From the NCBI GenBank assembly GCA_946610035.1, contig CAMOCC010000001.1, positions 35,948-99,947 of the forward strand: a DNA stretch of 64,000 bases. Reading direction: 5' to 3'. Shown in pieces: positions 1 to 64,000 of the stretch. Under the pieces are notes generated by a model that saw only the letters and a program-made list of their open reading frames with translations, did no database searches and had not been told where the DNA came from. Source of the stretch: an uncultured Verrucomicrobiota bacterium (GTDB lineage: Bacteria; Verrucomicrobiota; Kiritimatiellia; RFP12; UBA1067). Positions within the stretch are counted from its first letter, which is position 1. Every line of letters starts with the position of its first letter. Made by a program: the position numbers and the translations under genes.

Positions 1-150
1 GCTGTACCTTTGGAGACGCGGCATCCTGCCGCGTCGCAGTCTGTGAGTGACGCGGCTGGAAGCCGCGTCTCCAGGACGGGTGGTGGTGATTGTTGTGACG
101 CGGCTGGAAGCCGCGTCTCCAAGGGAGAGGCCGAGCATCCCGCCGGGCCT
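1..150. repeat. Three copies (one inverted, two direct) of a ~36-48 bp palindromic repeat, core GACGCGGC-n6-GCCGCGTCTCCA. Same family as the array inside the hydrogenase large-subunit gene.
   Basis: Direct reading: tggagacgcggcatcctgccgcgtc (inverted), then 2x gtgacgcggctggaagccgcgtctccag. Each unit contains a perfect 8-bp inverted repeat. Confidence 0.8.
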
Positions 151-439
151 ACAGGGGGTTGCGTCGCTCCGCGACGCAACAAATAAGTGCCTGAAGCAAT
201 CGACCCCCATCCACGTCCTTTCTTGTTCCGTCGCGGAGCGACGGAACCCCCTTGCAATAGCTGTCGTTTGCCCATATTTCAGCGCATACACATATATAAG
301 GTATTTTTCATGCTGCTATCGACTAACGACTGACAACTAGTGACTCATTTCATTTTACATTTCCCATCTTCAGGGTTTTTAGTGGTTGCGCGAGTGGGCG
401 AATGAATTGTGGTTGGGAAGTCGACGGTTGTGAAGTCTT

Positions 440-1174
440 CTAGAGCGAGCCGGTGAAGCGGAGGAGCGCTTCAAGCGTCGTGGCCGGGTGCGGAGGGCAG
501 CCCGGGATGTAGAGGACCGGCGTCGCGGGCAGGTTGCCGCGCTCGTAGAGTCCGCCAGATATGGCACATGCGCCGGCGGCTATCAGGAACTTGGGCTCCG
601 GCGCGGCGGCGAAGGTCTTGTCGAGCGCGAGCTGCATGTTCTTCGACACTGGGCCGGTCACGTATATTGCGTCCGCATGGCGCGGCGAGGCGACGAAGCG
701 GATTCCGAACCGCCCCATGTCCCACGCAAGGGTTCCCAGTACGTTCGCATCGAGTTCGCACGCGGCGCAGCCTCCGGCGGAAACCTCGCGGAGCTGCAGC
801 GAGCGCTTCAGCGAAAGCGCGGCGGGGTCGGTCTGCTTCGGCGGCTCGTAGCCATGCTCTCCGGACTTCACGACGAGGTCCTCTCTTCTGAACACCCCGA
901 GACGGTATTCCTTCGTGAAGCGGATCTTGCCGCAGACCTCCGCGCAGCGTCCGCAGAAGATGCATCGCCCCATGTCGAGCTTCGCGCCCTCGACGTCGCG
1001 GGAAAGCGCGCCGACAACGGGGCAGACGGACTGGGCGCGCTCGACATCCTCGGCCGTGATGTCGGAGTCGATCTCGGGCCGTCCGCGGAAGTCCGGCGGA
1101 AGGTTCGGCGCGGCGGGAGGAAAGGCGCCCGTCTTGAAACCCTGTCTAAGTCGTTCGAATAAAGCCTTCAGCAT
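440..1174 (-). CDS. Group-4 hydrogenase small subunit (NuoB/HycG/HyfI-like) fused to an N-terminal 4Fe-4S ferredoxin-like segment (HyfH/HycF-like)
   Basis: N-terminal CIFCGRCAEVC (CxxCxxCxxxC). Then NuoB-type motifs GGCAACE, YVTGPV, AAGACAISGG, IPGCPPHP. ATG at 1174 follows a GACAGG spacer after the upstream gene's stop. Confidence 0.75.
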   Translation of the reverse strand: MLKALFERLRQGFKTGAFPPAAPNLPPDFRGRPEIDSDITAEDVERAQSVCPVVGALSRDVEGAKLDMGRCIFCGRCAEVCGKIRFTKEYRLGVFRREDLVVKSGEHGYEPPKQTDPAALSLKRSLQLREVSAGGCAACELDANVLGTLAWDMGRFGIRFVASPRHADAIYVTGPVSKNMQLALDKTFAAAPEPKFLIAAGACAISGGLYERGNLPATPVLYIPGCPPHPATTLEALLRFTGSL

Positions 1175-1178
1175 GGTG

Positions 1179-2462
1179 TCACCTGTCAGTTCCGCAGTAG
1201 GAGAGGTTGAATGATTTGTTGCAGATCGGGAAGTTCGATATCTGTTCGCCGCGAAGAGCGTAGGCAAGTCCCTGCCAGTTGTGGGCGGAAGGGTCCACGA
1301 TCTTGTAGCGGAGGAGTTTTCCGTCGGGATCGAAGAGTGCCGCGTGGACGAGCGGACCGCGCCAGGCGTTGACGGTTACGACGATTGTTGTGACGCGGCA
1401 AGATGCCGCGTCTCCATGACGGGTGGCGGTGATTGTTGTGACGCGGCAAGATGCCGCGTCTCCAGGGTGGGGAGCGGTGATTGTTGTGACGCGGCTGGAA
1501 GCCGCGTCTCCAGGGTGGGTGGCGGTGATTGCTGTGACGCGGCAAGATGCCGCGTCTCCAGTGTGGGGGGCGGTGATTGCTGTGACGCGGCAGGATGCCG
1601 CGTCTCCAAGGAGGGAGGCGATGCGCGCATGCGCCTCGTCTATCTCCATGCGGCGCACCAGTGCGCGCGAAAGGACGTCGCCTTGTAGCTCAGCGCTAGC
1701 GCGCCGCGCGACGCCGACGAGCCCGATTTCCTCTGCGGTCTCCTTTGGAACGACGCCTGTGCCTTCGAGCCGCTCAAGCACCGTCGGCTCCTCGAACATG
1801 AGCCTCAGCGCGCCGTCGAGATCTTTCCTGACGCGCGAGATCCACTCCGCGAGCTTCGCCTTCTTTTCGTCCGTCAGAGCCACACGCATTCCGCCAGGGA
1901 CGACCGCGTTGCGTCCGAACCTGTTTCCGCAGAGAAGCGCCGTCATGTTGAGGTATTCGCCGCGGATGCGTCCGCAGAACGACGCCGTCGGAAGGAACGC
2001 GACGTCTCCTGCGAGCGCGCCGAGATCGCCGACGTGGTTGGCGACGCGCTCGAGCTCGAGCAGCAGTTCGCGCAGGCGAAGGTCTTCGTCCGTCGGATGC
2101 TTCCCGTCGCGCGTCTCGCAGATTTCGGCGAAGCAAGTCGCCGCCGCGATCGAGGTGTCGCCCGCGCACGTCTCGGCTAGGGCGATCTGGCGGGAGCGGT
2201 TCCCGTCCGCCGCGGCAATTGCATCCTCAACGCCGCGGTGCTGGTAGCCGAGGAATATCTGGAGGTTGTATACATCCTCGCCCATGCACTGGAACCTGAA
2301 GTGCCCCGGCTCGATGACGCCGGCGTGAACGGGGCCGACGGCAACTTCGTGCGCTGACTCTCCCTTGAGCGGCGTCACGGCTTTCGGTTCGACATATCCG
2401 CCGAGCGAATCGAGAAAGGCGTTCGCTTCAGCGGCAGTTTCAAATATCTTTGTCTCGGTCAT
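1179..2462 (-). CDS. Group-4 hydrogenase / complex-I NuoD-like large subunit (HycE/HyfG/EchE-like), with an 80-aa in-frame repeat insertion
   Basis: Segments HFRFQCMGEDV, GYQHRGVEDAIA, ...VNAWRGPL.H..L...G...R.KIVDPSAHNW and C-terminal ...CGTDR match the NuoD/HycE fold. Five copies of DAASCRVTAITAPHTG are encoded by the 48-bp repeat array. Confidence 0.7.
   Translation of the reverse strand: MTETKIFETAAEANAFLDSLGGYVEPKAVTPLKGESAHEVAVGPVHAGVIEPGHFRFQCMGEDVYNLQIFLGYQHRGVEDAIAAADGNRSRQIALAETCAGDTSIAAATCFAEICETRDGKHPTDEDLRLRELLLELERVANHVGDLGALAGDVAFLPTASFCGRIRGEYLNMTALLCGNRFGRNAVVPGGMRVALTDEKKAKLAEWISRVRKDLDGALRLMFEEPTVLERLEGTGVVPKETAEEIGLVGVARRASAELQGDVLSRALVRRMEIDEAHARIASLLGDAASCRVTAITAPHTGDAASCRVTAITATHPGDAASSRVTTITAPHPGDAASCRVTTITATRHGDAASCRVTTIVVTVNAWRGPLVHAALFDPDGKLLRYKIVDPSAHNWQGLAYALRGEQISNFPICNKSFNLSYCGTDR
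1376..1622. repeat. 5 x 48-bp tandem palindromic repeat (240 bp, in frame) inside the large-subunit CDS
   Basis: Units ggtgattgttgtgacgcggcaagatgccgcgtctcca + 12 nt GGGTGG-like. Period is exactly 48. Each unit has the hairpin GACGCGGC/GCCGCGTC. Confidence 0.9.
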
Positions 2463-2478
2463 TGAAGGTGCCTTTCTG

Positions 2479-3744
2479 TCAGTTGTGCCAGGCCCCGGGA
2501 ATCGAAATGCATATGCAGGCCAGGACGCCGGACGCCACGAGGATGGCGAGCAGGGTGAATGGGACGATTAACATCTTTCCCGGAACGGGCTCGGGCTTCG
2601 CGACCGGAGTGCCCATCGTCATCGCGAGCGCGACTTTCATCATCGCCGCGAAGACGATGAAGAGAAGTGCGAGAACGAGCGCGGACATCCAGAGGGGCGC
2701 GGAGACGACGAGTCCGAGCTCGGAAGCGAACAGGACCGACGGCGGCATTCCGCAGATGAAGAGGACGCCGACGATCCACAGCGCGGAGTGTCCCTTCATG
2801 GAGACGCCGAGTCCCTGCACGGACGCGATCGCGCGCGTTCCGAAGGCGAGGAGAAGGTTGCCTGCCGTCTGGAAGAGCATCGTCTTCGTCAGTGAGTGGA
2901 AGACGATGTGCGCGAGGAGCGCTAGGCCGAGAACGGCGTCGCCTACGATTTCCCCGCCGGATATCAGGACGCCTCTGCCGGGGTCGGCCGGCGTGTGCAT
3001 GAAGATCGCGAACAGTATGACGATGAGACCCATGTGTTCGACGGACGAGTAGGCGAGTAGGCGCTTGAAGTCAGTCTGCCGCACCATGAAGACTGCCGCG
3101 ACCGCGACGGAGAGGATGCCGAAGAAGATCATCGACGCGTCGCAGAAGCCCGCGATCTCCGCCGGCATTATTTCGCGGAAGCGCGCGATCGCGAAGAACG
3201 AGCAGTTGAGGAGCGCGCCTGAGAGAAGCGCCGAGACGGGGGCGGGGGCTTCGGAGTGGGCGTCGGGGAGCCAGGTGTGGAAGGGCGCGAGGCCTGTCTT
3301 TGTTCCGTAGCCTGCGAGAATGAAGACGAAGCCGACCTTGAACCACATGCGGCAGCCTTCCGCCACGCCTTTCTCCTGGAGTTCCAGGGCGTGCATCACG
3401 AGCATGGTGCCGAATAGGGCGAGGCCGATTCCGATAGAGCAGATGAGAAGGTACTTCCACATCGCCTCAAGGGCGCCGCGGCTCCTGTGGTAGGCGATGA
3501 GCGGCGCGGAGACGAGAGTCGTAAGCTCCACCGCGACCCACATGAGCGGAAGGCTCGGGGAAAGGAGCGCAAACACCATCGCTCCGAAGAACGCCGAGAG
3601 GCATACGTAGTACGTCCGGTGCGACATGTGGTCGCCGCCTTCGCGGCGGTCGGCCTCGCGGATGTAGAACACGCTCTGCACGAGGTCGGCGACGAACAGG
3701 ACGGACGTGAGAGCGAGCATCAGTTTCTGTAGGGTTGAAATCAT
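2479..3744 (-). CDS. NuoM/NuoN-like antiporter-type membrane subunit (HyfF/HyfD-like)
   Basis: Polytopic membrane protein with the GLAPFHTWLPDAH motif typical of NuoL/M/N-family proton-translocating subunits. Confidence 0.7.
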   Translation of the reverse strand: MISTLQKLMLALTSVLFVADLVQSVFYIREADRREGGDHMSHRTYYVCLSAFFGAMVFALLSPSLPLMWVAVELTTLVSAPLIAYHRSRGALEAMWKYLLICSIGIGLALFGTMLVMHALELQEKGVAEGCRMWFKVGFVFILAGYGTKTGLAPFHTWLPDAHSEAPAPVSALLSGALLNCSFFAIARFREIMPAEIAGFCDASMIFFGILSVAVAAVFMVRQTDFKRLLAYSSVEHMGLIVILFAIFMHTPADPGRGVLISGGEIVGDAVLGLALLAHIVFHSLTKTMLFQTAGNLLLAFGTRAIASVQGLGVSMKGHSALWIVGVLFICGMPPSVLFASELGLVVSAPLWMSALVLALLFIVFAAMMKVALAMTMGTPVAKPEPVPGKMLIVPFTLLAILVASGVLACICISIPGAWHN

Positions 3745-3787
3745 GGTTTCTTAATTCCTCAATTCGTCTTTGACTGTTGTCCGCGTT

Positions 3788-4474
3788 TCAGTTCGACTGG
3801 TGCCTGTGCATAAGGTGCACGTCTCCAAGCGCGTTCAGCTTGTCCGTGTCGATGGACGAGAACGTGCGGTTGATTTGGTAGATTGCGATGCCGAGGACGA
3901 AGACGAGGACGAAGACGTCCAGCAGGATGCCAAGTTCGACGACGAGTCCGTATTCGAGCAGTATGCCCGAGCCGAAGACGGCGATTCCGTTTTCGAAGGC
4001 GAGGAATCCGAGGACCTGCGTTATCGCCTTGCGCCGCGCGCAGATGAGGAAGAGCCCCGTGCCCATCGTCGTGAACGCGACGGGGATCGCGAGCTCGGAG
4101 GCGACGGTCTCGTGGATGTGGAGGGCTTTCCCGATCGCGAAGCTCGCGGACGCGATTGCGAACGCGATGACCTGCGAGAGGCGGAATCCTACGAGCGGCT
4201 CGAGCTCGAAGTTGGCCTTTGCCCTGTCCGCTGCGTAGCGCAGGAGAATCGGCAGCGCGACGCCCTTGACGGCGCCGTTGACGAAGGCCACGGCCCATAC
4301 CCTGAAGCCCGGCGCTCCGGCGTCCGTCCAGTTCCAGAGGAGTATCGGCAATAGCCCGACCATCCATCCCTGGACAGCGACGAGGCGGATCGCCTGGCGC
4401 AGGCGTCCCGTGCCGGCGAGCACTATGTTCGTCAGAAGGAAAAGCGCGAGAAGAATTTCTGCTGTGGAAGTCAT
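3788..4474 (-). CDS. Small hydrophobic hydrogenase-4 component E-like membrane subunit (HyfE)
   Basis: 228-aa multi-TM protein. Sits between the NuoH-like and NuoN-like genes, as in hyf operons. Confidence 0.5.
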   Translation of the reverse strand: MTSTAEILLALFLLTNIVLAGTGRLRQAIRLVAVQGWMVGLLPILLWNWTDAGAPGFRVWAVAFVNGAVKGVALPILLRYAADRAKANFELEPLVGFRLSQVIAFAIASASFAIGKALHIHETVASELAIPVAFTTMGTGLFLICARRKAITQVLGFLAFENGIAVFGSGILLEYGLVVELGILLDVFVLVFVLGIAIYQINRTFSSIDTDKLNALGDVHLMHRHQSN

Positions 4475-4484
4475 TTGTGTTTCC

Positions 4485-5387
4485 TTAGAAAAGTATGTAA
4501 AGGACTGCCCCGAGCGTCGCGACCATCAGAGTGCCGAGAAGGACCTGCGGCGTCTTGAGGAAGCGCATGCGCGCGATCACGGACTCGACGATCCCGACTA
4601 GCACGGCCGTCGCAAGGATTCCTCCGAAGAGGACGACGGTCTTCGCCTCCGGTCCTATTGATAGCTTCGGAACGAGCATCGCAACGAGGAACGCGGCGAG
4701 CAGCTCGAACTTGAGCGCGGCACCGTAGAGGATGAAGGCGAGGTCTGGTCCGGCGTTGTCGAGTATCATCGCCTCGTGTATCATCGTGAGCTCGAGGTGC
4801 GTCTCGGGGTCGTCGAACGGCACGCGGCAGTTTTCGCAGAGGAGAATCGTGAAGAAGGCGACGGCGATCAGGATGAGCGAGAACGCGTGGTGCGTCCATG
4901 CCCCGCCGTCGTAGTCGCCGAGCATCCCAGGGAGATTGACGTCTCCCGAGAGGCAGACGAGGAAGCCGAGAATGACGAACACGATCGGCTCGACGAGGGC
5001 CGAGAACTGGACCTCGCGGCTCGCGCCCATTCCCTCGAACGCGCTGCCCGTGTCCAGCGCTCCGAGCACGGTGAAGAATCGTCCGGTGCCGAGAAGGTAG
5101 AAGAAGAGCGCCGCGCTGGCATGCGCGAACGTGCCCTGCCCCGGCCCCCACGGGAAGAGCATCGCCGCGATGGCCGTCGCAGCGAGCGAGACGGACGGCG
5201 CGATGTCGAAGAGCCACGTCGATGTCGTGGAGCGCGGACATGACTTGCGCATGAGCTTCGCGAGATCGAAGTAGAGGCGGAACAGCCCCGGGCCGCGGCG
5301 TCCCGCAAAGAACGCCTTCGTCTGGTTGACGATGCCGGGGAGGAGCGGCGCGAGCAGCGCAGCAAGGAGGAAGGTGAGTATGTTCAT
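4485..5387 (-). CDS. NuoH/HycD/HyfC-like membrane subunit
   Basis: Starts MNILTFLLAALLAPLLPGIVNQTKA. The ATG overlaps the upstream stop (ATGA). Multi-TM NuoH-like topology. The six-frame ORF upstream of this start is GC-rich read-through, not coding. Confidence 0.65.
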   Translation of the reverse strand: MNILTFLLAALLAPLLPGIVNQTKAFFAGRRGPGLFRLYFDLAKLMRKSCPRSTTSTWLFDIAPSVSLAATAIAAMLFPWGPGQGTFAHASAALFFYLLGTGRFFTVLGALDTGSAFEGMGASREVQFSALVEPIVFVILGFLVCLSGDVNLPGMLGDYDGGAWTHHAFSLILIAVAFFTILLCENCRVPFDDPETHLELTMIHEAMILDNAGPDLAFILYGAALKFELLAAFLVAMLVPKLSIGPEAKTVVLFGGILATAVLVGIVESVIARMRFLKTPQVLLGTLMVATLGAVLYILF

Positions 5388-7138
5388 GATGCGAAGGCGG
5401 CGACGAGAAGAACGACAACCGTGATGAGTATGAGAAGTATGTAGAGATGGAGCGATCCGCTCTGGAGGAGATGCGCACGCTGGAAGGCGCGGGCGAAGAA
5501 GGTGAAGAGCGGACGCCAGAAGCCCGCAAGCGCGCGGTCGTCCGTCTCGGTGACGAGCGCTGCGTCCGTCGGCGCGGCGGGATGTCCCTTGAACGGGATG
5601 AGGTGCTTCCGGGGCCTGAGCGCGAACGCGAAGAGGTCCGCAAGCGGCTGCGTGAACGCGGTCGCCGTGTAGGCCATGCGCGCGGTCGGCTCGTGGTAGC
5701 CGCAGTCCCAGGTAGGGCATTGCGGCTTGACCGCTCCGCGCGGACACAGGAATCGGCGCAGTCCGACGAGCGCGGCGGTCATCAGGACAAGCGCGCCTCC
5801 GATCGTCGCAGCGGTGAGGAGCGTGGCCTCGCCTATGCCGTTGGCGAACTTGTGGACGATGAAGATCGTTCCAGGGATCATCGCCACGGAACCGAGGAAC
5901 AGCGCGAGCTGGGCTATCCACATGCGCTTCGGCGTCTCGATGGCGTCTGCGGCGGCTTTGCTGCGAGGCTCGCCGAGGAAGGTCGCGCCGATCGCCTTGC
6001 AGTAGGCCGCCGCGGCGAGTCCGCCGGTGAAGGCGAGCGCCGCGAGCACGGTGAATCCGGCGGCGACGAGCAGGGGGCTGCCGGACCTGACGGCGAGGAA
6101 TCCTGCAGTGTAGATGAGGAGCTCGCCGAGGAAGCCGTTGAGCGGGGGGAGTCCGGCGAGGCCGAGCGCGTTGAGGGTGAAGAGCGTGCCTGTGAAGGGC
6201 ATGCGCTTCATGAGTCCGCCGAGCCTGTCCTGGTCGAGCGTTCCCGTCTGGCGCAGGATGGAGCCTGCGCCGAGGAAGAGCGCGCCCTTGAGGAGCGCGT
6301 GGTTCATGACGTGCACAAGCGCGCCGGTGAAGGAGAGGACATAGATCTCGGAGAAGAGCGAGCCGCCGTCGCGCGAGTTCGCGACGAGGGCGAGCCCGAG
6401 ACCCATGGCTATGACGCCCATGTTCTCGACGGACGAAAAGGCGAGGAGCTTCTTCAGGTTGACCTGCGGGAGGGCGAAGAGGATTCCGCCTATTGCTCCT
6501 GCGACACCGAGCGCGATAAGGGTGAGACCGGCGGTCGTGTTGTATGGAACGACTGTGCTGACTGGCCAGAAAAAGTTGAGAAGGCCGTAGAAGCCGAGGG
6601 GGATCATCGCGCCGGACATGACGGCGGAGGCGGGGGCCGGGGCGGCGGGATGCGCTTCAGGGAGCCAAACATGGAACGGCGGGAAGCCTATCTTGAGTCC
6701 GAAACCGACGATTGCGCAGAAGAACGCGGCGAGAAAGGCGTCCGGACTATTGAGGAACACGCCCGCGAGCATGAGCGCGCACGCGCCCGCGTGGCACGCG
6801 AGGAGGTAGATCCATGTCGCCCTGCGTACGGTTTTTTCGGTGTTTTCGAAGGCGACGAGTCCGGCCGAGGAGAGCCCCATCGCCTCCCAGGCGAGGAGAA
6901 ACGAAATCTTGCCGGGCGCATAGACGACGGCGAGCATGGACGCCAAAGTCGCCAAAAAGAAGGCCCAGAAGCGGGGAAGGTGATTTTTCGCCTCGCCGTG
7001 AAGGTAGGCGGTCGCATGCAGCGCGGCCGCCGCGCCGACGGCTGCGATAGGCAGTGTGAATAGAAGTTTTGTCTGCACGATAATGATCCCGGTTTGAAGA
7101 AGACCGCATATTATACTCTTATGCGCCGATTCTGGCAA
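5384..7138 (-). CDS. NuoL/HycC/HyfB-like large antiporter-type membrane subunit (exact start uncertain)
   Basis: Motifs FPPFHVWLPEAHPAAPAPASA, KKLLAFSSVENMG and many TM helices. First gene of the minus-strand operon. Confidence 0.7.
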   Translation of the reverse strand: MPESAHKSIICGLLQTGIIIVQTKLLFTLPIAAVGAAAALHATAYLHGEAKNHLPRFWAFFLATLASMLAVVYAPGKISFLLAWEAMGLSSAGLVAFENTEKTVRRATWIYLLACHAGACALMLAGVFLNSPDAFLAAFFCAIVGFGLKIGFPPFHVWLPEAHPAAPAPASAVMSGAMIPLGFYGLLNFFWPVSTVVPYNTTAGLTLIALGVAGAIGGILFALPQVNLKKLLAFSSVENMGVIAMGLGLALVANSRDGGSLFSEIYVLSFTGALVHVMNHALLKGALFLGAGSILRQTGTLDQDRLGGLMKRMPFTGTLFTLNALGLAGLPPLNGFLGELLIYTAGFLAVRSGSPLLVAAGFTVLAALAFTGGLAAAAYCKAIGATFLGEPRSKAAADAIETPKRMWIAQLALFLGSVAMIPGTIFIVHKFANGIGEATLLTAATIGGALVLMTAALVGLRRFLCPRGAVKPQCPTWDCGYHEPTARMAYTATAFTQPLADLFAFALRPRKHLIPFKGHPAAPTDAALVTETDDRALAGFWRPLFTFFARAFQRAHLLQSGSLHLYILLILITVVVLLVAAFAS

Positions 7139-7204
7139 TGGCGTCCCGCGCCGTGCGGGTCTCTTTCCTTGGTTTGTTCAACTGAATCCACCGCTTTGCG
7201 ACGA

Positions 7205-7222
7205 TTTTTGATATAATATACA
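7205..7222 (+). promoter_or_regulatory. Extended -10 promoter TGATATAAT, 9 nt upstream of the argS ATG (leaderless-type)
   Basis: tttTGaTATAATatacagcctATG. AT-rich island in a GC-rich genome. Confidence 0.5.
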
Positions 7223-7226
7223 GCCT

Positions 7227-8960
7227 ATGACGCTCACAGACATTGTAAAATCGGCCTTTGAGAAGGCGTTCCCCGGGGAGGATCTCGGCGGCATCCGCGT
7301 GGTGCCCGCGACCGACCCCAAGTTCGGCGACTACCAGTGCAACGATGCCCTGAAGCTGGCCAAGAAGGTGGGCTTGAAGCCCCGCGACGCCGCACAGAGG
7401 GTTGCGGACTCGCTTGACCGCGCCTGCTTCGAGAAGGTTGAGGTCGCGGGGCCGGGCTTCCTCAACCTCACCGTTTCGCAGAGCTGGCTCAACTCCCGGC
7501 TTGCGGCGCTCGACGCGGCGCCCAATTGCGGCATCCCGCAGAACGGGAGGGGCAAGAAGATCGTGATCGACTACTCCTCCCCGAACGCCGCCAAGCAGAT
7601 GCACATCGGGCACATCCGCTCGACCGTGATCGGCAACGCCATCGACCGGATCTTCCGTTCGCTTGGATACGAGGTCGTCGCAGACAACCACCTCGGCGAC
7701 TGGGGTACGCAGTTCGGCATCCTCATCAAGGGCTACCGCGACCTCCTGACGGACGACGAGAGGGCGAACCTGACGGTCCCCGTCCTTGAGAAGTGCTATG
7801 TCCTCTCCGCGGCGAAGGCGAAGGAGGAGGACGGCGTGTGGCGCGAGGAGTGCAAGGCGGAGCTCGTGAAGCTGCAGCAGGGCGATGCGGAGAACCTTGC
7901 GCTCTGGAAGCGCTTCATCGACATCTCCATAGCCGAATTCAACCGCATGTACGCGAAGCTCGGCGTCAAGTTCGACACCTACCGCGGTGAATCGTACTAC
8001 AATCCGCTGATGCCCGGCGTCGTCGACCGGCTGCTGAAGGCGGGGCTCGCCGAGGAGTCGGAGGGTGCGCTCGTCGTCAAGCTCGAGAAGGAGAAGCTGG
8101 GAGTGGCGATCGTCAGGAAGTCCGACGGCGGCTACAACTACACGACGAGCGACCTTGCATGCGTCGAGAGCCGCGTGAAGGACTACGACCCCGAGCGCAT
8201 CATCTACGTGACCGACGACCGTCAGCAGCTCCACTTCAAGCAGTTCTTCTCCATCTGCGGCAAGCTCGGCTACACCGTGAAGCTCGTACACGTTCCGTTC
8301 GGGCTCATGAGCTACCAGGGCAAGGCCATATCGACGCGCGAAGGAAACCTCATCAAGCTCGACGACCTCCTCGCGGAGGCCGTGAGGCGCTCGAAGGCTA
8401 TCGTCGAGGCGAGGGCCGAAGGGGCCGCGGAGGGTCCGAAGGCCGCCGAGGGAGACGTCCTCAGGCTTGCCGAGCAGATCGGCTTCGGCGCGGTCAAGTA
8501 CGCCGACTTGAGCCACGACCCCGCGACGGCCATCGACTTCAACTGGGACAAGGCGCTCGCCCTTGAGGGCAACTCCGGCCCCTACCTCCAGTACGCCTAC
8601 GCGCGAGTCAAGTCGCTGCTGGCGAAGGCGGGGGGCGACGGGGCCTCTGGCGGAGTCGCACCCATGCCCAATGGCGTTGGAGGCTTTTTGGTTGCGGGGC
8701 CCGTAGAGAAGCGTCTCGCGTTGCAGCTCCTGGAGTTCCCGGGGGCCGTGGTGAGGGCGGCGGAGGCGTACAAGCCGAGCGTCCTCGCAGACTACCTCTT
8801 CCAGACGGCGCAGCTCTACTCGAGCTTCTACCAGAACTCGCCGATACTGAGGAGCGAGGAGCCTGTGAGGTCCGCAAGGCTCAGGCTTTGCGCGCTCTTC
8901 GGCGAAATCCTGAGGTCAGGACTCGGCCTTCTCGGCATCGAGACGCCCGAGCACATCTGA
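7227..8960 (+). CDS. argS: Arginyl-tRNA synthetase
   Basis: Class-I HIGH motif (QMHIGHIRSTVIGN), DNHLGDWGTQFG, 577 aa. Confidence 0.9.
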   Translation: MTLTDIVKSAFEKAFPGEDLGGIRVVPATDPKFGDYQCNDALKLAKKVGLKPRDAAQRVADSLDRACFEKVEVAGPGFLNLTVSQSWLNSRLAALDAAPNCGIPQNGRGKKIVIDYSSPNAAKQMHIGHIRSTVIGNAIDRIFRSLGYEVVADNHLGDWGTQFGILIKGYRDLLTDDERANLTVPVLEKCYVLSAAKAKEEDGVWREECKAELVKLQQGDAENLALWKRFIDISIAEFNRMYAKLGVKFDTYRGESYYNPLMPGVVDRLLKAGLAEESEGALVVKLEKEKLGVAIVRKSDGGYNYTTSDLACVESRVKDYDPERIIYVTDDRQQLHFKQFFSICGKLGYTVKLVHVPFGLMSYQGKAISTREGNLIKLDDLLAEAVRRSKAIVEARAEGAAEGPKAAEGDVLRLAEQIGFGAVKYADLSHDPATAIDFNWDKALALEGNSGPYLQYAYARVKSLLAKAGGDGASGGVAPMPNGVGGFLVAGPVEKRLALQLLEFPGAVVRAAEAYKPSVLADYLFQTAQLYSSFYQNSPILRSEEPVRSARLRLCALFGEILRSGLGLLGIETPEHI

Positions 8961-9118
8961 CCCCTTGCGCTTTCGCCGCATTTTTGATAAACTATGCGAC
9001 TGTCTTGTGAAGTCGGGGGCAAACCGGCTTCCCTGGCCGGGGCGGGCGCTCTGGTCTGTATCGCGGACAAAACCCCGGAAAAAGGGCACAAATCCGCAAG
9101 AAAAAGGAAAGTAAGAAG

Positions 9119-9550
9119 ATGAAGAAGAGCTACCGTGCTCCGAACCCGGGCGACAATCGCCAGTGGTTCCTCGTCGACGCGAAGGATCAGCCGCTCGGCC
9201 GCCTCGCAGTCGTTATCGCCAACAAACTCCGTGCGAAGGACCTTCCCACGTTCGACCCGTCCGTCGACGCCGGCGCGTTCGTCGTCGTGGTCAACGCCGC
9301 CCAGGTCAAGCTCTCCGGCAACAAGGAGGAGAAGAAGGACTACACGCGCTACAGCGGATTCCGCGGCGGACTCAAGCACTTCACGGCCGCAGAGATGCGC
9401 GCTTCGCATCCCGACCGCATGATCCTCGAGGCCGTCTGGGGCATGCTCCCGAAGAACAACATCGCGCGCAAGATGATGACGCGCGTGAAGGTCTTCGCCG
9501 GCGCCGAACACACACACGCCGCGCAGAAGCCGGTTGAAATCAAGCTGTAA
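9119..9550 (+). CDS. rplM: 50S ribosomal protein L13
   Basis: 143 aa, MKKSYRAPNPGDNRQWFLVDA...; canonical L13. Upstream TGaTAAACT promoter (~8980) and AAAGGAAAG SD. Confidence 0.9.
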   Translation: MKKSYRAPNPGDNRQWFLVDAKDQPLGRLAVVIANKLRAKDLPTFDPSVDAGAFVVVVNAAQVKLSGNKEEKKDYTRYSGFRGGLKHFTAAEMRASHPDRMILEAVWGMLPKNNIARKMMTRVKVFAGAEHTHAAQKPVEIKL

Positions 9551-9563
9551 GGAGAGATAGAAA

Positions 9564-9965
9564 ATGGCTACCAAGAAGGCAATTTCCGCCGGAACCGGCC
9601 GTCGCAAGACCGCGAGCGCCCGCGTCAACCTCGTCGAGGGGACTGGCGTCTGGACCGTCAACAAGGTCGCTCTCGAGGAGTACATCACCTCCGAGGCCCT
9701 CCGCGACTATCTCAAGCAGCCCGTCGCGATCAGCGGCTACGACATGTCCAAGGTGGACGTCGTGGCGTTCGCCAAGGGCGGCGGCATCGCCGGCCAGGCC
9801 GGCGCGATCCGCCACGGTCTCGCCCGCGCCCTTGTCGCGGCTGACGAGTCCACGCGCGCGGCCCTCAAGAAGGCCGGCTGCATGACTCGCGACAGCCGCA
9901 TGAAGGAGCGCAAGAAACCCGGTCAGCCCGGCGCCCGCAAGCGCTTCCAGTTCTCGAAGCGTTAA
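9564..9965 (+). CDS. rpsI: 30S ribosomal protein S9
   Basis: 133 aa, C-terminal ...PGARKRFQFSKR. Confidence 0.9.
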   Translation: MATKKAISAGTGRRKTASARVNLVEGTGVWTVNKVALEEYITSEALRDYLKQPVAISGYDMSKVDVVAFAKGGGIAGQAGAIRHGLARALVAADESTRAALKKAGCMTRDSRMKERKKPGQPGARKRFQFSKR

Positions 9966-9976
9966 TCGCGGTTGTC

Positions 9977-11887
9977 ATGGCATTCGGTTTTCTCAAGAAG
10001 ATCGTCTCCGCCCTCTCCGGCGGCAAGAAGCCGGAGAAGGGCGGGAAGTCCGACCGACAGGGCCAGGGCGGCGACGGCAAGGGCCGTCGCGGCAGGCGCG
10101 GCGGGAAGGACGGCGCGAAGCAGCAGGGCGGCCGCGGCGACAAGCAGCCGCAGGGCCGTCGCGGCGACAAGCAGCCGCAGGGCGATCAGAAGAAGTCGCG
10201 CGACGGGCAGCAGCCGCGCGGCGAGCGTCGTTCGGAGGGGCGCGGGCAGAAGGCGCGTCGCGACGACAGGCGCGGCGGCAGGGGCGATCGCGGCAGGCGC
10301 GGTCCGGCGCCGGTGAACACGGCGGCGGGCGAGATGCGCCCGGGCGGCGAGGTTTCGTCAGCCGAGCTTGAGGCCCGCAAGGCCGCCCACGCGGCCTGGG
10401 ACCCGGCGTCGTTCGTGGTCGAGCCCGCCGAGGGCAAGAAGCGCTTCCACGATTTCGACCTTCCCTCCGAGGTGATGCACGGCATAGCCGACCTCGGCTT
10501 CAAGTACTGCACCGAGATACAGGCTCTTTCGCTCGAGCAGGCGCTCGCCGGCAAGAACATCGCCGGCAAGGCCCAGACCGGCAGCGGCAAGACGGCCGCG
10601 TTCCTCGTGGCGATACTGACCCGCTACCTCAGGACGCCCGAGAGCCGCGCCAAGACGGGCGGCACTCCGCGTGCGCTCGTGATCGCGCCCACGCGCGAAC
10701 TCGTCATCCAGATTTGCAAGGACGCCGATGCGATCGGCAGGTACTGCGGACTTAGGTCCCTCGCAATCTACGGCGGGATGGACTACGACCGCCAGAAGCG
10801 CGAGGTATCCGACGCTCCCGTCGACCTTCTCGTCGCGACCCCCGGCCGACTCCTCGACTTCGTCAAGTCGCACGTGATCAACCTCTCGAGCGTCGACACG
10901 CTCGTCATCGACGAGGCGGACCGCATGCTCGACATGGGCTTCATCCCGGACGTCCGCCGCATAATGAGCTATCTGCCGCCGAAGAACAAGCGCGCGACGA
11001 TGCTCTACTCCGCGACGCTCAACGACACGGTGATGCGCCTTGCGATGAACTGGATGGAGGAGCCGTTCAAGGCCGAGGTCGCAAGCGAGACCAACGCGAC
11101 GGACACCGTCCGCCAGGTCGTGTACATCGTACGCTCCGACGACAAGTTCAAGGTCCTTTTCAACCACATCGCCCTCCACCCGGAGGCGCGCGCGATCGTC
11201 TTCTGCAACCGCAAGTCGACGACCGAGGACGTCTACGACTCGCTGCGCGTGCGCGGCGTGAACGTCGAGATGCTCTCGGGCGACGTCAACCAGAACAAGC
11301 GCCTCAAGGTGCTCGACGCGTTCAGGGACGGAGAGGTGAAGGTCGTGGTGGCGACTGACGTCGCAGGCCGCGGAATCGACATCAAGGGACTCGAGTACGT
11401 GATCAACTTCGACTTCCCCTACGAAGCCGAGGACTACGTGCACCGCATCGGCCGCACGGGCCGCGCGGGCTCGACCGGAATCGCGATCAGCTTCGCGGAC
11501 GAGGACGAGAGCTTCGCGATCCCCGAGATCGAGGAGTACATCAAGGAGCCCCTCAAGTGCACGATGATCCAGGACGACGACCCGCTCCTGAAGCCTCTTC
11601 CCGCCCGCGGTACGAGGCTCGGCGACGTCGACGCCTCGGCGAAGGCCGAAGTCGACGCGCGCGAGGCCGTCGGCGAGGAGGAGATTGCCGCCGCGGCGGC
11701 GCTCACAGGCGTCGCGAACGCGACGACGGCGAGCGGGGCCCCTGCGGTGCTGAAGGAGGACGCGCCCATGCGGACGCTCCCTAAGTTCGAGAACGCGCTG
11801 GAGCCGAAGGCCCCGCCGCCGGACGAATCGGACGTCTATTCCAAGCCGGTCGAGCAGAAAACGAAGCTCGAGGAGTGGAAAATGTGA
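9977..11887 (+). CDS. DEAD-box ATP-dependent RNA helicase with ~130-aa N-terminal Gly/Arg/Lys/Gln-rich low-complexity extension
   Basis: Motifs AQTGSGKT, PTRELV, DEAD (VIDEADRMLDMGF), SAT, HRIGRTGRAG. Confidence 0.85.
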   Translation: MAFGFLKKIVSALSGGKKPEKGGKSDRQGQGGDGKGRRGRRGGKDGAKQQGGRGDKQPQGRRGDKQPQGDQKKSRDGQQPRGERRSEGRGQKARRDDRRGGRGDRGRRGPAPVNTAAGEMRPGGEVSSAELEARKAAHAAWDPASFVVEPAEGKKRFHDFDLPSEVMHGIADLGFKYCTEIQALSLEQALAGKNIAGKAQTGSGKTAAFLVAILTRYLRTPESRAKTGGTPRALVIAPTRELVIQICKDADAIGRYCGLRSLAIYGGMDYDRQKREVSDAPVDLLVATPGRLLDFVKSHVINLSSVDTLVIDEADRMLDMGFIPDVRRIMSYLPPKNKRATMLYSATLNDTVMRLAMNWMEEPFKAEVASETNATDTVRQVVYIVRSDDKFKVLFNHIALHPEARAIVFCNRKSTTEDVYDSLRVRGVNVEMLSGDVNQNKRLKVLDAFRDGEVKVVVATDVAGRGIDIKGLEYVINFDFPYEAEDYVHRIGRTGRAGSTGIAISFADEDESFAIPEIEEYIKEPLKCTMIQDDDPLLKPLPARGTRLGDVDASAKAEVDAREAVGEEEIAAAAALTGVANATTASGAPAVLKEDAPMRTLPKFENALEPKAPPPDESDVYSKPVEQKTKLEEWKM

Positions 11888-11894
11888 AAATCAA

Positions 11895-11945
11895 TCGCAT
11901 TTGCCCCCTTGCCAAACGGGGGCAAAATGTGGTAAACTATCAATC
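11895..11945 (+). promoter_or_regulatory. rpsL promoter: -35 TTGCCA, 18-nt spacer, TGgTAAACT extended -10. A GC hairpin gcccccTTGCCAaacgggggc overlaps the -35.
   Basis: cccTTGCCAaacgggggcaaaatgTGgTAAACTat. About 30-nt leader with AAGGAAAAC SD before the ATG at 11975. Confidence 0.6.
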
Positions 11946-11974
11946 TTGTTTGGAAAAGTAAGGAAAACAACTAA

Positions 11975-12358
11975 ATGCCGACTATCAATCAGCTGATCCG
12001 CAAGGGCCGCTCGCCGCTTGCGAAGCATTCGAAATCGCCCGCGCTGAAGGCGTGCCCCCAGCGCCGCGGCGTCTGTCTCGTCGTCAAGACGATGACACCC
12101 AAGAAGCCTAACTCCGCGCTCCGCAAGGTCGCCCGTGTGCGCCTTACGTCCGGCTACGAAGTGACGGCCTACATCCCCGGCGAGGGACACAACCTCCAGG
12201 AGCACAGCGTCGTTCTCGTGCGCGGTGGCCGCGTGAAGGACCTTCCGGGCGTCCGCTACCACATCGTCCGCGGCAAGCTCGACTCGCTGGGCGTCGCCGG
12301 CCGCAACCGCAGCCGCTCGAAGTACGGCATGAAGCGCCAGAAGAAGGAGGCGAAGTAA
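11975..12358 (+). CDS. rpsL: 30S ribosomal protein S12
   Basis: [12 protein letters not shown]..., 127 aa. Confidence 0.9.
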
Positions 12359-12361
12359 GCC

Positions 12362-12886
12362 ATGTCCAGAAGAGCAAAGAAGATCGAGAAGCGCGTCTCG
12401 CTCGACCCCAAGTACAACTCCGAGCTCGTCGCCCACATGATCCGCGTGATCATGAAGGACGGCAAGAAAACCGCCGCCGAGAAGATCGTCTACGGTGCGA
12501 TCGACAAGATCAAGGAGGCCGTCGAGAAGGAGCCCGCCAAGTTCACCAAGGACGAGAAGCAGTTCACCGATCCCCTGGAGGTCCTCTCCGCTTCGATCGA
12601 CAACATGAAGCCCCAGGTCGAGGTCAAGACCCGCCGCGTCGGCGGCACGACCTACCCCGTCCCGGTGCCGATCGCCCCGAACCGCCAGCTCTCGCTCGCG
12701 CTTCGCTGGACGACGCAGTTCGCCGGTGCGCGCCACGGCATGGGCATGCCCGCCGCTGTCGCCGCCGAGGTCATCGACGCGTTCCTGGGCCAGGGCAACG
12801 TCATCAAGAAGCGCGACGACGTGCACAAGATGGCCCAGGCCAACAAGGCGTTCGCCCACTACGCGTGGGGCAACAACGCCGGTTGA
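12362..12886 (+). CDS. rpsG: 30S ribosomal protein S7
   Basis: 174 aa, canonical S7. Not followed by fusA/tuf. Confidence 0.9.
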   Translation: MSRRAKKIEKRVSLDPKYNSELVAHMIRVIMKDGKKTAAEKIVYGAIDKIKEAVEKEPAKFTKDEKQFTDPLEVLSASIDNMKPQVEVKTRRVGGTTYPVPVPIAPNRQLSLALRWTTQFAGARHGMGMPAAVAAEVIDAFLGQGNVIKKRDDVHKMAQANKAFAHYAWGNNAG

Positions 12887-12914
12887 GGTCCATGGAAAAA
12901 CTTTTCCAGGCATG

Positions 12915-12946
12915 AAAACGCCGCGGCACGGGCCGCGGCGTTTTTG
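12915..12946 (+). terminator. Rho-independent terminator after rpsG
   Basis: cgccgcggc-acgg-gccgcggcg followed by TTTTT. Confidence 0.7.
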
Positions 12947-12963
12947 ATATAATATACGATGTC

Positions 12964-14919
12964 ATGAAAATACTAGGTGAACAGATATTCGCTAAGGATG
13001 CCGAGGGCCGCCAGGTCAGCCGCATCGGAACGCTCTTCTTCAAGACCCCCGGCCTTGTGACGCGCCGGGGCATCCACGCCATGCAGCGCATGATGTGGAT
13101 CGACGACATCAACGCGGGCCGCGCGGCTGCGGGGCTTGCGCCGCTTACCGAGGCCGAGGAGGACGAGGAACTCGCGCAGTCCGTCGACCTCATCTTCACC
13201 GACGAGCACGTGCTCATCCGTCCCGATCCCGACCACATGGACCTCGCGATGAAGGCGGACGAGGTGCTGCAGACGCTCGTCTCCAAGAGGAAGATACGCT
13301 TCCTCAACACGCATGCGGCGAAGGTGCGCAACGCACTCAGGGCGCGCGGCGAGAACTGGCGAATGGCGCGCCAGCCGATTTCGCAGGATGACATGGTCCG
13401 CCTCATCGAGAGCTCCAAGGTCGCCATCAGCGGCGAGCCGATCTACTACTACAACTCCGCGACCGGCACGCGCTACGTGACGGTCGGCGGCTCCGAGGGC
13501 CTCGCCCACCTTCCGCCCGCGGCCTGCCGCGAGCAGCTGAAGGAGGCGCAGAAGATGCTTGTGCGGCGCAACAGGCTGGGGCACGTCGAACTGGACCTCT
13601 TCCCGACGACCACGCCAGTGGAGATCAAGCAGAAGTTCAAGTCCCTCGACGTGGATTCTCTTACCGACGAGCAGCTTTGCGAGACGGTCGAGCGCTTCGA
13701 CGCCGAGTGGCGCATGTCCATCCCGGCGGAGCTTCGCGAGGAGTCGGTGGACAACTTCGAGTGGCGCAACGCGATGTGCGCGACGATCACACAGGAGGCG
13801 AACGAGACGTCCGCCGACGAGCGCGAGCTCATCCAGGGCATAAGCCCCGAGTTCTACCGCCAGATCGAGTGGCTGCCAGGTCTCCGCATAACGGACGGGG
13901 AGATCATCTTCGACCCGCTGTGGGACGAGTACAACCGCACCCGCGACCCTGAGCTCGCCGAGATATGCGATCCGCGCGTAAGGAACATCCTCTTCAACTT
14001 CACGCGCCAGTTCGGCGAATTCGAGTACGTGAACGTCGGGCGCATCTCAAAGTCGCTCGCCCGCAGGCCCATCACCGGCTCCCGCCGGGGGAGCGTCTAC
14101 ATCCTCCAGTACAAGATCGCCGGCCAGCCGGAGTCGCGCGTCTCCATCCTGCGATTCCAGAAGTGGGGCGTGGCGGAGCACCTGGACGAGGGCAAGGACC
14201 TGCTCACCGCGATGTTCGAGGCGAACGACTACTCGGACTACATCATGGACAGGCGCATCATGTGCCGACAGCTGGGCATGAACCTCCCGCCCTATCTCGG
14301 CGCCGGGCAGTTCCCGGAGCAGTACAACGGGCAGAACCAGTACCGCGGCACGACGATCAGGACCACCTACTTCATCCGCGAGTACGTCCCCGGCACGGCG
14401 TCCGACAAGATTCCGCCCGCGCGCTTCCGCAACCCCGTCTTCGCGCTCAAGTTCGCAAGGCTCATGGGCGAGGCGGCCGCGCTGGACCTCGTCGTCGGCC
14501 GCCGCTCGTCGGAGACGAAGGAGAACCTCTTCGACAAGAACTACGAAGTCGTCCAGTTCGGCCCGGACGGCCTCCCCCGAGGCATAATGGTTTCCGACCA
14601 CGCCGGCAGCTTCGTGAACTACCTCCACACGTTCGAGGACGCCGTCGCGCCCTACGCGAACGTCGTCCGCCGCCGCTTCGGATTCGTGTCCGACCCCAAG
14701 GCTTTCGCCAACGCGTACGTATCCGCCTTCGAGGCGAAGCTGGAGGCCGTCCAGGAGTGCTACCGTGCGCGTCGCAGTTCGTTCGACGAGCTGCTGATGC
14801 ACCGGCCCTTCGACTCTGCAGGCTCCGTTGCCTACCGCTGGACGAAGACGCTCGAGCGGCTCGACGGATGCAATCCGAAGAACGTCGCCGCGAAGCTCAG
14901 GGAAGCGATAGAGGCCTGA
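12964..14919 (+). CDS. Hypothetical 651-aa cytoplasmic protein (no recognisable family). Own TGaTATAAT promoter lies 11 nt upstream.
   Basis: Long ORF with coding-like composition. The TATAAT island sits at 12947-12952. Confidence 0.5.
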   Translation: MKILGEQIFAKDAEGRQVSRIGTLFFKTPGLVTRRGIHAMQRMMWIDDINAGRAAAGLAPLTEAEEDEELAQSVDLIFTDEHVLIRPDPDHMDLAMKADEVLQTLVSKRKIRFLNTHAAKVRNALRARGENWRMARQPISQDDMVRLIESSKVAISGEPIYYYNSATGTRYVTVGGSEGLAHLPPAACREQLKEAQKMLVRRNRLGHVELDLFPTTTPVEIKQKFKSLDVDSLTDEQLCETVERFDAEWRMSIPAELREESVDNFEWRNAMCATITQEANETSADERELIQGISPEFYRQIEWLPGLRITDGEIIFDPLWDEYNRTRDPELAEICDPRVRNILFNFTRQFGEFEYVNVGRISKSLARRPITGSRRGSVYILQYKIAGQPESRVSILRFQKWGVAEHLDEGKDLLTAMFEANDYSDYIMDRRIMCRQLGMNLPPYLGAGQFPEQYNGQNQYRGTTIRTTYFIREYVPGTASDKIPPARFRNPVFALKFARLMGEAAALDLVVGRRSSETKENLFDKNYEVVQFGPDGLPRGIMVSDHAGSFVNYLHTFEDAVAPYANVVRRRFGFVSDPKAFANAYVSAFEAKLEAVQECYRARRSSFDELLMHRPFDSAGSVAYRWTKTLERLDGCNPKNVAAKLREAIEA

Positions 14920-14926
14920 CGGCGCC

Positions 14927-15901
14927 ATGTGGCGGTACATCGGCAGGAGGCTCCTGGAGGTGATTCCGACTACGTTCGGGATTCTCCTCCTCACGTTCGT
15001 CCTCTTCAACGTCGTCTCCGGCGGCTCCCCCGCCGCGACGATACTGGGGAAGGGGGCGGACGAGAAGTCGATCGCCGCTTTCAACAAACGCTACGGATAC
15101 GACAAGCCGCTCCTTGTCGGCGACTGGCGCGCCGAGGACGGCTCCTTCCGGCCGTCGAAGGCGTTTGACAGCCAGTTCTTCAACTTCCTGAAGAGCGTCG
15201 CGACGGGAGACCTCGGCTACTCGTCCAAGCTGGACGAGCCGGTGGCGGACGTCCTGAAGCGCGGCGTCGGGCCGTCCCTTTCGCTAACCGTGCCGATACT
15301 CTTCCTCGGAGTCGTCTTCGCGCTGTTCCTCGCGCTCCTCTCCGCCGCGTATCGAGGGCGGGTGCCTGACAGGATAATACTCTTCGTCTCGGCGGCCCTC
15401 ATGAGCGTCAACTACGTCGTGTGGGTCCTCGCCGGACAGTTCCTTCTGGCGTTCAAGGCGGGCTGGTTCCCGATATGGGGGTATTCGGGGCCGAGCTACC
15501 TCGTCCTCCCCGTGGCCATCGGGGTGCTCAGCTCGCTCGGAATGGACGTGCGTTTCTTCAGGACCGCCGTCATGGACGAGATTTACAAGCCGTACGTCCT
15601 CACCGCCCGGGCGAAGGGACTGACGCCGTCCGTCATAATGACACGTCACGTCCTGCGGAACGCCCTGATACCGATAGTGACGTACGTTTCGCTCTCGATT
15701 CCGTACCTCTTCACTGGCTCGCTCCTCCTGGAAAGCTTCTTCGGGATCCCCGGTCTCGGGTCCGTCTCGATAAACGCGATACAGTCGGCGGACCTCGCAG
15801 TCGTCCGCGCCGTGGTGGTCCTGGGCGCGCTCCTGTACCAGTTCGTGAACCTTGCGACGGACCTCCTGTATGCGATTCTCGATCCGAGGGTCGCCTTGTA
15901 G
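14927..15901 (+). CDS. ABC transporter permease, DppB/OppB family (orphan: no partner C/D/F/A genes nearby)
   Basis: N-terminal YIGRRLLEVIPTTFGILLLTFVLF. EAA-like loop ARAKGLTPSVIMTRHVLRNALIPIVT. Confidence 0.75.
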   Translation: MWRYIGRRLLEVIPTTFGILLLTFVLFNVVSGGSPAATILGKGADEKSIAAFNKRYGYDKPLLVGDWRAEDGSFRPSKAFDSQFFNFLKSVATGDLGYSSKLDEPVADVLKRGVGPSLSLTVPILFLGVVFALFLALLSAAYRGRVPDRIILFVSAALMSVNYVVWVLAGQFLLAFKAGWFPIWGYSGPSYLVLPVAIGVLSSLGMDVRFFRTAVMDEIYKPYVLTARAKGLTPSVIMTRHVLRNALIPIVTYVSLSIPYLFTGSLLLESFFGIPGLGSVSINAIQSADLAVVRAVVVLGALLYQFVNLATDLLYAILDPRVAL

Positions 15902-15915
15902 GTGTGGAGGTGTTG

Positions 15916-16599
15916 ATGGAGCGGTTCGACAGCGAAATTGACGTTGATCGCGTTCGCGAGGAGCTTTCGCGCGGTTCGCGCGTGCTGCTCGTGGTGCGCC
16001 ACGCGGAGCGTCCGAGGATAGACAACGAGGACAAGACGTTCGGCGCCCACCTTCCTCTCACCCCGGCGGGCGAGCGGATGAGCGAGGAGTTCGGGCGGAT
16101 GCTGAAGGGCGCTTCGGACGACGTGCAGTTCATGGCGAGCCCGCTCAGGCGCACGGTCCTCACCGCCCGTTTCATCGCGCGCGGCATGGGGATCGACGTG
16201 CCTGTGATCCCGACGGATGCGGCGATAGGCAACTCGAGCGCGTACATCGAGGACGAACTGAAGGTGTGGGAGCTCTTCAGGGACGGACGCTTCTTCGAGA
16301 AGATGGTCGACTACTTCGAGCGCGGCGAGCAGTACGGCTTCAATACGCTCAAGGAGGCGACTGACGCCTTCGAGGAGTACTGTCTTTCGCTCTTCACGGG
16401 GAAGCTCGGGATATTCTCCTCCCACGATGTCTACATCGCTGCGTTTGCGAAGGGGCGCGGGATACTGCCCGCAGTGGTGAGGGAAAACTGGCCGCGATTC
16501 CTCGACTCGATTGCGATAATCGTCGATCCGGACGGCACGAGGCGCTACAGGTTCGTACGTGCGGGGCTTACGGACGGCATATGCGGGGTCGCGACATGA
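15916..16599 (+). CDS. Histidine phosphatase superfamily protein (SixA/PGM-like)
   Basis: LLVVRHAERP (RHG-type catalytic motif). GGAGG SD precedes the ATG at 15916. Confidence 0.6.
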   Translation: MERFDSEIDVDRVREELSRGSRVLLVVRHAERPRIDNEDKTFGAHLPLTPAGERMSEEFGRMLKGASDDVQFMASPLRRTVLTARFIARGMGIDVPVIPTDAAIGNSSAYIEDELKVWELFRDGRFFEKMVDYFERGEQYGFNTLKEATDAFEEYCLSLFTGKLGIFSSHDVYIAAFAKGRGILPAVVRENWPRFLDSIAIIVDPDGTRRYRFVRAGLTDGICGVAT

Positions 16600-17207
16600 A
16601 GGCGCGACGCGGAGAGACCGTCGTCCTTGCGGCGGGCGACTTCCCGAAGAGGGGCGGCGAGGCGTGGCGGCTTCTCGCAGGGGCGAAGCGCGTCGTATGC
16701 TGCGACAGCGCGGCGGACGCCTACGTGCGGCGGATGAAGAAGCCGCCGTCGGCCGTCGTCGGCGACCTCGATTCGTGGTGCGGACGCGCCCCCGAGGGGT
16801 CCGAGATAATACGTATTGCGGAGCAGGAGACGAACGACCTCTCCAAGGCGGTCCGCCTCTGCGAGGAGCGCGGCTGGCGCAACCCGGTAGTCCTCGGGGC
16901 GACCGGGCGGCGCGAGGACCATACATTGGGCAACGTCTTCAGGGCGATGGAGTTCGGGCTGGAGGTCGTGACGGACTTCGGGCGCTTCATCCCGGTCGAC
17001 GGCGAGGCGCGCATCAGGGTGGCGACGGGGACTCCGGTATCCATCTTCGCGACCGACCCTGCGACGCGCATGACGTCGAAGGGGCTTCAGTGGCCGCTCG
17101 ACGGCGTCAGGTTCGGGAATTTGTACTGTGCGACGCTGAACAGGGCTGTTTCGTCCGTCGTGACGCTGACTTCCACAAGCCGAGTTTATGTCTATATCGC
17201 CTTTTGA
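16596..17207 (+). CDS. Thiamine pyrophosphokinase
   Basis: VVGDLDS ... EQETNDLSKA, typical of the TPK catalytic domain. ATGA overlap with the upstream gene. Confidence 0.6.
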   Translation: MKARRGETVVLAAGDFPKRGGEAWRLLAGAKRVVCCDSAADAYVRRMKKPPSAVVGDLDSWCGRAPEGSEIIRIAEQETNDLSKAVRLCEERGWRNPVVLGATGRREDHTLGNVFRAMEFGLEVVTDFGRFIPVDGEARIRVATGTPVSIFATDPATRMTSKGLQWPLDGVRFGNLYCATLNRAVSSVVTLTSTSRVYVYIAF

Positions 17208-17353
17208 CTCCTGAGTGGAACATGTTCCGGGTGACGGCAAGGGGTCTCTCGCCATCTGATAGTCGGGTCGTTGCGCAGGCGACGAGTTGCGGAATGGCAG
17301 TGTCCGTAAGATGATTTCCCGAAGGCGGCGTAAAAATGATATAATATCCTTCA

Positions 17354-18496
17354 ATGAAAATTCTACAGGTCCTACCGGCGCTTGAACAGGGGGGCGTCGA
17401 ACGCGGCACGATTGAAATAGCGACGGCGCTTGCCGCCGCCGGTGTGCCGTCCGCAGTCGCGAGCGCGGGCGGGCGGCTCGTAGGCGAGCTGGAGCGGCTC
17501 GGCATAGAGCACTTCACACTGCCTCTCGCCTCGAAGAATCCGTTCACAGTCCGTCGTAACGGCAAAGCCCTCGCGCGTATTGCGCAGGAGGGCGGCTTCA
17601 CCCTGATGCACGTGCGCTCGCGTGCGCCGGCGTGGAGCGTGAGGCGCGCGTCGAGGCTTTCGGGCGTCCCTTTCATGTCGACATGGCACGGACTCTACGG
17701 GACTGAGCCGAAGTTCCTCAAGATACCCTACAATCGGGTGATGCTGGACGGTTTGAAGACGATAGCCGTCTCCGACTGCGTGAGGAACCACATCTTGTCC
17801 GTATACGGCGCAGATCCCGCGAAGGTCGTGAGGATCCACCGCGGCGCCGACGTCGAGACGTTCCGCCCCGACGCCGTATCCGCCGAAGAGGCGGCGGCGT
17901 TCAAGGCCTCCCTTGGCTTCGACCCCGATACGCCTGTCGTCACGCTGCCCGGGCGCCTTACGTTCTGGAAGGGGCAGAAGGACCTCCTCGCGGCCGTCGG
18001 CATTATGCGCGAGCGCGCCGTCGGGGTCCTGTTCGTCGGCTCCGACCAAGGGCGGACGGAATACACGGCCGAGCTGAAGGCGCTTGCGGCGAAGCTGCCC
18101 GCCGCGAAGAAGGTCGTCTTCCTCGAGCATTCGAACGAGATGCCGAAGATATACGCCGTGAGCGACGTAGTGGTGAGCGCGTCGTCGTCCCAGCCGGAGG
18201 CGTTCGGCAGGATCATCCCCGAGGCGCAGGCCATGGGGCGCCTCGTCGTCGGTACTGCACACGGCGGCGCGTGCGAGACGATAGAGGACGGGAGGACCGG
18301 CTTCCTCGTCCCGCCCGCCGACCCGCCCGCGCTCGCGGCGGCGCTTGACAGGGCGCTCGACCTCCCGGCGGAGGAGAGGGCGAAGATGGCGGAGGCGTCC
18401 GTCAAGTCGGTGGGGGAGAACTTCTCCGTCGCCAAGATGTGCGCAAGGACTCTGGAGCTTTACAAGGAGATACACAATGGACTTCATCACAGGTAG
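17354..18496 (+). CDS. GT4-family glycosyltransferase (GT-B, retaining)
   Basis: C-terminal EAFGRIIPEAQAMGRLVVGTAHGGACETIEDGRTGFLV (E-x7-E motif). TGaTATAAT sits 9 nt upstream of the ATG. Confidence 0.75.
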   Translation: MKILQVLPALEQGGVERGTIEIATALAAAGVPSAVASAGGRLVGELERLGIEHFTLPLASKNPFTVRRNGKALARIAQEGGFTLMHVRSRAPAWSVRRASRLSGVPFMSTWHGLYGTEPKFLKIPYNRVMLDGLKTIAVSDCVRNHILSVYGADPAKVVRIHRGADVETFRPDAVSAEEAAAFKASLGFDPDTPVVTLPGRLTFWKGQKDLLAAVGIMRERAVGVLFVGSDQGRTEYTAELKALAAKLPAAKKVVFLEHSNEMPKIYAVSDVVVSASSSQPEAFGRIIPEAQAMGRLVVGTAHGGACETIEDGRTGFLVPPADPPALAAALDRALDLPAEERAKMAEASVKSVGENFSVAKMCARTLELYKEIHNGLHHR

Positions 18497-20330
18497 GAAG
18501 GGGTGGATGCTCCCGCCCGTCGTCTTCTTCGCGCTCGTCGTGGCGCTGTTCGCCGTCTGGGCCGCGCTCGAACCCGCGACGCTCGTGCGGCTCTTCGACC
18601 AGGACGGCCGCTCGCCGTTCGAGCTCGCGACGCTGCCTTTCTACGCGGCGATCGTCCCGATGGTCTGGATATTCAATCCGTTCGGCGGCTCGCGTCGCCG
18701 CAGGACCGTACTTGCGCTCATGGTGAGCATCGTCGCGGTGATGGCGATAGTCAAGGAGCTCGACCTCCACAACATGGCTCTGCACGCGCTCTATCCGCAG
18801 TTCGTCGGCGACGACGGAAGCATCCTCGCAAGCGCGGGCCTCCACAAGCCGGACGGCAAGTTGCTGACCGGGACGCCCTTCAAGATGCGCGTCCTCACCA
18901 ACGGCGGCGTCCCCTTCGGGATGAAGGCGCTCGTCGTCGGCTACTTCGCGGCCTTCTTCGGAGTGTTCGCTGCGGGCTTCGTCTACCTCCTCCAGTTCTG
19001 GATCGACGGCGTCCTCAGGCTGAGGCCGTGCGCATGGGCGTGGGGCTGCTTCGGCGGAAGCGGGGTCATGGTGCAGATCGCGGACAGGCTCCCCGCGTGG
19101 CTCGACCACGCGCACGGGCTGTCGAAATCCGAGGGCGCCGTTACGGCCGCGCAGTCGCTCTGCACCGCGCTGGAGGAGGGCGGCGAGCTGATGATAGCCG
19201 TCTTCGCGCTTCTGACGATCTACCTCGGCTGGCGGGAAGTTCGCGATTCGCGCACCACCGCCCGCGCGCCGCGCCGCGTCCTCTTCTGGGGCCGGTTCGA
19301 CCACGGCTACTCCAGGAACCGCGTCAACATCGCGCTTTTCAGGGAGCTGGGCTGGGCGGTCGACTTCTTCGACGTCGTCGTATCGCCGCGCTTCGGCGAC
19401 ATCGAGGCGTTCTGCCGCGGGCTCGGCCGCCGTCCGAAGCCGGACCTCGTCTGGGTGCCGGTGTGCCGTCAGCGCGACATAATGGCGGCATGCCGCTGGG
19501 CGCATCGCCGCGGCGTCAAGGTCCTCTTCGACCCGATGATCTCGGCCTGGGACAAGAAGGTCCTCGAACAGCGCAAGTGGAAGGCCGACGAGCCGAGGGC
19601 GCGTAAGCTCCACGACGCCGAGACGGCGATGATGAACGCGCCCGATTTCGTCACCTGGGATACGAGCTGCCACGTCGACTTCTGCGAAAGGGAGTTCCAT
19701 GTGCCGCGCGAGAGAATGGCGCCGCTCTTCACTGGAACCGACGAGAAGGTGTTCAGGCCGCAAGAGGGAGCGCCGGCGCCGAACGCCGAGTTCCGCGTCC
19801 TCTACCACGGCGCGTACCTGCCGCTGCACGGAATGGAGTACATCGTAGAGGCGGCGCGCATGACGGAGGGGAGGGGCATACACTGGGACCTCCTCGGCTG
19901 GGGCGCGTACAAGGCTCCGACCGAGGCGCTTGCCAAGGGCATATCGAACATCACATTCCTCGACAAGGTGCCGTACGTCGACGTCCCGAAGGTCATCTAC
20001 ACGGCGGACGTCGTCCTCGGCGTCTTCGGGACGACGGAGAAGGCGTCCCGCGTGATCGGCAACAAGATCTTCGAGGCGATGGGCTGCGCAAGGCCGGTCA
20101 TCAACGAGTTCTGCACGGGCTATCCGCCCGAGGCGAAGGACTGCAAGGCGATAAAGTTCGTCCCGCCGGGCGACGCGGCGGCGATCGTGAAGGCCGTCGA
20201 GGAGTACCGCGCCGACTGGGCGAACCGCGAGAGCTACAACGAGGCGGCCTACGACTTCTTCAAAAGGCACCTCTCGATGGCCGAGGTCAAGAAGCAGCTC
20301 GTCGGGATCCTCGGGAGGATGGGGCTGTGA
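18476..20330 (+). CDS. Membrane-anchored glycosyltransferase (N-terminal polytopic domain + C-terminal GT4-like domain)
   Basis: Starts MDFITGRKGWMLPPVVFFALVV. Overlaps the upstream gene by 21 nt. C-terminal region resembles the GT-B C-domain. Confidence 0.5.
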
Positions 20331-21367
20331 AGCGCCGTCCGAGACTGCTGTTCGTCGGCAACTTCCTCATCCGCCACTGGGGGAACGGACGCACCGGCAT
20401 AGACATGCGCTTCGAGGCCGCGGCCTTGAGGATGAACCACCCCGTCCTAACATTCTCCGAGCGCGACGTCGCCCGCTTCCTCGCCCCCCTCGGCTTCATG
20501 CGCAACATCGGCGCGAGGATGATGAACGGACGGCTCGTTAAGGCCGTCGCCAACTTCAAGCCGGACGTCGTCTTCATCTCCCACTGCGATTACGTGACGA
20601 ACGAGACGCTCGAGGCGTGCCGCAGGGCCGCGCCCGGGGTGAAGCTCGTCCATTTGAACTGCGATCCCGTCGAGACGGAGCACTGCTGTGCGCAGATAGC
20701 GAGGCGCATGCACTCGTGCGACGCGATCTTCGTGACGACCGCCGGCGAGAAGCTCAAGACATGGGTCACCGGCAGGAACGTCGTCGGGTACTTCCCGAAC
20801 CCCAGCGACCCCGCATTCGAGACGGAGGACAACTCGGTCAAGGCGGACTTCAAGTACGACCTCTTCTTCGCGGGGCGCCCCGCGCTCGCTGATGCGAGGA
20901 GGGACCTCCTCGACAAGCTCGTCGCGAAGCTCGACCCGAAGGTGAGGTTCGGCCTCTTCGGCATGGACCGGGCTCCGCTCGTCGTGGGACGCGCCTACGA
21001 GGAGGCGATAGCCGCGTCGAAGATGGGGCTTTCCATCAACCGCTTCGAGAACTGGAAGTGGTACGCGTCGGACCGCATCACGCACCTCATGGCGAACGGG
21101 GTCCTCACCTTCCAGTACGACGGCAACGACATGCAGAGGTTCTTCTCGGACAGGGAGACCGTCTACTTCCACACGCCTGAGGAGCTAGCGGAGAAGATCG
21201 CCTGGTACAACGAAAACGACAAGGCGAGGCGCACCGTGGCATCGGCCGGACGCGAACGGTACAACACGCTCTTCGACGCACGAAGGGTCCTTTCCTACAT
21301 CCTGGAGACGGTGCTCGGCGAAGGCTACACCTCCGCGTACGAATGGGCGAGGGAGGTATACCGTTGA
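20327..21367 (+). CDS. Putative GT1-like glycosyltransferase (CgeB/DUF3880-type)
   Basis: GTGA start overlap. C-terminal ...YFHTPEELAEKIAWYNENDKARRTVASAGRERY resembles the CgeB-like GT tail. Confidence 0.35.
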   Translation: MKRRPRLLFVGNFLIRHWGNGRTGIDMRFEAAALRMNHPVLTFSERDVARFLAPLGFMRNIGARMMNGRLVKAVANFKPDVVFISHCDYVTNETLEACRRAAPGVKLVHLNCDPVETEHCCAQIARRMHSCDAIFVTTAGEKLKTWVTGRNVVGYFPNPSDPAFETEDNSVKADFKYDLFFAGRPALADARRDLLDKLVAKLDPKVRFGLFGMDRAPLVVGRAYEEAIAASKMGLSINRFENWKWYASDRITHLMANGVLTFQYDGNDMQRFFSDRETVYFHTPEELAEKIAWYNENDKARRTVASAGRERYNTLFDARRVLSYILETVLGEGYTSAYEWAREVYR

Positions 21368-22740
21368 TGCACCTCGGCTGGTCGTCGCACATCTACCCGT
21401 TGGATGCCGCCGATCTGGCGGGCGTCCCGGACTACGACGGGCCGGACATCCCCGCATGCGACCTGCCGGGCGACGAGGTGGTGCTCCTGATCCGACGCGA
21501 AGCGCCCGACGCGCTGTTGCGCGGACGCGCCGCGATCGAAGCGGCCGGCGCCGGAACGGTGGACGTCCGCATAGTGTTCGTCCCGACCATCGCGAAGTGG
21601 AACCTCCCGTTCACCCTCATGCGCCTCCTGCGCAACAGGAGGCGGTTCAAGAGCTCGGGCGTGTACCATATTGCGACGGACTCCCTGCGCAGCCTCGGGC
21701 TCGAACGCGCCGTAAGGACGCTCGACCATCCGCAGCGCAGAGGCTCCTCGGACAGGATTGAAAGGATGCATCGCCTGGAGGAGAGCCTGCGGACGGAAGG
21801 CTACGACGACTCGAAGCCCGTTGTCGTCATGCTCTGCCGCACGCGCGGCGTCGAGGACTCCGTCCGCCAGGGGCACCACCGTATCAGCGTATGCCTGGAG
21901 GTCGGAATCCCCAAGGTGGCGCTTCGCTTCTCCGCTGCAGGGGCGCTGCCGCGCATCCTGGGAAGGGCCGTGGGGCGCCCGCCGATCAGGCTGGACGTGC
22001 TGAAACGCTCCATTGAAAGCGCATGCGGCAAGCCCGTGCGGCGGATCGTTCCGCTCGGGGACAGTCCCAATCCGGCGAAGGTCATCGTCGTCCCCGAGCC
22101 GGGCGGAAGGTTCGTCCTCGACCTCTCCCAGAGCCGCAGGCTTACAGTGGGGCTCGCCCCGGCGATACTCGTCCCGCTGCTCGTCGCAGGCGCGTTCGTA
22201 TTGGACGTCGCCGTCATGAAGACGGCGATGGGCGAACACTCCCTGGTGGCTTGGAGCCAGTTCGCGCTTTCGGGCGCGTCGTCAGTGCTTTTGTGGATCC
22301 TCGTCTTACGCGAGAGGCGCGCGAGGTGCGGATACGCGGCCCTTGCCTTCACCTTCGCCATGACTGCGGTGTACGAGCTTCTGAGGGACGTCCTCGACGT
22401 GGGCTCCAACGTTGTCGGACCGGCCGCCACGCTATCCGCCGTCTCCTTCGCCGTTCTCGTCGCGGTGTTTGCGAGGCGCTCCTTCGCCGTCGGCGTCCGC
22501 CGCATAGCCTCGTCTCGCGCCTTCCCCGCGCTCGTCTTCGGGGCTGTTCTCACGTGGATCGTCGCGAAGCTCGTCTCGAGCCGCGCGATTTGGGGCGCAC
22601 TCAAACTCACCGAGCACGACTTGAAGACGGTGAAGCACGTCATCGAGGAGGGGACGGAGTTCCTGGGCGACGCCATTGCGGCGTGCTGGGCGATCTCCTT
22701 CTTCCTCGAGCGCCTTGCGGATTGGAGGCACCGGAGATGA
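21367..22740 (+). CDS. Hypothetical protein with C-terminal multi-TM domain
   Basis: TGATG start overlap. At least four hydrophobic helices in the C-terminal third. Confidence 0.4.
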   Translation: MHLGWSSHIYPLDAADLAGVPDYDGPDIPACDLPGDEVVLLIRREAPDALLRGRAAIEAAGAGTVDVRIVFVPTIAKWNLPFTLMRLLRNRRRFKSSGVYHIATDSLRSLGLERAVRTLDHPQRRGSSDRIERMHRLEESLRTEGYDDSKPVVVMLCRTRGVEDSVRQGHHRISVCLEVGIPKVALRFSAAGALPRILGRAVGRPPIRLDVLKRSIESACGKPVRRIVPLGDSPNPAKVIVVPEPGGRFVLDLSQSRRLTVGLAPAILVPLLVAGAFVLDVAVMKTAMGEHSLVAWSQFALSGASSVLLWILVLRERRARCGYAALAFTFAMTAVYELLRDVLDVGSNVVGPAATLSAVSFAVLVAVFARRSFAVGVRRIASSRAFPALVFGAVLTWIVAKLVSSRAIWGALKLTEHDLKTVKHVIEEGTEFLGDAIAACWAISFFLERLADWRHRR

Positions 22741-24689
22741 AGGCCGATTTCGGGATAGGTGAATTGAAGTCCGCGCTGGAGTCCGGCTACGGCGTCGCGG
22801 TAGCCGCCCTTGAGCGGCTTCCCGGGCACGCCCATTCGATAAACTTCAAGGTCGCGACGGAAGACGGAGCGGCCTTCGCCGCGAAGTGCTTCCCCGCCGC
22901 CCACGTGTCGATGTTCGAGCGCCTTCTCGCGCACACCGCCCCTTCGGAGAATCCCCTCGCGGTGACGCGTCTCTTCGACGGGCGCATACTCGAGTTCGGA
23001 TCGTGGCGGATCGCGGCGCTCAAGTGGATCCCGGGCGGACGCAAATACCCGGATGAACTTACTGACGCGGAGGCGGATGAATTCCTCTCCGCATACGGCG
23101 CCTTCGCCGCCGGGTTGAAGGACGACGGATTCATAATGCCCGTCCGGGACGGCCTTGCGCTCAAGCGGAAGCTCATCGAGCGGCTGAAGGGCGGCAATGC
23201 GCCCGCGATCGTGCGTGAACTGAAGCTCATGCCGGACGACACGCTCTCGCTCGCACCGGAGGCGAGGCGGATCATCCACGGCGACCTCCACTGGGAGAAC
23301 TTCAGGTTCGAGGGCGGCAGGGTGAGCGGCTTCCTCGACTTGGAGGCGCTCAGGTTCGGGACGCCGGCGGAGGATTTTGTCCGCTACATAGTCTGCCGCG
23401 CCGAGCACCTCAGGTGGTACGATCTCGGTGGACGGCGCAGGCTGCTCGATGCGTTCCGCATGTTCCTCGCCCGGACGTCCCTTACGCGTGCGGAGTGGCT
23501 TTTCGCAATCGACGGCTACCTCCTCAGGAAGCTCGACAAGAAGATCAAGGCGAGGCGCGTCCCGCTGGCGACGAGGATAAACCTCGGGGCGCGATTCGGC
23601 TTCTACCGCGAACTGAGGGACGAGGTGTATCGCGCCATGCCGCACGTACGCACGGACGACCGGACTGTAGTCAAGATTCTTGGCGGGACGGTCAAGCGCT
23701 TCATGGGCGGACGCGTCTTCGACTGGGGCGGGAGGTTCCGCTTCGTCTGCGATCCCGCCTGCCGCGACTACGACTGGCTGTGCGTCTACGACGAGCTGCC
23801 GAACGCGTACCCGGGGGTGGTGCGCGGGAGGATGCGCGTGGAGTGTCCGAGGGGGCGGACGATCCTCGCCACGCAGGAGCCGGTGTCCGTCAAGTTCTAC
23901 AACAAGGCGTATACGCGCCAGTTCGGAGTCCTCCTCACGAACCGTCCGCCCGAGGCCGAGGGCCATCCCGGCTACGTGAAGGGCGAGGGGTACATGGTCT
24001 GGTACACCGGTCGCAGCTTCGCCGGGGAGCGCGCACACGAGGTCCCGGAGAAGACGAAGGTCCTCTCCGCCGTCTATTCGGCAAAGCGCATGGCGCATAC
24101 GCGCCATGCGGACCGCTACCGCTTCCTGGAGCTTCTCAGGCGCGAGGTGTCCGGCTTCGACTGGTTCGGGAAGGGCGTGAAGCCCATCGAGGAGAAGTCC
24201 GACGCCCTGGACGGCTACAAGTACACGATTGCCTTCGAGAACCACATCGGCGCGGGGCATTGGACGGAGAAGCTTTCTGACGCGCTGGTCGCGGGATGCC
24301 TTCCGTTCTACGCGGGCGATCCGGAGGTCGGGCGCATACTTCCGCCGGACTGCTTCATCCCGATTCCGGCGGACGACCCCGACGCGGCGCTTGCAATCGT
24401 GAAGAAGGCGATTGCCGAAGGCGAGTACGGGCGGCGGCGCGACGCGATAATGAAGGCGAGGGAGCTTCTGATGACGAAGTACAACCTCTTCGCCCAGATC
24501 GAGAAGGCATGCGAATGGAAAATGGAAAATGTAAAATGTAAAATGGAAAATGGGGAATGGGGAATGGACGAGCCTTCGTGCTGCATTTGCACGCGCAGGC
24601 ATACGAGGCTGTATCCGAGCGCGGCCGTTGCAGATTTGACGCATCACATCAAGAGATTGTTAAAGAGAAGTCCGGGAGGAACGCCATGA
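22738..24689 (+). CDS. Fusion protein: APH/choline-kinase-like phosphotransferase domain + GT10 (alpha-1,3-fucosyltransferase-type) domain. The 3' end contains a 7-nt repeat tract.
   Basis: IIHGDLHWENFRF (HGDLHxxN kinase motif). YKYTIAFENHIGAGHWTEKLSDALVAGCLPFYAGD matches the GT10 signature (Y-K-[FY]-x-[IL]-AFEN...TEK). ATGA overlap at both ends. Confidence 0.65.
24513..24568. repeat. Heptanucleotide tandem repeat (GAATGGA/AAATGGA/AAATGTA) x8 at the 3' end of the kinase-GT10 gene
   Basis: gaatgga aaatgga aaatgta aaatgta aaatgga aaatggg gaatggg gaatgga. AT-rich tract in a GC-rich gene. Unit length is not a multiple of 3. Confidence 0.85.
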
Positions 24690-25489
24690 CCGACGCCGAT
24701 CAGGGTAAAGTGAACGTTATCTGCCTCAAGTGGGGGACGGCATATCCGCCTTTCTACGTGAACAGGCTCTATGCGGGCGTCAGGCGCCACATGAAGCGTC
24801 CGTTCCGCTTCATCTGCTTCACCAACGAGCCGGAGGGACTCAATGCTGGGATCGACGTCCAGCCCATTCCGCCGCGCCCGGACGGGCTCGACCCGAAGCG
24901 CAGGTGGCCGACGGTGTACACGAAGCTCGCGCTGTTCAAGGATGGATGCGGCGGATTGAAGGGACCGACGCTCTTCCTCGACATCGACCAGATAATCGTC
25001 GGCGACATGGACCGCTTCTTCGACTACAAGCCGGGCGAGTTCTGCATCATCCACAACTGGATAGAGCGCAGGAAGCTCATCTTCAGGGGGCGTCCGAACA
25101 TCGGCAACTCCTCGTGCTTCCGCTTCGAGGCGGGCTCGATGAACAGGGTGTGGGAGGCGTTCGCGACAGACCTGCCCAATGCCTACGACAAGAAGAGGTT
25201 TGCGACGGAGCAGGCGTTCATGACCCACGCGGTCGGGCTCGGACAGAAGGTGAACTGGTGGCCGGAGGACTGGGTCGTCTCGTTCAAGCGCGTCTGCCAC
25301 AGGATATTCCCGATGAACCTGATGCTGCCGCCGAAGAGGCCGGCGGGCGCTTCGATCCTCTGCTTCCACGGCGATCCGAGTCCGCTGGAGGCGATAGACG
25401 GGTTCAGGTTCCACCACGGTGTGAAGGTGCCCATTCACCAGACTACGCTTCCGGCGCCGTGGGTCAAGGATCTGTGGGAGAACGGCTGA
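24686..25489 (+). CDS. Putative nucleotide-sugar glycosyltransferase (DXD-type)
   Basis: ICLKWGTAYPPFYVN...RFICFTNEPEG and LFLDIDQIIVGDMD (DxD). ATGA overlap. Confidence 0.35.
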   Translation: MTDADQGKVNVICLKWGTAYPPFYVNRLYAGVRRHMKRPFRFICFTNEPEGLNAGIDVQPIPPRPDGLDPKRRWPTVYTKLALFKDGCGGLKGPTLFLDIDQIIVGDMDRFFDYKPGEFCIIHNWIERRKLIFRGRPNIGNSSCFRFEAGSMNRVWEAFATDLPNAYDKKRFATEQAFMTHAVGLGQKVNWWPEDWVVSFKRVCHRIFPMNLMLPPKRPAGASILCFHGDPSPLEAIDGFRFHHGVKVPIHQTTLPAPWVKDLWENG

Positions 25490-26790
25490 TGTCTGCGGAG
25501 CTGCACCTCTTCGTCCTCTGGGAGAAGGCCCGCTTCGCGGAGAGGCGGATACTCGACGACCTGCGTTCACAGGCGAAGATCGAGGTCGTCGACGCGCGGG
25601 AGATGGAGTTCCGGGGCGATCCCGCCGAGTCGTTCACCGCGTTCTACGGGCCGAGGAAGCCGCTCGACGCGGCGCTCAAGGTGAAGAAGTGCGGAGGGGG
25701 CCGGTTCCTCGTCGTGGTCGTGCGCGACCTTGAGCCGAGCTACGCCCGGCGCTTGGCGCGCGAGGGCAAGTACTACACTGCGAACGAGAGGATGTACGAC
25801 CTCAAGGAGAAGTACCGGAAGTGGGCGGGGCGCAGGCATCGCGTCCACGGGACGACGGACACGGGCGAGTTCGCGCGCGACGTGTTCCTCCTCACGGGCC
25901 GCACGGCGGCCGAGTGGGAGCGGGGCGTCCCCGGGGGAATCGCCTTGAACATCCCGGCGAAGGCGTCGTGGCGCACGGTCGTCGATACCGTCGGTGCGGA
26001 CCTCGGGCTTTCCGACTGCCGCGTAGTCCTCGAGGGCAAGTACATAAACGACGTGTTCTTCGAGGGGAGGTTCAAGGGACGCGACGCGATGGTGAAGTGT
26101 TCGTCGAAGTGCGCGTGGTCGGTCGGGAACGAGTTCCGCCTTGCGAAACGGATGTTCGCCGAATCGCCCGGCGTAGTCCCGGAGCCGTTGGCCGAATGGA
26201 CGTCGGAGGACGGACGGATGGCGTTCACTGTCGCGGAGAGGGTGGCGGGCCCGTCGCTCACTGACCTCCTGCGGCGCGGAGTCTCGGACGGGGAGGCGGA
26301 CCGCTTCGCCGCCGACATCCTGAATCTTGCGTCCGCCCTCAAACGAACGGGAATACTCCACCGCGACCTCTTTGCGGACAACCTGCTCGTCGGCGCGGAC
26401 GGCCACCTCAGGGCGATAGACTGGCAGCTTTCGATAGACCGCGCCGACTACAGGGAGGACCCTTGGGTCGTCAGGAACTGGAAGTTCCGCTACGTCGTCT
26501 TCGGCGTCAACCGAGAACTGGGGCTTGGCGTCTGGAACGACTTCCACGCGCTTGGAAAGGTCCTTGCGCTCCTGCCGCAGACCGAAGCCGTAGTCAAGGC
26601 GTCCGAACGCCTTGCGGCGGAGGAGCGGGGGATGACCTTCGCCGCGCCGCCTGACCGGGCGACTTGGCTCAAGCTCCGCCTCTACGCGCTTTCGCTTCGC
26701 CTCCAGATGCTCGTCAAGGGACGCCGCCATCGCAAATACGCGCAGCTCGAGCGCCGGCTCAGGACGATAACAGGGTACTGTCGGGACTAG
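25489..26790 (+). CDS. Protein-kinase-like (PK-like/APH fold) domain protein
   Basis: ILHRDLFADNLLVGADGHLRAIDWQLS (HRDLxxxN catalytic loop + DW). TGATG overlap. Confidence 0.5.
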   Translation: MSAELHLFVLWEKARFAERRILDDLRSQAKIEVVDAREMEFRGDPAESFTAFYGPRKPLDAALKVKKCGGGRFLVVVVRDLEPSYARRLAREGKYYTANERMYDLKEKYRKWAGRRHRVHGTTDTGEFARDVFLLTGRTAAEWERGVPGGIALNIPAKASWRTVVDTVGADLGLSDCRVVLEGKYINDVFFEGRFKGRDAMVKCSSKCAWSVGNEFRLAKRMFAESPGVVPEPLAEWTSEDGRMAFTVAERVAGPSLTDLLRRGVSDGEADRFAADILNLASALKRTGILHRDLFADNLLVGADGHLRAIDWQLSIDRADYREDPWVVRNWKFRYVVFGVNRELGLGVWNDFHALGKVLALLPQTEAVVKASERLAAEERGMTFAAPPDRATWLKLRLYALSLRLQMLVKGRRHRKYAQLERRLRTITGYCRD

Positions 26791-26824
26791 GGTCAAGCGC
26801 GAAAAGGCGATATTTGGTATAATA

Positions 26825-28225
26825 TTGTCCGTGGCTACCAATTTCAAGACAAGGCTTATACGGCTTGCGACGGCGCTCATCCCTGCAAAGGGGGTGAGGA
26901 AGCGCATTCGCAGGCGGCTTCTGGACCGCGAGCGCGACGAAAGGGTTGCGCTGACTCTGCCGGGGGTCCGTGCCCGCTACGCCGCGCACGAGGCCGCGTG
27001 CCGTGCGAAGCTTGCGCGCGGCGAGCGGCTGTCAGTCGCCTTCCTCGTCTGCGACGCGTCCATGTTCTCGGGCGAGCCCGTCTTCCTGAAGATGCGCGAC
27101 GACGCGCGCTTCAGGCCGTTCATCGCCGTCGCCCCGCGCGTGACGAGGGGAGACGAATTCCTGCGCGAAACGCTCGACAAGACCGCGGGTGCGCTGGAAG
27201 GGCGCTATCCGGGGGCGGTGGTGCGGCTCTACGACCCCGCCACCGGGCGGAGGGAGCGCCTTGATGCGGACGTCGTTTTCTCCACCGTGCTCTACGAGGA
27301 CCAGACGTATCCCGACTGGACGACTGAGAGGCTTTCGGAACGCTCGCTTGTCGCGATACTCTACTACGGCTACGGCGGACTCTTCTTCACGAACGAGAGG
27401 AAGACGCCGTTCCTCCCGAACATCGTCCTCTCCTGGCGCTATTTCGTGTCCAACGAGGCGACCAGGGCGATGAGCGCCGCAAAGAACCCGCTCCTCTCGC
27501 ACAACACGTTCGCCGTAGGCTACTGCAAGATGGACAGGCTAGAAGAATGTAAAATGGAAAATGGAAAATGTAAAATGGGAAGAGGCGAATGCAGTGTAGG
27601 ACTTGCACCGGGGCCTGCGAGGAAGAAGGTGATGATATGTCCGCACCACTCCATAGACAGGGAGGCGGACGGCCTCGCGCTTTCGACGTTCCTCGAGCAT
27701 GCGGACCTCTTCAGGCGCCTTCCCGCGATGTTTCCGGATGTCGATTTCGTGTTCAGACCGCATCCGCTCCTCTTTCCGAGGCTCGCGACGGCGAAGTGGT
27801 GGGGGCCCGAGAGGACGGCCCGCTACGCGGCGGAGATGGAGGCGCATCCGAACGTGGAGTTCCAGAGGGGCGGCGACTACTTCGCGACGTTCGCCGGGTC
27901 GGACGCGCTCATCCACGACTGCGGGTCGTTCCTGGCGGAGTATTTCTACACGGGGAAGCCGCAGTGCTACATGCTGGCGGACGACGCCACGGTGGAGCGG
28001 CAGTTTCTGCCGTTCGCGAGGCGGCTTCTCGACCACGTGGAGCGCGCGTACACAGACGACGACATCGTCGCCTTCGTGCGACGGGTGGTCCTGGCGGGCG
28101 ACGATCCGCGCAAGGCGGGGAGGGAGGACTTCGCGGCGCGCGAGGTGTGCGTGAACCATCCGCATGCGGCGGCGGGCGTCGTCGATGCGGTTGTGAAGGG
28201 AATCAAACAAGAGGAGGTCAAATAA
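26825..28225 (+). CDS. TagF/TagB-like CDP-glycerol glycerophosphotransferase family protein (start TTG 26825 or GTG 26831). Internal 7-nt repeat tract.
   Basis: C-terminal half carries KKVMICPHHSID...FRPHPLLFPR motifs reminiscent of the Glyphos_transf domain. Low certainty on family. Confidence 0.4.
   Translation: MSVATNFKTRLIRLATALIPAKGVRKRIRRRLLDRERDERVALTLPGVRARYAAHEAACRAKLARGERLSVAFLVCDASMFSGEPVFLKMRDDARFRPFIAVAPRVTRGDEFLRETLDKTAGALEGRYPGAVVRLYDPATGRRERLDADVVFSTVLYEDQTYPDWTTERLSERSLVAILYYGYGGLFFTNERKTPFLPNIVLSWRYFVSNEATRAMSAAKNPLLSHNTFAVGYCKMDRLEECKMENGKCKMGRGECSVGLAPGPARKKVMICPHHSIDREADGLALSTFLEHADLFRRLPAMFPDVDFVFRPHPLLFPRLATAKWWGPERTARYAAEMEAHPNVEFQRGGDYFATFAGSDALIHDCGSFLAEYFYTGKPQCYMLADDATVERQFLPFARRLLDHVERAYTDDDIVAFVRRVVLAGDDPRKAGREDFAAREVCVNHPHAAAGVVDAVVKGIKQEEVK
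27545..27593. repeat. Heptanucleotide tandem repeat (GAATGTA/AAATGGA) x5-7 inside the TagF-like CDS, between its N- and C-terminal domains
   Basis: gaatgta aaatgga aaatgga aaatgta aaatggg (aagaggc gaatgca). Same repeat family as 24513-24568. Confidence 0.85.
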
Positions 28226-28227
28226 AG

Positions 28228-28668
28228 ATGAGCAAGACGATTATAGGCTATACGAGCGGGGTCTACGACCTCTTCCACATAGGGCATCTCAACCTTCTGA
28301 AGAACGCGCACGGGCTCTGCGACAAGCTGATCGTGGGCGTTTCTGTGGACGAGCTCGTGGCGTACAAGCACAAGAGGGCTGTTATCCCGTTTGCGGAGCG
28401 GCTGGAGATCGTCCGTTCGATCAAGTACGTGGACGCGGCGATTCCGCAGGACGACCTGGACAAGTACAAGATGTGGGAGAAGCTCCACTTCGACGTCCTC
28501 TTCGTCGGCGACGACTGGTTCAACACGCCGAGCTGGAAGGAGATGGAGGCCAAGTTCTCGAAGGTGGGCGTCAGGGTCGTCTACTTCCCGCGCACCAAGG
28601 GGACGAGCTCGACGATCCTCTCCGCTACGCTCAAGAAGCTGCGCGAGGGAGAGGGAGGGGCGGCATGA
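28228..28668 (+). CDS. HxGH-family cytidylyltransferase (glycerol-3-phosphate cytidylyltransferase TagD / CCT-ECT type)
   Basis: GYTSGVYDLFHIGHLNLLK (HxGH). RTKGTSST near the C-terminus. GAGGAGG SD. Confidence 0.8.
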   Translation: MSKTIIGYTSGVYDLFHIGHLNLLKNAHGLCDKLIVGVSVDELVAYKHKRAVIPFAERLEIVRSIKYVDAAIPQDDLDKYKMWEKLHFDVLFVGDDWFNTPSWKEMEAKFSKVGVRVVYFPRTKGTSSTILSATLKKLREGEGGAA

Positions 28669-29609
28669 GCCTTCTGGAGCGCAAGTACGAGAAGGGCCAG
28701 CTGGTGACGCGCCTTTGCGGCCTGCGCGTGTGGCGCAGCGCCGGGGAGCCGGGGCTGTCGCTGCAGTCGCAGCTGCTCAGGCGCGAACTGCTGACGGCCG
28801 CCGACATCGGGAACATGCCTCCGGCGCGGGGCTATTCGCGGGATGTCCAGCTCGCCGGCGTCGTGCTGCTCAAGGAGGTGCTGCGCGTCGCGCACGAGAA
28901 CGGATTCCATCCGTGGATGATAAGCGGGAGCCTTCTCGGGGTCGTCCGCCACGGCGGGAGGTTCGTGCCGTGGGACGACGACGTCGACGAGGGGATGATA
29001 CGCGAGGAGTACGACCGTTTCTGCGAGGTGTTCAACGAGAAGTGCCGCGAAGGTTTCTTCGCCTGGCGCCGCTTCTCGCGCAAGTGGAACCAGATCAAGG
29101 TCTCGCACCGCGAGCTGCCGAAGGACGTCACCGCGTCCATCATGTCCTATGATCGCTACTACGCCCCCCTCCCCGGGCTCAAGGAGAAGCACGAATTGTT
29201 CATGAAGGTGAGGTCCGCCCAGGAGCGCAACGCGAAGCGGTTCGATCCGCAGGCGGACGACGCCGCGCACCGCGCGGCGCTCGACCAGGCGAGGCGGGAC
29301 TGGATCATGGACGGCAGGGAGGCGGCGCCGGACGCGGCGAAACCGGCGATCTACCGCGGCGTCGAATTCTCCGTCGCCGGCTGGGTGAAGGAGGCCGCCT
29401 ACGATTACGACGACATATTCCCGCTTAAGTCCGCGACATTCGAGGGCGTCCCCGTGATGGTCCCGAACGACCCCGAGACGGTGCTCACGTACAACTACGG
29501 CGACTGGGCCGGATGGCCCGGACGCCTGGGGCCGCACCATCCGGCCTCGCGATTCAACATGGAGAAGGCGTTGTCGCTCAGGAGGTTCCTGGCGCGGCAC
29601 CGGGATTAG
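28665..29609 (+). CDS. LicD-family phosphotransferase (phosphocholine/phospho-alcohol transferase)
   Basis: ISGSLLGVVRHGGRFVPWDDDVDEGM matches the LicD signature. ATGA overlap. Confidence 0.7.
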   Translation: MSLLERKYEKGQLVTRLCGLRVWRSAGEPGLSLQSQLLRRELLTAADIGNMPPARGYSRDVQLAGVVLLKEVLRVAHENGFHPWMISGSLLGVVRHGGRFVPWDDDVDEGMIREEYDRFCEVFNEKCREGFFAWRRFSRKWNQIKVSHRELPKDVTASIMSYDRYYAPLPGLKEKHELFMKVRSAQERNAKRFDPQADDAAHRAALDQARRDWIMDGREAAPDAAKPAIYRGVEFSVAGWVKEAAYDYDDIFPLKSATFEGVPVMVPNDPETVLTYNYGDWAGWPGRLGPHHPASRFNMEKALSLRRFLARHRD

Positions 29610-29621
29610 GGGAGGGCGGCG

Positions 29622-30173
29622 ATGCTTGACGTGTTGACCGGAATTATGACATTCTGGGTCCTGCCCAGGTCCCGCCGTCTCAAGTGGCGGCGGCGGCTTG
29701 TCTCGTTCTGGCACGGCCTGCCGGTGAGGCGGCGCGCGAAGTCCGTCGGCAGGGGGCTTAAGTGCCATGGGCCCGTAAAGGTCACGCGCCACACCGTCGT
29801 CGGCGAGGGCGTTTCATTCAACGGAGCCAGGATACTTGGGACCGGCAACGTCGTCTTCGGCAACTACGTGCATTCCGGCGAGGGCCTTGTGATCTTCACC
29901 CGCAACCACAACTACAACGGCGGCGAGGCGATCCCGTACGACAGGACATACACGGTCAAGGATGTGACCATCGGCGACTTCGTCTGGATCGGCGCGTATG
30001 TGATCCTCCTTCCCGGCACGAAGATCGGGGAGGGCGCGATCATCCAGGCGGGTTCCGTCGTCCACGGGGAGATTCCGCCCATGGCCATCGCCGGCGGCAA
30101 TCCCGCAAAGGTCTTCGCCGAGCGCGACAGGGCGCACTTCCTTCGCCTTAAGGCGGAAGGAAGATTCCACTGA
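29622..30173 (+). CDS. Hexapeptide-repeat (LbH) sugar O-acetyltransferase
   Basis: Repeated [LIV]GxxxxI hexapeptides. C-terminal IAGGNPAKV. Confidence 0.7.
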   Translation: MLDVLTGIMTFWVLPRSRRLKWRRRLVSFWHGLPVRRRAKSVGRGLKCHGPVKVTRHTVVGEGVSFNGARILGTGNVVFGNYVHSGEGLVIFTRNHNYNGGEAIPYDRTYTVKDVTIGDFVWIGAYVILLPGTKIGEGAIIQAGSVVHGEIPPMAIAGGNPAKVFAERDRAHFLRLKAEGRFH

Positions 30174-30226
30174 ATGTCGTCGATCAAAAACCCGTAGCCG
30201 CCGGCGGAAAAGCCGGGGCCTGGCGC

Positions 30227-31033
30227 TTATCGCGCGTTATCCTCGTCGTCGTCGGGTTCCGGCGGCGTATAGTTTTCATCGAGCCACCTGTTCGCGGCGT
30301 CGATGTCGGTCCACTCTTCGCCCGTCAACTGTTCATATTCCTCCCGGGCGACACGAGCGCCGGCCTCGTTGCCGCTTTCAATGATTGAGACAAGGGACTC
30401 GAGTATCTCAAGGTCGTCGTCGCGGGATGTGATCTCGCTTACGATGCTGGTCAGCGCTTCGACGCTGTCGAGCGTCTTCATCGTCGCCTCGGCGATTGAC
30501 AATCGCAGGTCGTTGTCCTCGATGTCGCTCATTGCCAGCTCCCACTGGGATATAGCCGTGTTGGCCACATCGTCATCGGGGTCCGCCATCAACGGAGTCA
30601 GATCGGGAAGCGCCTGCGGACCGAACCACCCCAATGCCTCGATTGCCGCCTCACGAACGGCGGGGTTTGTCGACTTAAGCGCATGTTGAGCCGCGCTTGC
30701 AACAGCGGAGAAGTTGTCCTCGTCCAATGCGTCCTGGACTGACAGCACGATCTTGCGGTCGTCGGCGGAAAGTTCATCAAGAAACGCTTCAAAGCCTGGT
30801 TTTTCGCCCAACCGTGACTGTGGAATCCGCCGTTTGGAAACCACATCCTGCACTGCAGCTTTCGGGTCCTGCCGTCCCGGTTTCGGCTTGGACCGGATGA
30901 CTCGTCTGCCTGGATCGGGTTTAACCCGGCCGCTCTCGTCACCCGTCCCACGCTCCGTTTGATATAGGCATATAAGCCCTGCGGCGACGGTCGCCACCGC
31001 CAGGGCTGCCCAACTAACAGTCTTACGATTCAT
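30227..31033 (-). CDS. N-terminally membrane-anchored HEAT/ARM-like repeat protein with acidic C-terminus (paralog of 49133-50083)
   Basis: One TM helix, then repeated A.EALGW.G helical repeats and a DDDEDNAR tail. Confidence 0.5.
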   Translation of the reverse strand: MNRKTVSWAALAVATVAAGLICLYQTERGTGDESGRVKPDPGRRVIRSKPKPGRQDPKAAVQDVVSKRRIPQSRLGEKPGFEAFLDELSADDRKIVLSVQDALDEDNFSAVASAAQHALKSTNPAVREAAIEALGWFGPQALPDLTPLMADPDDDVANTAISQWELAMSDIEDNDLRLSIAEATMKTLDSVEALTSIVSEITSRDDDLEILESLVSIIESGNEAGARVAREEYEQLTGEEWTDIDAANRWLDENYTPPEPDDDEDNAR

Positions 31034-31043
31034 GTCCAGTATA

Positions 31044-32042
31044 TCAGTCGATGACGACCGGCCAGCTGGCCTTCAGTTTCTTGCAGGTTGCGATGCCTGT
31101 CGCCGTTTCGCCGTTGATGCGTCCGCTGACGTTGAACGAATACTTCTTGAGCTTTGGCTTGCCTTTCTCGATATTCGCCTCGTTGGTTGCATAGACCTTG
31201 AACGAACCGGTGAAAGTCGCCTTCTTGGAGTTGTACTTGAGTTTGAGACCGGATATGTTGGTCTTGTTCTCGTCGTCGAGGCCGATGAGTTCATACCACG
31301 TTTCGCCGTCTTCCTTGAATTTCTTGTACTTGATGCTCGGCGCCTTGCCGCAGTTCCAGCTCTTGGCGTTCGAGGTCACAATCTCGAGATCCGGAATCGT
31401 CTCGAAAATCAGGTCGTAGTCGTCGCTTGGCATCTCGTAGTCATCCGCTTCGACGGAGAAGGTATGCTGCCCGTGCACAAACGTCCCGTCGTCGTCATCG
31501 TCATCCGTCTCGTATTCGTCGGCGAATTCGTAGGCTCCCGCCTTGCCGCCGACCTCGCCGTCTGACGTAATTACCACCTCGACAGCTCCGAGGTTCTTGA
31601 CACTCGACCATGTAGCCGTGATTGTGCCGCCTTCATCGGGCGCGAATGCGGTTTTGGACGCCGTTGCGCTCTTGCCCGACGCCAGCTTGAAGGCGATCTT
31701 GACCGAAACCTTTCCCTTCTTCGACTTTTTGCTAGTCGTGATGGTTGCGAGACCTGCATAGGTGCCGTCTTCGTTCACGATGTAGGCCTGTTTCGTCATG
31801 GCCTTCGACCAGTCCGTCGTGCTCCAGCTGCCGCCCGACGACGAGCCTCCGCCCGACGACGAGCTCTCGTCTCCGCAGAACACGCAACCCGAGGAGGGCT
31901 TCGATGGTATGATGACAGGATCGTCGTCTATGACGATTTCGCCGCCGTTGCAGAACGCGCAGCCGTCGTAGACGGTCGTTTTCTTGGCCTGCGCCGCAAT
32001 CGCGACGGCGCCGAGCAGGGAGAGAAGAATCGCTTTTTTCAT
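31044..32042 (-). CDS. Secreted protein with two CxxC pairs and the shared Lys-rich C-terminal module
   Basis: Signal peptide MKKAILLSLLGAVAIAAQA. CAFC and CVFC. C-terminal LKLKYNSKKATFTGSFKVY...KKLKKYSF...GIATCKKLKASWPV. Confidence 0.6.
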   Translation of the reverse strand: MKKAILLSLLGAVAIAAQAKKTTVYDGCAFCNGGEIVIDDDPVIIPSKPSSGCVFCGDESSSSGGGSSSGGSWSTTDWSKAMTKQAYIVNEDGTYAGLATITTSKKSKKGKVSVKIAFKLASGKSATASKTAFAPDEGGTITATWSSVKNLGAVEVVITSDGEVGGKAGAYEFADEYETDDDDDDGTFVHGQHTFSVEADDYEMPSDDYDLIFETIPDLEIVTSNAKSWNCGKAPSIKYKKFKEDGETWYELIGLDDENKTNISGLKLKYNSKKATFTGSFKVYATNEANIEKGKPKLKKYSFNVSGRINGETATGIATCKKLKASWPVVID

Positions 32043-32084
32043 AGCCTTGTCCTTTCTTGTAGATGGGTTTTGGTGGGCGTTCGG

Positions 32085-32963
32085 TTATTCGCCGAGAGTC
32101 TCGGCAATTTTTGCGGCAACCGCAGCTTTGACCGTTGCGGGGAATTTCTTGTAGACGTCGAGAATGGAGGTTGAGTTGCGGAGCTTCTTCGACAGCTGGG
32201 AGTTGTATTTGATCGACCACGTGCCGGACACCGCCGTGAAGTCGACGTCGCCGAATTCTGCGCAGTCGCAGAAGTTCCAGGCCGTGGCATAGTCAACTTC
32301 GTCTTCCTCGTCCTCCTCGGCGTTGCAGAACGTGCAGACGCCTTTCTTGCCGGGCGTCGTGACGGAGGGAGCCGGCATCCATCCGGCGACATTGCCCGAG
32401 ATTGTCTTGACGTAGCTCATGCAGTCGGCAAGCACAAGGTTCCCGTCCGCCTTCTCCGTGCTCAGGACAAGGGAGCCGAACCCGGCGAAGGAAAGGAATG
32501 CGTTGGAGCTGTCGCTTGAGTCTCCGATCGTCCAGGCCCCCTCGCACTTCGTCCCGTTCTGGTCGATGGCGTTGAGCAGCCGCCAGTGTATGTCCTCGTC
32601 GAAGACGATCGTGTTGGGGCTTTTCTTGTCCCAGATGACGCATCCCGCGACGATTCCCATGCTCTGGTTTATGACCGTCCAGTTGCCGAGGATGGCGTCG
32701 CAGCTGCATCCCCAGATGACGCCGTTCCAGGTCTGCGACCCCTGCGTGCGGTAGACGATCGTGCCGGTTTCGTCGACGAATGCGTTCTTGCCGGCCGAGA
32801 TGGACGACTTCTTGGCCGAAGTGGTCTTGATCGTGATCTTGACGTCGTAGACCTGTGCGGCCTTGTCGTCTTCGGCATTGCCGAACGCGGCGGGAGTCGA
32901 GCAGCAGACGCCGGCGGCGAGTGCGATTAGCATGGTGGTGTGTTTCATGGTATGTTCCTTCAT
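32085..32963 (-). CDS. Secreted Cys-rich 'IWGCDCE' family protein (paralog 1)
   Basis: Signal peptide. AQVYDVKITIKTT, VIWGCSCDAILG, SGNVAGW, CTFCNAEEDEED, SGTWSIKYNSQLSKK. Confidence 0.6.
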   Translation of the reverse strand: MKEHTMKHTTMLIALAAGVCCSTPAAFGNAEDDKAAQVYDVKITIKTTSAKKSSISAGKNAFVDETGTIVYRTQGSQTWNGVIWGCSCDAILGNWTVINQSMGIVAGCVIWDKKSPNTIVFDEDIHWRLLNAIDQNGTKCEGAWTIGDSSDSSNAFLSFAGFGSLVLSTEKADGNLVLADCMSYVKTISGNVAGWMPAPSVTTPGKKGVCTFCNAEEDEEDEVDYATAWNFCDCAEFGDVDFTAVSGTWSIKYNSQLSKKLRNSTSILDVYKKFPATVKAAVAAKIAETLGE

Positions 32964-34564
32964 TTGTTGTGTTTGGGTTTTGTCCTTGAAGCTCTGCGCC
33001 TGGACGCGGGTGGCTTTGCCGGACGGTAGACCGCGCCGTCCGTGTCCGTAATCACCGCCCCCGCGCTGCCTGCACCCGGACGGCTCAGGCGCTTGCCGTC
33101 CTCGAAGACGAAGACGGGCCCGCCATCGTTGGCAGCCTCTTCCCGGAGGAATCCGTCTTGCGTATTTTTCTCGCTCCGGAACGCCTTGCGGCGGACGAGA
33201 CGGATGTTACCATGGCTTGAAATGGTAATCTCGGAATTGCCGTCTTCCGCAACGAATTTTCCTGTGGCCCATTCGGGAAGCGGCTCGACGCGAAACAGCA
33301 CCCGCCGCGGTACGCGCAGCCCGCCGGTTCGCTGCGTGAATGTGAATGTCGCGGTATAGGACCCCGGTTTGGTCGCGCACCCGGAAAGGACGCGGCCCTC
33401 GGCGTCGCAGGAGAATCCCGGCGGGATGCGCGCAGCTTGCAGGCGCACGTCGTTCGAAACGCCTCCAAGCGCGAATGTGCGCCGCACGCCGCATCGCAGG
33501 GCGATCGCCCCGTCCCGCATTCTCGGAACGTTCCCGTCTTCCAGCAACGCGAAGGCAAGCTCGCTCGCGAACCTTGCATCGGTTTGCGTCGGCTTTGCCG
33601 CGCGGTACTGCGCGATAATAGGACAGGTCGCGATCAGCGTCCGTGTGTTGTCGTTTGTCGGCGTACCCACGGGAATGTCGCGTACGACTGTGCCGTTGTC
33701 GGCCGTGAACGTCAGCGCATAGTCCGGCGAGGAGAAGAACGGCAGTATGACGCCGTCCTTCTCCTCGGGGTACCCTGTTACCGTCGTGAGCGGCGTGTCG
33801 CCGGCGCGGAAACGGTAGGCGGATGACCACGGGTGAAGCTGCGGCCCGGGCGTTTTGTGCTGCGTATCGCTGTGGCCTGCGCCGAAAAGGTGCCCGATTT
33901 CGTGCATCAGTGTGTGGCGTTGTTCGATTGCATCGATCCGACAGGCGCAATAGGCCCTCTCGGAGAGCGCGTCCAGATCGCCGGCGGCCAGCTGGTCGTG
34001 GTAGATGGAAGTGGCGTAGCCGTAGATGTTGGGTGTTTTGCTGGTCGTGAGGATGGCGACGATATCGGCATGGCTGGCATCGCGCGCCGCCCGGATGTGT
34101 TCGGCCGTCTGCGCATCGAGAGCTGGCGTCGCACCCAGTGTAGGGGCAAAAGCCGCGACGATTTCCGTTAGCTCATGCGCGCCGAAATCCAGCGGCGAGA
34201 CGTCCATCACGTCCGCCAGGCGGAACGTGAAGCGCCGGTCGATGCCCGTGTACGCCAGCGATGCGTTCAGATCGTCCACACACGCCTTGGCGTAGCCTTC
34301 CGTGGCGTGTCCGGCGGCTGCGAGATGATTCTGTGCGGACGCATCGAACACGAGTAGAACGTCGACCACATTGGTCTCCGTATCCCCGCCGTACCAGTTC
34401 GGCGCGAGAGGCAATGCCGCCGCCTGCGAACCGTCAGATTCCGGACGTCGGGCCAGCGTCCAGTTCTCCGCCGCGCACAGACCGCCTGCCAGCAAGACTG
34501 TGGTTAGAAGCGCGCCTTTCACGGCACCTCCTTTCTGGCGGGTTCTAGCACCTTGGAAATCCAT
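32960..34564 (-). CDS. Secreted metzincin-type zinc metalloprotease (possible GTG start at 34522)
   Basis: HTLMHEIGHLFGAGHSD (HExxHxxGxxH). Confidence 0.65.
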   Translation of the reverse strand: MDFQGARTRQKGGAVKGALLTTVLLAGGLCAAENWTLARRPESDGSQAAALPLAPNWYGGDTETNVVDVLLVFDASAQNHLAAAGHATEGYAKACVDDLNASLAYTGIDRRFTFRLADVMDVSPLDFGAHELTEIVAAFAPTLGATPALDAQTAEHIRAARDASHADIVAILTTSKTPNIYGYATSIYHDQLAAGDLDALSERAYCACRIDAIEQRHTLMHEIGHLFGAGHSDTQHKTPGPQLHPWSSAYRFRAGDTPLTTVTGYPEEKDGVILPFFSSPDYALTFTADNGTVVRDIPVGTPTNDNTRTLIATCPIIAQYRAAKPTQTDARFASELAFALLEDGNVPRMRDGAIALRCGVRRTFALGGVSNDVRLQAARIPPGFSCDAEGRVLSGCATKPGSYTATFTFTQRTGGLRVPRRVLFRVEPLPEWATGKFVAEDGNSEITISSHGNIRLVRRKAFRSEKNTQDGFLREEAANDGGPVFVFEDGKRLSRPGAGSAGAVITDTDGAVYRPAKPPASRRRASRTKPKHNK

Positions 34565-36378
34565 CCGGGAATGTAGAGTTCCGCGCCGGGAACGATATCG
34601 ACCCAGGTCCTTTCGCGCCCATACTGCGTATCGAACTGCGCGGCGAACTCGCCAATCGCAAGCCGGACTTCCGAGCCGGACGACAGGGTGTACGGAACGG
34701 CATCAGGCGCAAACGGCGGCGAGAGAAAGATCGTCCGCCGCGCATGGCAGTAGGCTCCATCGCCCAGATGTTTCGCACGGTGCTTGAGATAGCGCGCCGC
34801 GCCCCTACCGGCAGCCACAAGGCGATCGACGGCATTGGGGAGTTCGTCCGGATTGTTGACGACGAGCACGGAACCAGCATCCGGCGTCGCATGGATTCCA
34901 TCGCGCAGCTCATGCCCGAAGCTGCCGATGGCGTCGCCTGCTAATACTGCGTCGTCACGAATGATGGCCGTATGCACGTCACCACGACCGATGCGAACCG
35001 TGCCGCCATCACACGCAACGGGAATCTCGCGGGCGTCCGCCTGACGGCGACCAATGGCTTCGAGTGCCAGAACCGTGAGGCACCCCAAAACGACCGCGAT
35101 GGCGAAAAGGAGGGCGAGACGCCGACGGGTCGCGCCGCTGCCGCCCTGTGCCAGCTCTTTGCCGACGACGACAAGCACCGCTCCGCCGCAGAGCGCCGGG
35201 AGAATCCACAACGTCGGGAAGATGCCGACGGTGCTGAACCAGAGCGAAACGGCAAACGCACTCCAGACGGCCAGCGCAACCTGGACTGTTTTGCGTCGTG
35301 CAAAGGCGAAAAGGAGCATGAACAGCATCAGCCAGGCCGACACATAGGCGCAGCGGAAGACGCGTCCGTACTGCACCATCCAAGTGAGATGGCTGTTCAC
35401 GAGATAGTAGAGACGGTGATTGTCGGAAGGGGCCTGGAACCAGTCGCAGTATGCGCGGCCGGGTTCATCGCCCCAGCCTTCGGGCGCAACCGCCATCATC
35501 TCGGGTGCTGCGGCCCAGCATCTGAGCCGTTGCACGTTGCCTTCATCCACGGAAAGCAGGTTCGCGCCAAAACGTCCGTCCGTCATCTTCCCGACGGCAA
35601 AAAGGGCGACACCTCCCAGAAGAACGGTAAGCATGGTGCCCAGCAGGACCCTTTTCCCCCCAAGACGCGGAACGAAGTGCACAAGCGCCGTGATGGCGAT
35701 GCCGAGGATAGACGCGATAAACGATCCGCGCGAGCCGGTTAGAATCAAGGCGACGAGCGCGGCTGCCGAGGCTCCCAGACACGCTAGGCGTACACCGCAC
35801 CGCCGCCAAACGAGGGCGAATGCGGCAAACAGCGCCGCAATCTCCGCAAAGAGCGTGCCGGCGGCATTGGGGTTGAAGTATCCGAGTCTGAGACGCGCGC
35901 CGTCACGCCACCAACTGGCTTTTTCCGCCTTGTCCCGTTCGGCCGAACGCGGACGCCAGAGCTGCTGAAGAGTCGGCGGCCTCTTGGGATGGGCGGAAAG
36001 GAAGGCGAGATCCTTCGCCTTCCGGTTTTCATCGCCTTCACGCCGGAAACTTCTGAGTCGGCCTTGCGTGAAGACAAGCGTCGCCGCCCCGGCATCAAGA
36101 AAATTGCGATGATGAACGTCGATGCGACCATCCGATTCCTCCATTGCCGTGGCTTCGTGCGACTGCCATGTGCGTTTGCGCGCGCCGGGGCGCGCGTCGA
36201 AGGACATGACGGGGATCGACGCATACTTGAGGACAAGTCGGTCCTTCCCGCCCGGCGCCAGATAGAAATCCGACACGCCTGCCGCGGTCCCTTCGCCCAC
36301 CGGGATATCGTATCCGAAGGCGGGAAGCGCGGCAAGCGCAAGGCAACTCAGGATCTTTCTGGCGCAAGAACCAATCAT
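34519..36378 (-). CDS. Wzy_C-domain (O-antigen-ligase / PglL-like) polytopic membrane protein
   Basis: Many TM helices. LILTGSRGSFIASILG resembles the Wzy_C TxSRG motif. C-terminal VPGAELYIPGW is shared with the paralog at 46911-48680. Confidence 0.55.
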   Translation of the reverse strand: MIGSCARKILSCLALAALPAFGYDIPVGEGTAAGVSDFYLAPGGKDRLVLKYASIPVMSFDARPGARKRTWQSHEATAMEESDGRIDVHHRNFLDAGAATLVFTQGRLRSFRREGDENRKAKDLAFLSAHPKRPPTLQQLWRPRSAERDKAEKASWWRDGARLRLGYFNPNAAGTLFAEIAALFAAFALVWRRCGVRLACLGASAAALVALILTGSRGSFIASILGIAITALVHFVPRLGGKRVLLGTMLTVLLGGVALFAVGKMTDGRFGANLLSVDEGNVQRLRCWAAAPEMMAVAPEGWGDEPGRAYCDWFQAPSDNHRLYYLVNSHLTWMVQYGRVFRCAYVSAWLMLFMLLFAFARRKTVQVALAVWSAFAVSLWFSTVGIFPTLWILPALCGGAVLVVVGKELAQGGSGATRRRLALLFAIAVVLGCLTVLALEAIGRRQADAREIPVACDGGTVRIGRGDVHTAIIRDDAVLAGDAIGSFGHELRDGIHATPDAGSVLVVNNPDELPNAVDRLVAAGRGAARYLKHRAKHLGDGAYCHARRTIFLSPPFAPDAVPYTLSSGSEVRLAIGEFAAQFDTQYGRERTWVDIVPGAELYIPGWISKVLEPARKEVP

Positions 36379-36390
36379 CTACCGAATGTC

Positions 36391-39300
36391 CTATTTGATT
36401 TCGACCGGGAAGCTTCGCTTCGCGGTCTTTCCTCCAAGGCGATCCGAGAAAAGGCAATGGCCGAGGCCGAACGCCACATTCTCCATTTCAATCAGCTCGT
36501 CGTTGTCCTCGCCGCAGTCGCAGTCGCTGAACCAGCCGCGTGTGAGTACGCCCGTGAACTTCGCCGATACCCGGGCCTTGCCTTCGAACGAGAGTGTCGA
36601 TTTCCCGGTGAAGACGCCCGTTGAACGGTTCAACTTGAACGAGAACCCTGTCGCCTTCGTTGCGGTGGCGCTGGAATCCGTGATGGTCACAACCGCGCCC
36701 TCGCCGGCCACATGCATGAGCTCTCCCCAGGCCGGACTCGGCGCGACGGACTCCGTCACGGGCGCAAACTGCAACGCCAGCGTTTCGTCGTCGATGCCGA
36801 CAAGCAGCGAATCGTTCTTGTCATACCAGCTCCCGCGTACGGCAAAGGTGCGCGTAAACGATCTTCCCTTGGTTTTATTCGTCCAGACGGCCTCGGTGCC
36901 GTCCTGCGCGATGACGGCGCGGGTCGACGGGGCGTCCCCGGCGTTGCGCCGTACCTTCAGCACAGCCGCGAACGTTTCGACGCCGACCGTGCGCAACACG
37001 GGCACAATGCCGAAGTTGGCGTCCACCCACGTTACGCTGGACGACCCCGTCAGCGTCTTGCCGTCGGGAAGGTGGATCGTGTATTTAAACTGTCCTTTCT
37101 TTTTCGCCGTCGTCGTCGCGGCCATCTTCAGTGTCATGACGGCATCTCCTGCCGGTTCTGTCGTCGACGCGTTGTCGACAGACGGAAACGCCACGGTGTA
37201 TACGCCGGAAAATGCGCCATAGCTCTCGGCGAGGCCGCATTCACCCGAAGCAAGTGTGCTTGTGCCGTCGTCGACTTCAGCGGCCACAACGCCGTCTGCT
37301 CCCATGACCAGCGAAAGGGTGAAGTTCTTCTTGGTCAAAAGGGCGGTCGCGGTGCCGTCGGCGGCTATGTCGTCGTCCCACTTGCCCGTGAACAGGGCAA
37401 GACTGCCTCCGCCCGCCGAATACTTGGCAGAGATCCTTCCGTTCTTTTTCAGCGACAACGCAAGGAGCCCTTTGAGCGTCGTGCCGTCGGACGCATAGAG
37501 CGGCAACGTCGTCGTCAGGGCCTTGGATGTCCAGTCGTTTGTGAACGGATTGTCTATGGCTTTGCGCGAACCAGCCAGCGTGTAGGCCGTGACGGTGCTC
37601 GCGGCGGACGCGTCGGCCGCAAGCGTCCCCGAACCTTCGCCCACGACCGAAACGTAATAGTTGCCTCCCGTGGATGATATGACGCCCGTCGCGCTCACGC
37701 CGTCTGAAAGGCGTCCCGTGGCAGTCGCCACCGTGCGCGCCGTACCGCCGACGACTTCTATGATGCTGACGGTCGCCGTTGTGTTGGCGTCGCTGCCGCT
37801 GACGGTGATTGTCTGCGAAGCCGCCGCTGCGGAAGTCGCGGCAAGGCGGTATGTGTCGGCGAGGTCGAGCGCTGAAAGCGTCGCGGTCGTTGCGGTGTCG
37901 CCCGTGAACGAATCATTCGTCGTCTGCCAGGAACGGTTGTCCAGATCTCCGTCGCCGTTTGCGCCCATCTCCACCAGCTCCGTGAAACGCTGGAGGTATG
38001 CCGCATTGAACTCGGAAGGACCAATCGCGTCGAACGTCTCGAACGTCCCCGCGAGTTTGCCGTCGCGCGTCAGCGCGAAGAAGTTCGGGATGCCCGTGCG
38101 GTTCTGGTTGGCGCGGTTCGGGTCGTTCCAGCCCCCGTTCAGCGTGTTCTGGCCGACAAGCGACCGGTTGCGGTTCAGTGTCGCTTGCGCGGCGGCATCC
38201 GAGACCATGTGGCGCGAAAGGTAGCCGGCGCCGCTCTGGTAGCGTTCGAGCTCGTTTGTCGCCAGCGTGCCGCGGCCCGAGATGTAGCCGTCGCTAGTGC
38301 GGCCGACGACGCGCGTCAGCAGGCAGGCGGAATTCGTCGTATTCGGGAAGTTGGGCACGTCGATGTCGACGAGAATAACCTTGTTGTCAACGGCCCATTC
38401 CTTGAAAGCCGTGGTTTCCAGTACATGTTCGTCGGTCATCACGCAGTCGGGGCACCAGAGTGAACCACTGGCCACGGCCATCAGGCGCGAATCGGGTTCG
38501 TTGCGGTATTTTTCCATCGCCACGTCCAGGTCCATCGTCCATTCGCCGTAATCAAGCGTCGCGGCGGTGCGCTCGCCGATGAAGAAGGGGTTCTTCGTCG
38601 AGTTCTCCCGTTCGCCCACGAGGAAGATGCGGACGCGTCCGCGCGCGTTCCCGGTTTCGTCCAGGAGCGCGAGGGCGATCGCGCCGCCGGCTTTCGCCGA
38701 TTCCGGCACGGCGACGCGCACGGTCCGCGCGGTTTGATTCTTCTGCCAGGCGACCGTCGCGCGCTGTATTTCCTGGCCGCCATAGGTGGCCGTTAACGTG
38801 TTCGTGGCCGCAAAAGCAGCCGCCGCAGCGTCACGCACGAGCGGAACATCGACGTATTTCGTGAAACCGACCTCGGCCTCCAGTCGCGCGTGTTCATATT
38901 CGGACGTAAACAACAGATCGCCGCCGAGATAATCGGGAATTGGCGCGTACCCGGCGAAGAAGGACTCGGCGCGGCTCTTGAGCGTCGCGGCGCTGTCGGT
39001 GGTAAAGCTTGTCGCCGCCACGCCGCTGGCCTTGGGCCAGTAGAGGCAGAGGTACGGATATCTCGATGGCGTCTTTGTCGCGGTGCCGGCCGCTTTCCCG
39101 GCGAAATTCTTGACGACGGACGTGCCGTCCGGATCCTTGCCGTTTTTCCCGAGAACGAAACAGAACAGATAGCCGGACGCGTCCATCCACTGCGTAAACG
39201 ACGACGATTGCACGTCCGCTTCCAGCGCCGCGCAGTGGCTGCAGCCGGTGTTCGCCCAGAAGACCACGAGCGGACGATGCGCCGTGACGGCGGCGTTCGT

Positions 39301-39417
39301 CGCGGCGACGAAATCGGCATCCCAGCCAGGCAGAGTCGCACCCGCGACGCCAGAGGAGGACACGCCAAGTCCTATCGCAAGGACGAGCGCTGACAAAAGA
39401 GGGGGTTTTGTTCTCAT
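36391..39417 (-). CDS. Large (1008 aa) secreted protein with two thioredoxin-like CxxC modules and the shared Lys-rich C-terminal module
   Basis: Signal peptide. VVFWANTGCSHCAALE and MAVASGSLWCPDCVMTDEH. C-terminal ...KSTLSFEGKARVSAKFTGVL... Confidence 0.55.
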   Translation of the reverse strand: MRTKPPLLSALVLAIGLGVSSSGVAGATLPGWDADFVAATNAAVTAHRPLVVFWANTGCSHCAALEADVQSSSFTQWMDASGYLFCFVLGKNGKDPDGTSVVKNFAGKAAGTATKTPSRYPYLCLYWPKASGVAATSFTTDSAATLKSRAESFFAGYAPIPDYLGGDLLFTSEYEHARLEAEVGFTKYVDVPLVRDAAAAAFAATNTLTATYGGQEIQRATVAWQKNQTARTVRVAVPESAKAGGAIALALLDETGNARGRVRIFLVGERENSTKNPFFIGERTAATLDYGEWTMDLDVAMEKYRNEPDSRLMAVASGSLWCPDCVMTDEHVLETTAFKEWAVDNKVILVDIDVPNFPNTTNSACLLTRVVGRTSDGYISGRGTLATNELERYQSGAGYLSRHMVSDAAAQATLNRNRSLVGQNTLNGGWNDPNRANQNRTGIPNFFALTRDGKLAGTFETFDAIGPSEFNAAYLQRFTELVEMGANGDGDLDNRSWQTTNDSFTGDTATTATLSALDLADTYRLAATSAAAASQTITVSGSDANTTATVSIIEVVGGTARTVATATGRLSDGVSATGVISSTGGNYYVSVVGEGSGTLAADASAASTVTAYTLAGSRKAIDNPFTNDWTSKALTTTLPLYASDGTTLKGLLALSLKKNGRISAKYSAGGGSLALFTGKWDDDIAADGTATALLTKKNFTLSLVMGADGVVAAEVDDGTSTLASGECGLAESYGAFSGVYTVAFPSVDNASTTEPAGDAVMTLKMAATTTAKKKGQFKYTIHLPDGKTLTGSSSVTWVDANFGIVPVLRTVGVETFAAVLKVRRNAGDAPSTRAVIAQDGTEAVWTNKTKGRSFTRTFAVRGSWYDKNDSLLVGIDDETLALQFAPVTESVAPSPAWGELMHVAGEGAVVTITDSSATATKATGFSFKLNRSTGVFTGKSTLSFEGKARVSAKFTGVLTRGWFSDCDCGEDNDELIEMENVAFGLGHCLFSDRLGGKTAKRSFPVEIK

Positions 39418-39490
39418 TGGATTATTCCTTTCATGTTAACTTGTTGTTATTGTTGTTTGTGTTTTGCATTCACCCCTCTATACAAAAATC

Positions 39491-40639
39491 TCAGAATAAC
39501 GCCGGTTGTGCAGCCGTCCGTTTCGCATCTTCAAAAATCTTTTCGCCGCTTGGATATGTAGGCGGATTTTTCGTGGCGAGATCTGCGATGAATTCATTGA
39601 ACAGTCGGTTCTGCCGCGCCTCGCGAATCTCCTTGGCGAACGCAGCGTCGTCAAGTTCGGGATAGAACTCAGGCAGATGGAAAAAGATGCGGCTAAGCGA
39701 GTAGACGGCGCGTCCGTCGCTTTCGACCTGCTTGTCGTCGACCCTGAGGATCATGAGCCCGTTGTCGCCTTCGACGGGCGGCGAGATGTTCCCGGACTCC
39801 ATCCGCGAAAGCGTCTTCGCGAGGACGGGGCTGTCGTTGAAATAATCCAGCGCGAAATCGCCCCATATGCCATCGTCCGTATCCGTTTCGTCGGTGGAAT
39901 ATTTCCGCACGGCGTCGCCGAAGGCGAGCTCGCCGTTTTCGATGGCGCGCCAGACGTTGGTCGCCTGCGCGAAAGTGAAATCGTTGGTGGCCGCGGCCAT
40001 TTGGTTGTAATTGCGCTGGCGTTGGCGAAGGCGGGCGATTTCCTCGTCCGTCACCTTCGCCGGACGGTTTGCGGCGTGCCACATGCGTACGCTCTCGGTG
40101 AGCGCTTCGATCCGGATGCGTTCGTCCAGTGTCGCGCGCTCGTCAGCGGTGAGCTTGCGCACGAACGACGGCCACGACGAAAAATCCTGTTTCGCGCTTT
40201 TCATCGCGCGCGCCCGCATAAGGTCAATCTCGTTCCGTCCCGCGGCTATGCCGTTTGTGGCGGCGAATTCCCTTACGGCGCAGTCGCGGGGGAATCCAAC
40301 CGGAACGGCGGCGAGCACGCGCGCGCCGAGAGCGTCGCGCAGCTGGAGGTTCTGTCCCTTTGGAAGCGACAGCTGCACCATCTTGACGCGCAGATCAATC
40401 AAACGGTCGGCCTCGGCCTTCGTGAGTGCGTTCGTGCCGCAACGGATGAGCACGGCGTCGTCAGCCAGATTCGTCCGCGCAGCCCGCGTCTTTGATTTCT
40501 TGGCACGATCACCGGTTTGTACGCCTGCGGGTGAAGCCGCATCCGCTTCGGGCTGCTCGCGCGAACACCCCGCGACAAGCAGAAGCGGCACGACAACGGA
40601 AAGCAGGAATTTTCTCGTGATGTTCATGTTCATGCGCAT
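39491..40639 (-). CDS. SurA/PrsA-like parvulin-type peptidyl-prolyl isomerase lipoprotein
   Basis: Lipobox LLVAGCS. PPIase/chaperone-like architecture. Paralog of 44533-45585. Confidence 0.5.
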   Translation of the reverse strand: MRMNMNITRKFLLSVVVPLLLVAGCSREQPEADAASPAGVQTGDRAKKSKTRAARTNLADDAVLIRCGTNALTKAEADRLIDLRVKMVQLSLPKGQNLQLRDALGARVLAAVPVGFPRDCAVREFAATNGIAAGRNEIDLMRARAMKSAKQDFSSWPSFVRKLTADERATLDERIRIEALTESVRMWHAANRPAKVTDEEIARLRQRQRNYNQMAAATNDFTFAQATNVWRAIENGELAFGDAVRKYSTDETDTDDGIWGDFALDYFNDSPVLAKTLSRMESGNISPPVEGDNGLMILRVDDKQVESDGRAVYSLSRIFFHLPEFYPELDDAAFAKEIREARQNRLFNEFIADLATKNPPTYPSGEKIFEDAKRTAAQPALF

Positions 40640-40645
40640 GGGTTT

Positions 40646-40683
40646 AGCCTGAAAAGGGGAATCGAGAAACCCCGATTCCCCCT
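40646..40683 (-). terminator. Rho-independent terminator after the left 'IWGCDCE' gene
   Basis: Minus-strand AAGGGGGAATCG-gggtttct-CGATTCCCCTTTT. Ends only ~12 nt before the next ATG. Confidence 0.6.
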
Positions 40684-40712
40684 TTGGCGTTCAGTAAGAA
40701 CGTATGGTTGGA

Positions 40713-41720
40713 TTACGACGCGTCGCCGCAGCTGGTCAGGAACAGAAGAGCGTTGACAACGTCGTTGTCGCCCTCATACTCTTCAGGCTCCATGTCTGCG
40801 CCATCGACGGTCGCGGTTGTGTAGGCCGCAACTGCGACGTCAGCAGCATCGACATACTCGCCGAACTGCTCACCTTCCTCCTCGACGGGCCAGAGTTCGT
40901 CATCGTCGTCGGAGGAGAGAGCGCCAGCAGCTGCGGCAGCCTCGATGCGCGTGACGAGCGTCTCGGCATCAGCAGTCTTCTTCGAGAACTTGAAGGACTT
41001 GCTGAGACGACCAGTCTTGCGGAGCTTTTGGGACGCAGACTTGTTGTACTTGATCTTCCAGGATCCGTACGCGGCCGTCAGGTCGGTGTCGTAGTACGCC
41101 GCCGTGCAGGGGCAGACCTGCCACGCGGTGCAATCGCTCTCGCCGCAGAACTTGCAACCGCCAGCCTCGGAGCCCGCGAGCAGGAAGCCTGCGAAGTTGC
41201 CGGACATGCTCGACAGGATCGTACGGCAGGTCGTGCCGCTAACCTTGCCGAAGCCAGCGCCGAGAAGCGCGACGGTGTTGTCGGCGTCCCAGTTGCGGAG
41301 GAGCCACACGCCCTCGGCCTTGTCGCCGGTGTCGATGCGGTTGAACGCGGCCCAGCCGAAGGTCGTGGAGAAGATGTTGAACACATTGTCCGCCCCGACA
41401 TTCCAGAAGAGGTAGCCGCCGACGGTCGTGCCGTTGTTGTAGGTGCGCCATGCGGGATCGGCGATCGTTTCGCAATCGCATCCCCAGATCACACCGGCGA
41501 TCTTCGTGGTGCCCTGCTTGCGGACAGCAATCTTCTCACCCTTGACGTCAGAATAGTCTTCACCCTCAAGCGTGGCGATCGTCTTGGTGTACTTAATCTC
41601 CTTGCACGCGGTGGACTTGACCGTCAGCGAGACGTCGTAGACCTGCGCATCCAGGGAGGTGGCTGCAAAGGCACCCGCACCAATGGCAGCGGTCGCTGCA
41701 GCAATCATGAGTTTCTTCAT
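40713..41720 (-). CDS. Secreted Cys-rich 'IWGCDCE' family protein (paralog 2, left target of the switch)
   Basis: MKKLMIAAATAAIGAGAFA. AQVYDVSLTVKST, GVIWGCDCETIADP, SGNFAGF, CKFCGESDC, GSWKIKYNKSASQK. Acidic C-terminal tail. Confidence 0.65.
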   Translation of the reverse strand: MKKLMIAAATAAIGAGAFAATSLDAQVYDVSLTVKSTACKEIKYTKTIATLEGEDYSDVKGEKIAVRKQGTTKIAGVIWGCDCETIADPAWRTYNNGTTVGGYLFWNVGADNVFNIFSTTFGWAAFNRIDTGDKAEGVWLLRNWDADNTVALLGAGFGKVSGTTCRTILSSMSGNFAGFLLAGSEAGGCKFCGESDCTAWQVCPCTAAYYDTDLTAAYGSWKIKYNKSASQKLRKTGRLSKSFKFSKKTADAETLVTRIEAAAAAGALSSDDDDELWPVEEEGEQFGEYVDAADVAVAAYTTATVDGADMEPEEYEGDNDVVNALLFLTSCGDAS

Positions 41721-41988
41721 TGTTTCTTTTTCCTTTTGCTTATTCGTTCGGCTTGGCGGACTTCCGCGTTGCCTCCCCCGGAGCTACCCGGTCGATCCAT
41801 TTGTTCCGGCGGTATCTTGCCGACCCACTTTGTTGCACCCGCGTGAGCACGGTCGACACACATGTTATGCCATTCAGCAGATTCGGGACGGTTTGAGTTT
41901 CACACCCCTCTTCCACCGACTCCTGTAGAGCAATTTGCGGGTCAACTTTCATTGAGCCCGGTTTTTCCTAGGCCCGGACACAATGTCC
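41690..41988. repeat. Left arm of ~295-bp inverted repeat (IR-L). Includes the 5' leader and first ~10 codons of the left family gene.
   Basis: Its reverse complement matches 43384-43680 almost base-for-base (about 5 mismatches near the ATG). Inner end is the palindromic GGACACAATGTCC. Confidence 0.9.
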
Positions 41989-42106
41989 GTGCCGGAGGCG
42001 TGTTTGTTTGCACCAAAGGCAAGTTTTTCTAAAGCAACATCAAACTGAGAAACTAGTGTTGAGGCTGACGGCCCCGTCATAGGGTGACTTTTTGGGCTTT
42101 GCCCTT

Positions 42107-43216
42107 CTAACAGACATCGCTGCAAAGCGGCGGAATGGCCCGCATCATAGAGTCCCTTAACGCTGACAGGGACGGTTGAGTGTATCGTGAGTGCATTCCT
42201 CCTCCGCCATGACCGGTGATGGCATCGGTAATGTGGGGCGGGATGCCGGCCTCGTCCATCATTGATATGAATGTCGCTCGCAACGAATGAAAAGAGGCCC
42301 GTCCCGCCCCGATTTGCATCACTCCGCACCTCCTAAAGGCATTTGCAAGTCGTCTTGACGGTCGATTTCTTACGGAATCCGGGAATATGTATCCTTTCTC
42401 CGTCATTCTGGCCTTGATGGCCTCCCCAGCCTCCCTTATTAGAGGTATAATGAGAGGGCGTGGCTTTTTCAAGCGCGTTTTGTTGGGGACGATTCTGAGA
42501 AATTTCCCTCCATCTGCTATTTCGGACGCTTCGAGCTCGGTTACATCCGATAGCCGCAATCCTGTGCCGAAGCCAATGGCCATCACGGCGGACATATCCT
42601 GGTCGTTTTCTCGCAAGTATTCATATATTGAGCTGGCTTCTGCCAGGGAGAGTCTTCTATAGAACTCTCTGGACCTGCTTCCAGCTGCTAGATTTCTGGA
42701 TTGTTGTGGACCGAGGTCCCATATTGAGTCGTCCAGCCCGACTGCTTGCCAGCATCGCCTATAGAAAGAAACCATACGTCGACATGATACGTATCTAGCC
42801 GACAACTCGTCCGAAATCGCAGCCGCCATTGACGGTGTCAGCTCGGACGGGCTTCCTTGACACTTCTCCATGGCAATTTGGTGAAGAATCTCGAGCCAGC
42901 GCGTGTGAGTCGGCTCTTCTTTGATGCACCGGGCGTCAATGACCACAGGAAGCGACAGTGCGCCCAGATTGTCCCAGTTGACGGATTTAGCAGCATTAAG
43001 AACCCTTAGCCTTTGTTCTGCGTCGCGCCCAAGGTTCTTAAGGTGCCTTAACCACTCCAACTCGCTCTGCGATTGGGGTATGAAGGCTCGCGCACGGATA
43101 CGCGCGACTTCGATATCGCCTGTTTTCAGTGAGAACCAGCGTATGCGGCCCTCGGTTCTTACTACATAGTAGAGCATTCTGCCCTTGCGTTGTATTGATC
43201 CACATTGAATTTTCAT
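42107..43216 (-). CDS. Tyrosine site-specific recombinase (integrase/invertase family)
   Basis: GLRLSDVTEL (box I Arg), KTRLKKPRPLIIP (Lys), HSLRATFISMM (H-x-x-R), ITGH, MHSRYTQ (Tyr nucleophile). Confidence 0.85.
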   Translation of the reverse strand: MKIQCGSIQRKGRMLYYVVRTEGRIRWFSLKTGDIEVARIRARAFIPQSQSELEWLRHLKNLGRDAEQRLRVLNAAKSVNWDNLGALSLPVVIDARCIKEEPTHTRWLEILHQIAMEKCQGSPSELTPSMAAAISDELSARYVSCRRMVSFYRRCWQAVGLDDSIWDLGPQQSRNLAAGSRSREFYRRLSLAEASSIYEYLRENDQDMSAVMAIGFGTGLRLSDVTELEASEIADGGKFLRIVPNKTRLKKPRPLIIPLIREAGEAIKARMTEKGYIFPDSVRNRPSRRLANAFRRCGVMQIGAGRASFHSLRATFISMMDEAGIPPHITDAITGHGGGGMHSRYTQPSLSALRDSMMRAIPPLCSDVC

Positions 43217-43312
43217 GATGTCGACATAGTATAAGTGCTTTATGTCTGATTGTCACGTGGAGCCGCGGAATTATGGCCATTATGAGCCGAAAGACACCCG
43301 AAAAAAAAATCA

Positions 43313-43358
43313 CGATACCCCCTTGCGCAACGGGGGTAAAATGTGGTACAATATTGTC
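43313..43358 (+). promoter_or_regulatory. Strong sigma70-type promoter inside the invertible segment: -35 TTGCGC, 18-nt spacer, TGgTACAAT. Near-duplicate of the rpsL promoter module at 11895-11945.
   Basis: cccTTGCGCaacgggggtaaaatgTGgTACAATat versus cccTTGCCAaacgggggcaaaatgTGgTAAACTat. Confidence 0.6.
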
Positions 43359-43383
43359 GCTTCCGTGGAACAGGGCGGGTTTC

Positions 43384-43680
43384 GGACATTGTGTCCGGGC
43401 CTAGGAAAAACCGGGCTCAATGAAAGTTGACCCGCAAATTGCTCTACAGGAGTCGGTGGAAGAGGGGTGTGAAACTCAAACCGTCCCGAATCTGCTGAAT
43501 GGCATAACATGTGTGTCGACCGTGCTCACGCGGGTGCAACAAAGTGGGTCGGCAAGATACCGCCGGAACAAATGGATCGACCGGGTAGCTCCGGGGGGAG
43601 GCGAAGCGGAAGTCCGCCAAGCTGAACGAAAAAGCAAAAGGAAACAAAGAAACAATGAAGAAGCTCATGATTGCTGCCGC
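43384..43680. repeat. Right arm of ~295-bp inverted repeat (IR-R). Includes the 5' leader and first ~10 codons of the right family gene.
   Basis: See IR-L. Inner end GGACATTGTGTCC. Confidence 0.9.
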
Positions 43681-44440
43681 TGTTGCGGCCATGACTGCTG
43701 GTGCCTTCGCTGATGCTTGCAGCGATCCCGAAGTGTCGAGCCAGTGCCGTGCCTGGGATGTCAAGATGTCCCTCAAGTCGCTCGGCCCCAAGAAGACCAC
43801 ATGCAAGATCTCGGCTGAGTCTCCTTGCGAAGACGACACCAAGGACACCGTCTACTACATGGACAACGTGACGCGTAAGGTGAAGGGCTACCTCTGGGTT
43901 TGCGACTACACCTGCGGCGCGGATGCCAACGTCGTTCTCTGGGATGAGAAGAACAAGGTCGCTCTTATTGCCTACGCTGAAGAGGCCGTCGCTATGGACA
44001 GTCTCTACGTCTATGGCAAGAAGGCCACGAAGGTTGGCGGAACGCTCGTGTTCGAGGGTGCTGACGCTCTTGGCGTCGACGGCATCGCGGTCACCGCTTC
44101 CGGCGTCACCGGCAAGATGGTCCGTGGCACGGCGGACGACGACTGCTACGTCAAGTCCCTCTCCGGCTACGCGGCTGGCGAGATCGCCTACATCAAGCCC
44201 GGCGCCAAGACGATCGTCAAGTCCGGCGGTCTCTGCGGCGAGCCTGAGGTCGAGGTTTGCGACGAGTACACGGCTAAGCTCCTCCCGTTCTGCGATGCTT
44301 GCTGCTTCGAGGGCTGGTGCGATGCCGAAGATGCTCCTGACATGGTCCCGGCGGCTGGTACCTGGTCCATGAAGTACAGCAAGAAGGTCTCGAAGGCCAA
44401 CAAGTCCATTGCGCAGCTCGTTCCTGCCTATGCCCTCTAA
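43655..44440 (+). CDS. Secreted Cys-rich 'IWGCDCE' family protein (paralog 3, right target of the switch; divergent member)
   Basis: MKKLMIAAAVAAMTAGAFA. AWDVKMSLKSL, KGYLWVCDYTCG, SLSGYAAG, CDACCFEGWC, AAGTWSMKYSKKVSK. Confidence 0.6.
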   Translation: MKKLMIAAAVAAMTAGAFADACSDPEVSSQCRAWDVKMSLKSLGPKKTTCKISAESPCEDDTKDTVYYMDNVTRKVKGYLWVCDYTCGADANVVLWDEKNKVALIAYAEEAVAMDSLYVYGKKATKVGGTLVFEGADALGVDGIAVTASGVTGKMVRGTADDDCYVKSLSGYAAGEIAYIKPGAKTIVKSGGLCGEPEVEVCDEYTAKLLPFCDACCFEGWCDAEDAPDMVPAAGTWSMKYSKKVSKANKSIAQLVPAYAL

Positions 44441-44464
44441 TCGGACATACCTGTAACGCAGCTA

Positions 44465-44500
44465 AGAGGGGTGATGGCTGATGCTATCCCCCTCTTTCAT
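44465..44500 (+). terminator. Rho-independent terminator after the right family gene
   Basis: AGAGGGG-tgatggctgatgctat-CCCCTCT followed by TTTCATTT. Confidence 0.6.
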
Positions 44501-44532
44501 TTATAGGTCCAATTGATGATAATATTGCAAAG

Positions 44533-45585
44533 ATGAGCCACCGCCTTTCGACATCATTGACTCTTGCATTGGCGACATGGAGCCTTGCGGCGTTTGCCGA
44601 TGCAAATGCAACCGGGGGGACTGCCGCAGTGCCGAAGAAGGACTCGAAGGCGACCATCCTTGTCCGTGTAAACGACAAAGTCATCACACGCGGAGATCTT
44701 GACCGCTACTCCGACATGATGGTCTTCCTTCTACGGAATCGTCGCAACGGCAAGCTCACGGCCAAGGAGGCGGAGAAGTTCAAGAAGAAGAATCTGCAAC
44801 GCTTCAGCGAGATGATGATGTCTCGACTCGTTATCTCCGAAGGCCTGGCGTCATCAAACATCGTTGAAACAGCCCACGCTCGCGAGATGAAAGAGCGCGA
44901 GTGCTTGAGGAATTACGCGCACAAGCGGCAGACAATGCCCCAGCTGGAGGCGGCGTTGAAGAAGGCCGGATATCTTGAGGATTTCAAGTCGGGGCTGGAG
45001 TTCGACATAAAGCTTCAGAGTTTTTTCGAAACAGTCCGCTCAAATGAGTATTTCGCGTCGGAGGCGGACCTCCCCGTTGTAAAGGCAAACTTGACGCGTT
45101 ACAACGAAATAGCCGCCGCCACGAACGCCCTGAACCTCGCCTTGGCGCGTTCCGTCCGCGAAAAGGCGCTCGCCGGTGAAGACTTTTCAAAATTGGCCGA
45201 TCAGTATTCCCAGGATTCAGAGAAGGAACCGGGCGGAGCACTTGGGGATTGCGATGAAACGGACTTCCCGGAAGAGGCGACCTTGTGGAAGACGTTGAGC
45301 AAGGCGCCGGAGGGATTCATCAGCGAGGTTGTCGAGTCCGACGCAGGCTATGTTATCTACAAGGTCCTGCGGCACAACACGGCGGAAACGTCGAATACGG
45401 GCACTCCTTCAACTTCACTTGCGAGAATATACTTCCGTCAGGCCTACCTGTATCCGGAACAGACGGATGACGAGTTGATGGCTGACATTGCCGCCGAGAA
45501 GCGGGCGAAGTGCATGGCGGATGTCTACAAGGATTTCCGGTCCCAAGTCAAGGTTGACTACCCTGACGGGCACGTGAAAAAGTAA
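44533..45585 (+). CDS. SurA/PrsA-like parvulin-type PPIase (paralog of 39491-40639)
   Basis: Signal peptide. SQDSEKEPGGALGDCDETDF resembles the PpiC-type rotamase core. TGaTGATAAT sits 9 nt upstream of the ATG. Confidence 0.5.
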   Translation: MSHRLSTSLTLALATWSLAAFADANATGGTAAVPKKDSKATILVRVNDKVITRGDLDRYSDMMVFLLRNRRNGKLTAKEAEKFKKKNLQRFSEMMMSRLVISEGLASSNIVETAHAREMKERECLRNYAHKRQTMPQLEAALKKAGYLEDFKSGLEFDIKLQSFFETVRSNEYFASEADLPVVKANLTRYNEIAAATNALNLALARSVREKALAGEDFSKLADQYSQDSEKEPGGALGDCDETDFPEEATLWKTLSKAPEGFISEVVESDAGYVIYKVLRHNTAETSNTGTPSTSLARIYFRQAYLYPEQTDDELMADIAAEKRAKCMADVYKDFRSQVKVDYPDGHVKK

Positions 45586-45608
45586 AACAAAACAAAGGAA
45601 ATAAAATA

Positions 45609-46883
45609 ATGAGAAGGCTAGTCCTCATGGCTATTGTTGGGTGCGTACTTGGCATCCACAGCACGGCAAACGCCGTTGATTTGGATAATGTGTCCTCTGG
45701 TGCGGTCGTTCCAGGCGTATGGAATTCCAATTTCAACGCCTGCAAGAAGTATGCGGACGACAACAAGACTCCGCTGCTTCTGCTTTGGTCCAATCCCGGA
45801 TGCCCCAAGTGCAACAAGTTGAAGACGGCATGCAATACCGCCGAGTTCAAGGCGTGGATGGCGAAGAAGAAAATCGTCATGGCCGTATCCGAGGGAGATC
45901 TGACGGTCAAGGCCTTTGCCAAGAATTCGTCGGGGCACTTCCCCTATATGCGCCTTTATTGGCCGGCTGGCGGTGCGGATGTGAGATTCTCCGGCCGTAG
46001 CGGTGAGATGCCGGTTACCTCGGGATCGCTTCAGGCGCAGTTGATGAACTCGGTCGACCGTTATACATCCGCATGGAATCCGGACAACGCCGGCGGCGGT
46101 GGAAGTGTCGAGCCGACGGATCCGGAGCCCGAACCGGAAGTCGACCCCACGACGGATGGAGTCGTCGGCAAGGAGTGGGGCAAGTCGCGTAAACTCGTTG
46201 GTGCGGCAACCGACGAAGCTGGCAATGTCGTTGGACGCGTCGAGCTCAAGCTTGGGAAGGCCAGTGCCAAGAAAACGGCGCGAATCAGCGCTAAATTCAT
46301 GGATTTCACTGGGCGTCAGAAGTCCTTCAAGTCCCTTACCGTCAAGGTCAACACCCGGACGAGCTTCATTTCGAGCGGTGCCGCCGGCTCGGTCAGCGCA
46401 ATCATAGAGGGTCAGTCCCTCTCGGGCAAGCTCGTCACCGCCACTGGGACAAGTTGCACAATCAGCGTTGCCAATGTCGGAGGTTCACTCGGCTCCGGCA
46501 AGGGCACATTCGTGCTTGAGGACTTCCCCAGCACCCTGGGAGGAATGCCGATTATCGGTGGCGAGGAATATCTTCCGTTTGACCAGACTTTCGACTACTC
46601 CGGCAACAAAATGACCTTCCCCCGCGGGGCGACGCTTACCTACAACAAGGCCAAGGGCGAATTTGTGCTGAGCCGTGTCGGCAACCCCTCGTCGCTCAAG
46701 CTCTCCTACAAGTATCCGACCGGACTCTTCAAGGGCACGTTCAAGGCGTACATAGAGGTGTCTGCAGGCCGCAAGCGCGCATACACGGCGAATGTGGCCG
46801 GGCTTGTTGTCGATGGCAAGGGAGCCGGACAAGTGACTGTCAAGGGCGTTTCAGGCACCTTCCCTTGCAGGATTGACCTGTAA
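45609..46883 (+). CDS. Secreted protein with N-terminal thioredoxin-like CxxC module and the shared Lys-rich C-terminal module
   Basis: LLWSNPGCPKCNKLK. C-terminal SLKLSYKYPTGLFKGTFKAYIEV... Confidence 0.55.
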   Translation: MRRLVLMAIVGCVLGIHSTANAVDLDNVSSGAVVPGVWNSNFNACKKYADDNKTPLLLLWSNPGCPKCNKLKTACNTAEFKAWMAKKKIVMAVSEGDLTVKAFAKNSSGHFPYMRLYWPAGGADVRFSGRSGEMPVTSGSLQAQLMNSVDRYTSAWNPDNAGGGGSVEPTDPEPEPEVDPTTDGVVGKEWGKSRKLVGAATDEAGNVVGRVELKLGKASAKKTARISAKFMDFTGRQKSFKSLTVKVNTRTSFISSGAAGSVSAIIEGQSLSGKLVTATGTSCTISVANVGGSLGSGKGTFVLEDFPSTLGGMPIIGGEEYLPFDQTFDYSGNKMTFPRGATLTYNKAKGEFVLSRVGNPSSLKLSYKYPTGLFKGTFKAYIEVSAGRKRAYTANVAGLVVDGKGAGQVTVKGVSGTFPCRIDL

Positions 46884-46910
46884 AAGGATTGTTGAAAGGC
46901 GAAAAGCCGC

Positions 46911-48680
46911 ATGTCGATTCGCAATACAGGAATTGCCATCGTTCTGCTCGGCAGCGCATTTTGCGCTGTCGAGCTTGAAGCTTCTCCTGTATGCCCCCGC
47001 TTTGTCCAGACAAGCTCGTTCAGCTACAAGATGGTGGAGCCAGACGGGTCCGTCGTGCGGTTCGTCCAGGACGAAGACGATCCGTCCGGTTTGGTTGGCG
47101 AGGGCCCCTGGGCGGCGGAGCGGACGGGCTCCCAGATATTGGCCATGGCCGAGGACCAGAATGGGCAGCGCGGCTTTCTTTTCCAGGAGGGTTTCCTTGC
47201 AGCAAGCCTTGAGGACGGCATCGAGCATCGCCATCAGCGTCCCGCAACGAGGGATCCGGACCCGGCGGCATTTTCCGACCTTTGGGCGCATGATTCCGCA
47301 GTGGAGAGCCTGGGTGCTCCGCCCGACATCTGGAGTCGCGGAGAATACAGGCTGCGCCTCTGGCTCGAGAACCCCAACGTCACGGCCGTTCTTTTCGCGC
47401 AGTTGGCGCTGTGCGGCCTGGCGGCACTGTTGGCGGCGGGACGGGGCGTAAAGGCACTTGGATTCCTCGTTTCGGCAGCGGGAATCGTATGCCTGCTGCT
47501 GACGAAGTCCCGCGGGGGGCTTCTCGCATTCGCCGCGGGAGCGGCGGTGCTTGGCGGATTGCGCTTGAGAAGCCTCCTGAACGTCAAGTTCCTCGCTGTC
47601 GCAGGTGTCTTGATTATTGTCGCCGTGGCAGGCGTGTTGGCCGCTGGCTCAGGCGCCCGCTTTACATCGGAATTTCTCAAACAGGATCAATCCAACAGTC
47701 GACTTGCAATCTGGAGCGAAGTGCCGAGGATGATGGTTGACGCCCCTGGTGGATGGGGTGCGGGGCAGTCCGGGCGTGCATACGTCGACTGGTATCAGAA
47801 GGATAGCACCTGCCTGTTGAAGAATATGATCAGCTCCCATGTGACGAAGCTGGTCGAATATGGGTGGATCGGTCGATTCGTCTACATCTTTGCATGGTTT
47901 TGCGTCATAGCGCTTTGCGCGCTCTATTCCGTTCGAGGCGGAACTCCTCTTGCATGCTCGCTATGGACTGTGTTGTGCGCGGCGGCATGGCTGAATCCGG
48001 TCCTTGAGTCCTTCGAGCCTTGGGTGATGCCGGTCGCATCTTCGCTTTTGCTGCTCGCCGGTTGTCGGCGATACGCTGGTCGACCCGCTGTCGCCATGAT
48101 TGTTCTCTCTGCGATTGCCGCCGCATCATCCCTTGTCGCAGTCGCCTTCGTTGGAGCGCGCTCTTCGAAATCGACCGACGTTTCCGTACGTGCCGATGGT
48201 GGTGCCGTCATCGTAGGTGTCGGCGGGGACAGTGCTCCTTCGACTTGGATCGTCGACGACGACTACACGCTCCACGGAGGCTATTGGTGGAGGCTGGGCC
48301 GCGATGTGCGTGCGTACGTAGGGGAGACTTCGACATCCGTCGGTTTTTCACGGACGTTGGACGATGTCCCTTCCAAGGTCGGGCGTCTGGTGCTCGTAGG
48401 CGGGCGCGCATTGGAATACGTCCGTCGCTGGACGGACGACAGGGCGTCGCTTCCGATTTCCGACGAACTGGTGTTTGTGTCCCCGAAGCTTTCGGCGCTC
48501 GACGTACCAGGAGATCTCGCCAGGACAAAGGGTTTCCGCATGTACCAGGGAGCGTTTGCGGCGCGGCTGGCACCTGCGTCCGAAACTGATGCGCCATGGC
48601 TTGAAGTCGTGCCGGGGGCGGAGCTTTATCTTCCCAATTGGCTGGATTTATCAACAAAAACAATCCGAAAGGAGAAATGA
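46911..48680 (+). CDS. Wzy_C-domain (O-antigen-ligase/PglL-like) membrane protein (paralog of 34519-36378)
   Basis: LLLTKSRGGLLAFAAG (Wzy_C motif). C-terminal VPGAELYLPNW. Confidence 0.6.
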   Translation: MSIRNTGIAIVLLGSAFCAVELEASPVCPRFVQTSSFSYKMVEPDGSVVRFVQDEDDPSGLVGEGPWAAERTGSQILAMAEDQNGQRGFLFQEGFLAASLEDGIEHRHQRPATRDPDPAAFSDLWAHDSAVESLGAPPDIWSRGEYRLRLWLENPNVTAVLFAQLALCGLAALLAAGRGVKALGFLVSAAGIVCLLLTKSRGGLLAFAAGAAVLGGLRLRSLLNVKFLAVAGVLIIVAVAGVLAAGSGARFTSEFLKQDQSNSRLAIWSEVPRMMVDAPGGWGAGQSGRAYVDWYQKDSTCLLKNMISSHVTKLVEYGWIGRFVYIFAWFCVIALCALYSVRGGTPLACSLWTVLCAAAWLNPVLESFEPWVMPVASSLLLLAGCRRYAGRPAVAMIVLSAIAAASSLVAVAFVGARSSKSTDVSVRADGGAVIVGVGGDSAPSTWIVDDDYTLHGGYWWRLGRDVRAYVGETSTSVGFSRTLDDVPSKVGRLVLVGGRALEYVRRWTDDRASLPISDELVFVSPKLSALDVPGDLARTKGFRMYQGAFAARLAPASETDAPWLEVVPGAELYLPNWLDLSTKTIRKEK

Positions 48681-48690
48681 CATGAAGAAG

Positions 48691-49155
48691 ATACTGTTCG
48701 CGGCGTTTGCTGCGTTTGTCGCATGCACGGGCCTTGCGGCTAAGTCGGTGACGCTGTACTACGGCGACGGCGACACCCTGGAACCCGAAGACAGCGTTAT
48801 GTTCTCCCTGGATGATTTCCCGGAGGAGATCAACGGCTATCCTGTCCTCGACGAGTATCTGCCCAACGGCGTGGAGCTCACATGGACCGGCAAGAAGTTC
48901 AAGGCTCCCAAAAAAGGCAAGGTGAAGTACAGCAAGAGCGAAGAGGACTTCATTACGACAAACGACGAGAATCCGTGCGGACTTTCCGTGAGCTATTCCA
49001 AGAAGAAGGGGATCATCAAGGGCTCCTTCAAGGTCTACTGCCAGAAAAGCGAGAAGAAGCTGAAGTCGTACACGGCGAAGTACAGCGGCTACCTGGGGGG
49101 GACGATCAGCGTCACTATAAAGAAATCCACCGTTGCGGAGGCCAGCATTGACTAA
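48691..49155 (+). CDS. Small secreted protein consisting essentially of a signal peptide plus the shared Lys-rich C-terminal module
   Basis: KVKYSKSEEDF...GIIKGSFKVYCQKSEKKLKSYTAKYSGYLGG. Confidence 0.55.
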   Translation: MLFAAFAAFVACTGLAAKSVTLYYGDGDTLEPEDSVMFSLDDFPEEINGYPVLDEYLPNGVELTWTGKKFKAPKKGKVKYSKSEEDFITTNDENPCGLSVSYSKKKGIIKGSFKVYCQKSEKKLKSYTAKYSGYLGGTISVTIKKSTVAEASID

Positions 49156-50083
49156 GGTAGTCTATCAGAAAAAGGGCAGCGGCGGCAAAGGCCGCAATGC
49201 ACGAGTCCGGCTGCTTGTCGGCGCTGGCCTGTTGGTCTGCGCCGCGGCGGCGGCATTGCTTTGGTTCGTTTCCAGCGGCGAGTCGGGCGTGGATGAACCG
49301 CGTCCGGCCCGCGTAGCGAAGGCCAGGATCAAGCATGGAGACGGACGGGCGCGCGATGCGGTGCAAAGCGTTCTCGACAAAAACAAAAATAAGCTGGGGA
49401 AGGATAAGTCCGGCAGAAAGTCGGACAAGCCCAGGCCTCTCGCCGACGAATTCGCTTCGTTCTCCCCTGCTGACAGGGCCCTGGCCCAGGCGGTGCAGGC
49501 CGCCTGGGACGCAGACGACTTCGAGGCGGTAGTCGAGGCGGCCGACAAGGCGCTTGGATCCGCCAATCCCGACGTTCGCGAGGGTGCCGTGACCGCCCTT
49601 GGATGGTTCGGCGCAAAGGCTCTTCCCATGCTCACGTCCCTCATGGCGGACCCTGATGAAAACGTCAGCGAAACAGCCATCAACGAATGGGAGCTCGCCC
49701 TCAGCGACGTAAACGACCTCGACTTGCAGGTCGAAATCGCCACGGCGGCTATGTCCACCGTCGACAATCGCGACGCACTGGAGATGATCGTCACGGAAAT
49801 CACGGCGCATGACGATGAAATCAAGGTGATCAACTCCCTGATAGACATCATGGAGAGCGGTAATTCCGTAGGCGCGGAGATCGCCCGCGAGGAGTACGAG
49901 GGACTGACGGGCGAGGAATGGACGTCGGTGGAGGATGCGGAGGCGTGGCTCAGGGAGAACTACGTGCCGACAGACGAGGAGGGCGAGCGTCGCGTCGCCG
50001 AAATGAAGCAGGCCGAGGCGGAGCGGACGGGGGGCGAGCGCGAAGCCGACCTCCCCGTCGATGAGCCGGAAGGCGACGAGTAG
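49133..50083 (+). CDS. Membrane-anchored HEAT-like repeat protein with acidic tail (paralog of 30227-31033; start uncertain)
   Basis: TM helix LLVGAGLLVCAAAAALLWFV. ALGWFGAKALPMLTSLMADPDENV repeats align to the paralog. Confidence 0.5.
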   Translation: MRRPALTKVVYQKKGSGGKGRNARVRLLVGAGLLVCAAAAALLWFVSSGESGVDEPRPARVAKARIKHGDGRARDAVQSVLDKNKNKLGKDKSGRKSDKPRPLADEFASFSPADRALAQAVQAAWDADDFEAVVEAADKALGSANPDVREGAVTALGWFGAKALPMLTSLMADPDENVSETAINEWELALSDVNDLDLQVEIATAAMSTVDNRDALEMIVTEITAHDDEIKVINSLIDIMESGNSVGAEIAREEYEGLTGEEWTSVEDAEAWLRENYVPTDEEGERRVAEMKQAEAERTGGEREADLPVDEPEGDE

Positions 50084-50134
50084 CGTGGATTTTTAACTGA
50101 AATACAGAAAAGTACACAAGAAGGGACAAAAACA

Positions 50135-50944
50135 ATGAAAAAGATGATGGTGATGGCGGCGTTTGCCGTCTTTGGGTCTATCGCCTGGGCTGATGCGCAG
50201 GTCTATGAGATGCAGCTCACGCTGAAGACTACGCAGACGAAATCCGGGAAGGTGAGTTTCGTCTCCTGCGACTGCGGAGTGGACGAAGCGACGCTCTATC
50301 GCAAGCAGGGGACGGTGAAGATCAAGGGCCTCATCTGGGGATGCGACTGCGAGACGATCGCCGAGCCTCAGATATCCGATGACGGAGCCAGCCTCTCCGA
50401 GTCCGGCTATGGCTACATCTTCTGGAACGAGACGACGAAGAAGCCCCTCAACCTCAAGTTCGAGTGGGAGTTCCTCAACCGCATCGACAAGACCGCGACC
50501 AAGTCCGAGGGAACCTGGAAGCTCTCCGATGACGATGACACGTTTTGCCTTTACGGTTCCGGATTCGGCACCGTGAAGGACACGACCGTCAAGGAGCCGA
50601 TATGCGAACGCATAGCCACCTGGATCCCGTCCATGAACGGCAACATCGCCGGTTGGTCGACGCCCGGCGCCATCGTCACCGTAAAGGCGACGAGCGGCGA
50701 GTGCTCCTGGTGCGAGAAGGTCGAGGGCACGGAGGAGGAGACCGAGTCCGCTAAGGGCTGGTCCCTTTGCGCTTGCGAAGAATCCGACGAGCGTACCGCC
50801 GCATCCGGCACATGGAAGCTGAAGTACAACGCCAAGGCCTCGAAGGCTCTTTCAAGCACGAAGAAGGAAATTCAGAGAGTGACCGAGGTCTACAAGTTCC
50901 CCGCTTACGTCAAGCGTCTCATCGAAGGCGGAGAAGAGGATTGA
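50135..50944 (+). CDS. Secreted Cys-rich 'IWGCDCE' family protein (paralog 4)
   Basis: AQVYEMQLTLKTT, GLIWGCDCETIAEP, NGNIAGW, CSWCEKVEG, SGTWKLKYNAKASK. Confidence 0.65.
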   Translation: MKKMMVMAAFAVFGSIAWADAQVYEMQLTLKTTQTKSGKVSFVSCDCGVDEATLYRKQGTVKIKGLIWGCDCETIAEPQISDDGASLSESGYGYIFWNETTKKPLNLKFEWEFLNRIDKTATKSEGTWKLSDDDDTFCLYGSGFGTVKDTTVKEPICERIATWIPSMNGNIAGWSTPGAIVTVKATSGECSWCEKVEGTEEETESAKGWSLCACEESDERTAASGTWKLKYNAKASKALSSTKKEIQRVTEVYKFPAYVKRLIEGGEED

Positions 50945-51011
50945 CATTTCGCCTTGGCTTTGAGGGGGGTGGAGGCCGGGCGCAAACAACAAAACAAAAG
51001 GAAAAAGCAGA

Positions 51012-52820
51012 ATGAACAGTTGCAGAACCAAGATGACCGGCCTCGCCGTTGGAGTCTTCCTCTCGGTTGGCGCGTTTGCGTTCGAGTACAACGTGACCAA
51101 ACCGGCCATCCGCCCGCGTTGGAGCGGAGCGGTGGCCGGCGAGTGGACGATGGACTACAAGGCGGCCCTTGAAAAGGCGCAGAACGAAGGCAAATGCACA
51201 CTTCTCATGTTCACCGGAGCATGGTGGTGCCCCTATTGCGAGACTGGAGAGGAGAAGGTGCTCACGGCGGCCGCATGGCAGAAGTACGTGGAGGAGAAGG
51301 GCTTCTACCTTGTGGAGTTCGACTACCCCTACCGTTTCCCAGTCCCGGAGGGGCAGGAGTGGAAGGGCACGAGTCCCCTCGGCGACGGCTGGGGATTCCA
51401 GTGCTGGCTCTACGACGCCGAGTATCTTGCCGAGAACGGGCTGACCGCCGAGGAGGGCCTGGCTGCGATTCAGGAGCGCTACGACTTCCAGGACGCAAAC
51501 GCCCTGCCTGGCAGCACCGTCAACACCATCAGCCGCTACGACGGCGGCACCATGGACCTTCACAAGATCGGCTACATGACGCTGATCGCGATCCTGCCCG
51601 ACGGCACCGAGGCGGGACGCGTGTCCTTCCCGTGGTACAAGTCGTCGTCCGTCTCCATCGAGGAGGCCTGCGACTATGTCATCACGAGCCTCGACACGGT
51701 GATAGACGCAGCCATTGAGGCGCAGTGCGGACTCTGCTCCGACCCCGAGGCAGGCGGTTTGGACGGAACCGCGCGGGAAAAGTACGACGGATGGATCACC
51801 GATGCCTCCGGCGGCGTCGTCGGCACAGTCTCGTTCACCGTTGTAAAGGCGAACAGGAAAGGCGTCATGAAGGCGTCTGCAATCGTGTCCCAGTCCGGCT
51901 CGCGCAAGCAGTACAAGGCGACGATTACGGATGGTTACCACCCCGTCAAGTTCACCAGTTCCCACAATTCATACGGGACCTTGAATGTTCGCTTCGGCTC
52001 GTTGGGGCTGACAGGCACTTTGACAGACGAATCCGGAACGTATGAGATCAAGGGCGGACGCGATGTCTTCTCCGCGCGCGACGCGGAATCGAAGAAGTCC
52101 GCTGAATCCCTGGCACAGGGCGTCTGGAATGTTGTAGTCCAGACCGCGGAGCCCCCGACTGCGCTGGCGGCGGGCAACGGATACTTGTCCGTCGAGATCA
52201 AAGGACGCGGCCGCGCCTCGGTAAGCGGCGTCCTTGGCGATGGAACGAAGGTCAAGTTGAGCGGACGTGTGATAGTCGGCGAAGACGGTGTCAGCTGCCT
52301 TCCTCTGTGGGTCGCCCCCTATTCCCGTCGCCAGGGTTCGATCGGCTGCGTATTGTGGTTCAGGGACGGAAAGCTTTTCAACGTGAATTCCATTACGCCC
52401 TGGACCTCTGGCGGCGAGAACCCGTTCAGCACGACTTGGAAGGCCGTTTTCTCCCATGCACCCGGTTATGAACTCGAATCCGACGAGATGGAACTTGACA
52501 TCGAGGGCCTGGAGGAGGGGACCCTCATCAAGGGCAAGCCCGTTGTTGTCGACCCTGCGGACGACGAGGTGTCGGTCAAGGGCGGGATACGCTTCCGCGG
52601 ATCGTCCACCACCGGCTTTTCGGGGAAGATCACCCCGAAGAACGGTGTGTTCAGCGGGAGGATGACGCTGTTCGTCGATGCGGGCAATGTCAAACCGAAG
52701 AAGGTTTCCGCCAAGATGACAGGTGCCGTCATGTCGGGCACCGTCTACGGATCGCTCCTGGTCCCCAAGGTGGCCTCCTGGCCGCTCAAGATCTCATCCT
52801 GCAACGCCTGTAGCGACTGA
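51012..52820 (+). CDS. Secreted protein with thioredoxin-like WCPYC module and the shared Lys-rich C-terminal module
   Basis: LLMFTGAWWCPYCETGEEK. C-terminal GFSGKITPKNGVFSGRMTLFV...KKVSAKMTG. Confidence 0.55.
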   Translation: MNSCRTKMTGLAVGVFLSVGAFAFEYNVTKPAIRPRWSGAVAGEWTMDYKAALEKAQNEGKCTLLMFTGAWWCPYCETGEEKVLTAAAWQKYVEEKGFYLVEFDYPYRFPVPEGQEWKGTSPLGDGWGFQCWLYDAEYLAENGLTAEEGLAAIQERYDFQDANALPGSTVNTISRYDGGTMDLHKIGYMTLIAILPDGTEAGRVSFPWYKSSSVSIEEACDYVITSLDTVIDAAIEAQCGLCSDPEAGGLDGTAREKYDGWITDASGGVVGTVSFTVVKANRKGVMKASAIVSQSGSRKQYKATITDGYHPVKFTSSHNSYGTLNVRFGSLGLTGTLTDESGTYEIKGGRDVFSARDAESKKSAESLAQGVWNVVVQTAEPPTALAAGNGYLSVEIKGRGRASVSGVLGDGTKVKLSGRVIVGEDGVSCLPLWVAPYSRRQGSIGCVLWFRDGKLFNVNSITPWTSGGENPFSTTWKAVFSHAPGYELESDEMELDIEGLEEGTLIKGKPVVVDPADDEVSVKGGIRFRGSSTTGFSGKITPKNGVFSGRMTLFVDAGNVKPKKVSAKMTGAVMSGTVYGSLLVPKVASWPLKISSCNACSD

Positions 52821-52854
52821 TGGACGTCTGAAACAAGGTGGGGTGGGGGGAAAG

Positions 52855-54720
52855 ATGGACATTATAAACAGACTTGGATGTTTGGCGATCACGGCCTTCG
52901 CAGTTGCTGCGCAGGCGAAAGTGTCGGCTGACGTGCCGCGATGTGGACTTCTGCATCCCGCCCCGGAAGCGCTGGAAGCGCGGGAGACGGCCTTGGATTT
53001 GTCGGGCCGCTCCCGTCTGGCTCCGGCTGTTGCAAAGGAGACGCGTCTCGATGTAATAGACCTTCTGCTGGGCTACGACCTTTCTGCGCAGCAGTGGCTC
53101 AAGGAGAACGGCAAGGGTTCTGTCGAGGAACATGCGAAGGCGCGAGTGGAGGCCCTGAACAATTGCCTCAATGAGTCCAAGATCACGGACTTTACATTCC
53201 GCCTTGCAGGTGTTGTTCGCATAGAAGACGATGCGACGAAATACAAGATCGAGTCCGCCGGTATTGTTGACTACGTGACAATCCTCTCCGGGAAACTCGT
53301 CGCGGCGGACGGAACGGTGGTCGCGACCGGCCCATGGGCGGCGGTTCCCAAGATGCGCGACAGCGTCGGTGCCGATATTGTGTGCGTTCAGATCTCTTCC
53401 GGACGGCTCGGGATGGTGGGACTTGCCTACGGTCTCGAAAACAGTTCTGTGCGCAATTACGCCGCCAACCCGTCGCTTATCGCGAAAGCGGGAGATTGGG
53501 GGTATTGCGTGTGCAGCATAGACATGGAGGACTACGACTACACGCAGCTCCATGAAATAGGGCACGTCATGGGATGCGGACACGCCGATCCCGACATTGC
53601 CGACGTGGGAGGCTTGCCTATAGGCCCGCAACTATTCGACTATTCCGCCGCATACTACCTCTGGTATGCAGAGGACGCGGCATATTACACGATAATGGGT
53701 TACAACTACGGCGGGAAGCGTCCTGACGGGTCGCTCGTCGCGACGGACTTCTTCAAACCGGCTCCGATATTCTCGTCCCCCGAATTGACTTACGGGGGGA
53801 AAGTGGCCGGGGACGCCTTGCACGATAATCGAAGGACGCTGATGACCGTCTATCCCTACGTTGCGCAGTTCAGGGTTTCAAGACAGGATGACGACACCGA
53901 GCCGGAGGAAGAACCCGATCCCGGGACGCGCATCTTCAAGTCGGAGTACCGGCCTGCAAAGGCGGTGAACGGCGCATCGCCGTATGTCGGCGCCGTTACG
54001 CTTGACGACGAGGTTGTGGCCGTTGTTTCGCTCAAGTGCGGAAAGGCGGGTACGTCAGGCAAAAAACTCGGAATCGGCAAGCTCTCTGCTTCTGTGACGG
54101 GGTTTGACGGCAAGACGAAGTCGTCGAAGGCGGTAGATGTGAAGTGCGGCTACGATGCGGCCGCGGCTCTTGAAGTCAAGGGCTGGGGCACGTTGAAGCT
54201 TACTCTCGGAGGCGAGGGCTTCATCGGTACGCTAAGGGCGCCCGACGGCAAAGTTTATGAAGTCAAGACCGCGAATGTCGGCGGAGAATGGCCTTCAAAG
54301 GCGACTTATGCGACGGTTGAGTTCAACGACCTGTCGATGATCCCCGGCGAGCCGCTTGCGGAGCTGCTTCCGACCGGGGAGAATGGAGCTGCCATTGCCG
54401 TCGTGAACGGAAAATGGAAGTTCGCCAAGGCGGCGACAGTCAAATACGCCAAGGCCAAAGGCGAATCCGTGAAGTCCCTGATTGTCGATACAGGCAGGCA
54501 GGGCGAGAAGTCAAATCTCTCGGCGATGAAACTTAGCTATAAGCCTAAAAACGGCTTGATCAAGGGGTCTTTCAAGCTTTACTCCCTTCAAGGCTCTGGC
54601 GACAAGGCGAAGTTGAAGAAATTCACCGTCAAGGCATCCGGTCTGACTGTAGGGCAGATAGGACATGGCGAGGCGGTCCTGAAGAGTCCGTATGCTCAAT
54701 GGCCGATGACAGTGCAGTAG
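52855..54720 (+). CDS. Secreted metzincin-type zinc metalloprotease carrying the shared Lys-rich C-terminal module (paralog of 32960-34564)
   Basis: YTQLHEIGHVMGCGHAD (HExxHxxGxxH). C-terminal MKLSYKPKNGLIKGSFKLY...KLKKFTVKASG. Confidence 0.65.
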   Translation: MDIINRLGCLAITAFAVAAQAKVSADVPRCGLLHPAPEALEARETALDLSGRSRLAPAVAKETRLDVIDLLLGYDLSAQQWLKENGKGSVEEHAKARVEALNNCLNESKITDFTFRLAGVVRIEDDATKYKIESAGIVDYVTILSGKLVAADGTVVATGPWAAVPKMRDSVGADIVCVQISSGRLGMVGLAYGLENSSVRNYAANPSLIAKAGDWGYCVCSIDMEDYDYTQLHEIGHVMGCGHADPDIADVGGLPIGPQLFDYSAAYYLWYAEDAAYYTIMGYNYGGKRPDGSLVATDFFKPAPIFSSPELTYGGKVAGDALHDNRRTLMTVYPYVAQFRVSRQDDDTEPEEEPDPGTRIFKSEYRPAKAVNGASPYVGAVTLDDEVVAVVSLKCGKAGTSGKKLGIGKLSASVTGFDGKTKSSKAVDVKCGYDAAAALEVKGWGTLKLTLGGEGFIGTLRAPDGKVYEVKTANVGGEWPSKATYATVEFNDLSMIPGEPLAELLPTGENGAAIAVVNGKWKFAKAATVKYAKAKGESVKSLIVDTGRQGEKSNLSAMKLSYKPKNGLIKGSFKLYSLQGSGDKAKLKKFTVKASGLTVGQIGHGEAVLKSPYAQWPMTVQ

Positions 54721-54776
54721 CGTGTCGCGTTTGTGCCCGAAGGGGTAGGGGACGATGGGCGGGAAAATGGTAAGAT

Positions 54777-56819
54777 ATGGGCATGAAGATTGCAAAAGCA
54801 TTTTCGTTTGCCCTATCAACCATGGTCGCGGGGTTCTCCGTCGCCGTCGATGTGACCTTCGACGGGATGGAGAATCGCTTTGTCGCTGAACGCGCCGGTG
54901 AAATCCTGAAGGCTAGGCTCGCCGACGTCGATGCAACCGTGCGCCTCAGGGTCGGACCCGTCGCCGGGATGAAGCACGACGGCTACGAAGTCGTGCGCGA
55001 GGGGTCCGCCTACACCGTCACCGCCTCGCGCCCCCGCGCACTGCTGTACGCGGCGGGCGAGCCGGAGGTGTGGATCGGACGCGACAGGACGCTCCGCGAC
55101 CCGGCGTTCAGGGTTCGTATGGCCAACTGGACAAAGTCCCGCCATCCCACGGCGGAGTGGATCGCCGCGACCGGGGCGAACGTCATCCATGCAGGGCGCG
55201 GCGGGACTGTGACGCTGGAGAAGTCAATGCCTGAGGTGTTCGCCGCGCTGAAGGAGGACGAGCGCAATGCGCTTGTGCAAAGGCGCGAGCGGAACATGCG
55301 GACGGCGGGCGACATGGTCGCGATGAACAAGGCGCTGGACGTGCCGACGTATCCGCTTCTCTACGGGTGCGATGCGATGAAGTGGAACATGGCGCTGACG
55401 ACGGCGTTCCTTGCTGTGCACCCCGAGGCGAAGGGCGTCGATCCCGGACGGAGCTGGGAGAAGGGCGTGCTGTGCCCGAGCGCCAAGGCGACATGGGACT
55501 ACATCCGCGCCTACGTCGCCGAGTTCGCGTCCTCCACCCCGTGCGAGGGCATTGTCGCGACGTTCTGGGACGACTACGGGATTAACTGCCATTGCAGGCA
55601 GTGCCGCAAGGGCGGGATGGACAGGTTCCCCGGACAGATTGCGAAGCTCGTGAAGACGTATGAAGAGGCGTTGAAGCCCCTGGGCAAGAAACTGATCGTC
55701 CGCACATGGGCGAGCGGCGCACCGCACTTCCTCGGCGAGGAGTGGGTCAACGCGCCCGGGTACGCAGGGCGGGAGGATGCCGTTGCGACGTGGGGGAGGG
55801 CGATTGCGGGGTCCGATCCCGGCACCGTGATCCAGACGAAGGTCTACAACAGCGACTGCCAGCCCGACCCGCCGTTCTCGAACCTCCTCGGCGAAGCGAG
55901 GCGAGCGGGGCGGACGGAGCTTGCGGAGTGGCAGATCACCGGACAGACCGTCGGCCTCCAGTGGCTGCCGGCGAGCGTGTGCGGACACACTGCGTGGACG
56001 ATGAAGCGCGCCTTCGAGCTCGTCGGCCCGGAAGGCGGGGTGTGCATCTACACCGGCGGCTACAAGAACGGCGGATACGAGGCGCTGGACGACGTATGCA
56101 ACAGCATAAACCTCAAGATGTGGCGTCAGCTCTCGTGGAATCCGGAGGATGACGCGGATGCGGTGTGGGAGGCGTGGGCGAGGCCGATATACGGCAAGGC
56201 GGCGTCCGCCGCGATCGCCGCTATGAAGGCGACGGAGCGCGCGGCAGTCGCATCCTTCTCGCCGCTCGGGTTCGGTGCGCCGACGGAGAGCGGATTCGCC
56301 GGGTCCGTTGCGAGGCGCGAGGACCTCCTGAGGTACACGAACCGCCACTATCTGCCGGAATACCGCGACTTGCTGCTGCCGACGAAGGAGAACACGGAGA
56401 AGGTCGTCGCCGAGAAGGACGCCGCCATAGCGTCCGTCGACGCCGCCGTCGCCGGACTCGAGGGCGCGCATGGCGAGGCGGTGTCCGAGCTGCGCACGCG
56501 CCTCGGTTGGCTCAGGACGCACCTTGTCGTCTCCAGGGCGCTGGACGAGGCGCTCTGGCGCAGCAGACGCATACGGTACCTGAGCGACATCCAGCGGGCC
56601 GACGTGGATGAGCTCGCGGCGGTGGAGAGGTGCCGCGACGTGGTGAAGAGCGAGGGCGGGAGGCTTTTCGAGCACTCGTCCGATACGAAGATGAGCTTCT
56701 ATCCCGAGCCCCTCGGCGAGCGTGCGATATCGCTCGGCAGCCCCGGGCGGTTGATGTCCGACATACTGGAGCTTTGCCGCGCGAAGACCGAGAAGGTCGT
56801 CGGCCCCAGACGCGACTGA
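54777..56819 (+). CDS. Hypothetical secreted 680-aa protein (possibly glycoside-hydrolase-like; family not recognised)
   Basis: Signal-peptide-like N-terminus. TGgTAAGAT sits 6 nt upstream of the ATG. Confidence 0.35.
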   Translation: MGMKIAKAFSFALSTMVAGFSVAVDVTFDGMENRFVAERAGEILKARLADVDATVRLRVGPVAGMKHDGYEVVREGSAYTVTASRPRALLYAAGEPEVWIGRDRTLRDPAFRVRMANWTKSRHPTAEWIAATGANVIHAGRGGTVTLEKSMPEVFAALKEDERNALVQRRERNMRTAGDMVAMNKALDVPTYPLLYGCDAMKWNMALTTAFLAVHPEAKGVDPGRSWEKGVLCPSAKATWDYIRAYVAEFASSTPCEGIVATFWDDYGINCHCRQCRKGGMDRFPGQIAKLVKTYEEALKPLGKKLIVRTWASGAPHFLGEEWVNAPGYAGREDAVATWGRAIAGSDPGTVIQTKVYNSDCQPDPPFSNLLGEARRAGRTELAEWQITGQTVGLQWLPASVCGHTAWTMKRAFELVGPEGGVCIYTGGYKNGGYEALDDVCNSINLKMWRQLSWNPEDDADAVWEAWARPIYGKAASAAIAAMKATERAAVASFSPLGFGAPTESGFAGSVARREDLLRYTNRHYLPEYRDLLLPTKENTEKVVAEKDAAIASVDAAVAGLEGAHGEAVSELRTRLGWLRTHLVVSRALDEALWRSRRIRYLSDIQRADVDELAAVERCRDVVKSEGGRLFEHSSDTKMSFYPEPLGERAISLGSPGRLMSDILELCRAKTEKVVGPRRD

Positions 56820-56873
56820 TTCTGAAAAACTTCTCATAGCCAGACGGGGAGGCGTTTTGGTATACTATACCCA

Positions 56874-57389
56874 ATGCGCATCCTATTCATCAGCGACATA
56901 CACGGCGTTCCATCGACGCTTGAAGCCGCCCTCGCGGCGGGCGAGAGCCTTGGATGGGACAAGCTCGTCCTTCTCGGGGACCTCCTGTACCACGGCCCCA
57001 GGAACGGCGTACCCAACTTCTACGACCCCGAGCGGGTCGTGAAGATCCTCAACGGATTCAAGGACCGCATCGTGGCCGTCCGCGGCAATTGCGACGCGGA
57101 GGTGGACCAGATGCTGCTCAGCTTCCCTCTCATGGGCGACTACGCGATACTCGAGGCCGGGAAGGACACGTTCTTCCTGACCCACGGGCATCTCTGGAAC
57201 GAGTACCGCCTGCCGCCGCTCGGCATGGGCACCATCCTCGCCCACGGTCACACGCACGTCCCGGAGCTGAAGAAGCTTCCGTGCGGGCTCACCATCTTCA
57301 ACCCCGGATCGATTTCGCTCCCGAAGGGCGGGTCGTCCCGGTCGTTCGGCTACTACGACGGCGAAAACCTGAGGCACTACACGATATGA
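56874..57389 (+). CDS. YfcE/MJ0936-type metallophosphoesterase
   Basis: ILFISDIHG, GDLLYHG, GNCD, THGH, GHTH motifs. TGgTATACT sits 10 nt upstream. Confidence 0.75.
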   Translation: MRILFISDIHGVPSTLEAALAAGESLGWDKLVLLGDLLYHGPRNGVPNFYDPERVVKILNGFKDRIVAVRGNCDAEVDQMLLSFPLMGDYAILEAGKDTFFLTHGHLWNEYRLPPLGMGTILAHGHTHVPELKKLPCGLTIFNPGSISLPKGGSSRSFGYYDGENLRHYTI

Positions 57390-57703
57390 AGACGCCCGTG
57401 GACAAGACGCTGACGTTCTCATTCATCTCGCACAAGATGAAGGACGTCTCGCTCGGCTGGCTCGCAAGGGTCACGTTCCCGGGCGGGTCGGACGAAGGGT
57501 CCGTCCTGCCCATCGAGGTCGTCGACGGACACGGCGACCGCGTCGGGAAGGCCGTCCTTGAGATATTCGGGAAGTCTCTTCCGGTCATGGACGGGATATC
57601 CCGCATCAAGTACGCCGATTTCGTCAAGGGAAAGCACGAGAAGGGCGTCTGGCTGCACCGCGCGGGAGTGGAACCCGTGCCGGGCGGGCTCACATTCATG
57701 TGA
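57386..57703 (+). CDS. Hypothetical 105-aa protein
   Basis: ATGA-coupled to the upstream gene. Coding-like composition. Confidence 0.35.
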   Translation: MKTPVDKTLTFSFISHKMKDVSLGWLARVTFPGGSDEGSVLPIEVVDGHGDRVGKAVLEIFGKSLPVMDGISRIKYADFVKGKHEKGVWLHRAGVEPVPGGLTFM

Positions 57704-57715
57704 AAGGGCGGCGTT

Positions 57716-58303
57716 ATGGACGACAGGACATGGTATGAACTCGTGAAGGCCGGGGAGGACGCCGGCTGGAAGCTCGTATGGGAGCGGGTCGTGGAGCCCG
57801 AGTCGCGATCCATGAGGTCCGCCGAGCTGATGAACCGCTACTCCCTGACGGCGGGGGACTTGATGGGGATGCTCTTCGACGACATGATAGGCCGCAGGAA
57901 GATAGACCTCTACCGGGGCGAAGGCAGCTTCCAGGGGTGGCTTAGGACCTACGTGCGCGGGTATGTGCTGAATGCGGACCCCAACAAGCACGGCGAAATC
58001 TCCATAGAGGGCGCACATGCGGACGCCGAGGACGTTCCCACCGGCCTGGAGCTGCCGTCCGACGACAAGAAGGTGATGATGAACGAGGTGTGGCAGATGA
58101 CCCACCTCTGCTTCAAGGACCTGTGGAACCAGGACCCGGAAAGGGCGTATGTGATGCTCCTGAAGACGCGCTTCCACTTCTCAAGCGAGGAGGTGCGGGA
58201 CTTCCTCGACGTGTCGTCCGCCGCGAATGTGGACCAGATATTCTCCCGCGCGGTGAAGTTCATGCGCCAGGACTGGGTGGTGCGTGACAAAAAAGGCATG
58301 TAG
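57716..58303 (+). CDS. ECF-type sigma-70 family factor (candidate)
   Basis: Region-2-like LTAGDLMGMLFDDMIGRRKIDLYRGEGSFQGWLRTYVRGYVLN and region-4-like HFSSEEVRDFLDVSSAANVDQIFSRAVKFMRQ. Confidence 0.45.
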   Translation: MDDRTWYELVKAGEDAGWKLVWERVVEPESRSMRSAELMNRYSLTAGDLMGMLFDDMIGRRKIDLYRGEGSFQGWLRTYVRGYVLNADPNKHGEISIEGAHADAEDVPTGLELPSDDKKVMMNEVWQMTHLCFKDLWNQDPERAYVMLLKTRFHFSSEEVRDFLDVSSAANVDQIFSRAVKFMRQDWVVRDKKGM

Positions 58304-58392
58304 CAACAACAAAAAAAACTTGTCAGAAATCGGCATTGAATTGACCTAACCTTGTGTAACCGCAAAAAGCGGAGAAAGAAAGAGGTGAAGAA

Positions 58393-58875
58393 ATGAACAG
58401 GAAAATGACAGCTTTGGTCGCAATTGCGGCCGTTATGTGCGCGAGCGTCGGTCTCGCACGCCCCCATGGCGGACCCGGTCCGCGCGGCTTCGGCGGTCCG
58501 CGCGTGGTGCACGGCGGTGGACACCACCACCACCACTACAGCACCTGGGGCCGCGGCGGGCGCAACTTCTGGCCCGGCTTCGTGGGCGGCGTCGTTGGCG
58601 GGATGCTGACGGACGTCGTGGTCGGACCGAGGACGACCTATGTCTCGACCCCGACCGTCGTCGCGACGCCCACCGTGGTCGCGGCGCCCGCACCGGTCGT
58701 CGTCCAGCAGCCGGTCGTGGTGCAGCAGCCCGCGCCGGTCGTCGTCCAGCAGCCGGTCGTCGTCAACCAGAACGTCTGGGTCGAGGGGCGCTACGTGGAC
58801 CAGGTGCAGGCGAACGGAACTGTGATCCGCGTCTGGCAGCCGGGACACTACGAACAGCGCCAGATCGTCCAGTAA
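58393..58875 (+). CDS. Secreted low-complexity protein with His run (HHHHH) and (PVVVQQ)n repeats
   Basis: Signal peptide. GGHHHHHYSTWGRGG. 4x PxVVVQQ encoded by near-identical 18-nt DNA repeats. Confidence 0.5.
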   Translation: MNRKMTALVAIAAVMCASVGLARPHGGPGPRGFGGPRVVHGGGHHHHHYSTWGRGGRNFWPGFVGGVVGGMLTDVVVGPRTTYVSTPTVVATPTVVAAPAPVVVQQPVVVQQPAPVVVQQPVVVNQNVWVEGRYVDQVQANGTVIRVWQPGHYEQRQIVQ

Positions 58876-58879
58876 GCGG

Positions 58880-59377
58880 ATGGTCGTACTCGGCGTAGAC
58901 ACGTCGCTGCGCTCGACTGGCTACGGGGTCCTCGAAACAAACGGGAACCGCCACAGGGCGCTCGACTACGGGAACATTCCGAACGGACCCAAGGCGTCCG
59001 TCTCGGAATGTCTTTCCGCCATTCATGCGAAGATAGCCGGACTCATCGAAGCGTGGCGTCCGGACGTCCTGAGCGTCGAGAAGGTGATCTACGGGAAGAA
59101 CGCCAACACGATGATGGTCCTGGGCGAGGCCAGGGGGGCGGTCATCGTCGCCGGGGCCGAGGCGAAGCTCCCGATATACGAGTACGAGCCGAGGCGGGTC
59201 AAGATGTCCGTCTGCGGCAACGGCATGGCGGAGAAGGGGCAGGTCCAGCGAATGGTGAAGACGCTCCTTGCGCTTCCGGAGGTTCCGCAGAACGATGCGG
59301 CGGACGCCCTGGCGCTTGCGATATGCCATGCCCATTCTAAGACGCTGCTGTCCGTCGGCGGAGGATCGCTGGTATGA
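58880..59377 (+). CDS. ruvC: Holliday junction resolvase RuvC
   Basis: VLGVDTSLRSTGYGV, EKVIYGKN, NDAADALALAICHA. Confidence 0.85.
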   Translation: MVVLGVDTSLRSTGYGVLETNGNRHRALDYGNIPNGPKASVSECLSAIHAKIAGLIEAWRPDVLSVEKVIYGKNANTMMVLGEARGAVIVAGAEAKLPIYEYEPRRVKMSVCGNGMAEKGQVQRMVKTLLALPEVPQNDAADALALAICHAHSKTLLSVGGGSLV

Positions 59378-60030
59378 GCGCGGCGAGGCGTCAGACCCAG
59401 GGCGAGGAGATCGCCAACACGGTGACGCACGTGGTCGGGTCCCACCTCGGCGCCGCCATGCTGGCGCTTGTCGTGTGGACGGGCGCTGCGAGCGGGACGG
59501 ACGTCGCATGGAAGGTGACGAGCGGGGCGATATTCGGCGCTTCCATGATACTCCTCTACGCCGTGTCGTCCGCCTACCACGCTGTGACGAACGAGCGCGC
59601 CAAGGCGGTGCTGCACATCATGGACCACATGGCGATATACTTCCTCATTGCCGGGAGCTACACGCCGTTCTGCCTAGTTGTGCTGAGGCCCGATCATCCG
59701 ATCCTCGCCTGGACGATCTTCGGCGTGGAGTGGGGGGCTGCGCTGGCGGGGATTTTCTTCAAGCTGCGGACGACCGGGCGCTTCCGCTACATTTCGACGA
59801 GCGCATACGTCCTCATGGGCTGGGCGGCGCTTGCGGCGATAGTGCCGCTCGTCCGCTCGCTGCACGGTCTGGGCACGATGTGGCTCGCGACCGGCGGCGG
59901 ACTCTACACCCTGGGCTGTGCCTTCTACCTGTGGAAGTCGCTTCCCTACTCCCACATGATATGGCATCTCTTCGTCCTTGCGGGCACGATCTGCCACTTC
60001 TTCTGCATCCTCTGGTACGTGATGTCCTGA
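59374..60030 (+). CDS. Hemolysin-III/PAQR family membrane protein
   Basis: 7-TM pattern. NTVTH...SSAYHA...HMIWH conserved His positions. Confidence 0.75.
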   Translation: MSAARRQTQGEEIANTVTHVVGSHLGAAMLALVVWTGAASGTDVAWKVTSGAIFGASMILLYAVSSAYHAVTNERAKAVLHIMDHMAIYFLIAGSYTPFCLVVLRPDHPILAWTIFGVEWGAALAGIFFKLRTTGRFRYISTSAYVLMGWAALAAIVPLVRSLHGLGTMWLATGGGLYTLGCAFYLWKSLPYSHMIWHLFVLAGTICHFFCILWYVMS

Positions 60031-60172
60031 TCCCGGCCGACGTGAAGACGATGTGGTGCCGTTTCTCGCGTAGGGCGGACGAGATACGCTTCGGAATCTA
60101 CGCCTGCTCGCCCGATGATTTGTCGTTCACAGCCGTCTTCGTCCGGGGGCTTTTTCCCGCTGTGGCGTTCCG

Positions 60173-60790
60173 CTAGAACTTCAGGAGGTACTTGCGCATT
60201 GCTATGGCGACTGCCTCCGTGCGGTTCGCGGCGCCGATCTTCTGGCGGATGGCCCCGACATGCTCGCTTACGCTTTCAGGACTGAGCCCTAGCTGCTGCG
60301 CGATGTCGCGGTCGGTGAGGCCCCTTACCATCGACTCGAGGATCTCGCTCTGGCGCGGTGTCAGGTCCGGCACCGGCGGATCCGCCGCGAGCTGCTGTCG
60401 TATGTCGGGCGATATGTAGTCGCCGCCCTGCGCGACTATCCTTATCGCCTTGGCGAGCTCCGAGTTGTCCGCATTCTTCAATACCGCCCCCCTGGCACCG
60501 GCCCTCAGGGCGTGCGCTATGCCGTCCGAGGTGCCGTAGGTCGTAAGCAGTATGGTCTTGGCGGACGGCGCCTTGCGGAGGAGCTCCTTCGTGGCCTCGA
60601 CGCCGTCCATCTTCGGCATCATCAGATCCATTATGACAATGTCCGGATGAAGCTCGACCGCCTTGGATACGGCCTCCGCCCCGTTTTTCGCCTCGCCGAC
60701 GACTTCGATGTCCTTCTCGGTTCCGAGAAGGGCCGTGAGTCCGGCGCGCACTATGGTGTGATCATCTGCTATCAGGACCTTGATCTTCAT
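60173..60790 (-). CDS. NarL/LuxR-family response regulator
   Basis: MKIKVLIADDHTIVRAGL (REC). LTPRQSEILESMVRGLTDRDIAQQLGLSPESV (LuxR HTH). Confidence 0.85.
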   Translation of the reverse strand: MKIKVLIADDHTIVRAGLTALLGTEKDIEVVGEAKNGAEAVSKAVELHPDIVIMDLMMPKMDGVEATKELLRKAPSAKTILLTTYGTSDGIAHALRAGARGAVLKNADNSELAKAIRIVAQGGDYISPDIRQQLAADPPVPDLTPRQSEILESMVRGLTDRDIAQQLGLSPESVSEHVGAIRQKIGAANRTEAVAIAMRKYLLKF

Positions 60791-62853
60791 TTGCTGTCCT
60801 TGTTGATTGGTGGAATGGAAATCGTCGCCTTCGTGCCTTCGCCGGGCGCGCTTTCGATCGTGAACTCTCCCTCGAGCGATTCGATGCGCTCGCGTATGCC
60901 GAGGAGTCCGTAGTGGCCCTGTGCGAACGACGGGGCTGTCGCTGGATCGAAGCCGGAGCCGTTGTCGCGCACGGAGAACTTCGCCCTGCCGTCGTCTATC
61001 GCTCCCGCGATCCACACCTTCGTCGCGCCGCCGTGGCGCACGCCGTTGAGGACCAGCTCCCTGACTATGCGAAGGACTGCGTGCGCCGTGTTGTCAGTAA
61101 GACGCGACCTTGGCACATTGACGCGCAGCACCACCTCCACTCCCCTCAGGTGCGGCAGCAGCGTCTGGCGGATGGCGTCGTTCATGCTGCTTGCCTCAAG
61201 CGCCCTGTTGCGTAGGTCCCACAGGCAGTTCCTCAGTTCGTCGCGGCACGACTTCAGCGTCCTTGCGGCGATTCCCAGGTGCTTGCGCATGCCGGGGCCG
61301 TTTTCGTCCGCCAGCTTCTTCGCGGTGTCGATCTCAAGGGAAATGCCGGAAAGCGTCTGTGCGAGGGAGTCGTGCAGTTCGACGGCGAGGCGGGTGCGCT
61401 CCTCCGTCTTCAGTTTCGCGGCGACATGGCCGATCTGCTCCCGCATAAGTTCCCGCCCCTTGCGTGCGGCGAGCCTCCTGAGAGAGGTGTTCCAGGCGGT
61501 TACGGCGACGAGCATCGCGAGAAGGGCGCCGATGACGGTGGCGAGCTTCGCCGGAGTCCACCATGACGGACGCCTTACGACGGTGATGTCGGACGGCGTC
61601 CTCAAAATGATCGTGAAGCCCCTGAGCCTCGGTATCGCCGATGTACGCTCCGGCGCGTCCACGTCAAGTGCGCACGTCCCCGAAACATCGACCACGGTTT
61701 CCTCCTCCAGGCCGTCCAGCACACCCGGCAGTGCGCTCGCGTCCACGTAGACGGGGCAGCCGTCGCAATCCAGCAGCATGCGTCCCTCGGGGTCGTCCTC
61801 GGGCATGGACCGGATCGTCCCGCTCACGCGGATCGCTCGCCCGTAGTATTCGCAGTTGACCTTCCGCCGGCCTTGTGCGTCCTGCGTGAGCTTGCGCGGG
61901 GAAACCGACACGGGGTCCTCGTCCCTGTACGCCGGGCCGTCCAGCTTCGTCCATTGAGCATTGAAGAGCGTACGCCTGAACAGGTCCGTCTCCTCCAGTC
62001 CGGATGCCTCGACGCACTCCCCGTAGGACGGCAGGTGCGGGTCCGCCAGGTTCACGGATACGAACTCGCCCCTGTCCGTCTTGAGGATCACGCGCCCCGC
62101 GCGTTTGCTCACGGCGACGACATGTCCCTGGATGTGCGTCCTTGCGTCGGGTGCGTCTTCGAGCGGACGGATGCACTCGACGTCTGAGACCTTGAATATG
62201 CGTCCGGTGTATAGGCGCGGGCTGTGGTCGAATGGGACCACTACGCCTGTGACTTCGACGGGCCTCCCGATGAGAGCGTCCATCCTGTCGAACGCCCCCG
62301 CGTCGAATACAGGGGCCGTGGTGAAGATGCCTCGTCCGTTTGGAGCCTCAATCATGAACAGCATGTAGTCGGGGTCTGTTTCGTTGAAGATGACGTCTTT
62401 CAGCACGCCCCTGAAGCGCACCAGCTTGTAGTCGCAGGAGCCGCTTAGCATCGCGTCGTGCGTGAGCTCCTGCGGAGCCGGCGCCTTGCCGCGCGAGGCG
62501 AGCTCGTACGAGTCGAGGACGGCGAAGTTGCGCCCGTAGACGTTCCCCCTGACCTCCCCGGTGAAGCGCGCCGTGTCGCCGGGCATCGGCAGGACTGCTG
62601 GCCGCACCTCGTCGGACGTGCACACGAGGACGGCTCCCGAGGCGTCCTCCGCCGCGATGTTGATGCGCCTGTCGAAGTTGTTGGTGCAGACGTATGTGAC
62701 GACGGCGGAGAAGTCGAACTTCAACCCTTCGCCGCCCTGCGCAGTCAGCGCCCGCGCTAGAGAGGCGGCGTCGTGCGCGGGTTCCCCGGCGTCCGCGAGG
62801 GACGCCAGCGCGGCGACGACGGCCGAAAGGGCAAGTATTCCGTGAAGTTTCAT
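60787..62853 (-). CDS. Sensor histidine kinase (HisKA_3/NarX-type) with large periplasmic N-terminal domain
   Basis: ELHDSLAQTLSG (H-box). HATPase_c G-boxes DNGSGF / GLLGIRERIESLEG. TGtGGTATAAT sits 9 nt upstream of the ATG at 62853. Confidence 0.8.
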   Translation of the reverse strand: MKLHGILALSAVVAALASLADAGEPAHDAASLARALTAQGGEGLKFDFSAVVTYVCTNNFDRRINIAAEDASGAVLVCTSDEVRPAVLPMPGDTARFTGEVRGNVYGRNFAVLDSYELASRGKAPAPQELTHDAMLSGSCDYKLVRFRGVLKDVIFNETDPDYMLFMIEAPNGRGIFTTAPVFDAGAFDRMDALIGRPVEVTGVVVPFDHSPRLYTGRIFKVSDVECIRPLEDAPDARTHIQGHVVAVSKRAGRVILKTDRGEFVSVNLADPHLPSYGECVEASGLEETDLFRRTLFNAQWTKLDGPAYRDEDPVSVSPRKLTQDAQGRRKVNCEYYGRAIRVSGTIRSMPEDDPEGRMLLDCDGCPVYVDASALPGVLDGLEEETVVDVSGTCALDVDAPERTSAIPRLRGFTIILRTPSDITVVRRPSWWTPAKLATVIGALLAMLVAVTAWNTSLRRLAARKGRELMREQIGHVAAKLKTEERTRLAVELHDSLAQTLSGISLEIDTAKKLADENGPGMRKHLGIAARTLKSCRDELRNCLWDLRNRALEASSMNDAIRQTLLPHLRGVEVVLRVNVPRSRLTDNTAHAVLRIVRELVLNGVRHGGATKVWIAGAIDDGRAKFSVRDNGSGFDPATAPSFAQGHYGLLGIRERIESLEGEFTIESAPGEGTKATISIPPINKDSK

Positions 62854-62855
62854 TA

Positions 62856-62880
62856 CAAGAAGATTATACCACAGCGCGCG
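62856..62880 (-). promoter_or_regulatory. Extended -10 promoter (TGtGGTATAAT) for the histidine-kinase operon, leaderless-type spacing
   Basis: Minus strand: gctgTGgTATAATcttcttgtaATG. Confidence 0.45.
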
Positions 62881-63003
62881 CATGAAGGACAAGACCTCGG
62901 CACACCCCCAATTCTATGGGTGGCGCGAGGGGGCCGGGAAGTGGTATAATTTGCGGTGTGCGGTGCGAAGGGTGCCGCGAGGCAAAAAAAGGAGGCTTTG
63001 AAG

Positions 63004-63978
63004 ATGAATACGACGCGCAGAGCGTTCACGATACTGTTGGCGGCGGCTTCGCTGGCCATAGGACTAGGCGGTTGCGCCACGGCACCCCACAGAAGTGCCT
63101 CCAGGACGGAGATGATCCGCGAAAAGCTCATGTCGTCCGACAGGAACTATGTATTCGTCGCCATGCACCGCGGCGACTGGCGGAACTATCCCGAGAACTC
63201 GAGGGACGCGATACTCTCCTGCATCGCGCTCGGCGCGGACATCGTGGAGCTGGACGTGCAGATGACGAAGGACGGACGATTCGTCCTCCTCCACGACGAC
63301 AAACTCGACCGCACCACGACCGGCAAGGGGAAGGTCTCGGAACATACGCTCGCCGAGATAAAGAAGCTCCGCCTCAAGTCCAACCAGGGCGGGAAGGACG
63401 CCAAGGCAACCGACTACGAGGTCCTCACCCTCGAGGAGGCGCTCGCCCTTGCGAAGGACAAGATCATCGTGAACATAGACAAGTTCACGCAGCATCCGTA
63501 CGAGATACTCCAGGCCGTGGACAAGGCGGGCGCGATGCGCGGGGTCCTGGTGAAGTCCACCCTCCGCCCCGCCGACGCGAAGAAGATGCTCCGCGAATAC
63601 TGGGCGCGCGTGGAGTCTGGGGAACTCCTCTACATGCCGGTCGTCCAGTTCTGCTGGAAGCACGACAACTATGCGGACGAGATGATGCCGCAATGGCTGG
63701 CGACGGAGCCTCGGAAGGCCTCGATGTACGAGTTCTGCATGGATTCGGACAAGGGTGCCGCCAAACTTGAGAGCATACGCTTCGCGCCGGGTTCGCCCCG
63801 CATCTGGATCAACACGATGTGGGACTCCCTCAACTGCGGACGAGGCGAGGCGCGCGGCTTCACCAATCCGGCCGGGACATGGGGCTGGAGCCTCGAGCAG
63901 GGCGCGACGATGCTCCAGACGGACTACGGCGCCGAGTTGCTCGTATACCTGAACAATATAGGCAGGCACACGCTCTGA
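63004..63978 (+). CDS. Glycerophosphodiester phosphodiesterase (GDPD) lipoprotein
   Basis: Lipobox LAIGLGGC. FVAMHRGDWRNYPENS...GADIVELDVQMTKDGRFVLLHDD. Upstream TGgTATAAT and AAAGGAGG SD. Confidence 0.8.
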   Translation: MNTTRRAFTILLAAASLAIGLGGCATAPHRSASRTEMIREKLMSSDRNYVFVAMHRGDWRNYPENSRDAILSCIALGADIVELDVQMTKDGRFVLLHDDKLDRTTTGKGKVSEHTLAEIKKLRLKSNQGGKDAKATDYEVLTLEEALALAKDKIIVNIDKFTQHPYEILQAVDKAGAMRGVLVKSTLRPADAKKMLREYWARVESGELLYMPVVQFCWKHDNYADEMMPQWLATEPRKASMYEFCMDSDKGAAKLESIRFAPGSPRIWINTMWDSLNCGRGEARGFTNPAGTWGWSLEQGATMLQTDYGAELLVYLNNIGRHTL

Positions 63979-64000
63979 GGGACGCAAAATGGGCTTCTTT

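Follow-up and report, generated by a model that had tools for sequence, protein, structure and literature searches.

The closest precedent for the protein analyzed here is ORF6 of Klebsiella pneumoniae O7, in which an amicoumacin-kinase-like domain is fused to GT2 modules and phosphorylates rhamnose, a 6-deoxyhexose, at the terminus of the O-polysaccharide; this enzyme acts in the cytoplasm, associated with the membrane, on a lipid-linked glycan (PMC11231755). In WbdD of Escherichia coli O9a and K. pneumoniae O3, a kinase-fold domain also phosphorylates the non-reducing terminal sugar of a growing surface glycan, within a multidomain protein that cooperates with GT4-type transferases (PMC3482155). 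The partners of this kinase domain in WbdD are a methyltransferase and a coiled-coil ruler instead of a glycosyltransferase, and the kinase is unlike the AmiN-like type in both sequence and structure (PMC11231755). The solved GT10 enzymes, namely, the Helicobacter pylori alpha-1,3/4-fucosyltransferase FucT (2NZW, 5ZOI), FUT9 and plant FucTA/FUT11, adopt the GT-B fold. The general base of these enzymes is a glutamate (E95 in HpFucT, E158 in AtFUT11), and the C-terminal region of HpFucT is repeat-containing and variable, followed by a basic tail. In the enterobacterial waa loci for the LPS core, a GT4-type GT-B enzyme (WaaG), GT8-like retaining GT-A enzymes (WaaO/R/J) and kinase-fold sugar kinases (WaaP/WaaY) are encoded together, whereas the Lic pathway consists of the choline kinase LicA, the cytidylyltransferase LicC and the phosphocholine transferase LicD.

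Here, we analyzed a 64,000-nucleotide stretch of DNA from an uncultured Verrucomicrobiota bacterium (hereafter, the window), in which a single gene encodes a protein combining an APH-type kinase with a GT10-like glycosyltransferase (Table 1). This combination was noticed in the first-pass annotation, and Pfam, a PDB profile search and AlphaFold/Foldseek confirm that one protein joins the two domains; failure of profile searches to detect either domain had been proposed as the refuting outcome, and these searches support both. The open reading frame runs uninterrupted from the ATG at 22737 to the TGA at 24689; the annotation (22738-24689) had recognized a real ORF with the right end, but placed the start 1 nt late. 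The ATG at 22737 is supported by 25 homologs whose N-termini coincide there; it overlaps the stop codon of the upstream ORF (ATGA), and the following ORF in turn starts at an ATG (24686) that overlaps the stop codon of the fusion gene. The same fusion gene is called on the source scaffold. The division into two domains was likewise correct, but the sizes proposed for them (~330 and ~250 aa) were not: a kinase of about 300 aa is followed by a GT-B domain of about 340 aa.

Table 1. Coordinates of the fusion gene, its modules and motifs, and the neighboring genes in the window
Feature	Coordinates	Strand	Basis or remark
TM-domain + GT1 protein	18477..20330	+	core gene
Glyco_trans_1_2-like GT-B	20327..21367	+	core gene
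UP, 457 aa, 3-4 TM helices C-terminal to a soluble domain (about 250 aa)	21367..22740	+	upstream partner, conserved
Fusion protein ORF, complete, 650 aa plus stop	22737..24689	+	ATGA overlaps, translational coupling at both ends
Kinase module, aa 1-300, bilobal APH/eukaryotic-like kinase fold including C-terminal helical subdomain	22737..23636	+	Pfam, Foldseek, PDB profile
K50, probable ATP-anchoring Lys of strand beta-3 (FAAKC)	22884..22886	+	nearly invariant in alignment A1
HGDLHWEN, aa 181-188, Brenner-type catalytic loop, catalytic D183 and N188	23277..23300	+	alignment A1
D201, metal-binding Asp (DFG equivalent)	23337..23339	+	invariant in A1
GT10-like N-terminal (acceptor) Rossmann subdomain, aa 305-440	23649..24056	+	AlphaFold secondary structure, FUT9 Foldseek alignment
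GT10-like C-terminal (GDP-sugar) Rossmann subdomain, aa 441-604	24057..24548	+	Pfam PF00852, HMM alignment to HpFucT
Imperfect (AATGGAA)x7.9 heptanucleotide array, encoding low-confidence linker ...EWKMENVKCKMENGEWGM...	24514..24568	+	chance expectation 0.01
Conserved C-terminal tail, aa 614-645, basic	24576..24671	+	A1, AlphaFold pLDDT about 79-88
Downstream partner, 267 aa, GT-A fold, GT8/GT24-like retaining glycosyltransferase	24686..25489	+	AlphaFold, Foldseek
Second kinase-like protein	25489..26790	+	variable accessory gene
TagF-like protein	26831..28225	+	variable accessory gene
TagD-like cytidylyltransferase	28228..28668	+	variable accessory gene
LicD	28665..29609	+	variable accessory gene
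Hexapeptide acyltransferase	29622..30173	+	variable accessory gene

Among the 5.8 billion proteins searched, the full-length fusion was found in 28 clusters (41-100% identity), in about 11 species-level genomes, all of gut Kiritimatiellia; one of the clusters is named 'aminoglycoside phosphotransferase family protein' in the databases, one 'hypothetical protein', and the rest are unnamed. Because the two modules adjoin as separate genes elsewhere (L030), we considered whether an assembly or frameshift error had joined two adjacent genes; no support for this was found, and the probability of such an artifact appears negligible. The identical 650-aa protein occurs on several independent contigs and in several samples (14 cluster members), which, together with the 28 full-length clusters, refutes an artifactual origin, and in the AlphaFold model (pLDDT 90.6, pTM 0.87) the interdomain junction is a continuous, well-predicted helix-to-strand connection. 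The kinase-GT10 fusion is real, conserved and uncharacterized. It is also as unusual as originally suggested, considering the small number of clusters: a profile search of the PDB found no solved structure carrying both domains, and full-text literature searches returned nothing relevant on kinase-GT10 fusions or on phosphorylated fucose, including phosphorylated fucose in bacterial glycans. The statement that no precedent was known holds for the kinase-GT10 pair but not for the fusion of an APH-like kinase to a glycosyltransferase, which is less unprecedented than was thought because O7 ORF6 has been characterized (PMC11231755).

The kinase half matches the Pfam APH family (PF01636) over aa 26-230, with an E-value of 1.2e-15 and a score of 58.4 bits vs the gathering score of 23.2, and among solved structures the family profile matches viomycin kinase (9e-4) and also APH(2''). 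In Foldseek, YihE, homoserine kinase II, APH(4), APH(3') and amicoumacin kinase were recovered with E-values of 1e-10 to 1e-8, and all 41 of the best 41 matches are APH-fold kinases; the substrates of the nearest structural matches are in every case small molecules or proteins, never glycans. The profile match above threshold, combined with the bilobal kinase fold, places the protein in the APH superfamily. The initially reported HGDLHxxN motif is present, and the catalytic loop HxDxxxxN (H181-G-D183-L-H-W-E-N188) is accompanied by the downstream metal-binding Asp (D201). In alignment A1, H181, G182, D183, H185 and N188 are nearly invariant, missing solely in the 5'-truncated fragment P0027, and D201 opens the invariant block D-x-E-x-x-R-x-G-x-P-A-E-D. 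Judging from the APH and protein kinase fold, K50 probably anchors ATP; E61, the Glu at the expected alpha-C helix position of its partner, varies among the homologs. The description 'choline-kinase-like' receives no specific support: neither the choline kinase family (PF01633) nor LicA matched the fusion protein in Pfam and NCBIfam, and the fusion is not consistently accompanied by LicD or the cytidylyltransferase. The curated NCBIfam models of resistance enzymes reached only 10.7-10.9 bits vs cutoffs of 256-500.

The GT10-like module is a complete two-Rossmann GT-B domain, with subdomains of alternating strands and helices (aa 305-440 and 441-604) and a C-terminal crossover tail in the AlphaFold model. 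The match to Pfam Glyco_transf_10 (PF00852; aa 437-543; E 1.4e-6; 28.5 bits vs the gathering score of 23.9) is modest and, at the sequence level, covers the donor subdomain only; about one-third of the homologs have no recorded GT10 match, and several homologs are individually below threshold. Five solved GT10 enzymes, and members of no other GT family, are matched by the family profile, with E-values between 6e-10 and 4e-5 (plant FucTA 9s6a, 6e-10; H. pylori FucT 2nzw/5zoi, 1e-8; FUT9, 4e-5), and Foldseek aligns the fusion model to FUT9 (8d0w) over 341 columns (E 1e-7). The GT10 signature that had been read from the sequence (YKYTIAFEN...HWTEK...PFYAGD) is present as YKYTIAFENHIGAGHWTEK...LPFYAGD (aa 496-528). 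The donor motif FxxxFEN(S)xxxxYxTEK is represented by FENHIGAGHWTEK (aa 500-512; nt 24234-24272), which aligns residue by residue to FENTQGYGYVTEK of HpFucT, with E511-K512 on E249-K250 and N502 on N240 in the HMM alignment; E501, N502, W509, E511 and K512 are invariant in A1, and the same subdomain contains S448/K450 and R460. The fusion differs from the solved GT10 enzymes, to which it is only about 15% identical, in the replacement of the Tyr of the YxTEK consensus with Trp and of the Ser of FENS with His, in its attachment to a kinase, and in an N-terminal subdomain that is not recognizable by sequence, its profile matching no GT10 structure. Within this subdomain, T379-x-E381-P382 is invariant, with E381-P382 at the end of a strand and E-P invariant even in the stand-alone relatives from Akkermansia; as GT10 N-terminal domains are not matched at the sequence level, we infer E381 as a candidate, and probable, general base.

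Downstream of the donor subdomain motifs, the heptanucleotide array lacks a counterpart in the orthologs (A1), is modeled with pLDDT < 61 and is the variable spot among the 14 near-identical sequences. The tail that follows consists of a strand (614-618) and two helices (620-623 and 627-642), with R620, R624 and D633 invariant and P627 nearly so in A1; it is also present in stand-alone GT10-like proteins and is probably the GT-B crossover segment. The fusion thus resembles HpFucT, itself a bacterial surface-glycan enzyme, as the fusion is proposed to be, also in having a variable repeat region ahead of a basic tail. The longest helix outside the catalytic folds spans about 21 aa (584-604) in the AlphaFold model. 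The GT10-like module represents a distinct subfamily of the PVC group; across both modules, 826 proteins were detected at E<1e-30. With both the kinase and the GT10-type fucosyltransferase modules intact and their catalytic residues invariant or nearly so in the 28 clusters, even at 41% identity, both are apparently active.

The fusion gene belongs to a conserved five-gene core that encodes the TM-GT1 protein, the GT1-like protein, UP (unknown domain plus TM), the fusion and the GT8-like GT-A protein. The order UP-fusion-GT8-like is found in every locus with both flanks recovered, and the whole core is kept wherever enough flank was recovered; the two upstream GT genes are retained wherever that flank was recovered, that is, 5' of the fusion in the window, L003/L011, L005, L006, L077, L078 and L079, although the TM-GT1 gene is truncated in L005 and lacks the TM part in L077. 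In L077 and L078, the core is bordered by housekeeping genes. UP has no sequence match in Pfam, NCBIfam or PDB; in P0019 and P0026, its soluble domain is fused directly onto the N-terminus of the kinase-GT10 protein. The GT8-like protein is the most conserved neighbor (67-83% identity), with an invariant D99-x-D101, a model pLDDT of 93.3 and Foldseek matches to glycogenin and the UGGT catalytic domain (E 1e-8); it matches no Pfam family, and its more than 638 homologs are unnamed or 'hypothetical protein'. Beyond the core, the second kinase-like protein shows a weak resemblance to Kdo kinase, and the glycerophosphate/LicD branch is confined to the window and the loci most closely related to it; L005 and L079 have all of it, and in L006 LicD was not detected. 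LicD and the cytidylyltransferase are absent from eight fusion loci (L002, L003/L011, L004, L008, L009, L077 and L078), and the TagF-like gene is absent from L002, L003/L011, L008, L009, L077 and L078, with the fusion kept. A Wzy_C gene (O-antigen ligase/polymerase family) is located about 10 kb downstream of the fusion; no GDP-fucose synthesis genes, Wzx or ABC exporter were identified in the ORFs scanned, no ABC transporter (Wzm/Wzt) in the conserved core or within 10 kb, and no methyltransferase domain in the fusion protein or operon. A BPD_transp_1 permease (14927-15901), a solute-import component, is not conserved with the operon.

Similar combinations of modules are found elsewhere. The reverse-order fusion GT10-APH2 (L026/P0163) contains a second kinase subfamily, APH2, and in L030 APH2 and the GT10-like module are encoded by adjacent overlapping genes. 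APH2 shares 39-42% identity with stand-alone APH2 proteins and just 27% with APH1, and therefore kinase-GT10-like fusions arose at least twice. In P0195 and P0212, close relatives of the kinase module are joined to GT2 and DUF4422 glycosyltransferases, and relatives of the GT10-like module are joined to GT11 (the alpha-1,2-fucosyltransferase family), GT9 and GT25 and, five times, to FkbM-type methyltransferases. The recurring pattern in these fusions is that a sugar is added and a hydroxyl is then modified. Compared by description, O7 ORF6 shares with the protein studied here the combination of GT modules and an APH-fold kinase on one polypeptide, with amicoumacin kinase as its closest structural relative and also among the best structural matches of our kinase half; the two differ in that the GT modules of ORF6 are GT2 (GT-A) rather than GT10, and that ORF6 additionally contains a methyltransferase, a CBM-like domain and a long coiled coil and operates together with an ABC transporter, all of which are lacking in the fusion system. 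Thus, the traits of the WbdD/O7 ORF6 type, a coiled-coil ruler, a methyltransferase partner and Wzm/Wzt, are all missing. The waa loci share the parts list of the operon but with homology only at the superfamily level, and their kinases are separate Kdo/WaaP-family proteins, without GT10 or TM-domain fusions on the GTs.

We consider it somewhat better than an even bet that the fusion is a bifunctional enzyme that both phosphorylates a surface glycan and decorates it with a 6-deoxyhexose, probably fucose, taken from a GDP-activated donor. Coupled synthesis of a phosphorylated and fucosylated epitope was already suggested in the first-pass annotation, and this idea, which coincides with our own, is strengthened by the operon, the reverse fusion and the fusions of the relatives. 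Synthesis of a glycan is indicated because the gene sits in a conserved core with glycosyltransferases, with start/stop overlaps and a Wzy_C gene nearby. Indirect links of the GT10-like module to fucose come from the relatives fused to GT11 modules and from the LOS core of Akkermansia muciniphila, which contains three alpha-fucoses (PMC11436972); as this genus also carries stand-alone homologs of the GT10-like module, fucose is plausible in the lineage. An unlikely alternative is a LicA-like role, in which the kinase phosphorylates free choline, ethanolamine, glycerol or another small alcohol of this kind, the cytidylyltransferase activates the product, LicD or the TagF-like protein transfers it to the glycan, and the GT10 module separately adds fucose. 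An APH-clan kinase, a cytidylyltransferase and a LicD-family transferase do occur within 7 kb in the window, the TagD-like, LicD and TagF-like genes lying 2-5 kb downstream, and choline and ethanolamine kinases share the kinase clan with APH. However, six other loci (seven, counting L011) keep the fusion without any of these three genes, the cytidylyltransferase and LicD genes do not covary with it, the cytidylyltransferase is of the TagD rather than the LicC type and most resembles enzymes for glycerol-3-phosphate, a substrate that does not require a kinase of its own, choline kinase and LicA models do not match, and the kinase relatives are fused to glycosyltransferases, not to nucleotidyltransferases.

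It is distinctly unlikely that the kinase is an anomeric sugar-1-kinase whose product feeds the nucleotide-sugar pool of the fused transferase. APH-fold anomeric sugar kinases exist (NahK, AmgK), joining such a kinase to the consuming transferase would channel the substrate, and in one case (P0397) a cytidylyltransferase is attached to the fused X-domain family, but the intermediate would need to leave the protein for activation, so that the fusion would bring no channeling benefit, the conserved core operon contains no sugar-1-phosphate guanylyl- or nucleotidyltransferase, and FKP, the known fucose salvage enzyme, joins a GHMP kinase to the pyrophosphorylase rather than to a transferase (PMC11982464, PMC12732313). 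Modification of a protein, by Ser/Thr/Tyr phosphorylation and O-fucosylation in the manner of animal FUT10/FUT11, seems very improbable: YihE/SrkA, the best Foldseek match of the kinase half, is a protein kinase, and protein O-fucosyltransferases occur within GT10 (PMC11949838), but YihE is only marginally ahead of small-molecule kinases, the operon, composed of glycosyltransferases and membrane proteins, offers no obvious substrate protein, and both families are fused to glycan enzymes. The name assigned in one source, along with sequence and fold likeness to viomycin, capreomycin, hygromycin and aminoglycoside kinases, could suggest an aminoglycoside or peptide antibiotic resistance kinase incidentally fused to a GT. 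This appears extremely improbable, given that resistance enzymes are matched weakly (E 1e-3 to 0.2; 9-19% identity), that no NCBIfam resistance model is reached, and that strict conservation in a glycan operon, translational coupling and fusion in both orders would be unexpected if the association were incidental.

Under the favored reading of a bifunctional glycan-modifying enzyme, in which we infer the donor sugar, acceptor, phosphorylated position, order of the reactions and nature of the final glycoconjugate, the protein would be soluble, either cytoplasmic or membrane-peripheral, and would work in a surface-glycan assembly line of gut Kiritimatiellia, together with the GT4/GT1-type GT-B enzymes, the GT8-like GT-A enzyme and the two membrane-embedded proteins of the operon; the glycan is probably of the LOS/LPS type or a related glycolipid. 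The C-terminal module, a putative diverged GT10 inverting glycosyltransferase, would bind the GDP-sugar, most likely GDP-beta-L-fucose and otherwise another GDP-6-deoxyhexose, via R460 and E511-K512 of the TEK motif and attach the sugar to a hydroxyl group on the growing glycan, the probable general base being E381. The APH-fold module, using ATP/Mg2+ (K50, D183, N188, D201), would then or beforehand phosphorylate a hydroxyl of the same glycan, on the newly added fucose or on a neighboring sugar, and the phosphate may cap the terminus or provide a charge there, or else allow further substituents to be attached. We read the fusion as a novel pairing that follows an established pattern, the joining of a sugar-adding module to a sugar-phosphorylating module.

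The first-pass annotation had proposed that an aminoglycoside/choline kinase-like domain and a GT10 fucosyltransferase domain are combined in a single protein, and Pfam matches, a family profile, AlphaFold modeling with Foldseek comparison, and the homologue clusters all bear this out. The coding sequence starts one base upstream of the position assigned initially. Its ATG shares bases with the stop codon of the upstream ORF (ATGA) and its own stop overlaps the ATG of the next ORF at 24686; these overlaps at both ends indicate an operon with translational coupling. The source scaffold, a metagenomic contig of 111.5 kb, has the same gene call. Among 5.8 billion proteins searched, 28 homologue clusters showed 41-100% identity to the query, all full-length fusions except for one 5'-truncated fragment. 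Given these clusters and the presence of the identical protein on several independent contigs, an assembly artefact can be excluded as the origin of the fusion. One cluster carries the source name 'aminoglycoside phosphotransferase family protein [Kiritimatiellae bacterium]', another is a 'hypothetical protein', and the others are unnamed. No transmembrane (TM) segment was detected in the fusion protein.

Genes around the fusion and modules of the fusion protein
Feature	Position	Strand	Remarks
GT4	17354-18496		
Multi-TM domain + GT1 (TM-GT1)	18477-20330		
GT1-like protein	20327-21367		
UP, gene upstream of the fusion	21367-22740		unknown soluble domain of ~250 aa + 3-4 TM helices
Kinase-GT10 fusion	22737 (ATG)-24689 (TGA)	+	single uninterrupted frame, 650 aa
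Kinase module	aa 1-300	+	Pfam and structure model
GT10-like module	aa 305-645	+	complete GT-B with crossover tail
GT8-like protein	24686-25489		267 aa, no Pfam family
Second kinase-like protein	25489-26790		
TagF-like protein	26831-28225		
TagD-like cytidylyltransferase	28228-28668		
LicD	28665-29609		
Hexapeptide acyltransferase	29622-30173		

The N-terminal half belongs to the APH superfamily by profile threshold, fold, catalytic loop and metal-binding Asp. It matches Pfam APH (PF01636) over aa 26-230 with 58.4 bits (threshold 23.2), and the family profile also recognizes APH-type kinases (viomycin kinase, 9e-4); NCBIfam holds no model for the fusion protein. K50, H181-G-D183-x-H-x-x-N188, D201 and the block after D201 show no or almost no variation in the alignment; the alpha-C Glu is not conserved. 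In Foldseek searches, the N-terminal half of the AlphaFold model (pLDDT 90.6 and pTM 0.87 for the entire fusion) matched YihE, homoserine kinase II, APH(4)/(3') and amicoumacin kinase.

Profile threshold, fold and donor motif likewise assign the C-terminal half to GT10, with a predicted transferase activity. Pfam Glyco_transf_10 (PF00852) covers aa 437-543 (28.5 bits, threshold 23.9), the family profile matches the solved GT10 enzymes plant FucTA (6e-10), H. pylori FucT (HpFucT; 1e-8) and FUT9 (4e-5), and this half of the model aligns with FUT9 across 341 columns. The invariant or nearly invariant positions are E381-P382, S448, K450, R460, E501-N502, W509, E511-K512 and F524-Y525-x-G527-D528; in the family profile, the Glu-Lys pair of the TEK motif aligns with E249-K250 of HpFucT. 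A profile of the N-subdomain alone matched no GT10 structure in the PDB, so the general base of this half can only be inferred.

Five genes, those for TM-GT1, the GT1-like protein, UP, the fusion and the GT8-like protein, form a core conserved over about 12 related loci, and in two of these (L077 and L078) the core is flanked by housekeeping genes. The glycerophosphate/LicD branch accompanies it in the closest relatives only. Among the ~40 ORFs scanned, there were no genes for GDP-fucose synthesis and no exporters. No gene of the operon is more conserved than that for the GT8-like protein, which in Akkermansia also pairs with GT10-like genes of the stand-alone type. Sequence searches of Pfam and the PDB with this protein were empty, and it was identified by fold search alone: its AlphaFold model (pLDDT 93.3), together with an invariant D99-x-D101, predicts a retaining GT-A glycosyltransferase of the glycogenin/UGGT (GT8/GT24) type. 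The family comprises more than 638 clusters that are unnamed or labeled 'hypothetical protein' and has no Pfam model. Most fusion-bearing loci, though not all, also encode the second kinase-like protein (433 aa), which combines an N-terminal unknown domain of ~200 aa with a protein-kinase/APH-like C-terminal part that contains an HRD motif and weakly resembles Kdo kinase and Ser/Thr kinases.

The X-domain, the soluble part of UP (21367-~22120, ~210-250 aa), contains an invariant RQGHHR motif, which may recall the ParB/sulfiredoxin NTP-binding folds; we do not claim this resemblance. The domain matched no Pfam family at E<=5 and no PDB entry in a profile search, and NCBIfam, scanned with all of UP, was also negative. 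Members of this domain family (P0019, P0026, P0136, P0330, P0361, P0367, P0379 and P0397) occur alone or joined to TM helices, kinase domains, a cytidylyltransferase, a GT8-like protein or, in P0019 and P0026, the N-terminus of a kinase-GT10 protein. The N-terminal TM domain of TM-GT1 (18477-19250) and the C-terminal one of UP (22130-22740) are possibly related membrane modules with similar acidic ends, EEGGE and EEGTE. L003 and L078 carry the TM domain of the GT1 protein as a gene of its own.

When each species was represented by a single genome, the full fusion was found in ~11 species, all of them gut Kiritimatiellia metagenome-assembled genomes, mostly from ruminants, and the stand-alone GT10-like module (320-340 aa, including the conserved tail) in ~60 species of Kiritimatiellia and Akkermansia. 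A second kinase subfamily, APH2, is fused to the GT10-like module in the reverse order in locus L026 (P0163; 3095-4996), lies in a separate, adjacent and overlapping gene in L030 (4780-6695), and adjoins the GT8-like gene in L017 and L020. In L012 (1142-4249), a TM + kinase-like + APH protein is followed by a GT10-like gene in another frame. The GT10-fused APH2 is 39-42% identical to stand-alone APH2 proteins and only 27% to APH1, the subfamily of the window fusion; thus, kinase-GT10 fusion arose at least twice. In an exhaustive profile search followed by Pfam annotation of the matches, relatives of the kinase module had GT2 and DUF4422 transferases as fusion partners. Those of the GT10-like module were joined to GT11, GT9, GT25 and, in five cases, FkbM methyltransferases, and one was part of a 1716-aa protein with a GT2-TPR-GT10-GT25 architecture. 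One Akkermansia stand-alone GT10-like gene (L037) is surrounded by housekeeping and prophage genes, an uninformative context.

The evidence assigns both modules to glycan assembly and links them functionally. We lean, with modest confidence, toward a glycan fucosyl(6-deoxyhexosyl)transferase combined with a glycan kinase. The GT10 half would move a GDP-activated 6-deoxyhexose, most likely L-fucose, onto a lipid-linked or LOS-type glycan, and the kinase half would phosphorylate the same glycan, on the newly attached sugar or close to it, in an ATP-dependent manner. The LOS of Akkermansia muciniphila contains fucose (PMC11436972). The closest characterized precedent is ORF6 of the K. pneumoniae O7 locus, in which an amicoumacin kinase-like domain is fused to GT2 modules and phosphorylates terminal rhamnose, as established by biochemistry and a D441A mutant (PMC11231755). 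Lacking a coiled coil, a methyltransferase and an ABC transporter, the fusion is not a member of the WbdD/ORF6-type terminators, although its kinase may work like theirs. No relevant report of kinase-GT10 fusions or phosphorylated fucose was found in the literature searched.

A LicA-like small-alcohol kinase feeding the downstream genes is unlikely and was set aside: the distribution of LicD and the cytidylyltransferase does not follow that of the fusion, and the choline-kinase signature is absent. An anomeric sugar kinase with a salvage role would be expected to have a partner pyrophosphorylase, which the core lacks, and we consider it improbable. Genomic context and fusion partners fit neither a protein-directed kinase with O-fucosyltransferase activity, which is very unlikely, nor an antibiotic-resistance kinase, a reading so improbable that we reject it.

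Two (AATGGAA)n arrays, at 24514-24568 (7.9 imperfect copies) and 27546-27578 (4.7 copies), are the only ones in the window, against a chance expectation of 0.01. They are AT-rich in a genome of 63% GC, imperfect and lineage-specific, being absent from orthologues. Each lies in a coding linker of a gene of the same glycan cluster, at aa ~593-611 of the fusion and at aa 243-253 of the TagF-like protein. A set of 14 near-identical fusion proteins has its variable spot at the array of the fusion, with substitutions and a single deletion of 8 aa that all keep the frame. With a period of 7, slippage would shift the frame, which makes a role in contingency (phase variation) possible. Elsewhere, a 48-nt tandem array (1383-1620; 5 copies, 88% identity), each unit of which holds the hairpin GACGCGGC-loop-GCCGCGTC with a varying loop, lies inside a mechanically listed ORF (1179-2462, minus strand) whose NuoD-like Pfam match covers aa 160-256 only; the array has no Rfam match, and across the whole window both the Rfam and the tRNA scan were negative. 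The segment 42001-46000 has a GC content of 0.53-0.56 (~0.63 elsewhere), and a GC3-based gene filter retains few ORFs between 41.8 and 48.4 kb; this segment may be foreign or non-coding DNA.

The combination of APH1 with GT10, the operon and the two partner families without Pfam models are uncharacterized and limited to PVC-group gut bacteria. Joining a glycan kinase to GT modules is a known principle, and such documented multidomain enzymes limit the conceptual surprise. A broader and, taken jointly, unlikely reading is that the five-gene core is a previously undescribed, self-contained glycoconjugate synthase of these bacteria. The two related membrane domains would then provide the lipid acceptor or a platform for export, the X-domain would serve as a phosphotransfer or adaptor module of a new kind, the fusion would build a phospho-fucosyl motif so far unreported in bacterial glycans, and in-gene heptanucleotide slippage would switch expression of this motif and of the glycerophosphate branch in this lineage.

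The name 'aminoglycoside phosphotransferase' is probably misleading for the fusion; APH-fold domains fused or adjacent to glycosyltransferases are better annotated as glycan kinases. The compact two-activity enzyme might be of use in chemoenzymatic glycan synthesis. The proposed activities would give a function to the kinase subfamily, to the GT10-like subfamily (>800 proteins with both modules counted) and to the GT8-like family (>600 proteins), all three uncharacterized. Kiritimatiellia and Akkermansia are abundant gut symbionts, and surface glycans shape host recognition. The LOS of Akkermansia is known to be unusually fucosylated. By adding both fucose and phosphate, a conserved enzyme would define a charged epitope that mimics the host.

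Follow-up and report, generated by a model that had tools for sequence, protein, structure and literature searches.

Two AT-rich heptanucleotide tracts lie in frame within two glycan-biosynthesis genes of the window (the whole 64-kb stretch of DNA that was analysed, from a gut Kiritimatiellae bacterium), and they are probably simple-sequence repeats of the AAAATGK family, with G or T at the seventh position, that are tolerated in length-tolerant and poorly ordered linkers of both enzymes and evolve under frame-keeping selection. Their translation as in-frame linkers and the frame-preserving changes seen among strains point to tolerated microsatellites rather than to on/off switches. A repeat whose unit is not a multiple of three in a surface-glycan gene is usually read as a sign of phase variation, an inference that can fail, as appears to be the case here: because three 7-nt units add up to seven codons, such a repeat can stay in frame as a variable linker.

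Table 1. Coordinates of the repeat tracts and of the genes and gene parts around them
Feature	Position	Strand	Description
Gene A	22737-24689	+	650 aa; APH-type kinase and GT10 (fucosyltransferase-like) fusion; hosts tract 1
Tract 1	24513-24568	+	About eight imperfect 7-nt units (AAAATGG, AAAATGT and GGGAATG types); inside gene A
Gene A C-terminal tail	24569-24689	+	DEPSCCICTRRHTRLYPSAAVADLTHHIKRLLKRSPGGTP; in frame with the body of the protein; ends in an amphipathic basic helix
Gene B	24686-25489	+	267 aa; ATG overlaps the gene A stop (ATGA); GGGAGG ribosome-binding site upstream
Gene D	26825-28225	+	TagF-like, 464-466 aa; hosts tract 2 in the linker joining its two halves
Tract 2	27545-27593	+	About five good units and two degenerate 7-nt units, (AAAATGK)n family; inside gene D
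Tract 3	346-371	-	Short degenerate AAAATGK-family copy: GAAGATG, GGAAATG, TAAAATG, AAATG
Second 7-nt periodic tract	318-345		ATCGACT, AACGACT, GACAACT, AGTGACT

Anatomy and composition of the tracts

The occurrence of two AT-rich heptamer tracts within two coding sequences, pointed out in the initial annotation, is confirmed by Tandem Repeats Finder, by base composition and by in-frame translation. Read directly, tract 1 consists of the units GAATGGA, AAATGGA, AAATGTA, AAATGTA, AAATGGA, AAATGGG, GAATGGG and GAATGGA, and Tandem Repeats Finder delimits it at 24514-24568 with a period of 7, 7.9 copies, 89% matches and a score of 68. Tract 2 reads GAATGTA, AAATGGA, AAATGGA, AAATGTA and AAATGGG followed by the two degenerate units; the program places it at 27546-27578 (period 7, 4.7 copies, 88% matches), and a 21-nt period continues to 27591. 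As a correction to the initial annotation, both arrays are imperfect (88–89% matches), with a maximum of two identical units in a row for any unit type. Their GC content is 34–35% against 62.2% for the window and 64% locally, the latter two values replacing the surroundings of about 68% GC given previously.

In frame, tract 1 encodes EWKMENVKCKMENGEWGM (residues 593-611 of gene A) and tract 2 encodes ECKMENGKCKMGRGEC (residues ~241-257 of gene D). The codons used are uncommon among the genes of the cluster (Lys, 7% AAA; Val, 5% GTA; Asn, 12% AAT; Cys, 12% TGT; Glu, 15% GAA), which counts in favour of the tolerated-repeat reading as a mark of the foreign or DNA-driven character of tracts 1 and 2.

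The two tracts had been described as a related pair and they are so, but a third, shorter copy exists on the opposite strand (tract 3), in the intergenic region downstream of the minus-strand gene 440-1267. It adjoins the second 7-nt periodic tract, the two making up a composite heptamer array; other genomes also show composite arrays of different heptamers. With up to two mismatches, AAAATGGAAAATG occurs 13 times in the window, compared with 0.46 expected from shuffles, and period 7 is the only one represented among short-period arrays of this kind in the window. Slippage alone does not create the same AT-rich heptamer at three places of a 62% GC genome. Regarding structured RNA, no Rfam match was found across the whole window, and the folding z-scores of the two tract regions are 0.07 and 1.09.

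Both tracts occupy the variable linker of their protein

The gene assignments made initially (a kinase–GT10 fusion, a TagF-like protein and, in the same cluster, a cytidylyltransferase and LicD) are backed by profile matches, that of the TagF-like protein being weak. Gene A, whose product has an identical counterpart in public assemblies, matches PF01636 at 1.2e-15 and PF00852 at 1.4e-6, the latter match being partial (profile positions 2-109 of 182; 28.5 bits for a cut-off of 23.9). Tract 1 is located 91% into gene A, in a variable linker that separates the GT10-like domain from a conserved C-terminal tail. Indeed, the ~39 residues following the tract are kept in frame in homologs down to ~43–50% identity and comprise the invariant R620, R624 and D633, and the nearest homologs (≤68% identity) are entirely devoid of the tract. 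In the AlphaFold model of gene A, a helix at 584-604 extends into tract 1 and residues 606-611 form the sole internal stretch with a pLDDT below 50, while the tail comprises a strand (616-618) and a helix (627-642) at pLDDT 76–85. The hydrophobic moment of the latter helix is 0.62–0.65, the 95th percentile of the protein being 0.49.

Gene B is called identically in the strain loci, and the six-frame open reading frame 24557-25489 corresponds to gene B with upstream read-on. As gene B has no family match in Pfam or NCBIfam, its designation as a glycosyltransferase is putative.

Gene D matches PF04464 (CDP-glycerol glycerophosphotransferase) weakly, at 0.0022 and under the curated cut-off. Its 277 homologs, mainly Kiritimatiellae metagenome sequences, align on both sides of tract 2, which lies within a stretch of hypervariable length flanked by GYCKMDRL and RKKVIxCPHH. 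In the AlphaFold model, tract 2 corresponds to the end of a helix (234-252) and to a disordered segment (254-263), the only internal segment of low confidence; the two models have mean pLDDT values of 90.7 and 90.2. In both protein families, the tract coincides with the one region of hypervariable length. Furthermore, TagF-like relatives carry other heptamers at the tract 2 linker: L124 has a perfect (TCTCAAC)x4.9 array there, and L125 and L173 have decayed tracts of the GAATGNA type. That both tracts extend a predicted helix and that both belong to one glycan cluster could reflect a function.

Strain alleles keep the reading frame

The conspecific strains compared show at least 90% protein identity and 97.9% DNA identity. 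The allele set amounts to ~30 copies from independent consensus assemblies, with 13 full-length sequences, the window and L175 for site 1, and 14 full-length sequences and the window for site 2; the gene D cluster has 19 members, four of them lying outside the set listed. The comparison of tract lengths among strains, which had been suggested with a view to switching, does reveal length polymorphism, with five alleles at each site, but none of the ~30 consensus copies is out of frame, a count in which minority variants within a population are invisible.

At site 1, four alleles are equal in length and differ by W/C, V/G, E/G, N/H or M/T, and the fifth is 24 nt shorter owing to the deletion of half of the tract; 12 of the 13 full-length alleles are identical in length. 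At site 2, short and long forms 21+12 nt apart each occur with G or V, and the fifth allele is a longer form cut off by a contig end. These length differences are multiples of 3 and not of 7. As they are not clean multiples of 21 either, simple three-unit slippage is not the full explanation. Alleles also differ by G/T swaps of the unit type, and the presence of G and V on both the short and the long backgrounds of site 2 points to recurrent unit-type switching or to recombination. The two sites share identical stretches of 26–37 nt in some strains, which makes exchange between them conceivable, in agreement with the earlier proposal that they are substrates for recombination. Substitutions are enriched in tract 1, with 4 of 56 positions affected versus 40 of 1897 elsewhere (Fisher p=0.035, weakly significant), all four being nonsynonymous. 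Thus, the tracts are unstable over the timescale of strain divergence. In JGI metagenomes, a flank-anchored and frame-agnostic scan for site 1 returned one locus, whose in-frame allele is the same as that of the window.

Two fragments that might have passed for frameshifted alleles were set aside: the 197-aa protein P0162, considered as a downstream half after a frameshift, comes from a contig that begins inside tract 2, and the 237-aa protein P0173 is a contig-end fragment with an intact tract. The idea that the tracts encode a conserved cysteine or zinc motif was also discarded, as strains differ at the W/C positions.

A plausible mechanism starts from the fact that three units span 21 nt, that is seven codons, in a register that is stop-free on the sense strand and that yields a hydrophilic peptide, K-M-E-N-G/V-K-W/C; these two properties allow the tract to persist within a protein. 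Turnover would be quick, by insertions, deletions and replacements of one unit type by the other (G or T as seventh base), with slippage or conversion as the likely source of variation. Slips that break the frame would deprive gene A of its conserved tail, or gene D of its entire C-terminal half, and would be purged. Such purifying selection on the frame is suggested by the populations, where frame-keeping alleles alone are seen, and the tract peptide itself is assumed to be nearly neutral. The net outcome would be a linker whose length and sequence vary from strain to strain without on/off switching.

The same heptamer recurs in distant genomes

A 27-nt array pattern of the AAAATGK heptamer was found at more than 120 loci in many phyla among the matches listed, for a chance expectation of at most 0.11. 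Within these loci, period 7 is dominant among tandem repeats. The hosts listed include Acidobacteriota, Bacteroidota, Planctomycetota, Lentisphaerota, the candidate phyla radiation and others, and the array is also present on at least 47 viral contigs. Three loci lie in these 64 kb, and up to seven were counted in one genome among the matches listed (Phycisphaerales MAG CSMAG_1437). The arrays are mainly intergenic, 69 of 109 lying outside open reading frames according to crude gene calls. In-frame copies occur in ThyA, TopA, ProRS, Sua5, WecB, an RmlA-like protein and an ABC transporter, and such in-gene copies encode KMENGKW in protein loops or linkers. The array therefore shows the features by which dispersed heptanucleotide repeats are recognized: excess over chance, several loci, distant genomes and a mainly intergenic location, the copies within open reading frames being in tolerant parts and in the stop-free orientation. 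An association with a mobile element or transposase was considered and rejected, the neighbours in the 120 listed loci being unrelated housekeeping genes with none in common. A literature search on the DNA array or on the peptides KMENGKW and FSIFHFP returned nothing relevant, and neither the AAAATGK unit nor its presence in GC-rich genomes of the PVC group was found in the searchable literature.

Dispersed heptamers have precedents, among which are the cyanobacterial STRR repeats. According to Mrazek et al. 2007, as reported in PMC4679880, heptanucleotides are the most abundant class among long prokaryotic simple-sequence repeats of 5–11 nt, and the unit length of repeats within coding sequence is usually a multiple of three. 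In the terms of that report, this class resembles the AAAATGK tracts in its tandem 7-nt units beyond chance, its scattered phylogeny and the dominance of period 7, and the present case differs in that the 7-nt unit is translated, with an effective period of 21 nt or seven residues. A close parallel is provided by the TAACTGA repeats of Beggiatoaceae, Cyanobacteria and Bacteroidetes (MacGregor 2015, PMC4679880). Like AAAATGK, this single heptamer occupies many mainly intergenic loci, often near start codons, in unrelated phyla; its rare copies within open reading frames sit at protein peripheries, at the ends or outside domains, in a stop-free orientation; and it forms composite arrays with other heptamers at which assemblies break (PMC4679880). 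On the other hand, the unit differs, the window has two of its three copies inside coding-sequence linkers and not upstream of genes, and the hosts of AAAATGK include genomes of 62–65% GC in which the array is a strong compositional outlier. A further likeness exists with Borg elements, in which, as far as the account in PMC9879509 goes, fast-evolving and recently formed tandem repeats within open reading frames add disordered hydrophilic segments to proteins, as tracts 1 and 2 do, with other units, hosts and scale.

The recurrence of AAAATGK across phyla, in GC-rich genomes and inside topA, proS and thyA raises the question of how the array originates and spreads. A speculative and rather unlikely answer is that (AAAATGK)n is a self-propagating or horizontally spread array that colonises phyla and large viruses, settles in frame in linkers, those of essential enzymes included, and through an instability in steps of 21 nt lets strains retune the linkers of the GT10 and TagF-like proteins as an “enzymatic ruler”.

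Alternative explanations

Adaptive tuning of linker length, the same “enzymatic ruler” idea taken without a spreading array, seems to us an improbable reading, albeit one with a precedent. It supposes that in-frame gain or loss of units changes how far the C-terminal helix is from the GT10 domain and how far apart the halves of the TagF-like protein are, thereby altering the choice of acceptor or the length of the polymer, the repeat being kept as a quick source of variants. In the GT10 fucosyltransferases of Helicobacter pylori, 2–10 repeats of seven residues stand between the catalytic domain and a pair of C-terminal amphipathic helices (PMC4202792), and variation in the heptad number of futA/futB is tied to variation in activity, as PMC2806470 relates from Nilsson 2006. 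Gene A has a similar architecture: a GT10 domain followed, at the same position and with the same seven-residue period, by a variable segment and then by a predicted C-terminal helix that the hydrophobic moment designates as strongly amphipathic. In-frame length variation among strains is likewise common to both systems; it is seen at both sites of the cluster, and linker length varies among homologs. However, FutA/FutB carry a 21-nt unit encoding a DDLRV/INY heptad, a type of repeat absent from gene A, which has a 7-nt unit, an unrelated peptide and ~2.7 heptads. In addition, H. pylori relies on separate poly-C tracts for on/off switching, and the length differences in the present alleles, 8 and 11 residues, are not multiples of seven. 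The near-uniform length of the full-length site 1 alleles also weighs against tuning, as does a tract peptide without a leucine-zipper-like pattern, and the C-terminal strand and helix of gene A, given the fair confidence with which they are predicted, may pack on the body of the protein and not reach the membrane. If linker length were functional, gene A would be a second, independently evolved enzyme of the ruler type in the GT10 family.

True slipped-strand phase variation, which the initial annotation had favoured, would mean that slippage by one unit turns the enzymes off or joins A to B, at a frequency too low to be seen in consensus assemblies; we regard it as quite doubtful. Contingency loci of this kind are known from the lic and LOS genes of Haemophilus, the fut genes of Helicobacter and the 7-bp promoter repeats of H. 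influenzae hmw. Their tracts are perfect and mostly lie close to the 5' end, and in-frame as well as out-of-frame lengths occur among strains. Tracts 1 and 2 share with them a unit not divisible by three within the coding sequence (in genes A and D alike), a location in surface-glycan genes, the classic setting of contingency loci, and a length that is polymorphic among strains. They differ in being imperfect, in lying mid-gene or towards the 3' end and in displaying in-frame lengths only among the consensus alleles. With at most two identical units in a row, they are poor slippage substrates compared with known contingency tracts. The perfect array at the same linker of the TagF-like relative L124 speaks for phase variation, as does an assembly that breaks within tract 2, but this break is equally explained by the stretches that the two sites have in common.

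The outcome of slips was computed, and all out-of-frame slips truncate the protein or replace conserved sequence. At site 2, the predicted truncation is arithmetically correct, a change of +7 or -7 nt leaving ~244–262 of 466 aa without the C-terminal half. At site 1, the loss of 7 nt had been thought to fuse gene A to the downstream gene, but the sign was wrong: -7 gives a truncated protein of 591–631 aa. An A–B fusion (912–919 aa overall) requires either +7 within the 3' half of the tract (919 aa) or -14, and comes at the expense of the conserved tail of gene A. Owing to the position of the tract, an off state at this site would otherwise cost just the last ~40–60 residues. No truncated or A–B fused protein was found among all 28 database matches of gene A; long relatives (941–987 aa) were inspected as possible fusions and rejected, their extensions being other than gene B. 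Furthermore, the same tract is in frame in the essential single-copy genes thyA, topA, proS and sua5 of other bacteria, where an on/off switch is implausible. Taken with the in-frame state of all ~30 allele copies and with the imperfection of the tracts, these data do not bear out on/off or fusion switching. Population alleles point to a frame-keeping selection, a case to be borne in mind when contingency loci are predicted automatically from metagenome-assembled genomes.

A role at the DNA level, with the AT-rich islands acting as internal promoters or as sites for nucleoid or regulatory proteins in a long GC-rich operon and the unit number setting hexamer spacing or occupancy, appears very unlikely. 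Each tract does contain a sigma-70-like sequence matching 9 of 12 positions of a consensus that may not be that of Kiritimatiellae (TGGAAA-17-TAAAAT on the plus strand of tract 1; TTTACA-17-TACATT on the minus strand of tract 2), a 17-nt spacer arises automatically from a 7-nt period, and many arrays of other genomes lie just upstream of genes. Nevertheless, these matches are weak, and the match of tract 2 is antisense. The overlap of the gene A stop codon with the gene B start codon, for its part, couples the translation of the two genes. An antisense bias upstream of genes, suggested by eye, was dropped after a systematic count over the 120 listed loci gave 21 versus 15 for the orientation of the array relative to the downstream gene (p=0.41, no preference).

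Finally, a translational pause, in which rare codons grouped at a domain boundary would slow the ribosome and give the upstream domain time to fold first, is scarcely credible: both tracts do lie at domain boundaries and use the rare codons listed above, but the nearest homologs of gene A dispense with the tract, one strain allele lacks half of tract 1, and any such pausing would simply follow from the AT-rich composition.

Heptamer arrays and the genes that carry them

Tandem Repeats Finder locates a period-7 array in each of the two genes in which the initial annotation had described heptamer repeats, and we write the unit family as AAAATGK, with G or T at the seventh position and K-M-E-N-G/V-K-W/C as its sense reading. 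Direct reading gives GAATGGA AAATGGA AAATGTA AAATGTA AAATGGA AAATGGG GAATGGG GAATGGA for site 1 (gene A) and GAATGTA AAATGGA AAATGGA AAATGTA AAATGGG and then two decayed units for site 2 (gene D); both arrays are imperfect, with at most two identical consecutive units. Their GC content is 34-35%, against 62% measured for the window, where surroundings of about 68% had been assumed. Furthermore, a two-unit probe tolerating up to two mismatches has 13 matches in the window for 0.46 expected, and no short period other than 7 forms arrays of this kind there.

Neither Pfam nor NCBIfam yields a match for gene B, previously labelled a glycosyltransferase; its place in the gene order is kept in all strain loci. 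The stop codon of gene A and the start codon of gene B overlap (ATGA), with a GGGAGG site ahead of this ATG, so the six-frame ORF 24557-25489 is gene B with upstream read-on. The homologs that bear names come from metagenome assemblies of Kiritimatiellae.

Features of the window discussed in the text
Feature	Position	Description	Source
Gene A	22737-24689	APH-type kinase fused to GT10 fucosyltransferase-like domain	Pfam
Tract 1, period-7 array	24514-24568	7.9 copies, 89% matches	Tandem Repeats Finder
Gene B	24686-25489	267 aa, no family match	
Gene C		kinase-like	Pfam
Gene D	26825-28225	CDP-glycerol glycerophosphotransferase (TagF-like), weak match	Pfam
Tract 2, period-7 array	27546-27578	4.7 copies; degenerate extension to ~27591	Tandem Repeats Finder
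Open frame after tract 2	27589-28668	359 codons, into the cytidylyltransferase gene	
Cytidylyltransferase gene	28228-28668		Pfam
LicD gene		same cluster	Pfam
Third, short copy	346-371	opposite strand to tracts 1 and 2, intergenic	
Other 7-nt periodic tract	318-345	adjoins the third copy	
Hairpin copies	15-117	three	
48-nt repeat	1383-1620	five tandem copies, score 364	Tandem Repeats Finder
Gene with 48-nt repeat	1179-2462	minus strand, Complex1_49kDa / NiFe-hydrogenase large-subunit-like	
Strain-variable island	30188-43162	~13 kb	

Position of the tracts in the proteins

Tract 1 encodes residues 593-611 of gene A and is followed, in the same frame, by a tail of about 39 residues (DEPSCCICTRRHTRLYPSAAVADLTHHIKRLLKR...) conserved in homologs to ~43-50% identity. 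Every lineage has its own length and sequence for the segment that joins the end of the GT10-like body (YNLFAQI..A) to this tail. The KMEN tract is absent from all gene A homologs at 68% identity or less, and the site 1 tract is therefore species-specific. Tract 2 encodes residues 241-257 of gene D, inside the sole region of hypervariable length in a 40-sequence alignment (GYCKMDRL to RKKVIxCPHH). The AlphaFold models of the two proteins (mean pLDDT of 90.7 for gene A and 90.2 for gene D) each have a single internal stretch below 50, in or directly after the tract (606-611 and 254-263, respectively), and in both a helix enters the first half of the tract. Judged from alignments and predicted structures, both tracts are translated and lie in variable linkers.

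Other lineages of the TagF-like family have different heptamer tracts at the linker position of gene D: a perfect (TCTCAAC)x4.9 at 2623-2656 of L124, read as STLNSQLSTLN, and, in L125 and L173, GAATGNA-type tracts that have decayed; the linker of L174 has no heptamer tract. L124 also carries a block of short repeats, (CACCCAAA), (CCCCCCA) and (ACTCAAAC)x4.4, at 7094-7215 inside a called MFS/acyltransferase gene (5825-7888).

We consider it fairly probable that the tracts are a heptanucleotide simple-sequence repeat in linker-coding DNA, translated as a variable linker. Such a tract would be tolerated in coding DNA because three units make seven codons, because stop codons are absent from the register in use and because the sense reading is a hydrophilic peptide. 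Variation would arise from unit-type conversion together with insertions and deletions, and frame-breaking variants would be purged by selection since the conserved downstream parts would be lost.

Strain alleles and simulated slips

Alleles were gathered from ENA, Logan, NCBI and JGI assemblies as 90%-identity clusters (14 and 19 distinct sequences for genes A and D). At site 1 the full-length proteins have 650 residues in 12 of 13 cases and 642 in the other; a strain locus, L003, has the short allele, lacking 24 nt. Alleles of equal length differ in the tract by W/C, V/G, E/G, N/H and M/T, and scanning JGI metagenomes with the flanks of site 1 as anchors, irrespective of frame, returned one further copy, of the window's length. 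Site 2 has a short form, EECKMEN(G/V)KCSAGPA (10 sequences), a long form with 21 nt (three units) and 12 nt more (four sequences and the window), and, in a contig that starts inside the tract, another form with one or more additional heptads. G and V each occur on both backgrounds, which argues for recurrent unit-type switching or for recombination. The 62-kb strain contig L002, 97.9% identical to the window over 13 kb, has the same eight units at site 1 with four changes in its DNA, all altering the peptide; mismatches affect 4 of 56 tract positions against 40 of 1897 elsewhere in gene A (p=0.035). This excess and the nature of the changes indicate that the gene A tract is unstable and unconstrained in sequence, with its frame kept.

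The most attractive alternative, although an unlikely one, is an adaptive ruler in which the tract would tune linker length, by analogy with the GT10 fucosyltransferases of H. pylori. According to two reports, these enzymes have 2-10 seven-residue repeats between the catalytic domain and C-terminal amphipathic helices (PMC4202792), and differences in heptad number are tied to variation in activity (PMC2806470). Gene A has the same order of parts, a GT10 domain, a seven-residue-periodic tract and a C-terminal helix predicted to be strongly amphipathic; however, strains hardly differ in length at site 1, and neither there nor at site 2 do the length differences amount to multiples of seven residues.

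Phase variation, which the initial annotation had proposed for both tracts, would have to operate at a frequency too low to be detected in consensus assemblies, and we hold this to be quite improbable, as comparison of tract lengths among strains yielded no out-of-frame allele at either site among the sequences listed from those assemblies. Nor does the proposed fusion of gene A to the downstream gene by loss of a unit fit the simulated slips: -7 nt at site 1 always truncates the protein, at 591-631 residues, and slips in the 5' half meet a TAA formed by ATGTAAA units. Fusion with gene B (912-919 residues) occurs only by +7 in the 3' half or by -14, with the conserved tail of gene A exchanged for out-of-frame sequence, and no protein of this size is found among 28 database relatives of gene A. 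The truncation foreseen for site 2 is borne out, +7 and -7 both ending the simulated product at 244-262 residues. Slippage by +7 or -14 at the 3' end of tract 2 would lead into the open frame listed in the table and give a read-through product of 609-616 residues; this frame is probably one of the long alternative-frame ORFs usual in GC-rich DNA.

Since the tract codons are rare within the cluster, the ribosome might conceivably pause at the domain boundary. A promoter role is improbable: the promoter-like match in each tract is weak (antisense in tract 2), and the arrays listed in other genomes have no preferred orientation relative to downstream genes. Neither an Rfam search of the window nor folding of both tract regions indicates structured RNA.

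The array in other genomes

Contigs of one genome per species were searched with a four-unit pattern of 27 nt (AAAATGK three times, then AAAATG), which occurs at 120 loci or more, for at most 0.11 expected by chance in the whole collection. Among the matches listed, hosts are Acidobacteriota (many Pyrinomonadaceae), Bacteroidota, Ignavibacteria, Planctomycetota, Phycisphaerales, Lentisphaerae, Victivallis, Cloacimonadota, the candidate phyla radiation, cultured isolates and one Methanosarcinaceae bin; several genomes have 2-7 loci, one Planctomycetota/Phycisphaerales MAG having seven. The pattern is also present in 47 viral contigs, giant-virus bins among them. Arrays span 27-419 nt, and contigs frequently end inside them (L004-L123 from genomes, L126-L172 from viruses). 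Among tandem repeats in the loci retrieved, a period of 7 is by far the most frequent (208 arrays, ~78 with other unit sequences).

By crude gene calls, the arrays listed are mostly outside ORFs. In-frame copies in well-recognised proteins give the KMENGKW-type reading every time, as in prolyl-tRNA synthetase (ProRS; L006, ~4100-4131, a 63% GC 'Lentisphaerae' MAG) and, at L082, L119, L050, L052, L098 and L070 from unrelated bacteria, thymidylate synthase (ThyA), topoisomerase I (TopA), Sua5/TsaC, an RmlA-like transferase, UDP-GlcNAc 2-epimerase (WecB) and an ABC transporter. The antisense reading, FSIFHFP, is found among credible genes only in membrane-like contexts. An on/off switch in genes such as thyA, topA, proS or sua5 is implausible, and a 7-nt coding tract is therefore by itself no evidence for phase variation.

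At L019, L078 and L112 (Planctomycetota / Acidobacteriota, 64-65% GC) an inverted copy follows ~60-100 nt further on (KMENGKW...FPFSIFHF) and would form a long hairpin with the array, which suggests a palindromic element made of heptamer arrays.

Among long simple repeats of 5-11 nt in prokaryotes, heptamers form the most abundant class (PMC4679880). The same paper describes TAACTGA repeats that are shared by unrelated phyla and lie mostly between genes; the few copies inside ORFs are at protein peripheries and in the orientation without stops. AAAATGK arrays likewise lie mostly outside ORFs and are stop-free within genes; no description of the unit or its peptides was found in the searchable literature. 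The heptamer studied here is a known kind of repeat, of modest interest, translated as a variable linker on the reading we favour. Slippage accounts for the turnover of the tracts, not for their origin: independent origin is unlikely for three AT-rich copies within 64 kb when the genome has 62% GC, as it is for the outlier copies carried by further GC-rich genomes of the PVC group and Planctomycetota. Site 1 of L002 and site 2 of the window are identical over 37 nt, which makes copying between sites plausible.

Other repeats and strain differences in the window

In frame, the 48-nt repeat translates into five 16-residue units (GDAASCRVTAITAPHT...). With it, the window's genome has a second type of short repeat that has undergone in-frame expansion, here within the gene of a core enzyme. 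Every 48-nt unit includes a perfect hairpin, GACGCGGC-n5-GCCGCGTC, and the hairpin copies listed in the table bring the total to 8 for 0.01 expected.

L002, otherwise 96-98% identical, lacks the strain-variable island, which lies inside or beside the glycan cluster; the two bordering positions are joined straight to each other in L002, and a small inverted piece lies near 41665-41989.

Follow-up and report, generated by a model that had tools for sequence, protein, structure and literature searches.

Twin paralogous envelope cassettes around a putative invertible promoter in a rumen Kiritimatiellae bacterium

Introduction

Why would a bacterium carry two divergent copies of the same set of exported proteins, and does the DNA between them decide which copy is expressed? 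The question is raised by a 64-kb stretch of DNA (64,000 nt, hereafter the window) from an uncultured rumen Kiritimatiellae bacterium, in which cassette A (30227-40639, minus strand) and cassette B (44533-54720, plus strand) lie head-to-head around a 1.4-kb recombinase segment. The ORFs of both cassettes lie where a sequence-only reading of this DNA had placed them. The explanation that we favour, with a probability of roughly 0.6 for the whole, is that the cassettes are paralogous copies, long diverged, of a single envelope operon specific to Kiritimatiellae, arranged around an invertible promoter so that the cell would show one of two versions of an envelope module.

Two cassettes with the same gene types

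The proposal that the two cassettes contain the same gene types is borne out by profile searches and by pairwise BLASTP between the cassettes, in which the A and B paralogues are 29-49% identical. The thioredoxin (Trx)-like, Wzy_C, metzincin, HEAT and PPIase assignments hold, with profile or PDB matches, and the “IWGC” Cys-rich protein and a shared Lys-rich C-terminal module (CTD) find profile support in both cassettes. Scores are given below against the curated Pfam cut-offs.

Each cassette was thought to open with a PPIase lipoprotein. The PPIase part of this claim stands: A1 (39491..40639, minus) and B1 (44533..45585, plus) both belong to the parvulin family (PF00639, Rotamase; 37.2 and 43.2 bits against a cut-off of 21.7), carry an export signal and are 29% identical (E 7e-11). 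The lipoprotein part applies to A1, which has the lipobox LLVAGC, and not to B1, since its signal peptide lacks a Cys. B1 is PrsA/SurA-like, with a SurA_N_3 match and PrsA chains among its PDB matches.

The second gene type encodes Trx-fold proteins. The secreted A2 (36391..39417, minus; 1008 aa) has two such folds, with CSHC and CPDC motifs, and matches Thioredoxin_7 in two stretches at 35.4 bits (cut-off 27). It is similar to both B2 (E 7e-12) and B6 (E 4e-11), as if the N-terminal part of a B2-type protein had been joined to the body of a B6-type one. B6 (51012..52820, plus; 30.2 bits, CPYC) combines a DsbH-like Trx fold (DsbH E 1.6e-10; PDB 2ju5) with a divergent CTD half, while B2 (45609..46883, plus) scores below the cut-off (18.5 bits) with its CPKC motif intact and ends in a CTD (E 4e-40). 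The polytopic membrane proteins A3 (34519..36378, minus; about 10 TM segments) and B3 (46911..48680, plus) belong to the O-antigen-ligase superfamily (Wzy_C, PF04932; 38.4 and 52.3 bits against 31.7), with 7-11 hydrophobic segments and 29% identity over 527 aa (E 9e-42); neither matches the sequences of solved WaaL or PglL.

Both metzincins are assigned to the reprolysin-like M12 group by an HExxHxxGxxH motif, HEIGHLFGAGH in A4 (32960..34564, minus) and HEIGHVMGCGH in B7 (52855..54720, plus). They are 32% identical (E 3e-25), and their Reprolysin_5 scores of 27.7 and 20.1 bits lie at and below the cut-off of 27, respectively. A4 has an Ig-like region (He_PIG), a weak Mep72 match and no CTD, while B7 ends in one (E 5.5e-32). 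The IWGC proteins A5 (32085..32963, minus; profile E 6e-83) and B5 (50135..50944, plus) are 33% identical (E 6e-37). The closest pair (49%, E 1e-67) is formed by the membrane-anchored HEAT-repeat proteins A7 (30227..31033, minus), the last gene of cassette A, with one N-terminal TM segment, and B4 (49133..50083, plus), which has a TM segment and an uncertain start codon (HEAT_2 42.2 and 33.5 bits against 27.7). The remaining two genes encode CTD proteins: A6 (31044..32042, minus), secreted, with two CxFC motifs and a Ser/Gly linker ahead of the domain (residues 187-332, E 1.5e-38), and B4a (48679..49155, plus), whose 158 aa comprise a signal peptide and the CTD (E 4.5e-68) and nothing else.

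Every cassette product has a signal peptide or a TM segment, so that “surface/secretion cassettes” is a reasonable label. Gene order, described earlier as shuffled, is collinear for the first three genes (PPIase, Trx, Wzy_C) and shuffled for the remainder.

Two protein families without a database entry

The envelope module uses two protein families that have no database entry, and within the 64-kb window both are restricted to the cassettes and to S1 and S3, the leader genes that flank the recombinase segment. S1 (40713..41720, minus; IWGC profile E 1e-90) leads side A and encodes a secreted IWGC-family protein with an acidic C-terminal tail, 37% identical to B5; S3 (43655..44440, plus; E 1.5e-48) leads side B and encodes a divergent secreted member. 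None of the 102 homologues of B5 has a Pfam domain on record, and the few that are named by source, four of them from Kiritimatiellae MAGs, are annotated “hypothetical protein”. AlphaFold2 predicts the IWGC protein to be a small beta-barrel (closed in B5, pLDDT 84). Structure searches for the S/IWGC proteins and for the CTD return generic small beta-barrels, with no specific solved relative for the IWGC model.

A6, B4a, B2 and B7 all contain the CTD, and B6 and A2 match it more weakly; A6 is the one clear carrier in cassette A. A total of 1,265 protein clusters contain the domain, which ends no more than five residues from the C-terminus in 138 of the best 150. Its carriers are mostly adhesin-like proteins (LRR_5/Flg_new) and proteases (C10 and M12 peptidases), with others besides. 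The type IX secretion CTD of Bacteroidota is a C-terminal sorting domain, and the likeness extends to several features: an all-beta domain of about 125 aa (modelled in B4a at pLDDT 89), a position at the extreme C-terminus of many unrelated secreted proteins, carriers that include BspA-type LRR adhesins, C10 and metallo-peptidases, and an O-antigen-ligase-family gene nearby in this locus. The domain matches none of the curated sorting-domain models in Pfam or NCBIfam, type IX CTD included. In its distribution it behaves like a lineage-specific surface-sorting or anchoring tag.

An old duplication with a variable cargo

The gene set recurs in more than ten rumen or gut Kiritimatiellae contigs, and many related genomes contain these gene types together and in syntenic order, so that the idea of an assembly-cassette set survives this comparison. 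B-type synteny is kept at five loci (L006, L011, L013, L019 and L027). B1 is 44-50%, B3 38-40% and S3 51-70% identical to orthologues elsewhere, those of S3 lying directly upstream of B1-type PPIase genes (L011, L013, L019, L027), against 26-29% to the cassette-A counterparts. The duplication is therefore old, as had been proposed from the low identity of the paralogues.

The further suggestion of a single dedicated assembly line for a disulfide-rich, possibly glycosylated structure stays a proposal. The core conserved across genomes is just S, the PPIase and the Trx protein (with or without HEAT), and Wzy_C and the metzincin are optional (L018, the left cassette of L027, L017). Such flexibility is in line with another possible, if unlikely, explanation, namely that the cassettes encode interchangeable secreted effectors (proteases, redox and binding proteins) for feeding or adhesion that build no single structure, the PPIase being a general foldase and the whole comparable to phase-variable nutrient-acquisition loci. 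The metzincin motifs are intact in both A4 and B7, and in other genomes what follows the S-PPIase lead-in is a C10 peptidase or giant adhesin-like proteins of the Calx-beta, He_PIG, LRR or Flg_new type. However, S, PPIase and Trx fold (plus HEAT) are retained across very different cassettes, and the recurrent CxC/CxxC motifs suggest components that act together rather than independent cargo.

The recombinase segment as a candidate switch

The segment between the leader genes is bounded by perfect inverted repeats of 215 nt, 1393 nt apart. The left repeat (41775..41989) is 100% complementary to the right one (43383..43597), which doubles as the S3 5' UTR. Within the segment, S2 (42107..43216, minus) encodes a tyrosine recombinase (Phage_integrase, PF00589; 58.5 bits against a cut-off of 27.1) as an intact 369-aa ORF with its own promoter-like site; more than 200 homologues are found, many on contigs of 1.3-3 kb. 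At the segment edge lies a putative outward-facing sigma-70-type promoter (43316..43352, plus; CCCCC-TTGCGC-18 nt including TGg-TACAAT) that points at S3 and cassette B. The site is almost identical to the promoter of rpsL in this genome (11904-11938). The same design, summarised as TTGnnn-17/18-TGnTAnAAT preceded by a C-run and an A/T tract, is shared by the window and five related loci (L026, L027, L017, L006, L012), where it is found either at the border of the invertible segment or ahead of an S gene. Consensus and conservation are the only arguments for this promoter, as they are for the terminators discussed below.

Comparable arrangements are found in other genomes. In L017 and L027, mirror-image S-PPIase-Trx cassettes flank a homologous tyrosine recombinase, and such recombinases are surrounded by inverted repeats of 198 nt at 91% identity (L017), 154 nt at 95% (L019), about 126 nt (L027), 46 nt (L026) and 26 nt (L018). 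A core motif at the inner end of the left repeat, CCTAGGCC..GGACAnnnTGTCC, is present in full in L018, and its CCTAGGCC part in L026 and L027. Moreover, the orientation of the recombinase relative to the S3-type gene differs between species: the recombinase 5' end adjoins that gene in the window and in L013, its 3' end in L026 and L027. For the species studied here we infer inversion of the segment from its sequence; among its assemblies (one with both cassettes, three with cassette B alone) a promoter facing cassette A was not found, all facing B.

The three B-only assemblies (L037, L040, L041) are independent and belong to the same species (96-99% nucleotide identity). Cassette A and S1 are missing from them, as is most of the recombinase gene; all three have the order Hexapep-S3-B1 with the same junction, and keep the right repeat and the promoter facing S3 and cassette B. 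This haplotype shows that the switch is dispensable, and in some lineages the switch may be in decay. It also invites the explanation that there is no working switch, cassette B being a constitutive core operon, the recombinase, S1 and cassette A some 13 kb of accessory DNA, present in some strains but lost from or never acquired by others, and the inverted repeat no more than a 5' region that the two paralogous leader genes have in common. The single orientation observed and the close orthologues that B-type cassettes, in contrast to cassette A, have in other species are consistent with this. Four observations nevertheless make it improbable. Over its 215 nt the repeat is perfect, yet its outward extension into the S1 5' UTR and signal-peptide codons falls to 92% and then 82%. 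The recombinase ORF, with its promoter-like site, is intact. The B-only haplotype retains remnants of the recombinase gene (its first ~55 nt and a 58-nt internal piece) and therefore derives from a recombinase-bearing ancestor. Finally, the layout of repeat, recombinase and dual cassette recurs in other genomes together with the core motif.

From leader gene to cassette

Cassette A had been proposed to depend on read-through from the switch and cassette B on a promoter of its own. This asymmetry is not supported, because a leader gene and a conserved G+C-rich hairpin precede the PPIase gene in each cassette. The terminator-like hairpins at S1/A1 (40652..40685, minus; 13-nt arms) and S3/B1 (44464..44496, plus) have the same predicted folding energy of -31.3 kcal/mol (z -5.2 and -3.5). 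The former recurs at the same position in nine other loci, the position of the latter is likewise conserved, and the order S gene, hairpin, PPIase gene is found at 11 of 11 junctions, the two here and nine comparable ones elsewhere.

On the B side, an extended -10-like sequence, TGATAATAT (TGnTAATAT), ends about 8 nt before the B1 ATG and could drive independent, possibly leaderless, expression of cassette B; nothing similar was seen before A1. Within the cassettes, consensus promoter scans gave hits at chance level. That the switch controls only S1, S3 and, by read-through, cassette A, while B is served by its own promoter TGATGATAAT, fits the leaderless position of this sequence but is highly improbable given the equally strong hairpins at both junctions, the absence of TGATGATAAT from the orthologous B-type S3-B1 junctions of L011 and L013 and the failure of a standard consensus scan to report it.

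In the twin-operon explanation that we favour, a single strong sigma-70-type promoter at the segment edge would drive S3 and cassette B through the right repeat, and after an inversion it would read across the left repeat towards S1 and cassette A. Either way, the first product would be a small secreted Cys-rich beta-barrel protein, S. At the hairpin behind its gene, only some of the transcripts would run on into accessory genes for a PrsA/SurA-like foldase, CxxC Trx-fold proteins, a Wzy_C membrane protein, a metzincin, a second beta-barrel protein, Lys-rich CTD proteins and a membrane-anchored HEAT protein.

Comparison with known systems

A close parallel is the sap locus of Campylobacter fetus, in which one promoter within invertible DNA reportedly governs S-layer variation. 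In sap, the inverted repeats consist of the conserved 5' ends of the paralogous surface genes, and inversion, which is mainly RecA-dependent, picks the expressed paralogue. The same design is proposed here, with one putative promoter on the segment, paralogous surface-protein genes in opposite orientation on either side and repeats formed by the 5' regions of these genes. In contrast to sap, the segment here carries its own tyrosine recombinase, each side is a 10-kb operon of 7-8 genes where sap has one S-layer gene, and the proteins of the two systems are unrelated; for the present locus, inversion is a proposal. The invertible sap promoter is the subject of Dworkin & Blaser (1996, Mol Microbiol 19:1241; cited in PMC4902306).

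Chlamydiae, fellow members of the PVC superphylum, have an outer membrane complex that is cross-linked by disulfides, and a periplasmic reductase, DsbH. Here, too, genes for exported Cys-rich proteins lie alongside those for Trx folds, the best named matches of which are to DsbH (NF043050, PDB 2ju5). Their scores of 22.9 and 41.3 bits are far below the NCBIfam equivalog cut-off of 190, so the proteins are not DsbH itself, and the Trx folds sit at the N-terminal end of large proteins with several domains. Nothing homologous to MOMP, OmcA or OmcB was found, and we consider the chlamydial comparison a lead only.

Invertible-promoter switches operated by tyrosine recombinases include E. coli fimS with FimB/FimE and surface and capsule loci of Bacteroides (see PMC10403206, PMC8748976, PMC6083910). 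They share with this locus the inverted repeats, a Phage_integrase-family recombinase and a gut-associated host bacterium, and the outward promoter that controls their envelope operons would have its counterpart in the putative promoter here. However, most described switches turn one operon ON or OFF and have repeats of about 10-30 nt, whereas a toggle between two paralogous operons is proposed here, the 215-nt repeats double as 5' UTR and the recombinase lies inside the segment. A literature search found no such switch described in Kiritimatiellae.

Implications

Since all products are exported or membrane-bound, a cell with such a switch would show one of two versions of the module, and the outcome would probably be phase or antigenic variation of the cell surface. 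The surface location of the products, the operation of promoter and read-through and the function of the module are what we infer from the genes and their arrangement. If this is true, the bacterium could switch between two versions, 29-49% identical, of an uncharacterised surface module.

The recombinase segment and its predicted promoter

The best-supported reading of this locus is phase or antigenic variation via one invertible promoter, to which, judging from the sequence, we give a probability of about 0.6. By inverting, the promoter would decide between two diverged versions of an exported envelope module. A gene for a tyrosine recombinase (42107-43216, minus strand; PF00589, 58.5 bits) is carried on a 1393-nt segment between perfect 215-nt inverted repeats. 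These repeats extend outward, at 92 % and 82 % identity, through the 5' UTRs and the signal-peptide codons of a pair of divergent leader genes, S1 on side A (40713-41720) and S3 on side B (43655-44440), both members of the Cys-rich beta-barrel family that we call IWGC. The ~300-nt 5' UTR made by the repeat is not unusual in structure (z -0.98). G+C content drops to 0.53-0.56 in 42000-46000, around the switch and where cassette B begins, as against 0.62-0.66 in the flanks.

A candidate outward promoter is found just inside the right repeat (43316-43352). It is composed of CCCCC, TTGCGC, 18 nt including a TG extension, and TACAAT, with an A/T tract before it, and the same design recurs in five related loci from other assemblies (L026, L027, L017, L006 and L012), either where the homologous segment ends or 5' of an S gene. 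A promoter-like sequence upstream of rpsL (11975-12358), namely CCCCCTTGCCAAACGGGGGCAAAATGTGGTAAACT at 11904-11938 on the plus strand, is almost identical to it, which suggests a lineage-typical strong promoter form made up of a C-run, a -35 box, a G-rich spacer and an extended -10. No comparable element was detected at the opposite end of the segment; with this single outward promoter at the right end, the sequence as assembled would represent the “B on” state. A search for contigs whose promoter faces cassette A yielded none; the metagenome scan for the recombinase returned other species and a haplotype limited to cassette B. One contig of 1,453 nt (L021) was considered as a sign of the other orientation and discarded, because it simply breaks at the repeats, as any assembler would.

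Gene content of the two cassettes

The structural description of the locus is near-certain. Cassette A consists of seven tightly packed ORFs on the minus strand, from 40639 down to 30227. They encode a PPIase (A1), a 1008-aa protein with two Trx folds (A2, 36391-39417), a Wzy_C protein (A3), a metzincin (A4), an IWGC protein (A5), a protein that ends in a Lys-rich C-terminal module (A6) and a HEAT protein (A7). Cassette B comprises eight ORFs on the plus strand, from 44533 to 54720: a PPIase (B1), a Trx fold with the C-terminal module (B2), a Wzy_C protein (B3), the C-terminal module by itself (B4a), a HEAT protein (B4), an IWGC protein (B5), a further Trx fold (B6) and a metzincin with the C-terminal module (B7). 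A neighbouring gene, B8 (54777-56819), was rejected as a member: related loci contain no counterpart of it, and its GC3 is housekeeping-like.

All domains named in the sequence-only reading that preceded this analysis are backed by Pfam, mostly above curated cut-offs. NCBIfam and PDB sequence searches, taken together, concur with Pfam on a PrsA/SurA-like parvulin, a DsbH-like Trx fold and a Mep72-like metzincin, and PDB profile and sequence searches returned nothing for the IWGC family, the C-terminal domain, Wzy_C or the metzincin. The Trx-fold motifs (CSHC, CPDC, CPKC and CPYC) are intact, as is HEIGHxxGxGH in both metzincins, and each cassette product carries a signal peptide or transmembrane segments. 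The description of the first gene of each cassette as a PPIase lipoprotein is valid for cassette A only, because a lipobox is present in A1 and absent from B1. A search of 30000-57000 against Rfam gave no match, and consensus scans for promoters and terminators within the cassettes gave chance level only. The G+C content of the window is about 62 %, and named homologues of its proteins come from metagenome-assembled Kiritimatiellae genomes of rumen and gut origin.

Paralogy and operon design

That the two cassettes are mirror-image paralogues around the switch is borne out by BLASTP, which finds for each cassette A gene a partner in cassette B at 29-49 % identity (E 7e-11 to 1e-67). Their gene order, previously described as shuffled, is collinear for the PPIase, Trx and Wzy_C genes and rearranged for the remainder. 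The N-terminus of A2 matches B2 and later parts of it match B6, so that A2 resembles a B2-type N-terminal Trx module (residues 25-128) fused to a B6-type protein (residues 291-358 and 923-961). Close to the C-terminal end A2 also contains WFSDCDCGED, similar to the IWGCDCE signature.

The duplication had been thought old and not recent, and comparison with other species agrees. B1 is 44-50 % identical to its orthologues in other species and 29 % to its cassette A counterpart; the corresponding values are 38-40 % and 29 % for B3, and 51-70 % and 26 % for S3 versus S1. Cassette B genes are thus clearly nearer to those of other species than to cassette A, and the cassettes are accordingly old lineages of one operon family, without recent duplication.

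All 11 S-to-PPIase junctions examined have, after the S gene, a G+C-rich stem-loop with a short T-rich tail; the stem varies in sequence while its position is kept. In the window the PPIase gene starts 12-45 nt past this hairpin, and both hairpins fold at -31.3 kcal/mol (z -5.2 and -3.5). This appears to be the layout of operons that express a major structural gene above accessory genes. Since it is the same in both cassettes, the idea that cassette A alone depends on terminator read-through is not supported. Nor is the promoter proposed for cassette B, TGATGATAAT before B1, conserved in two loci with the same gene arrangement (L011 and L013); B1 may possibly have a separate, perhaps leaderless, start.

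Conservation and a haplotype without cassette A

The same gene set recurs in related genomes around homologues of the IWGC proteins and the recombinase, confirming that these gene types co-occur. Synteny of the B type (an S3-like gene, PPIase, B2, Wzy_C and B4a, then IWGC, B6 and HEAT) is seen in L006, L011, L013, L019 and L027, and A2-type cassettes in L001, L007, L009, L012, L014, L016 and L018; in L015 an A2-type Trx protein adjoins a homologous recombinase. The minimal recurrent core is an S gene, a PPIase and a Trx-fold protein, with or without HEAT. Some genomes have Trx proteins fused to Calx-beta, He_PIG or PPC domains, and some cassettes contain in addition MauE/DoxX and a C10 peptidase. 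The MauE/DoxX-family membrane protein genes lie beside Trx-fold proteins in L015 (15129-15611) and L019 (504-944), where the gene also adjoins Peptidase_C10; this association is another hint of dedicated disulfide chemistry.

Mirror-image cassettes also flank a repeat-bounded recombinase segment in L017 and L027. The core motif CCTAGGCC...GGACAnnnTGTCC, with which the repeat ends on its inner side, is common in full to L018 and the window, and in its CCTAGGCC part only to L026 and L027. Relative to S3-type genes the recombinase is found in either orientation, depending on the assembly, and many of its homologues are on contigs of 1.3-3 kb, as expected for repeat-bounded segments. The segment in relatives carries genes of the defence-island type, i.e., AAA-ATPase_like/PDDEXK_9, Abi_2 and STAND NTPase (L017 8127-9896, L019 8124-9917, L018 7686-9936). 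In L016 (6888-9905), beyond the recombinase as seen from the S-PPIase cassette, the first gene encodes a HEAT-like membrane protein and the next ones a Ser/Thr kinase and an ECF-type sigma factor, a grouping that suggests that the HEAT protein may be involved in signalling and not in structure.

The dual-cassette form is represented by one assembly of this species. Three other, independent assemblies from this species (L037, L040 and L041; 96-99 % nucleotide identity) have a B-only haplotype, observed at 1-6968, 2930-3300 and 7473-8046, respectively. Here window position 30188 is joined to a recombinase remnant made up of the first ~55 nt of the gene and a 58-nt internal piece (30188, 42939-42996 and 43162 in window terms), beyond which come the promoter, the right repeat, S3 and the entire cassette B; the junction is identical in L037 and L040. 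In these strains cassette A and S1 are absent, as are the left repeat and most of the recombinase, and the predicted promoter is fixed toward cassette B. This shows that cassette A is dispensable, that cassette B is the core copy and that the dual-cassette switch is polymorphic in the population.

Glycan genes and the C-terminal domain

A convergent cluster on the plus strand (18345-30173) comes to within 53 nt of where cassette A ends. Its products are two GT1 enzymes, an APH and GT10 fusion, a kinase-like protein, Glyphos_transf, LicD and a Hexapep acetyltransferase, a content of glycan or phosphoglycan synthesis; both this cluster and the cassettes have a GC3 below that of housekeeping genes. 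Glycan genes (Bac_transf, GT2, GT4, GT8, an ABC exporter and a pyruvyl transferase) are also found beside related cassettes and module-carrying proteins. A link of the Wzy_C protein to surface glycan would fit these surroundings without being proved by them.

The Lys-rich C-terminal domain is present in over 1,200 protein clusters, including hundreds of adhesin-like proteins and proteases, and matches no database model. Profile-profile comparison revealed no homology between it and the IWGC family past the signal peptide. It behaves like a lineage-specific sorting or anchoring domain, which describes its behaviour and does not place it in a known family. Its lysine content is 8.5-15 %, and because its pI spans 6.6 to 9.8, binding of an anionic glycan through these lysines is kept only as a weak lead. 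Giant LRR proteins with the domain adjoin a HEAT_2 gene, Bac_transf, an ABC-type polysaccharide exporter and a pyruvyl transferase in L038 (1772-25727), and another directly follows a secretin gene cluster in L039 (5686-14287).

What the switch would control

The product of the cassette module could be a coat, a set for displaying adhesins and proteases, or a disulfide-linked layer. The earlier proposal of an assembly line for a disulfide-rich, glycosylated structure seems to us rather doubtful. Still less probable is a joint reading, in which the C-terminal domain would be the address tag of an undescribed Kiritimatiellae sorting and surface-attachment pathway and the cassettes self-contained, phase-switchable coat kits. 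Each kit would supply a coat beta-barrel protein, a dedicated foldase, disulfide catalysts and a Wzy_C-type ligase tethering tagged proteins to envelope glycan, and would yield alternative versions of a disulfide-cross-linked, glycan-anchored protein coat.

For switching via an invertible promoter, the closest analogues are the C. fetus sap system and the invertible promoters of tyrosine recombinases. In contrast to these, the present locus would toggle two whole operons, its 215-nt repeats double as 5' UTR, the recombinase is inside the segment, the protein content is uncharacterised and the host lineage has no described switches. Literature searches on phase variation, invertible elements or surface proteins in Kiritimatiellae/Kiritimatiellota found nothing, and those on invertons in Verrucomicrobia general inverton surveys only.

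Kiritimatiellae are abundant in the communities of rumen and gut but for the most part uncultured, and we know of no information on their cell surface or its variation. The locus offers a concrete, conserved and testable model for a proposed recombinase-driven toggle between two complete envelope operons, and the haplotype without cassette A, S1 and the recombinase provides a natural comparison for the contribution of the switch in vivo. Moreover, two sizeable protein families without annotation are now defined, the S/IWGC beta-barrel proteins and the C-terminal domain. If the latter serves as a tag for sorting or anchoring, one could predict from sequence which proteins make up the surface proteome of the lineage, and the domain would point to an undescribed route of secretion or attachment.
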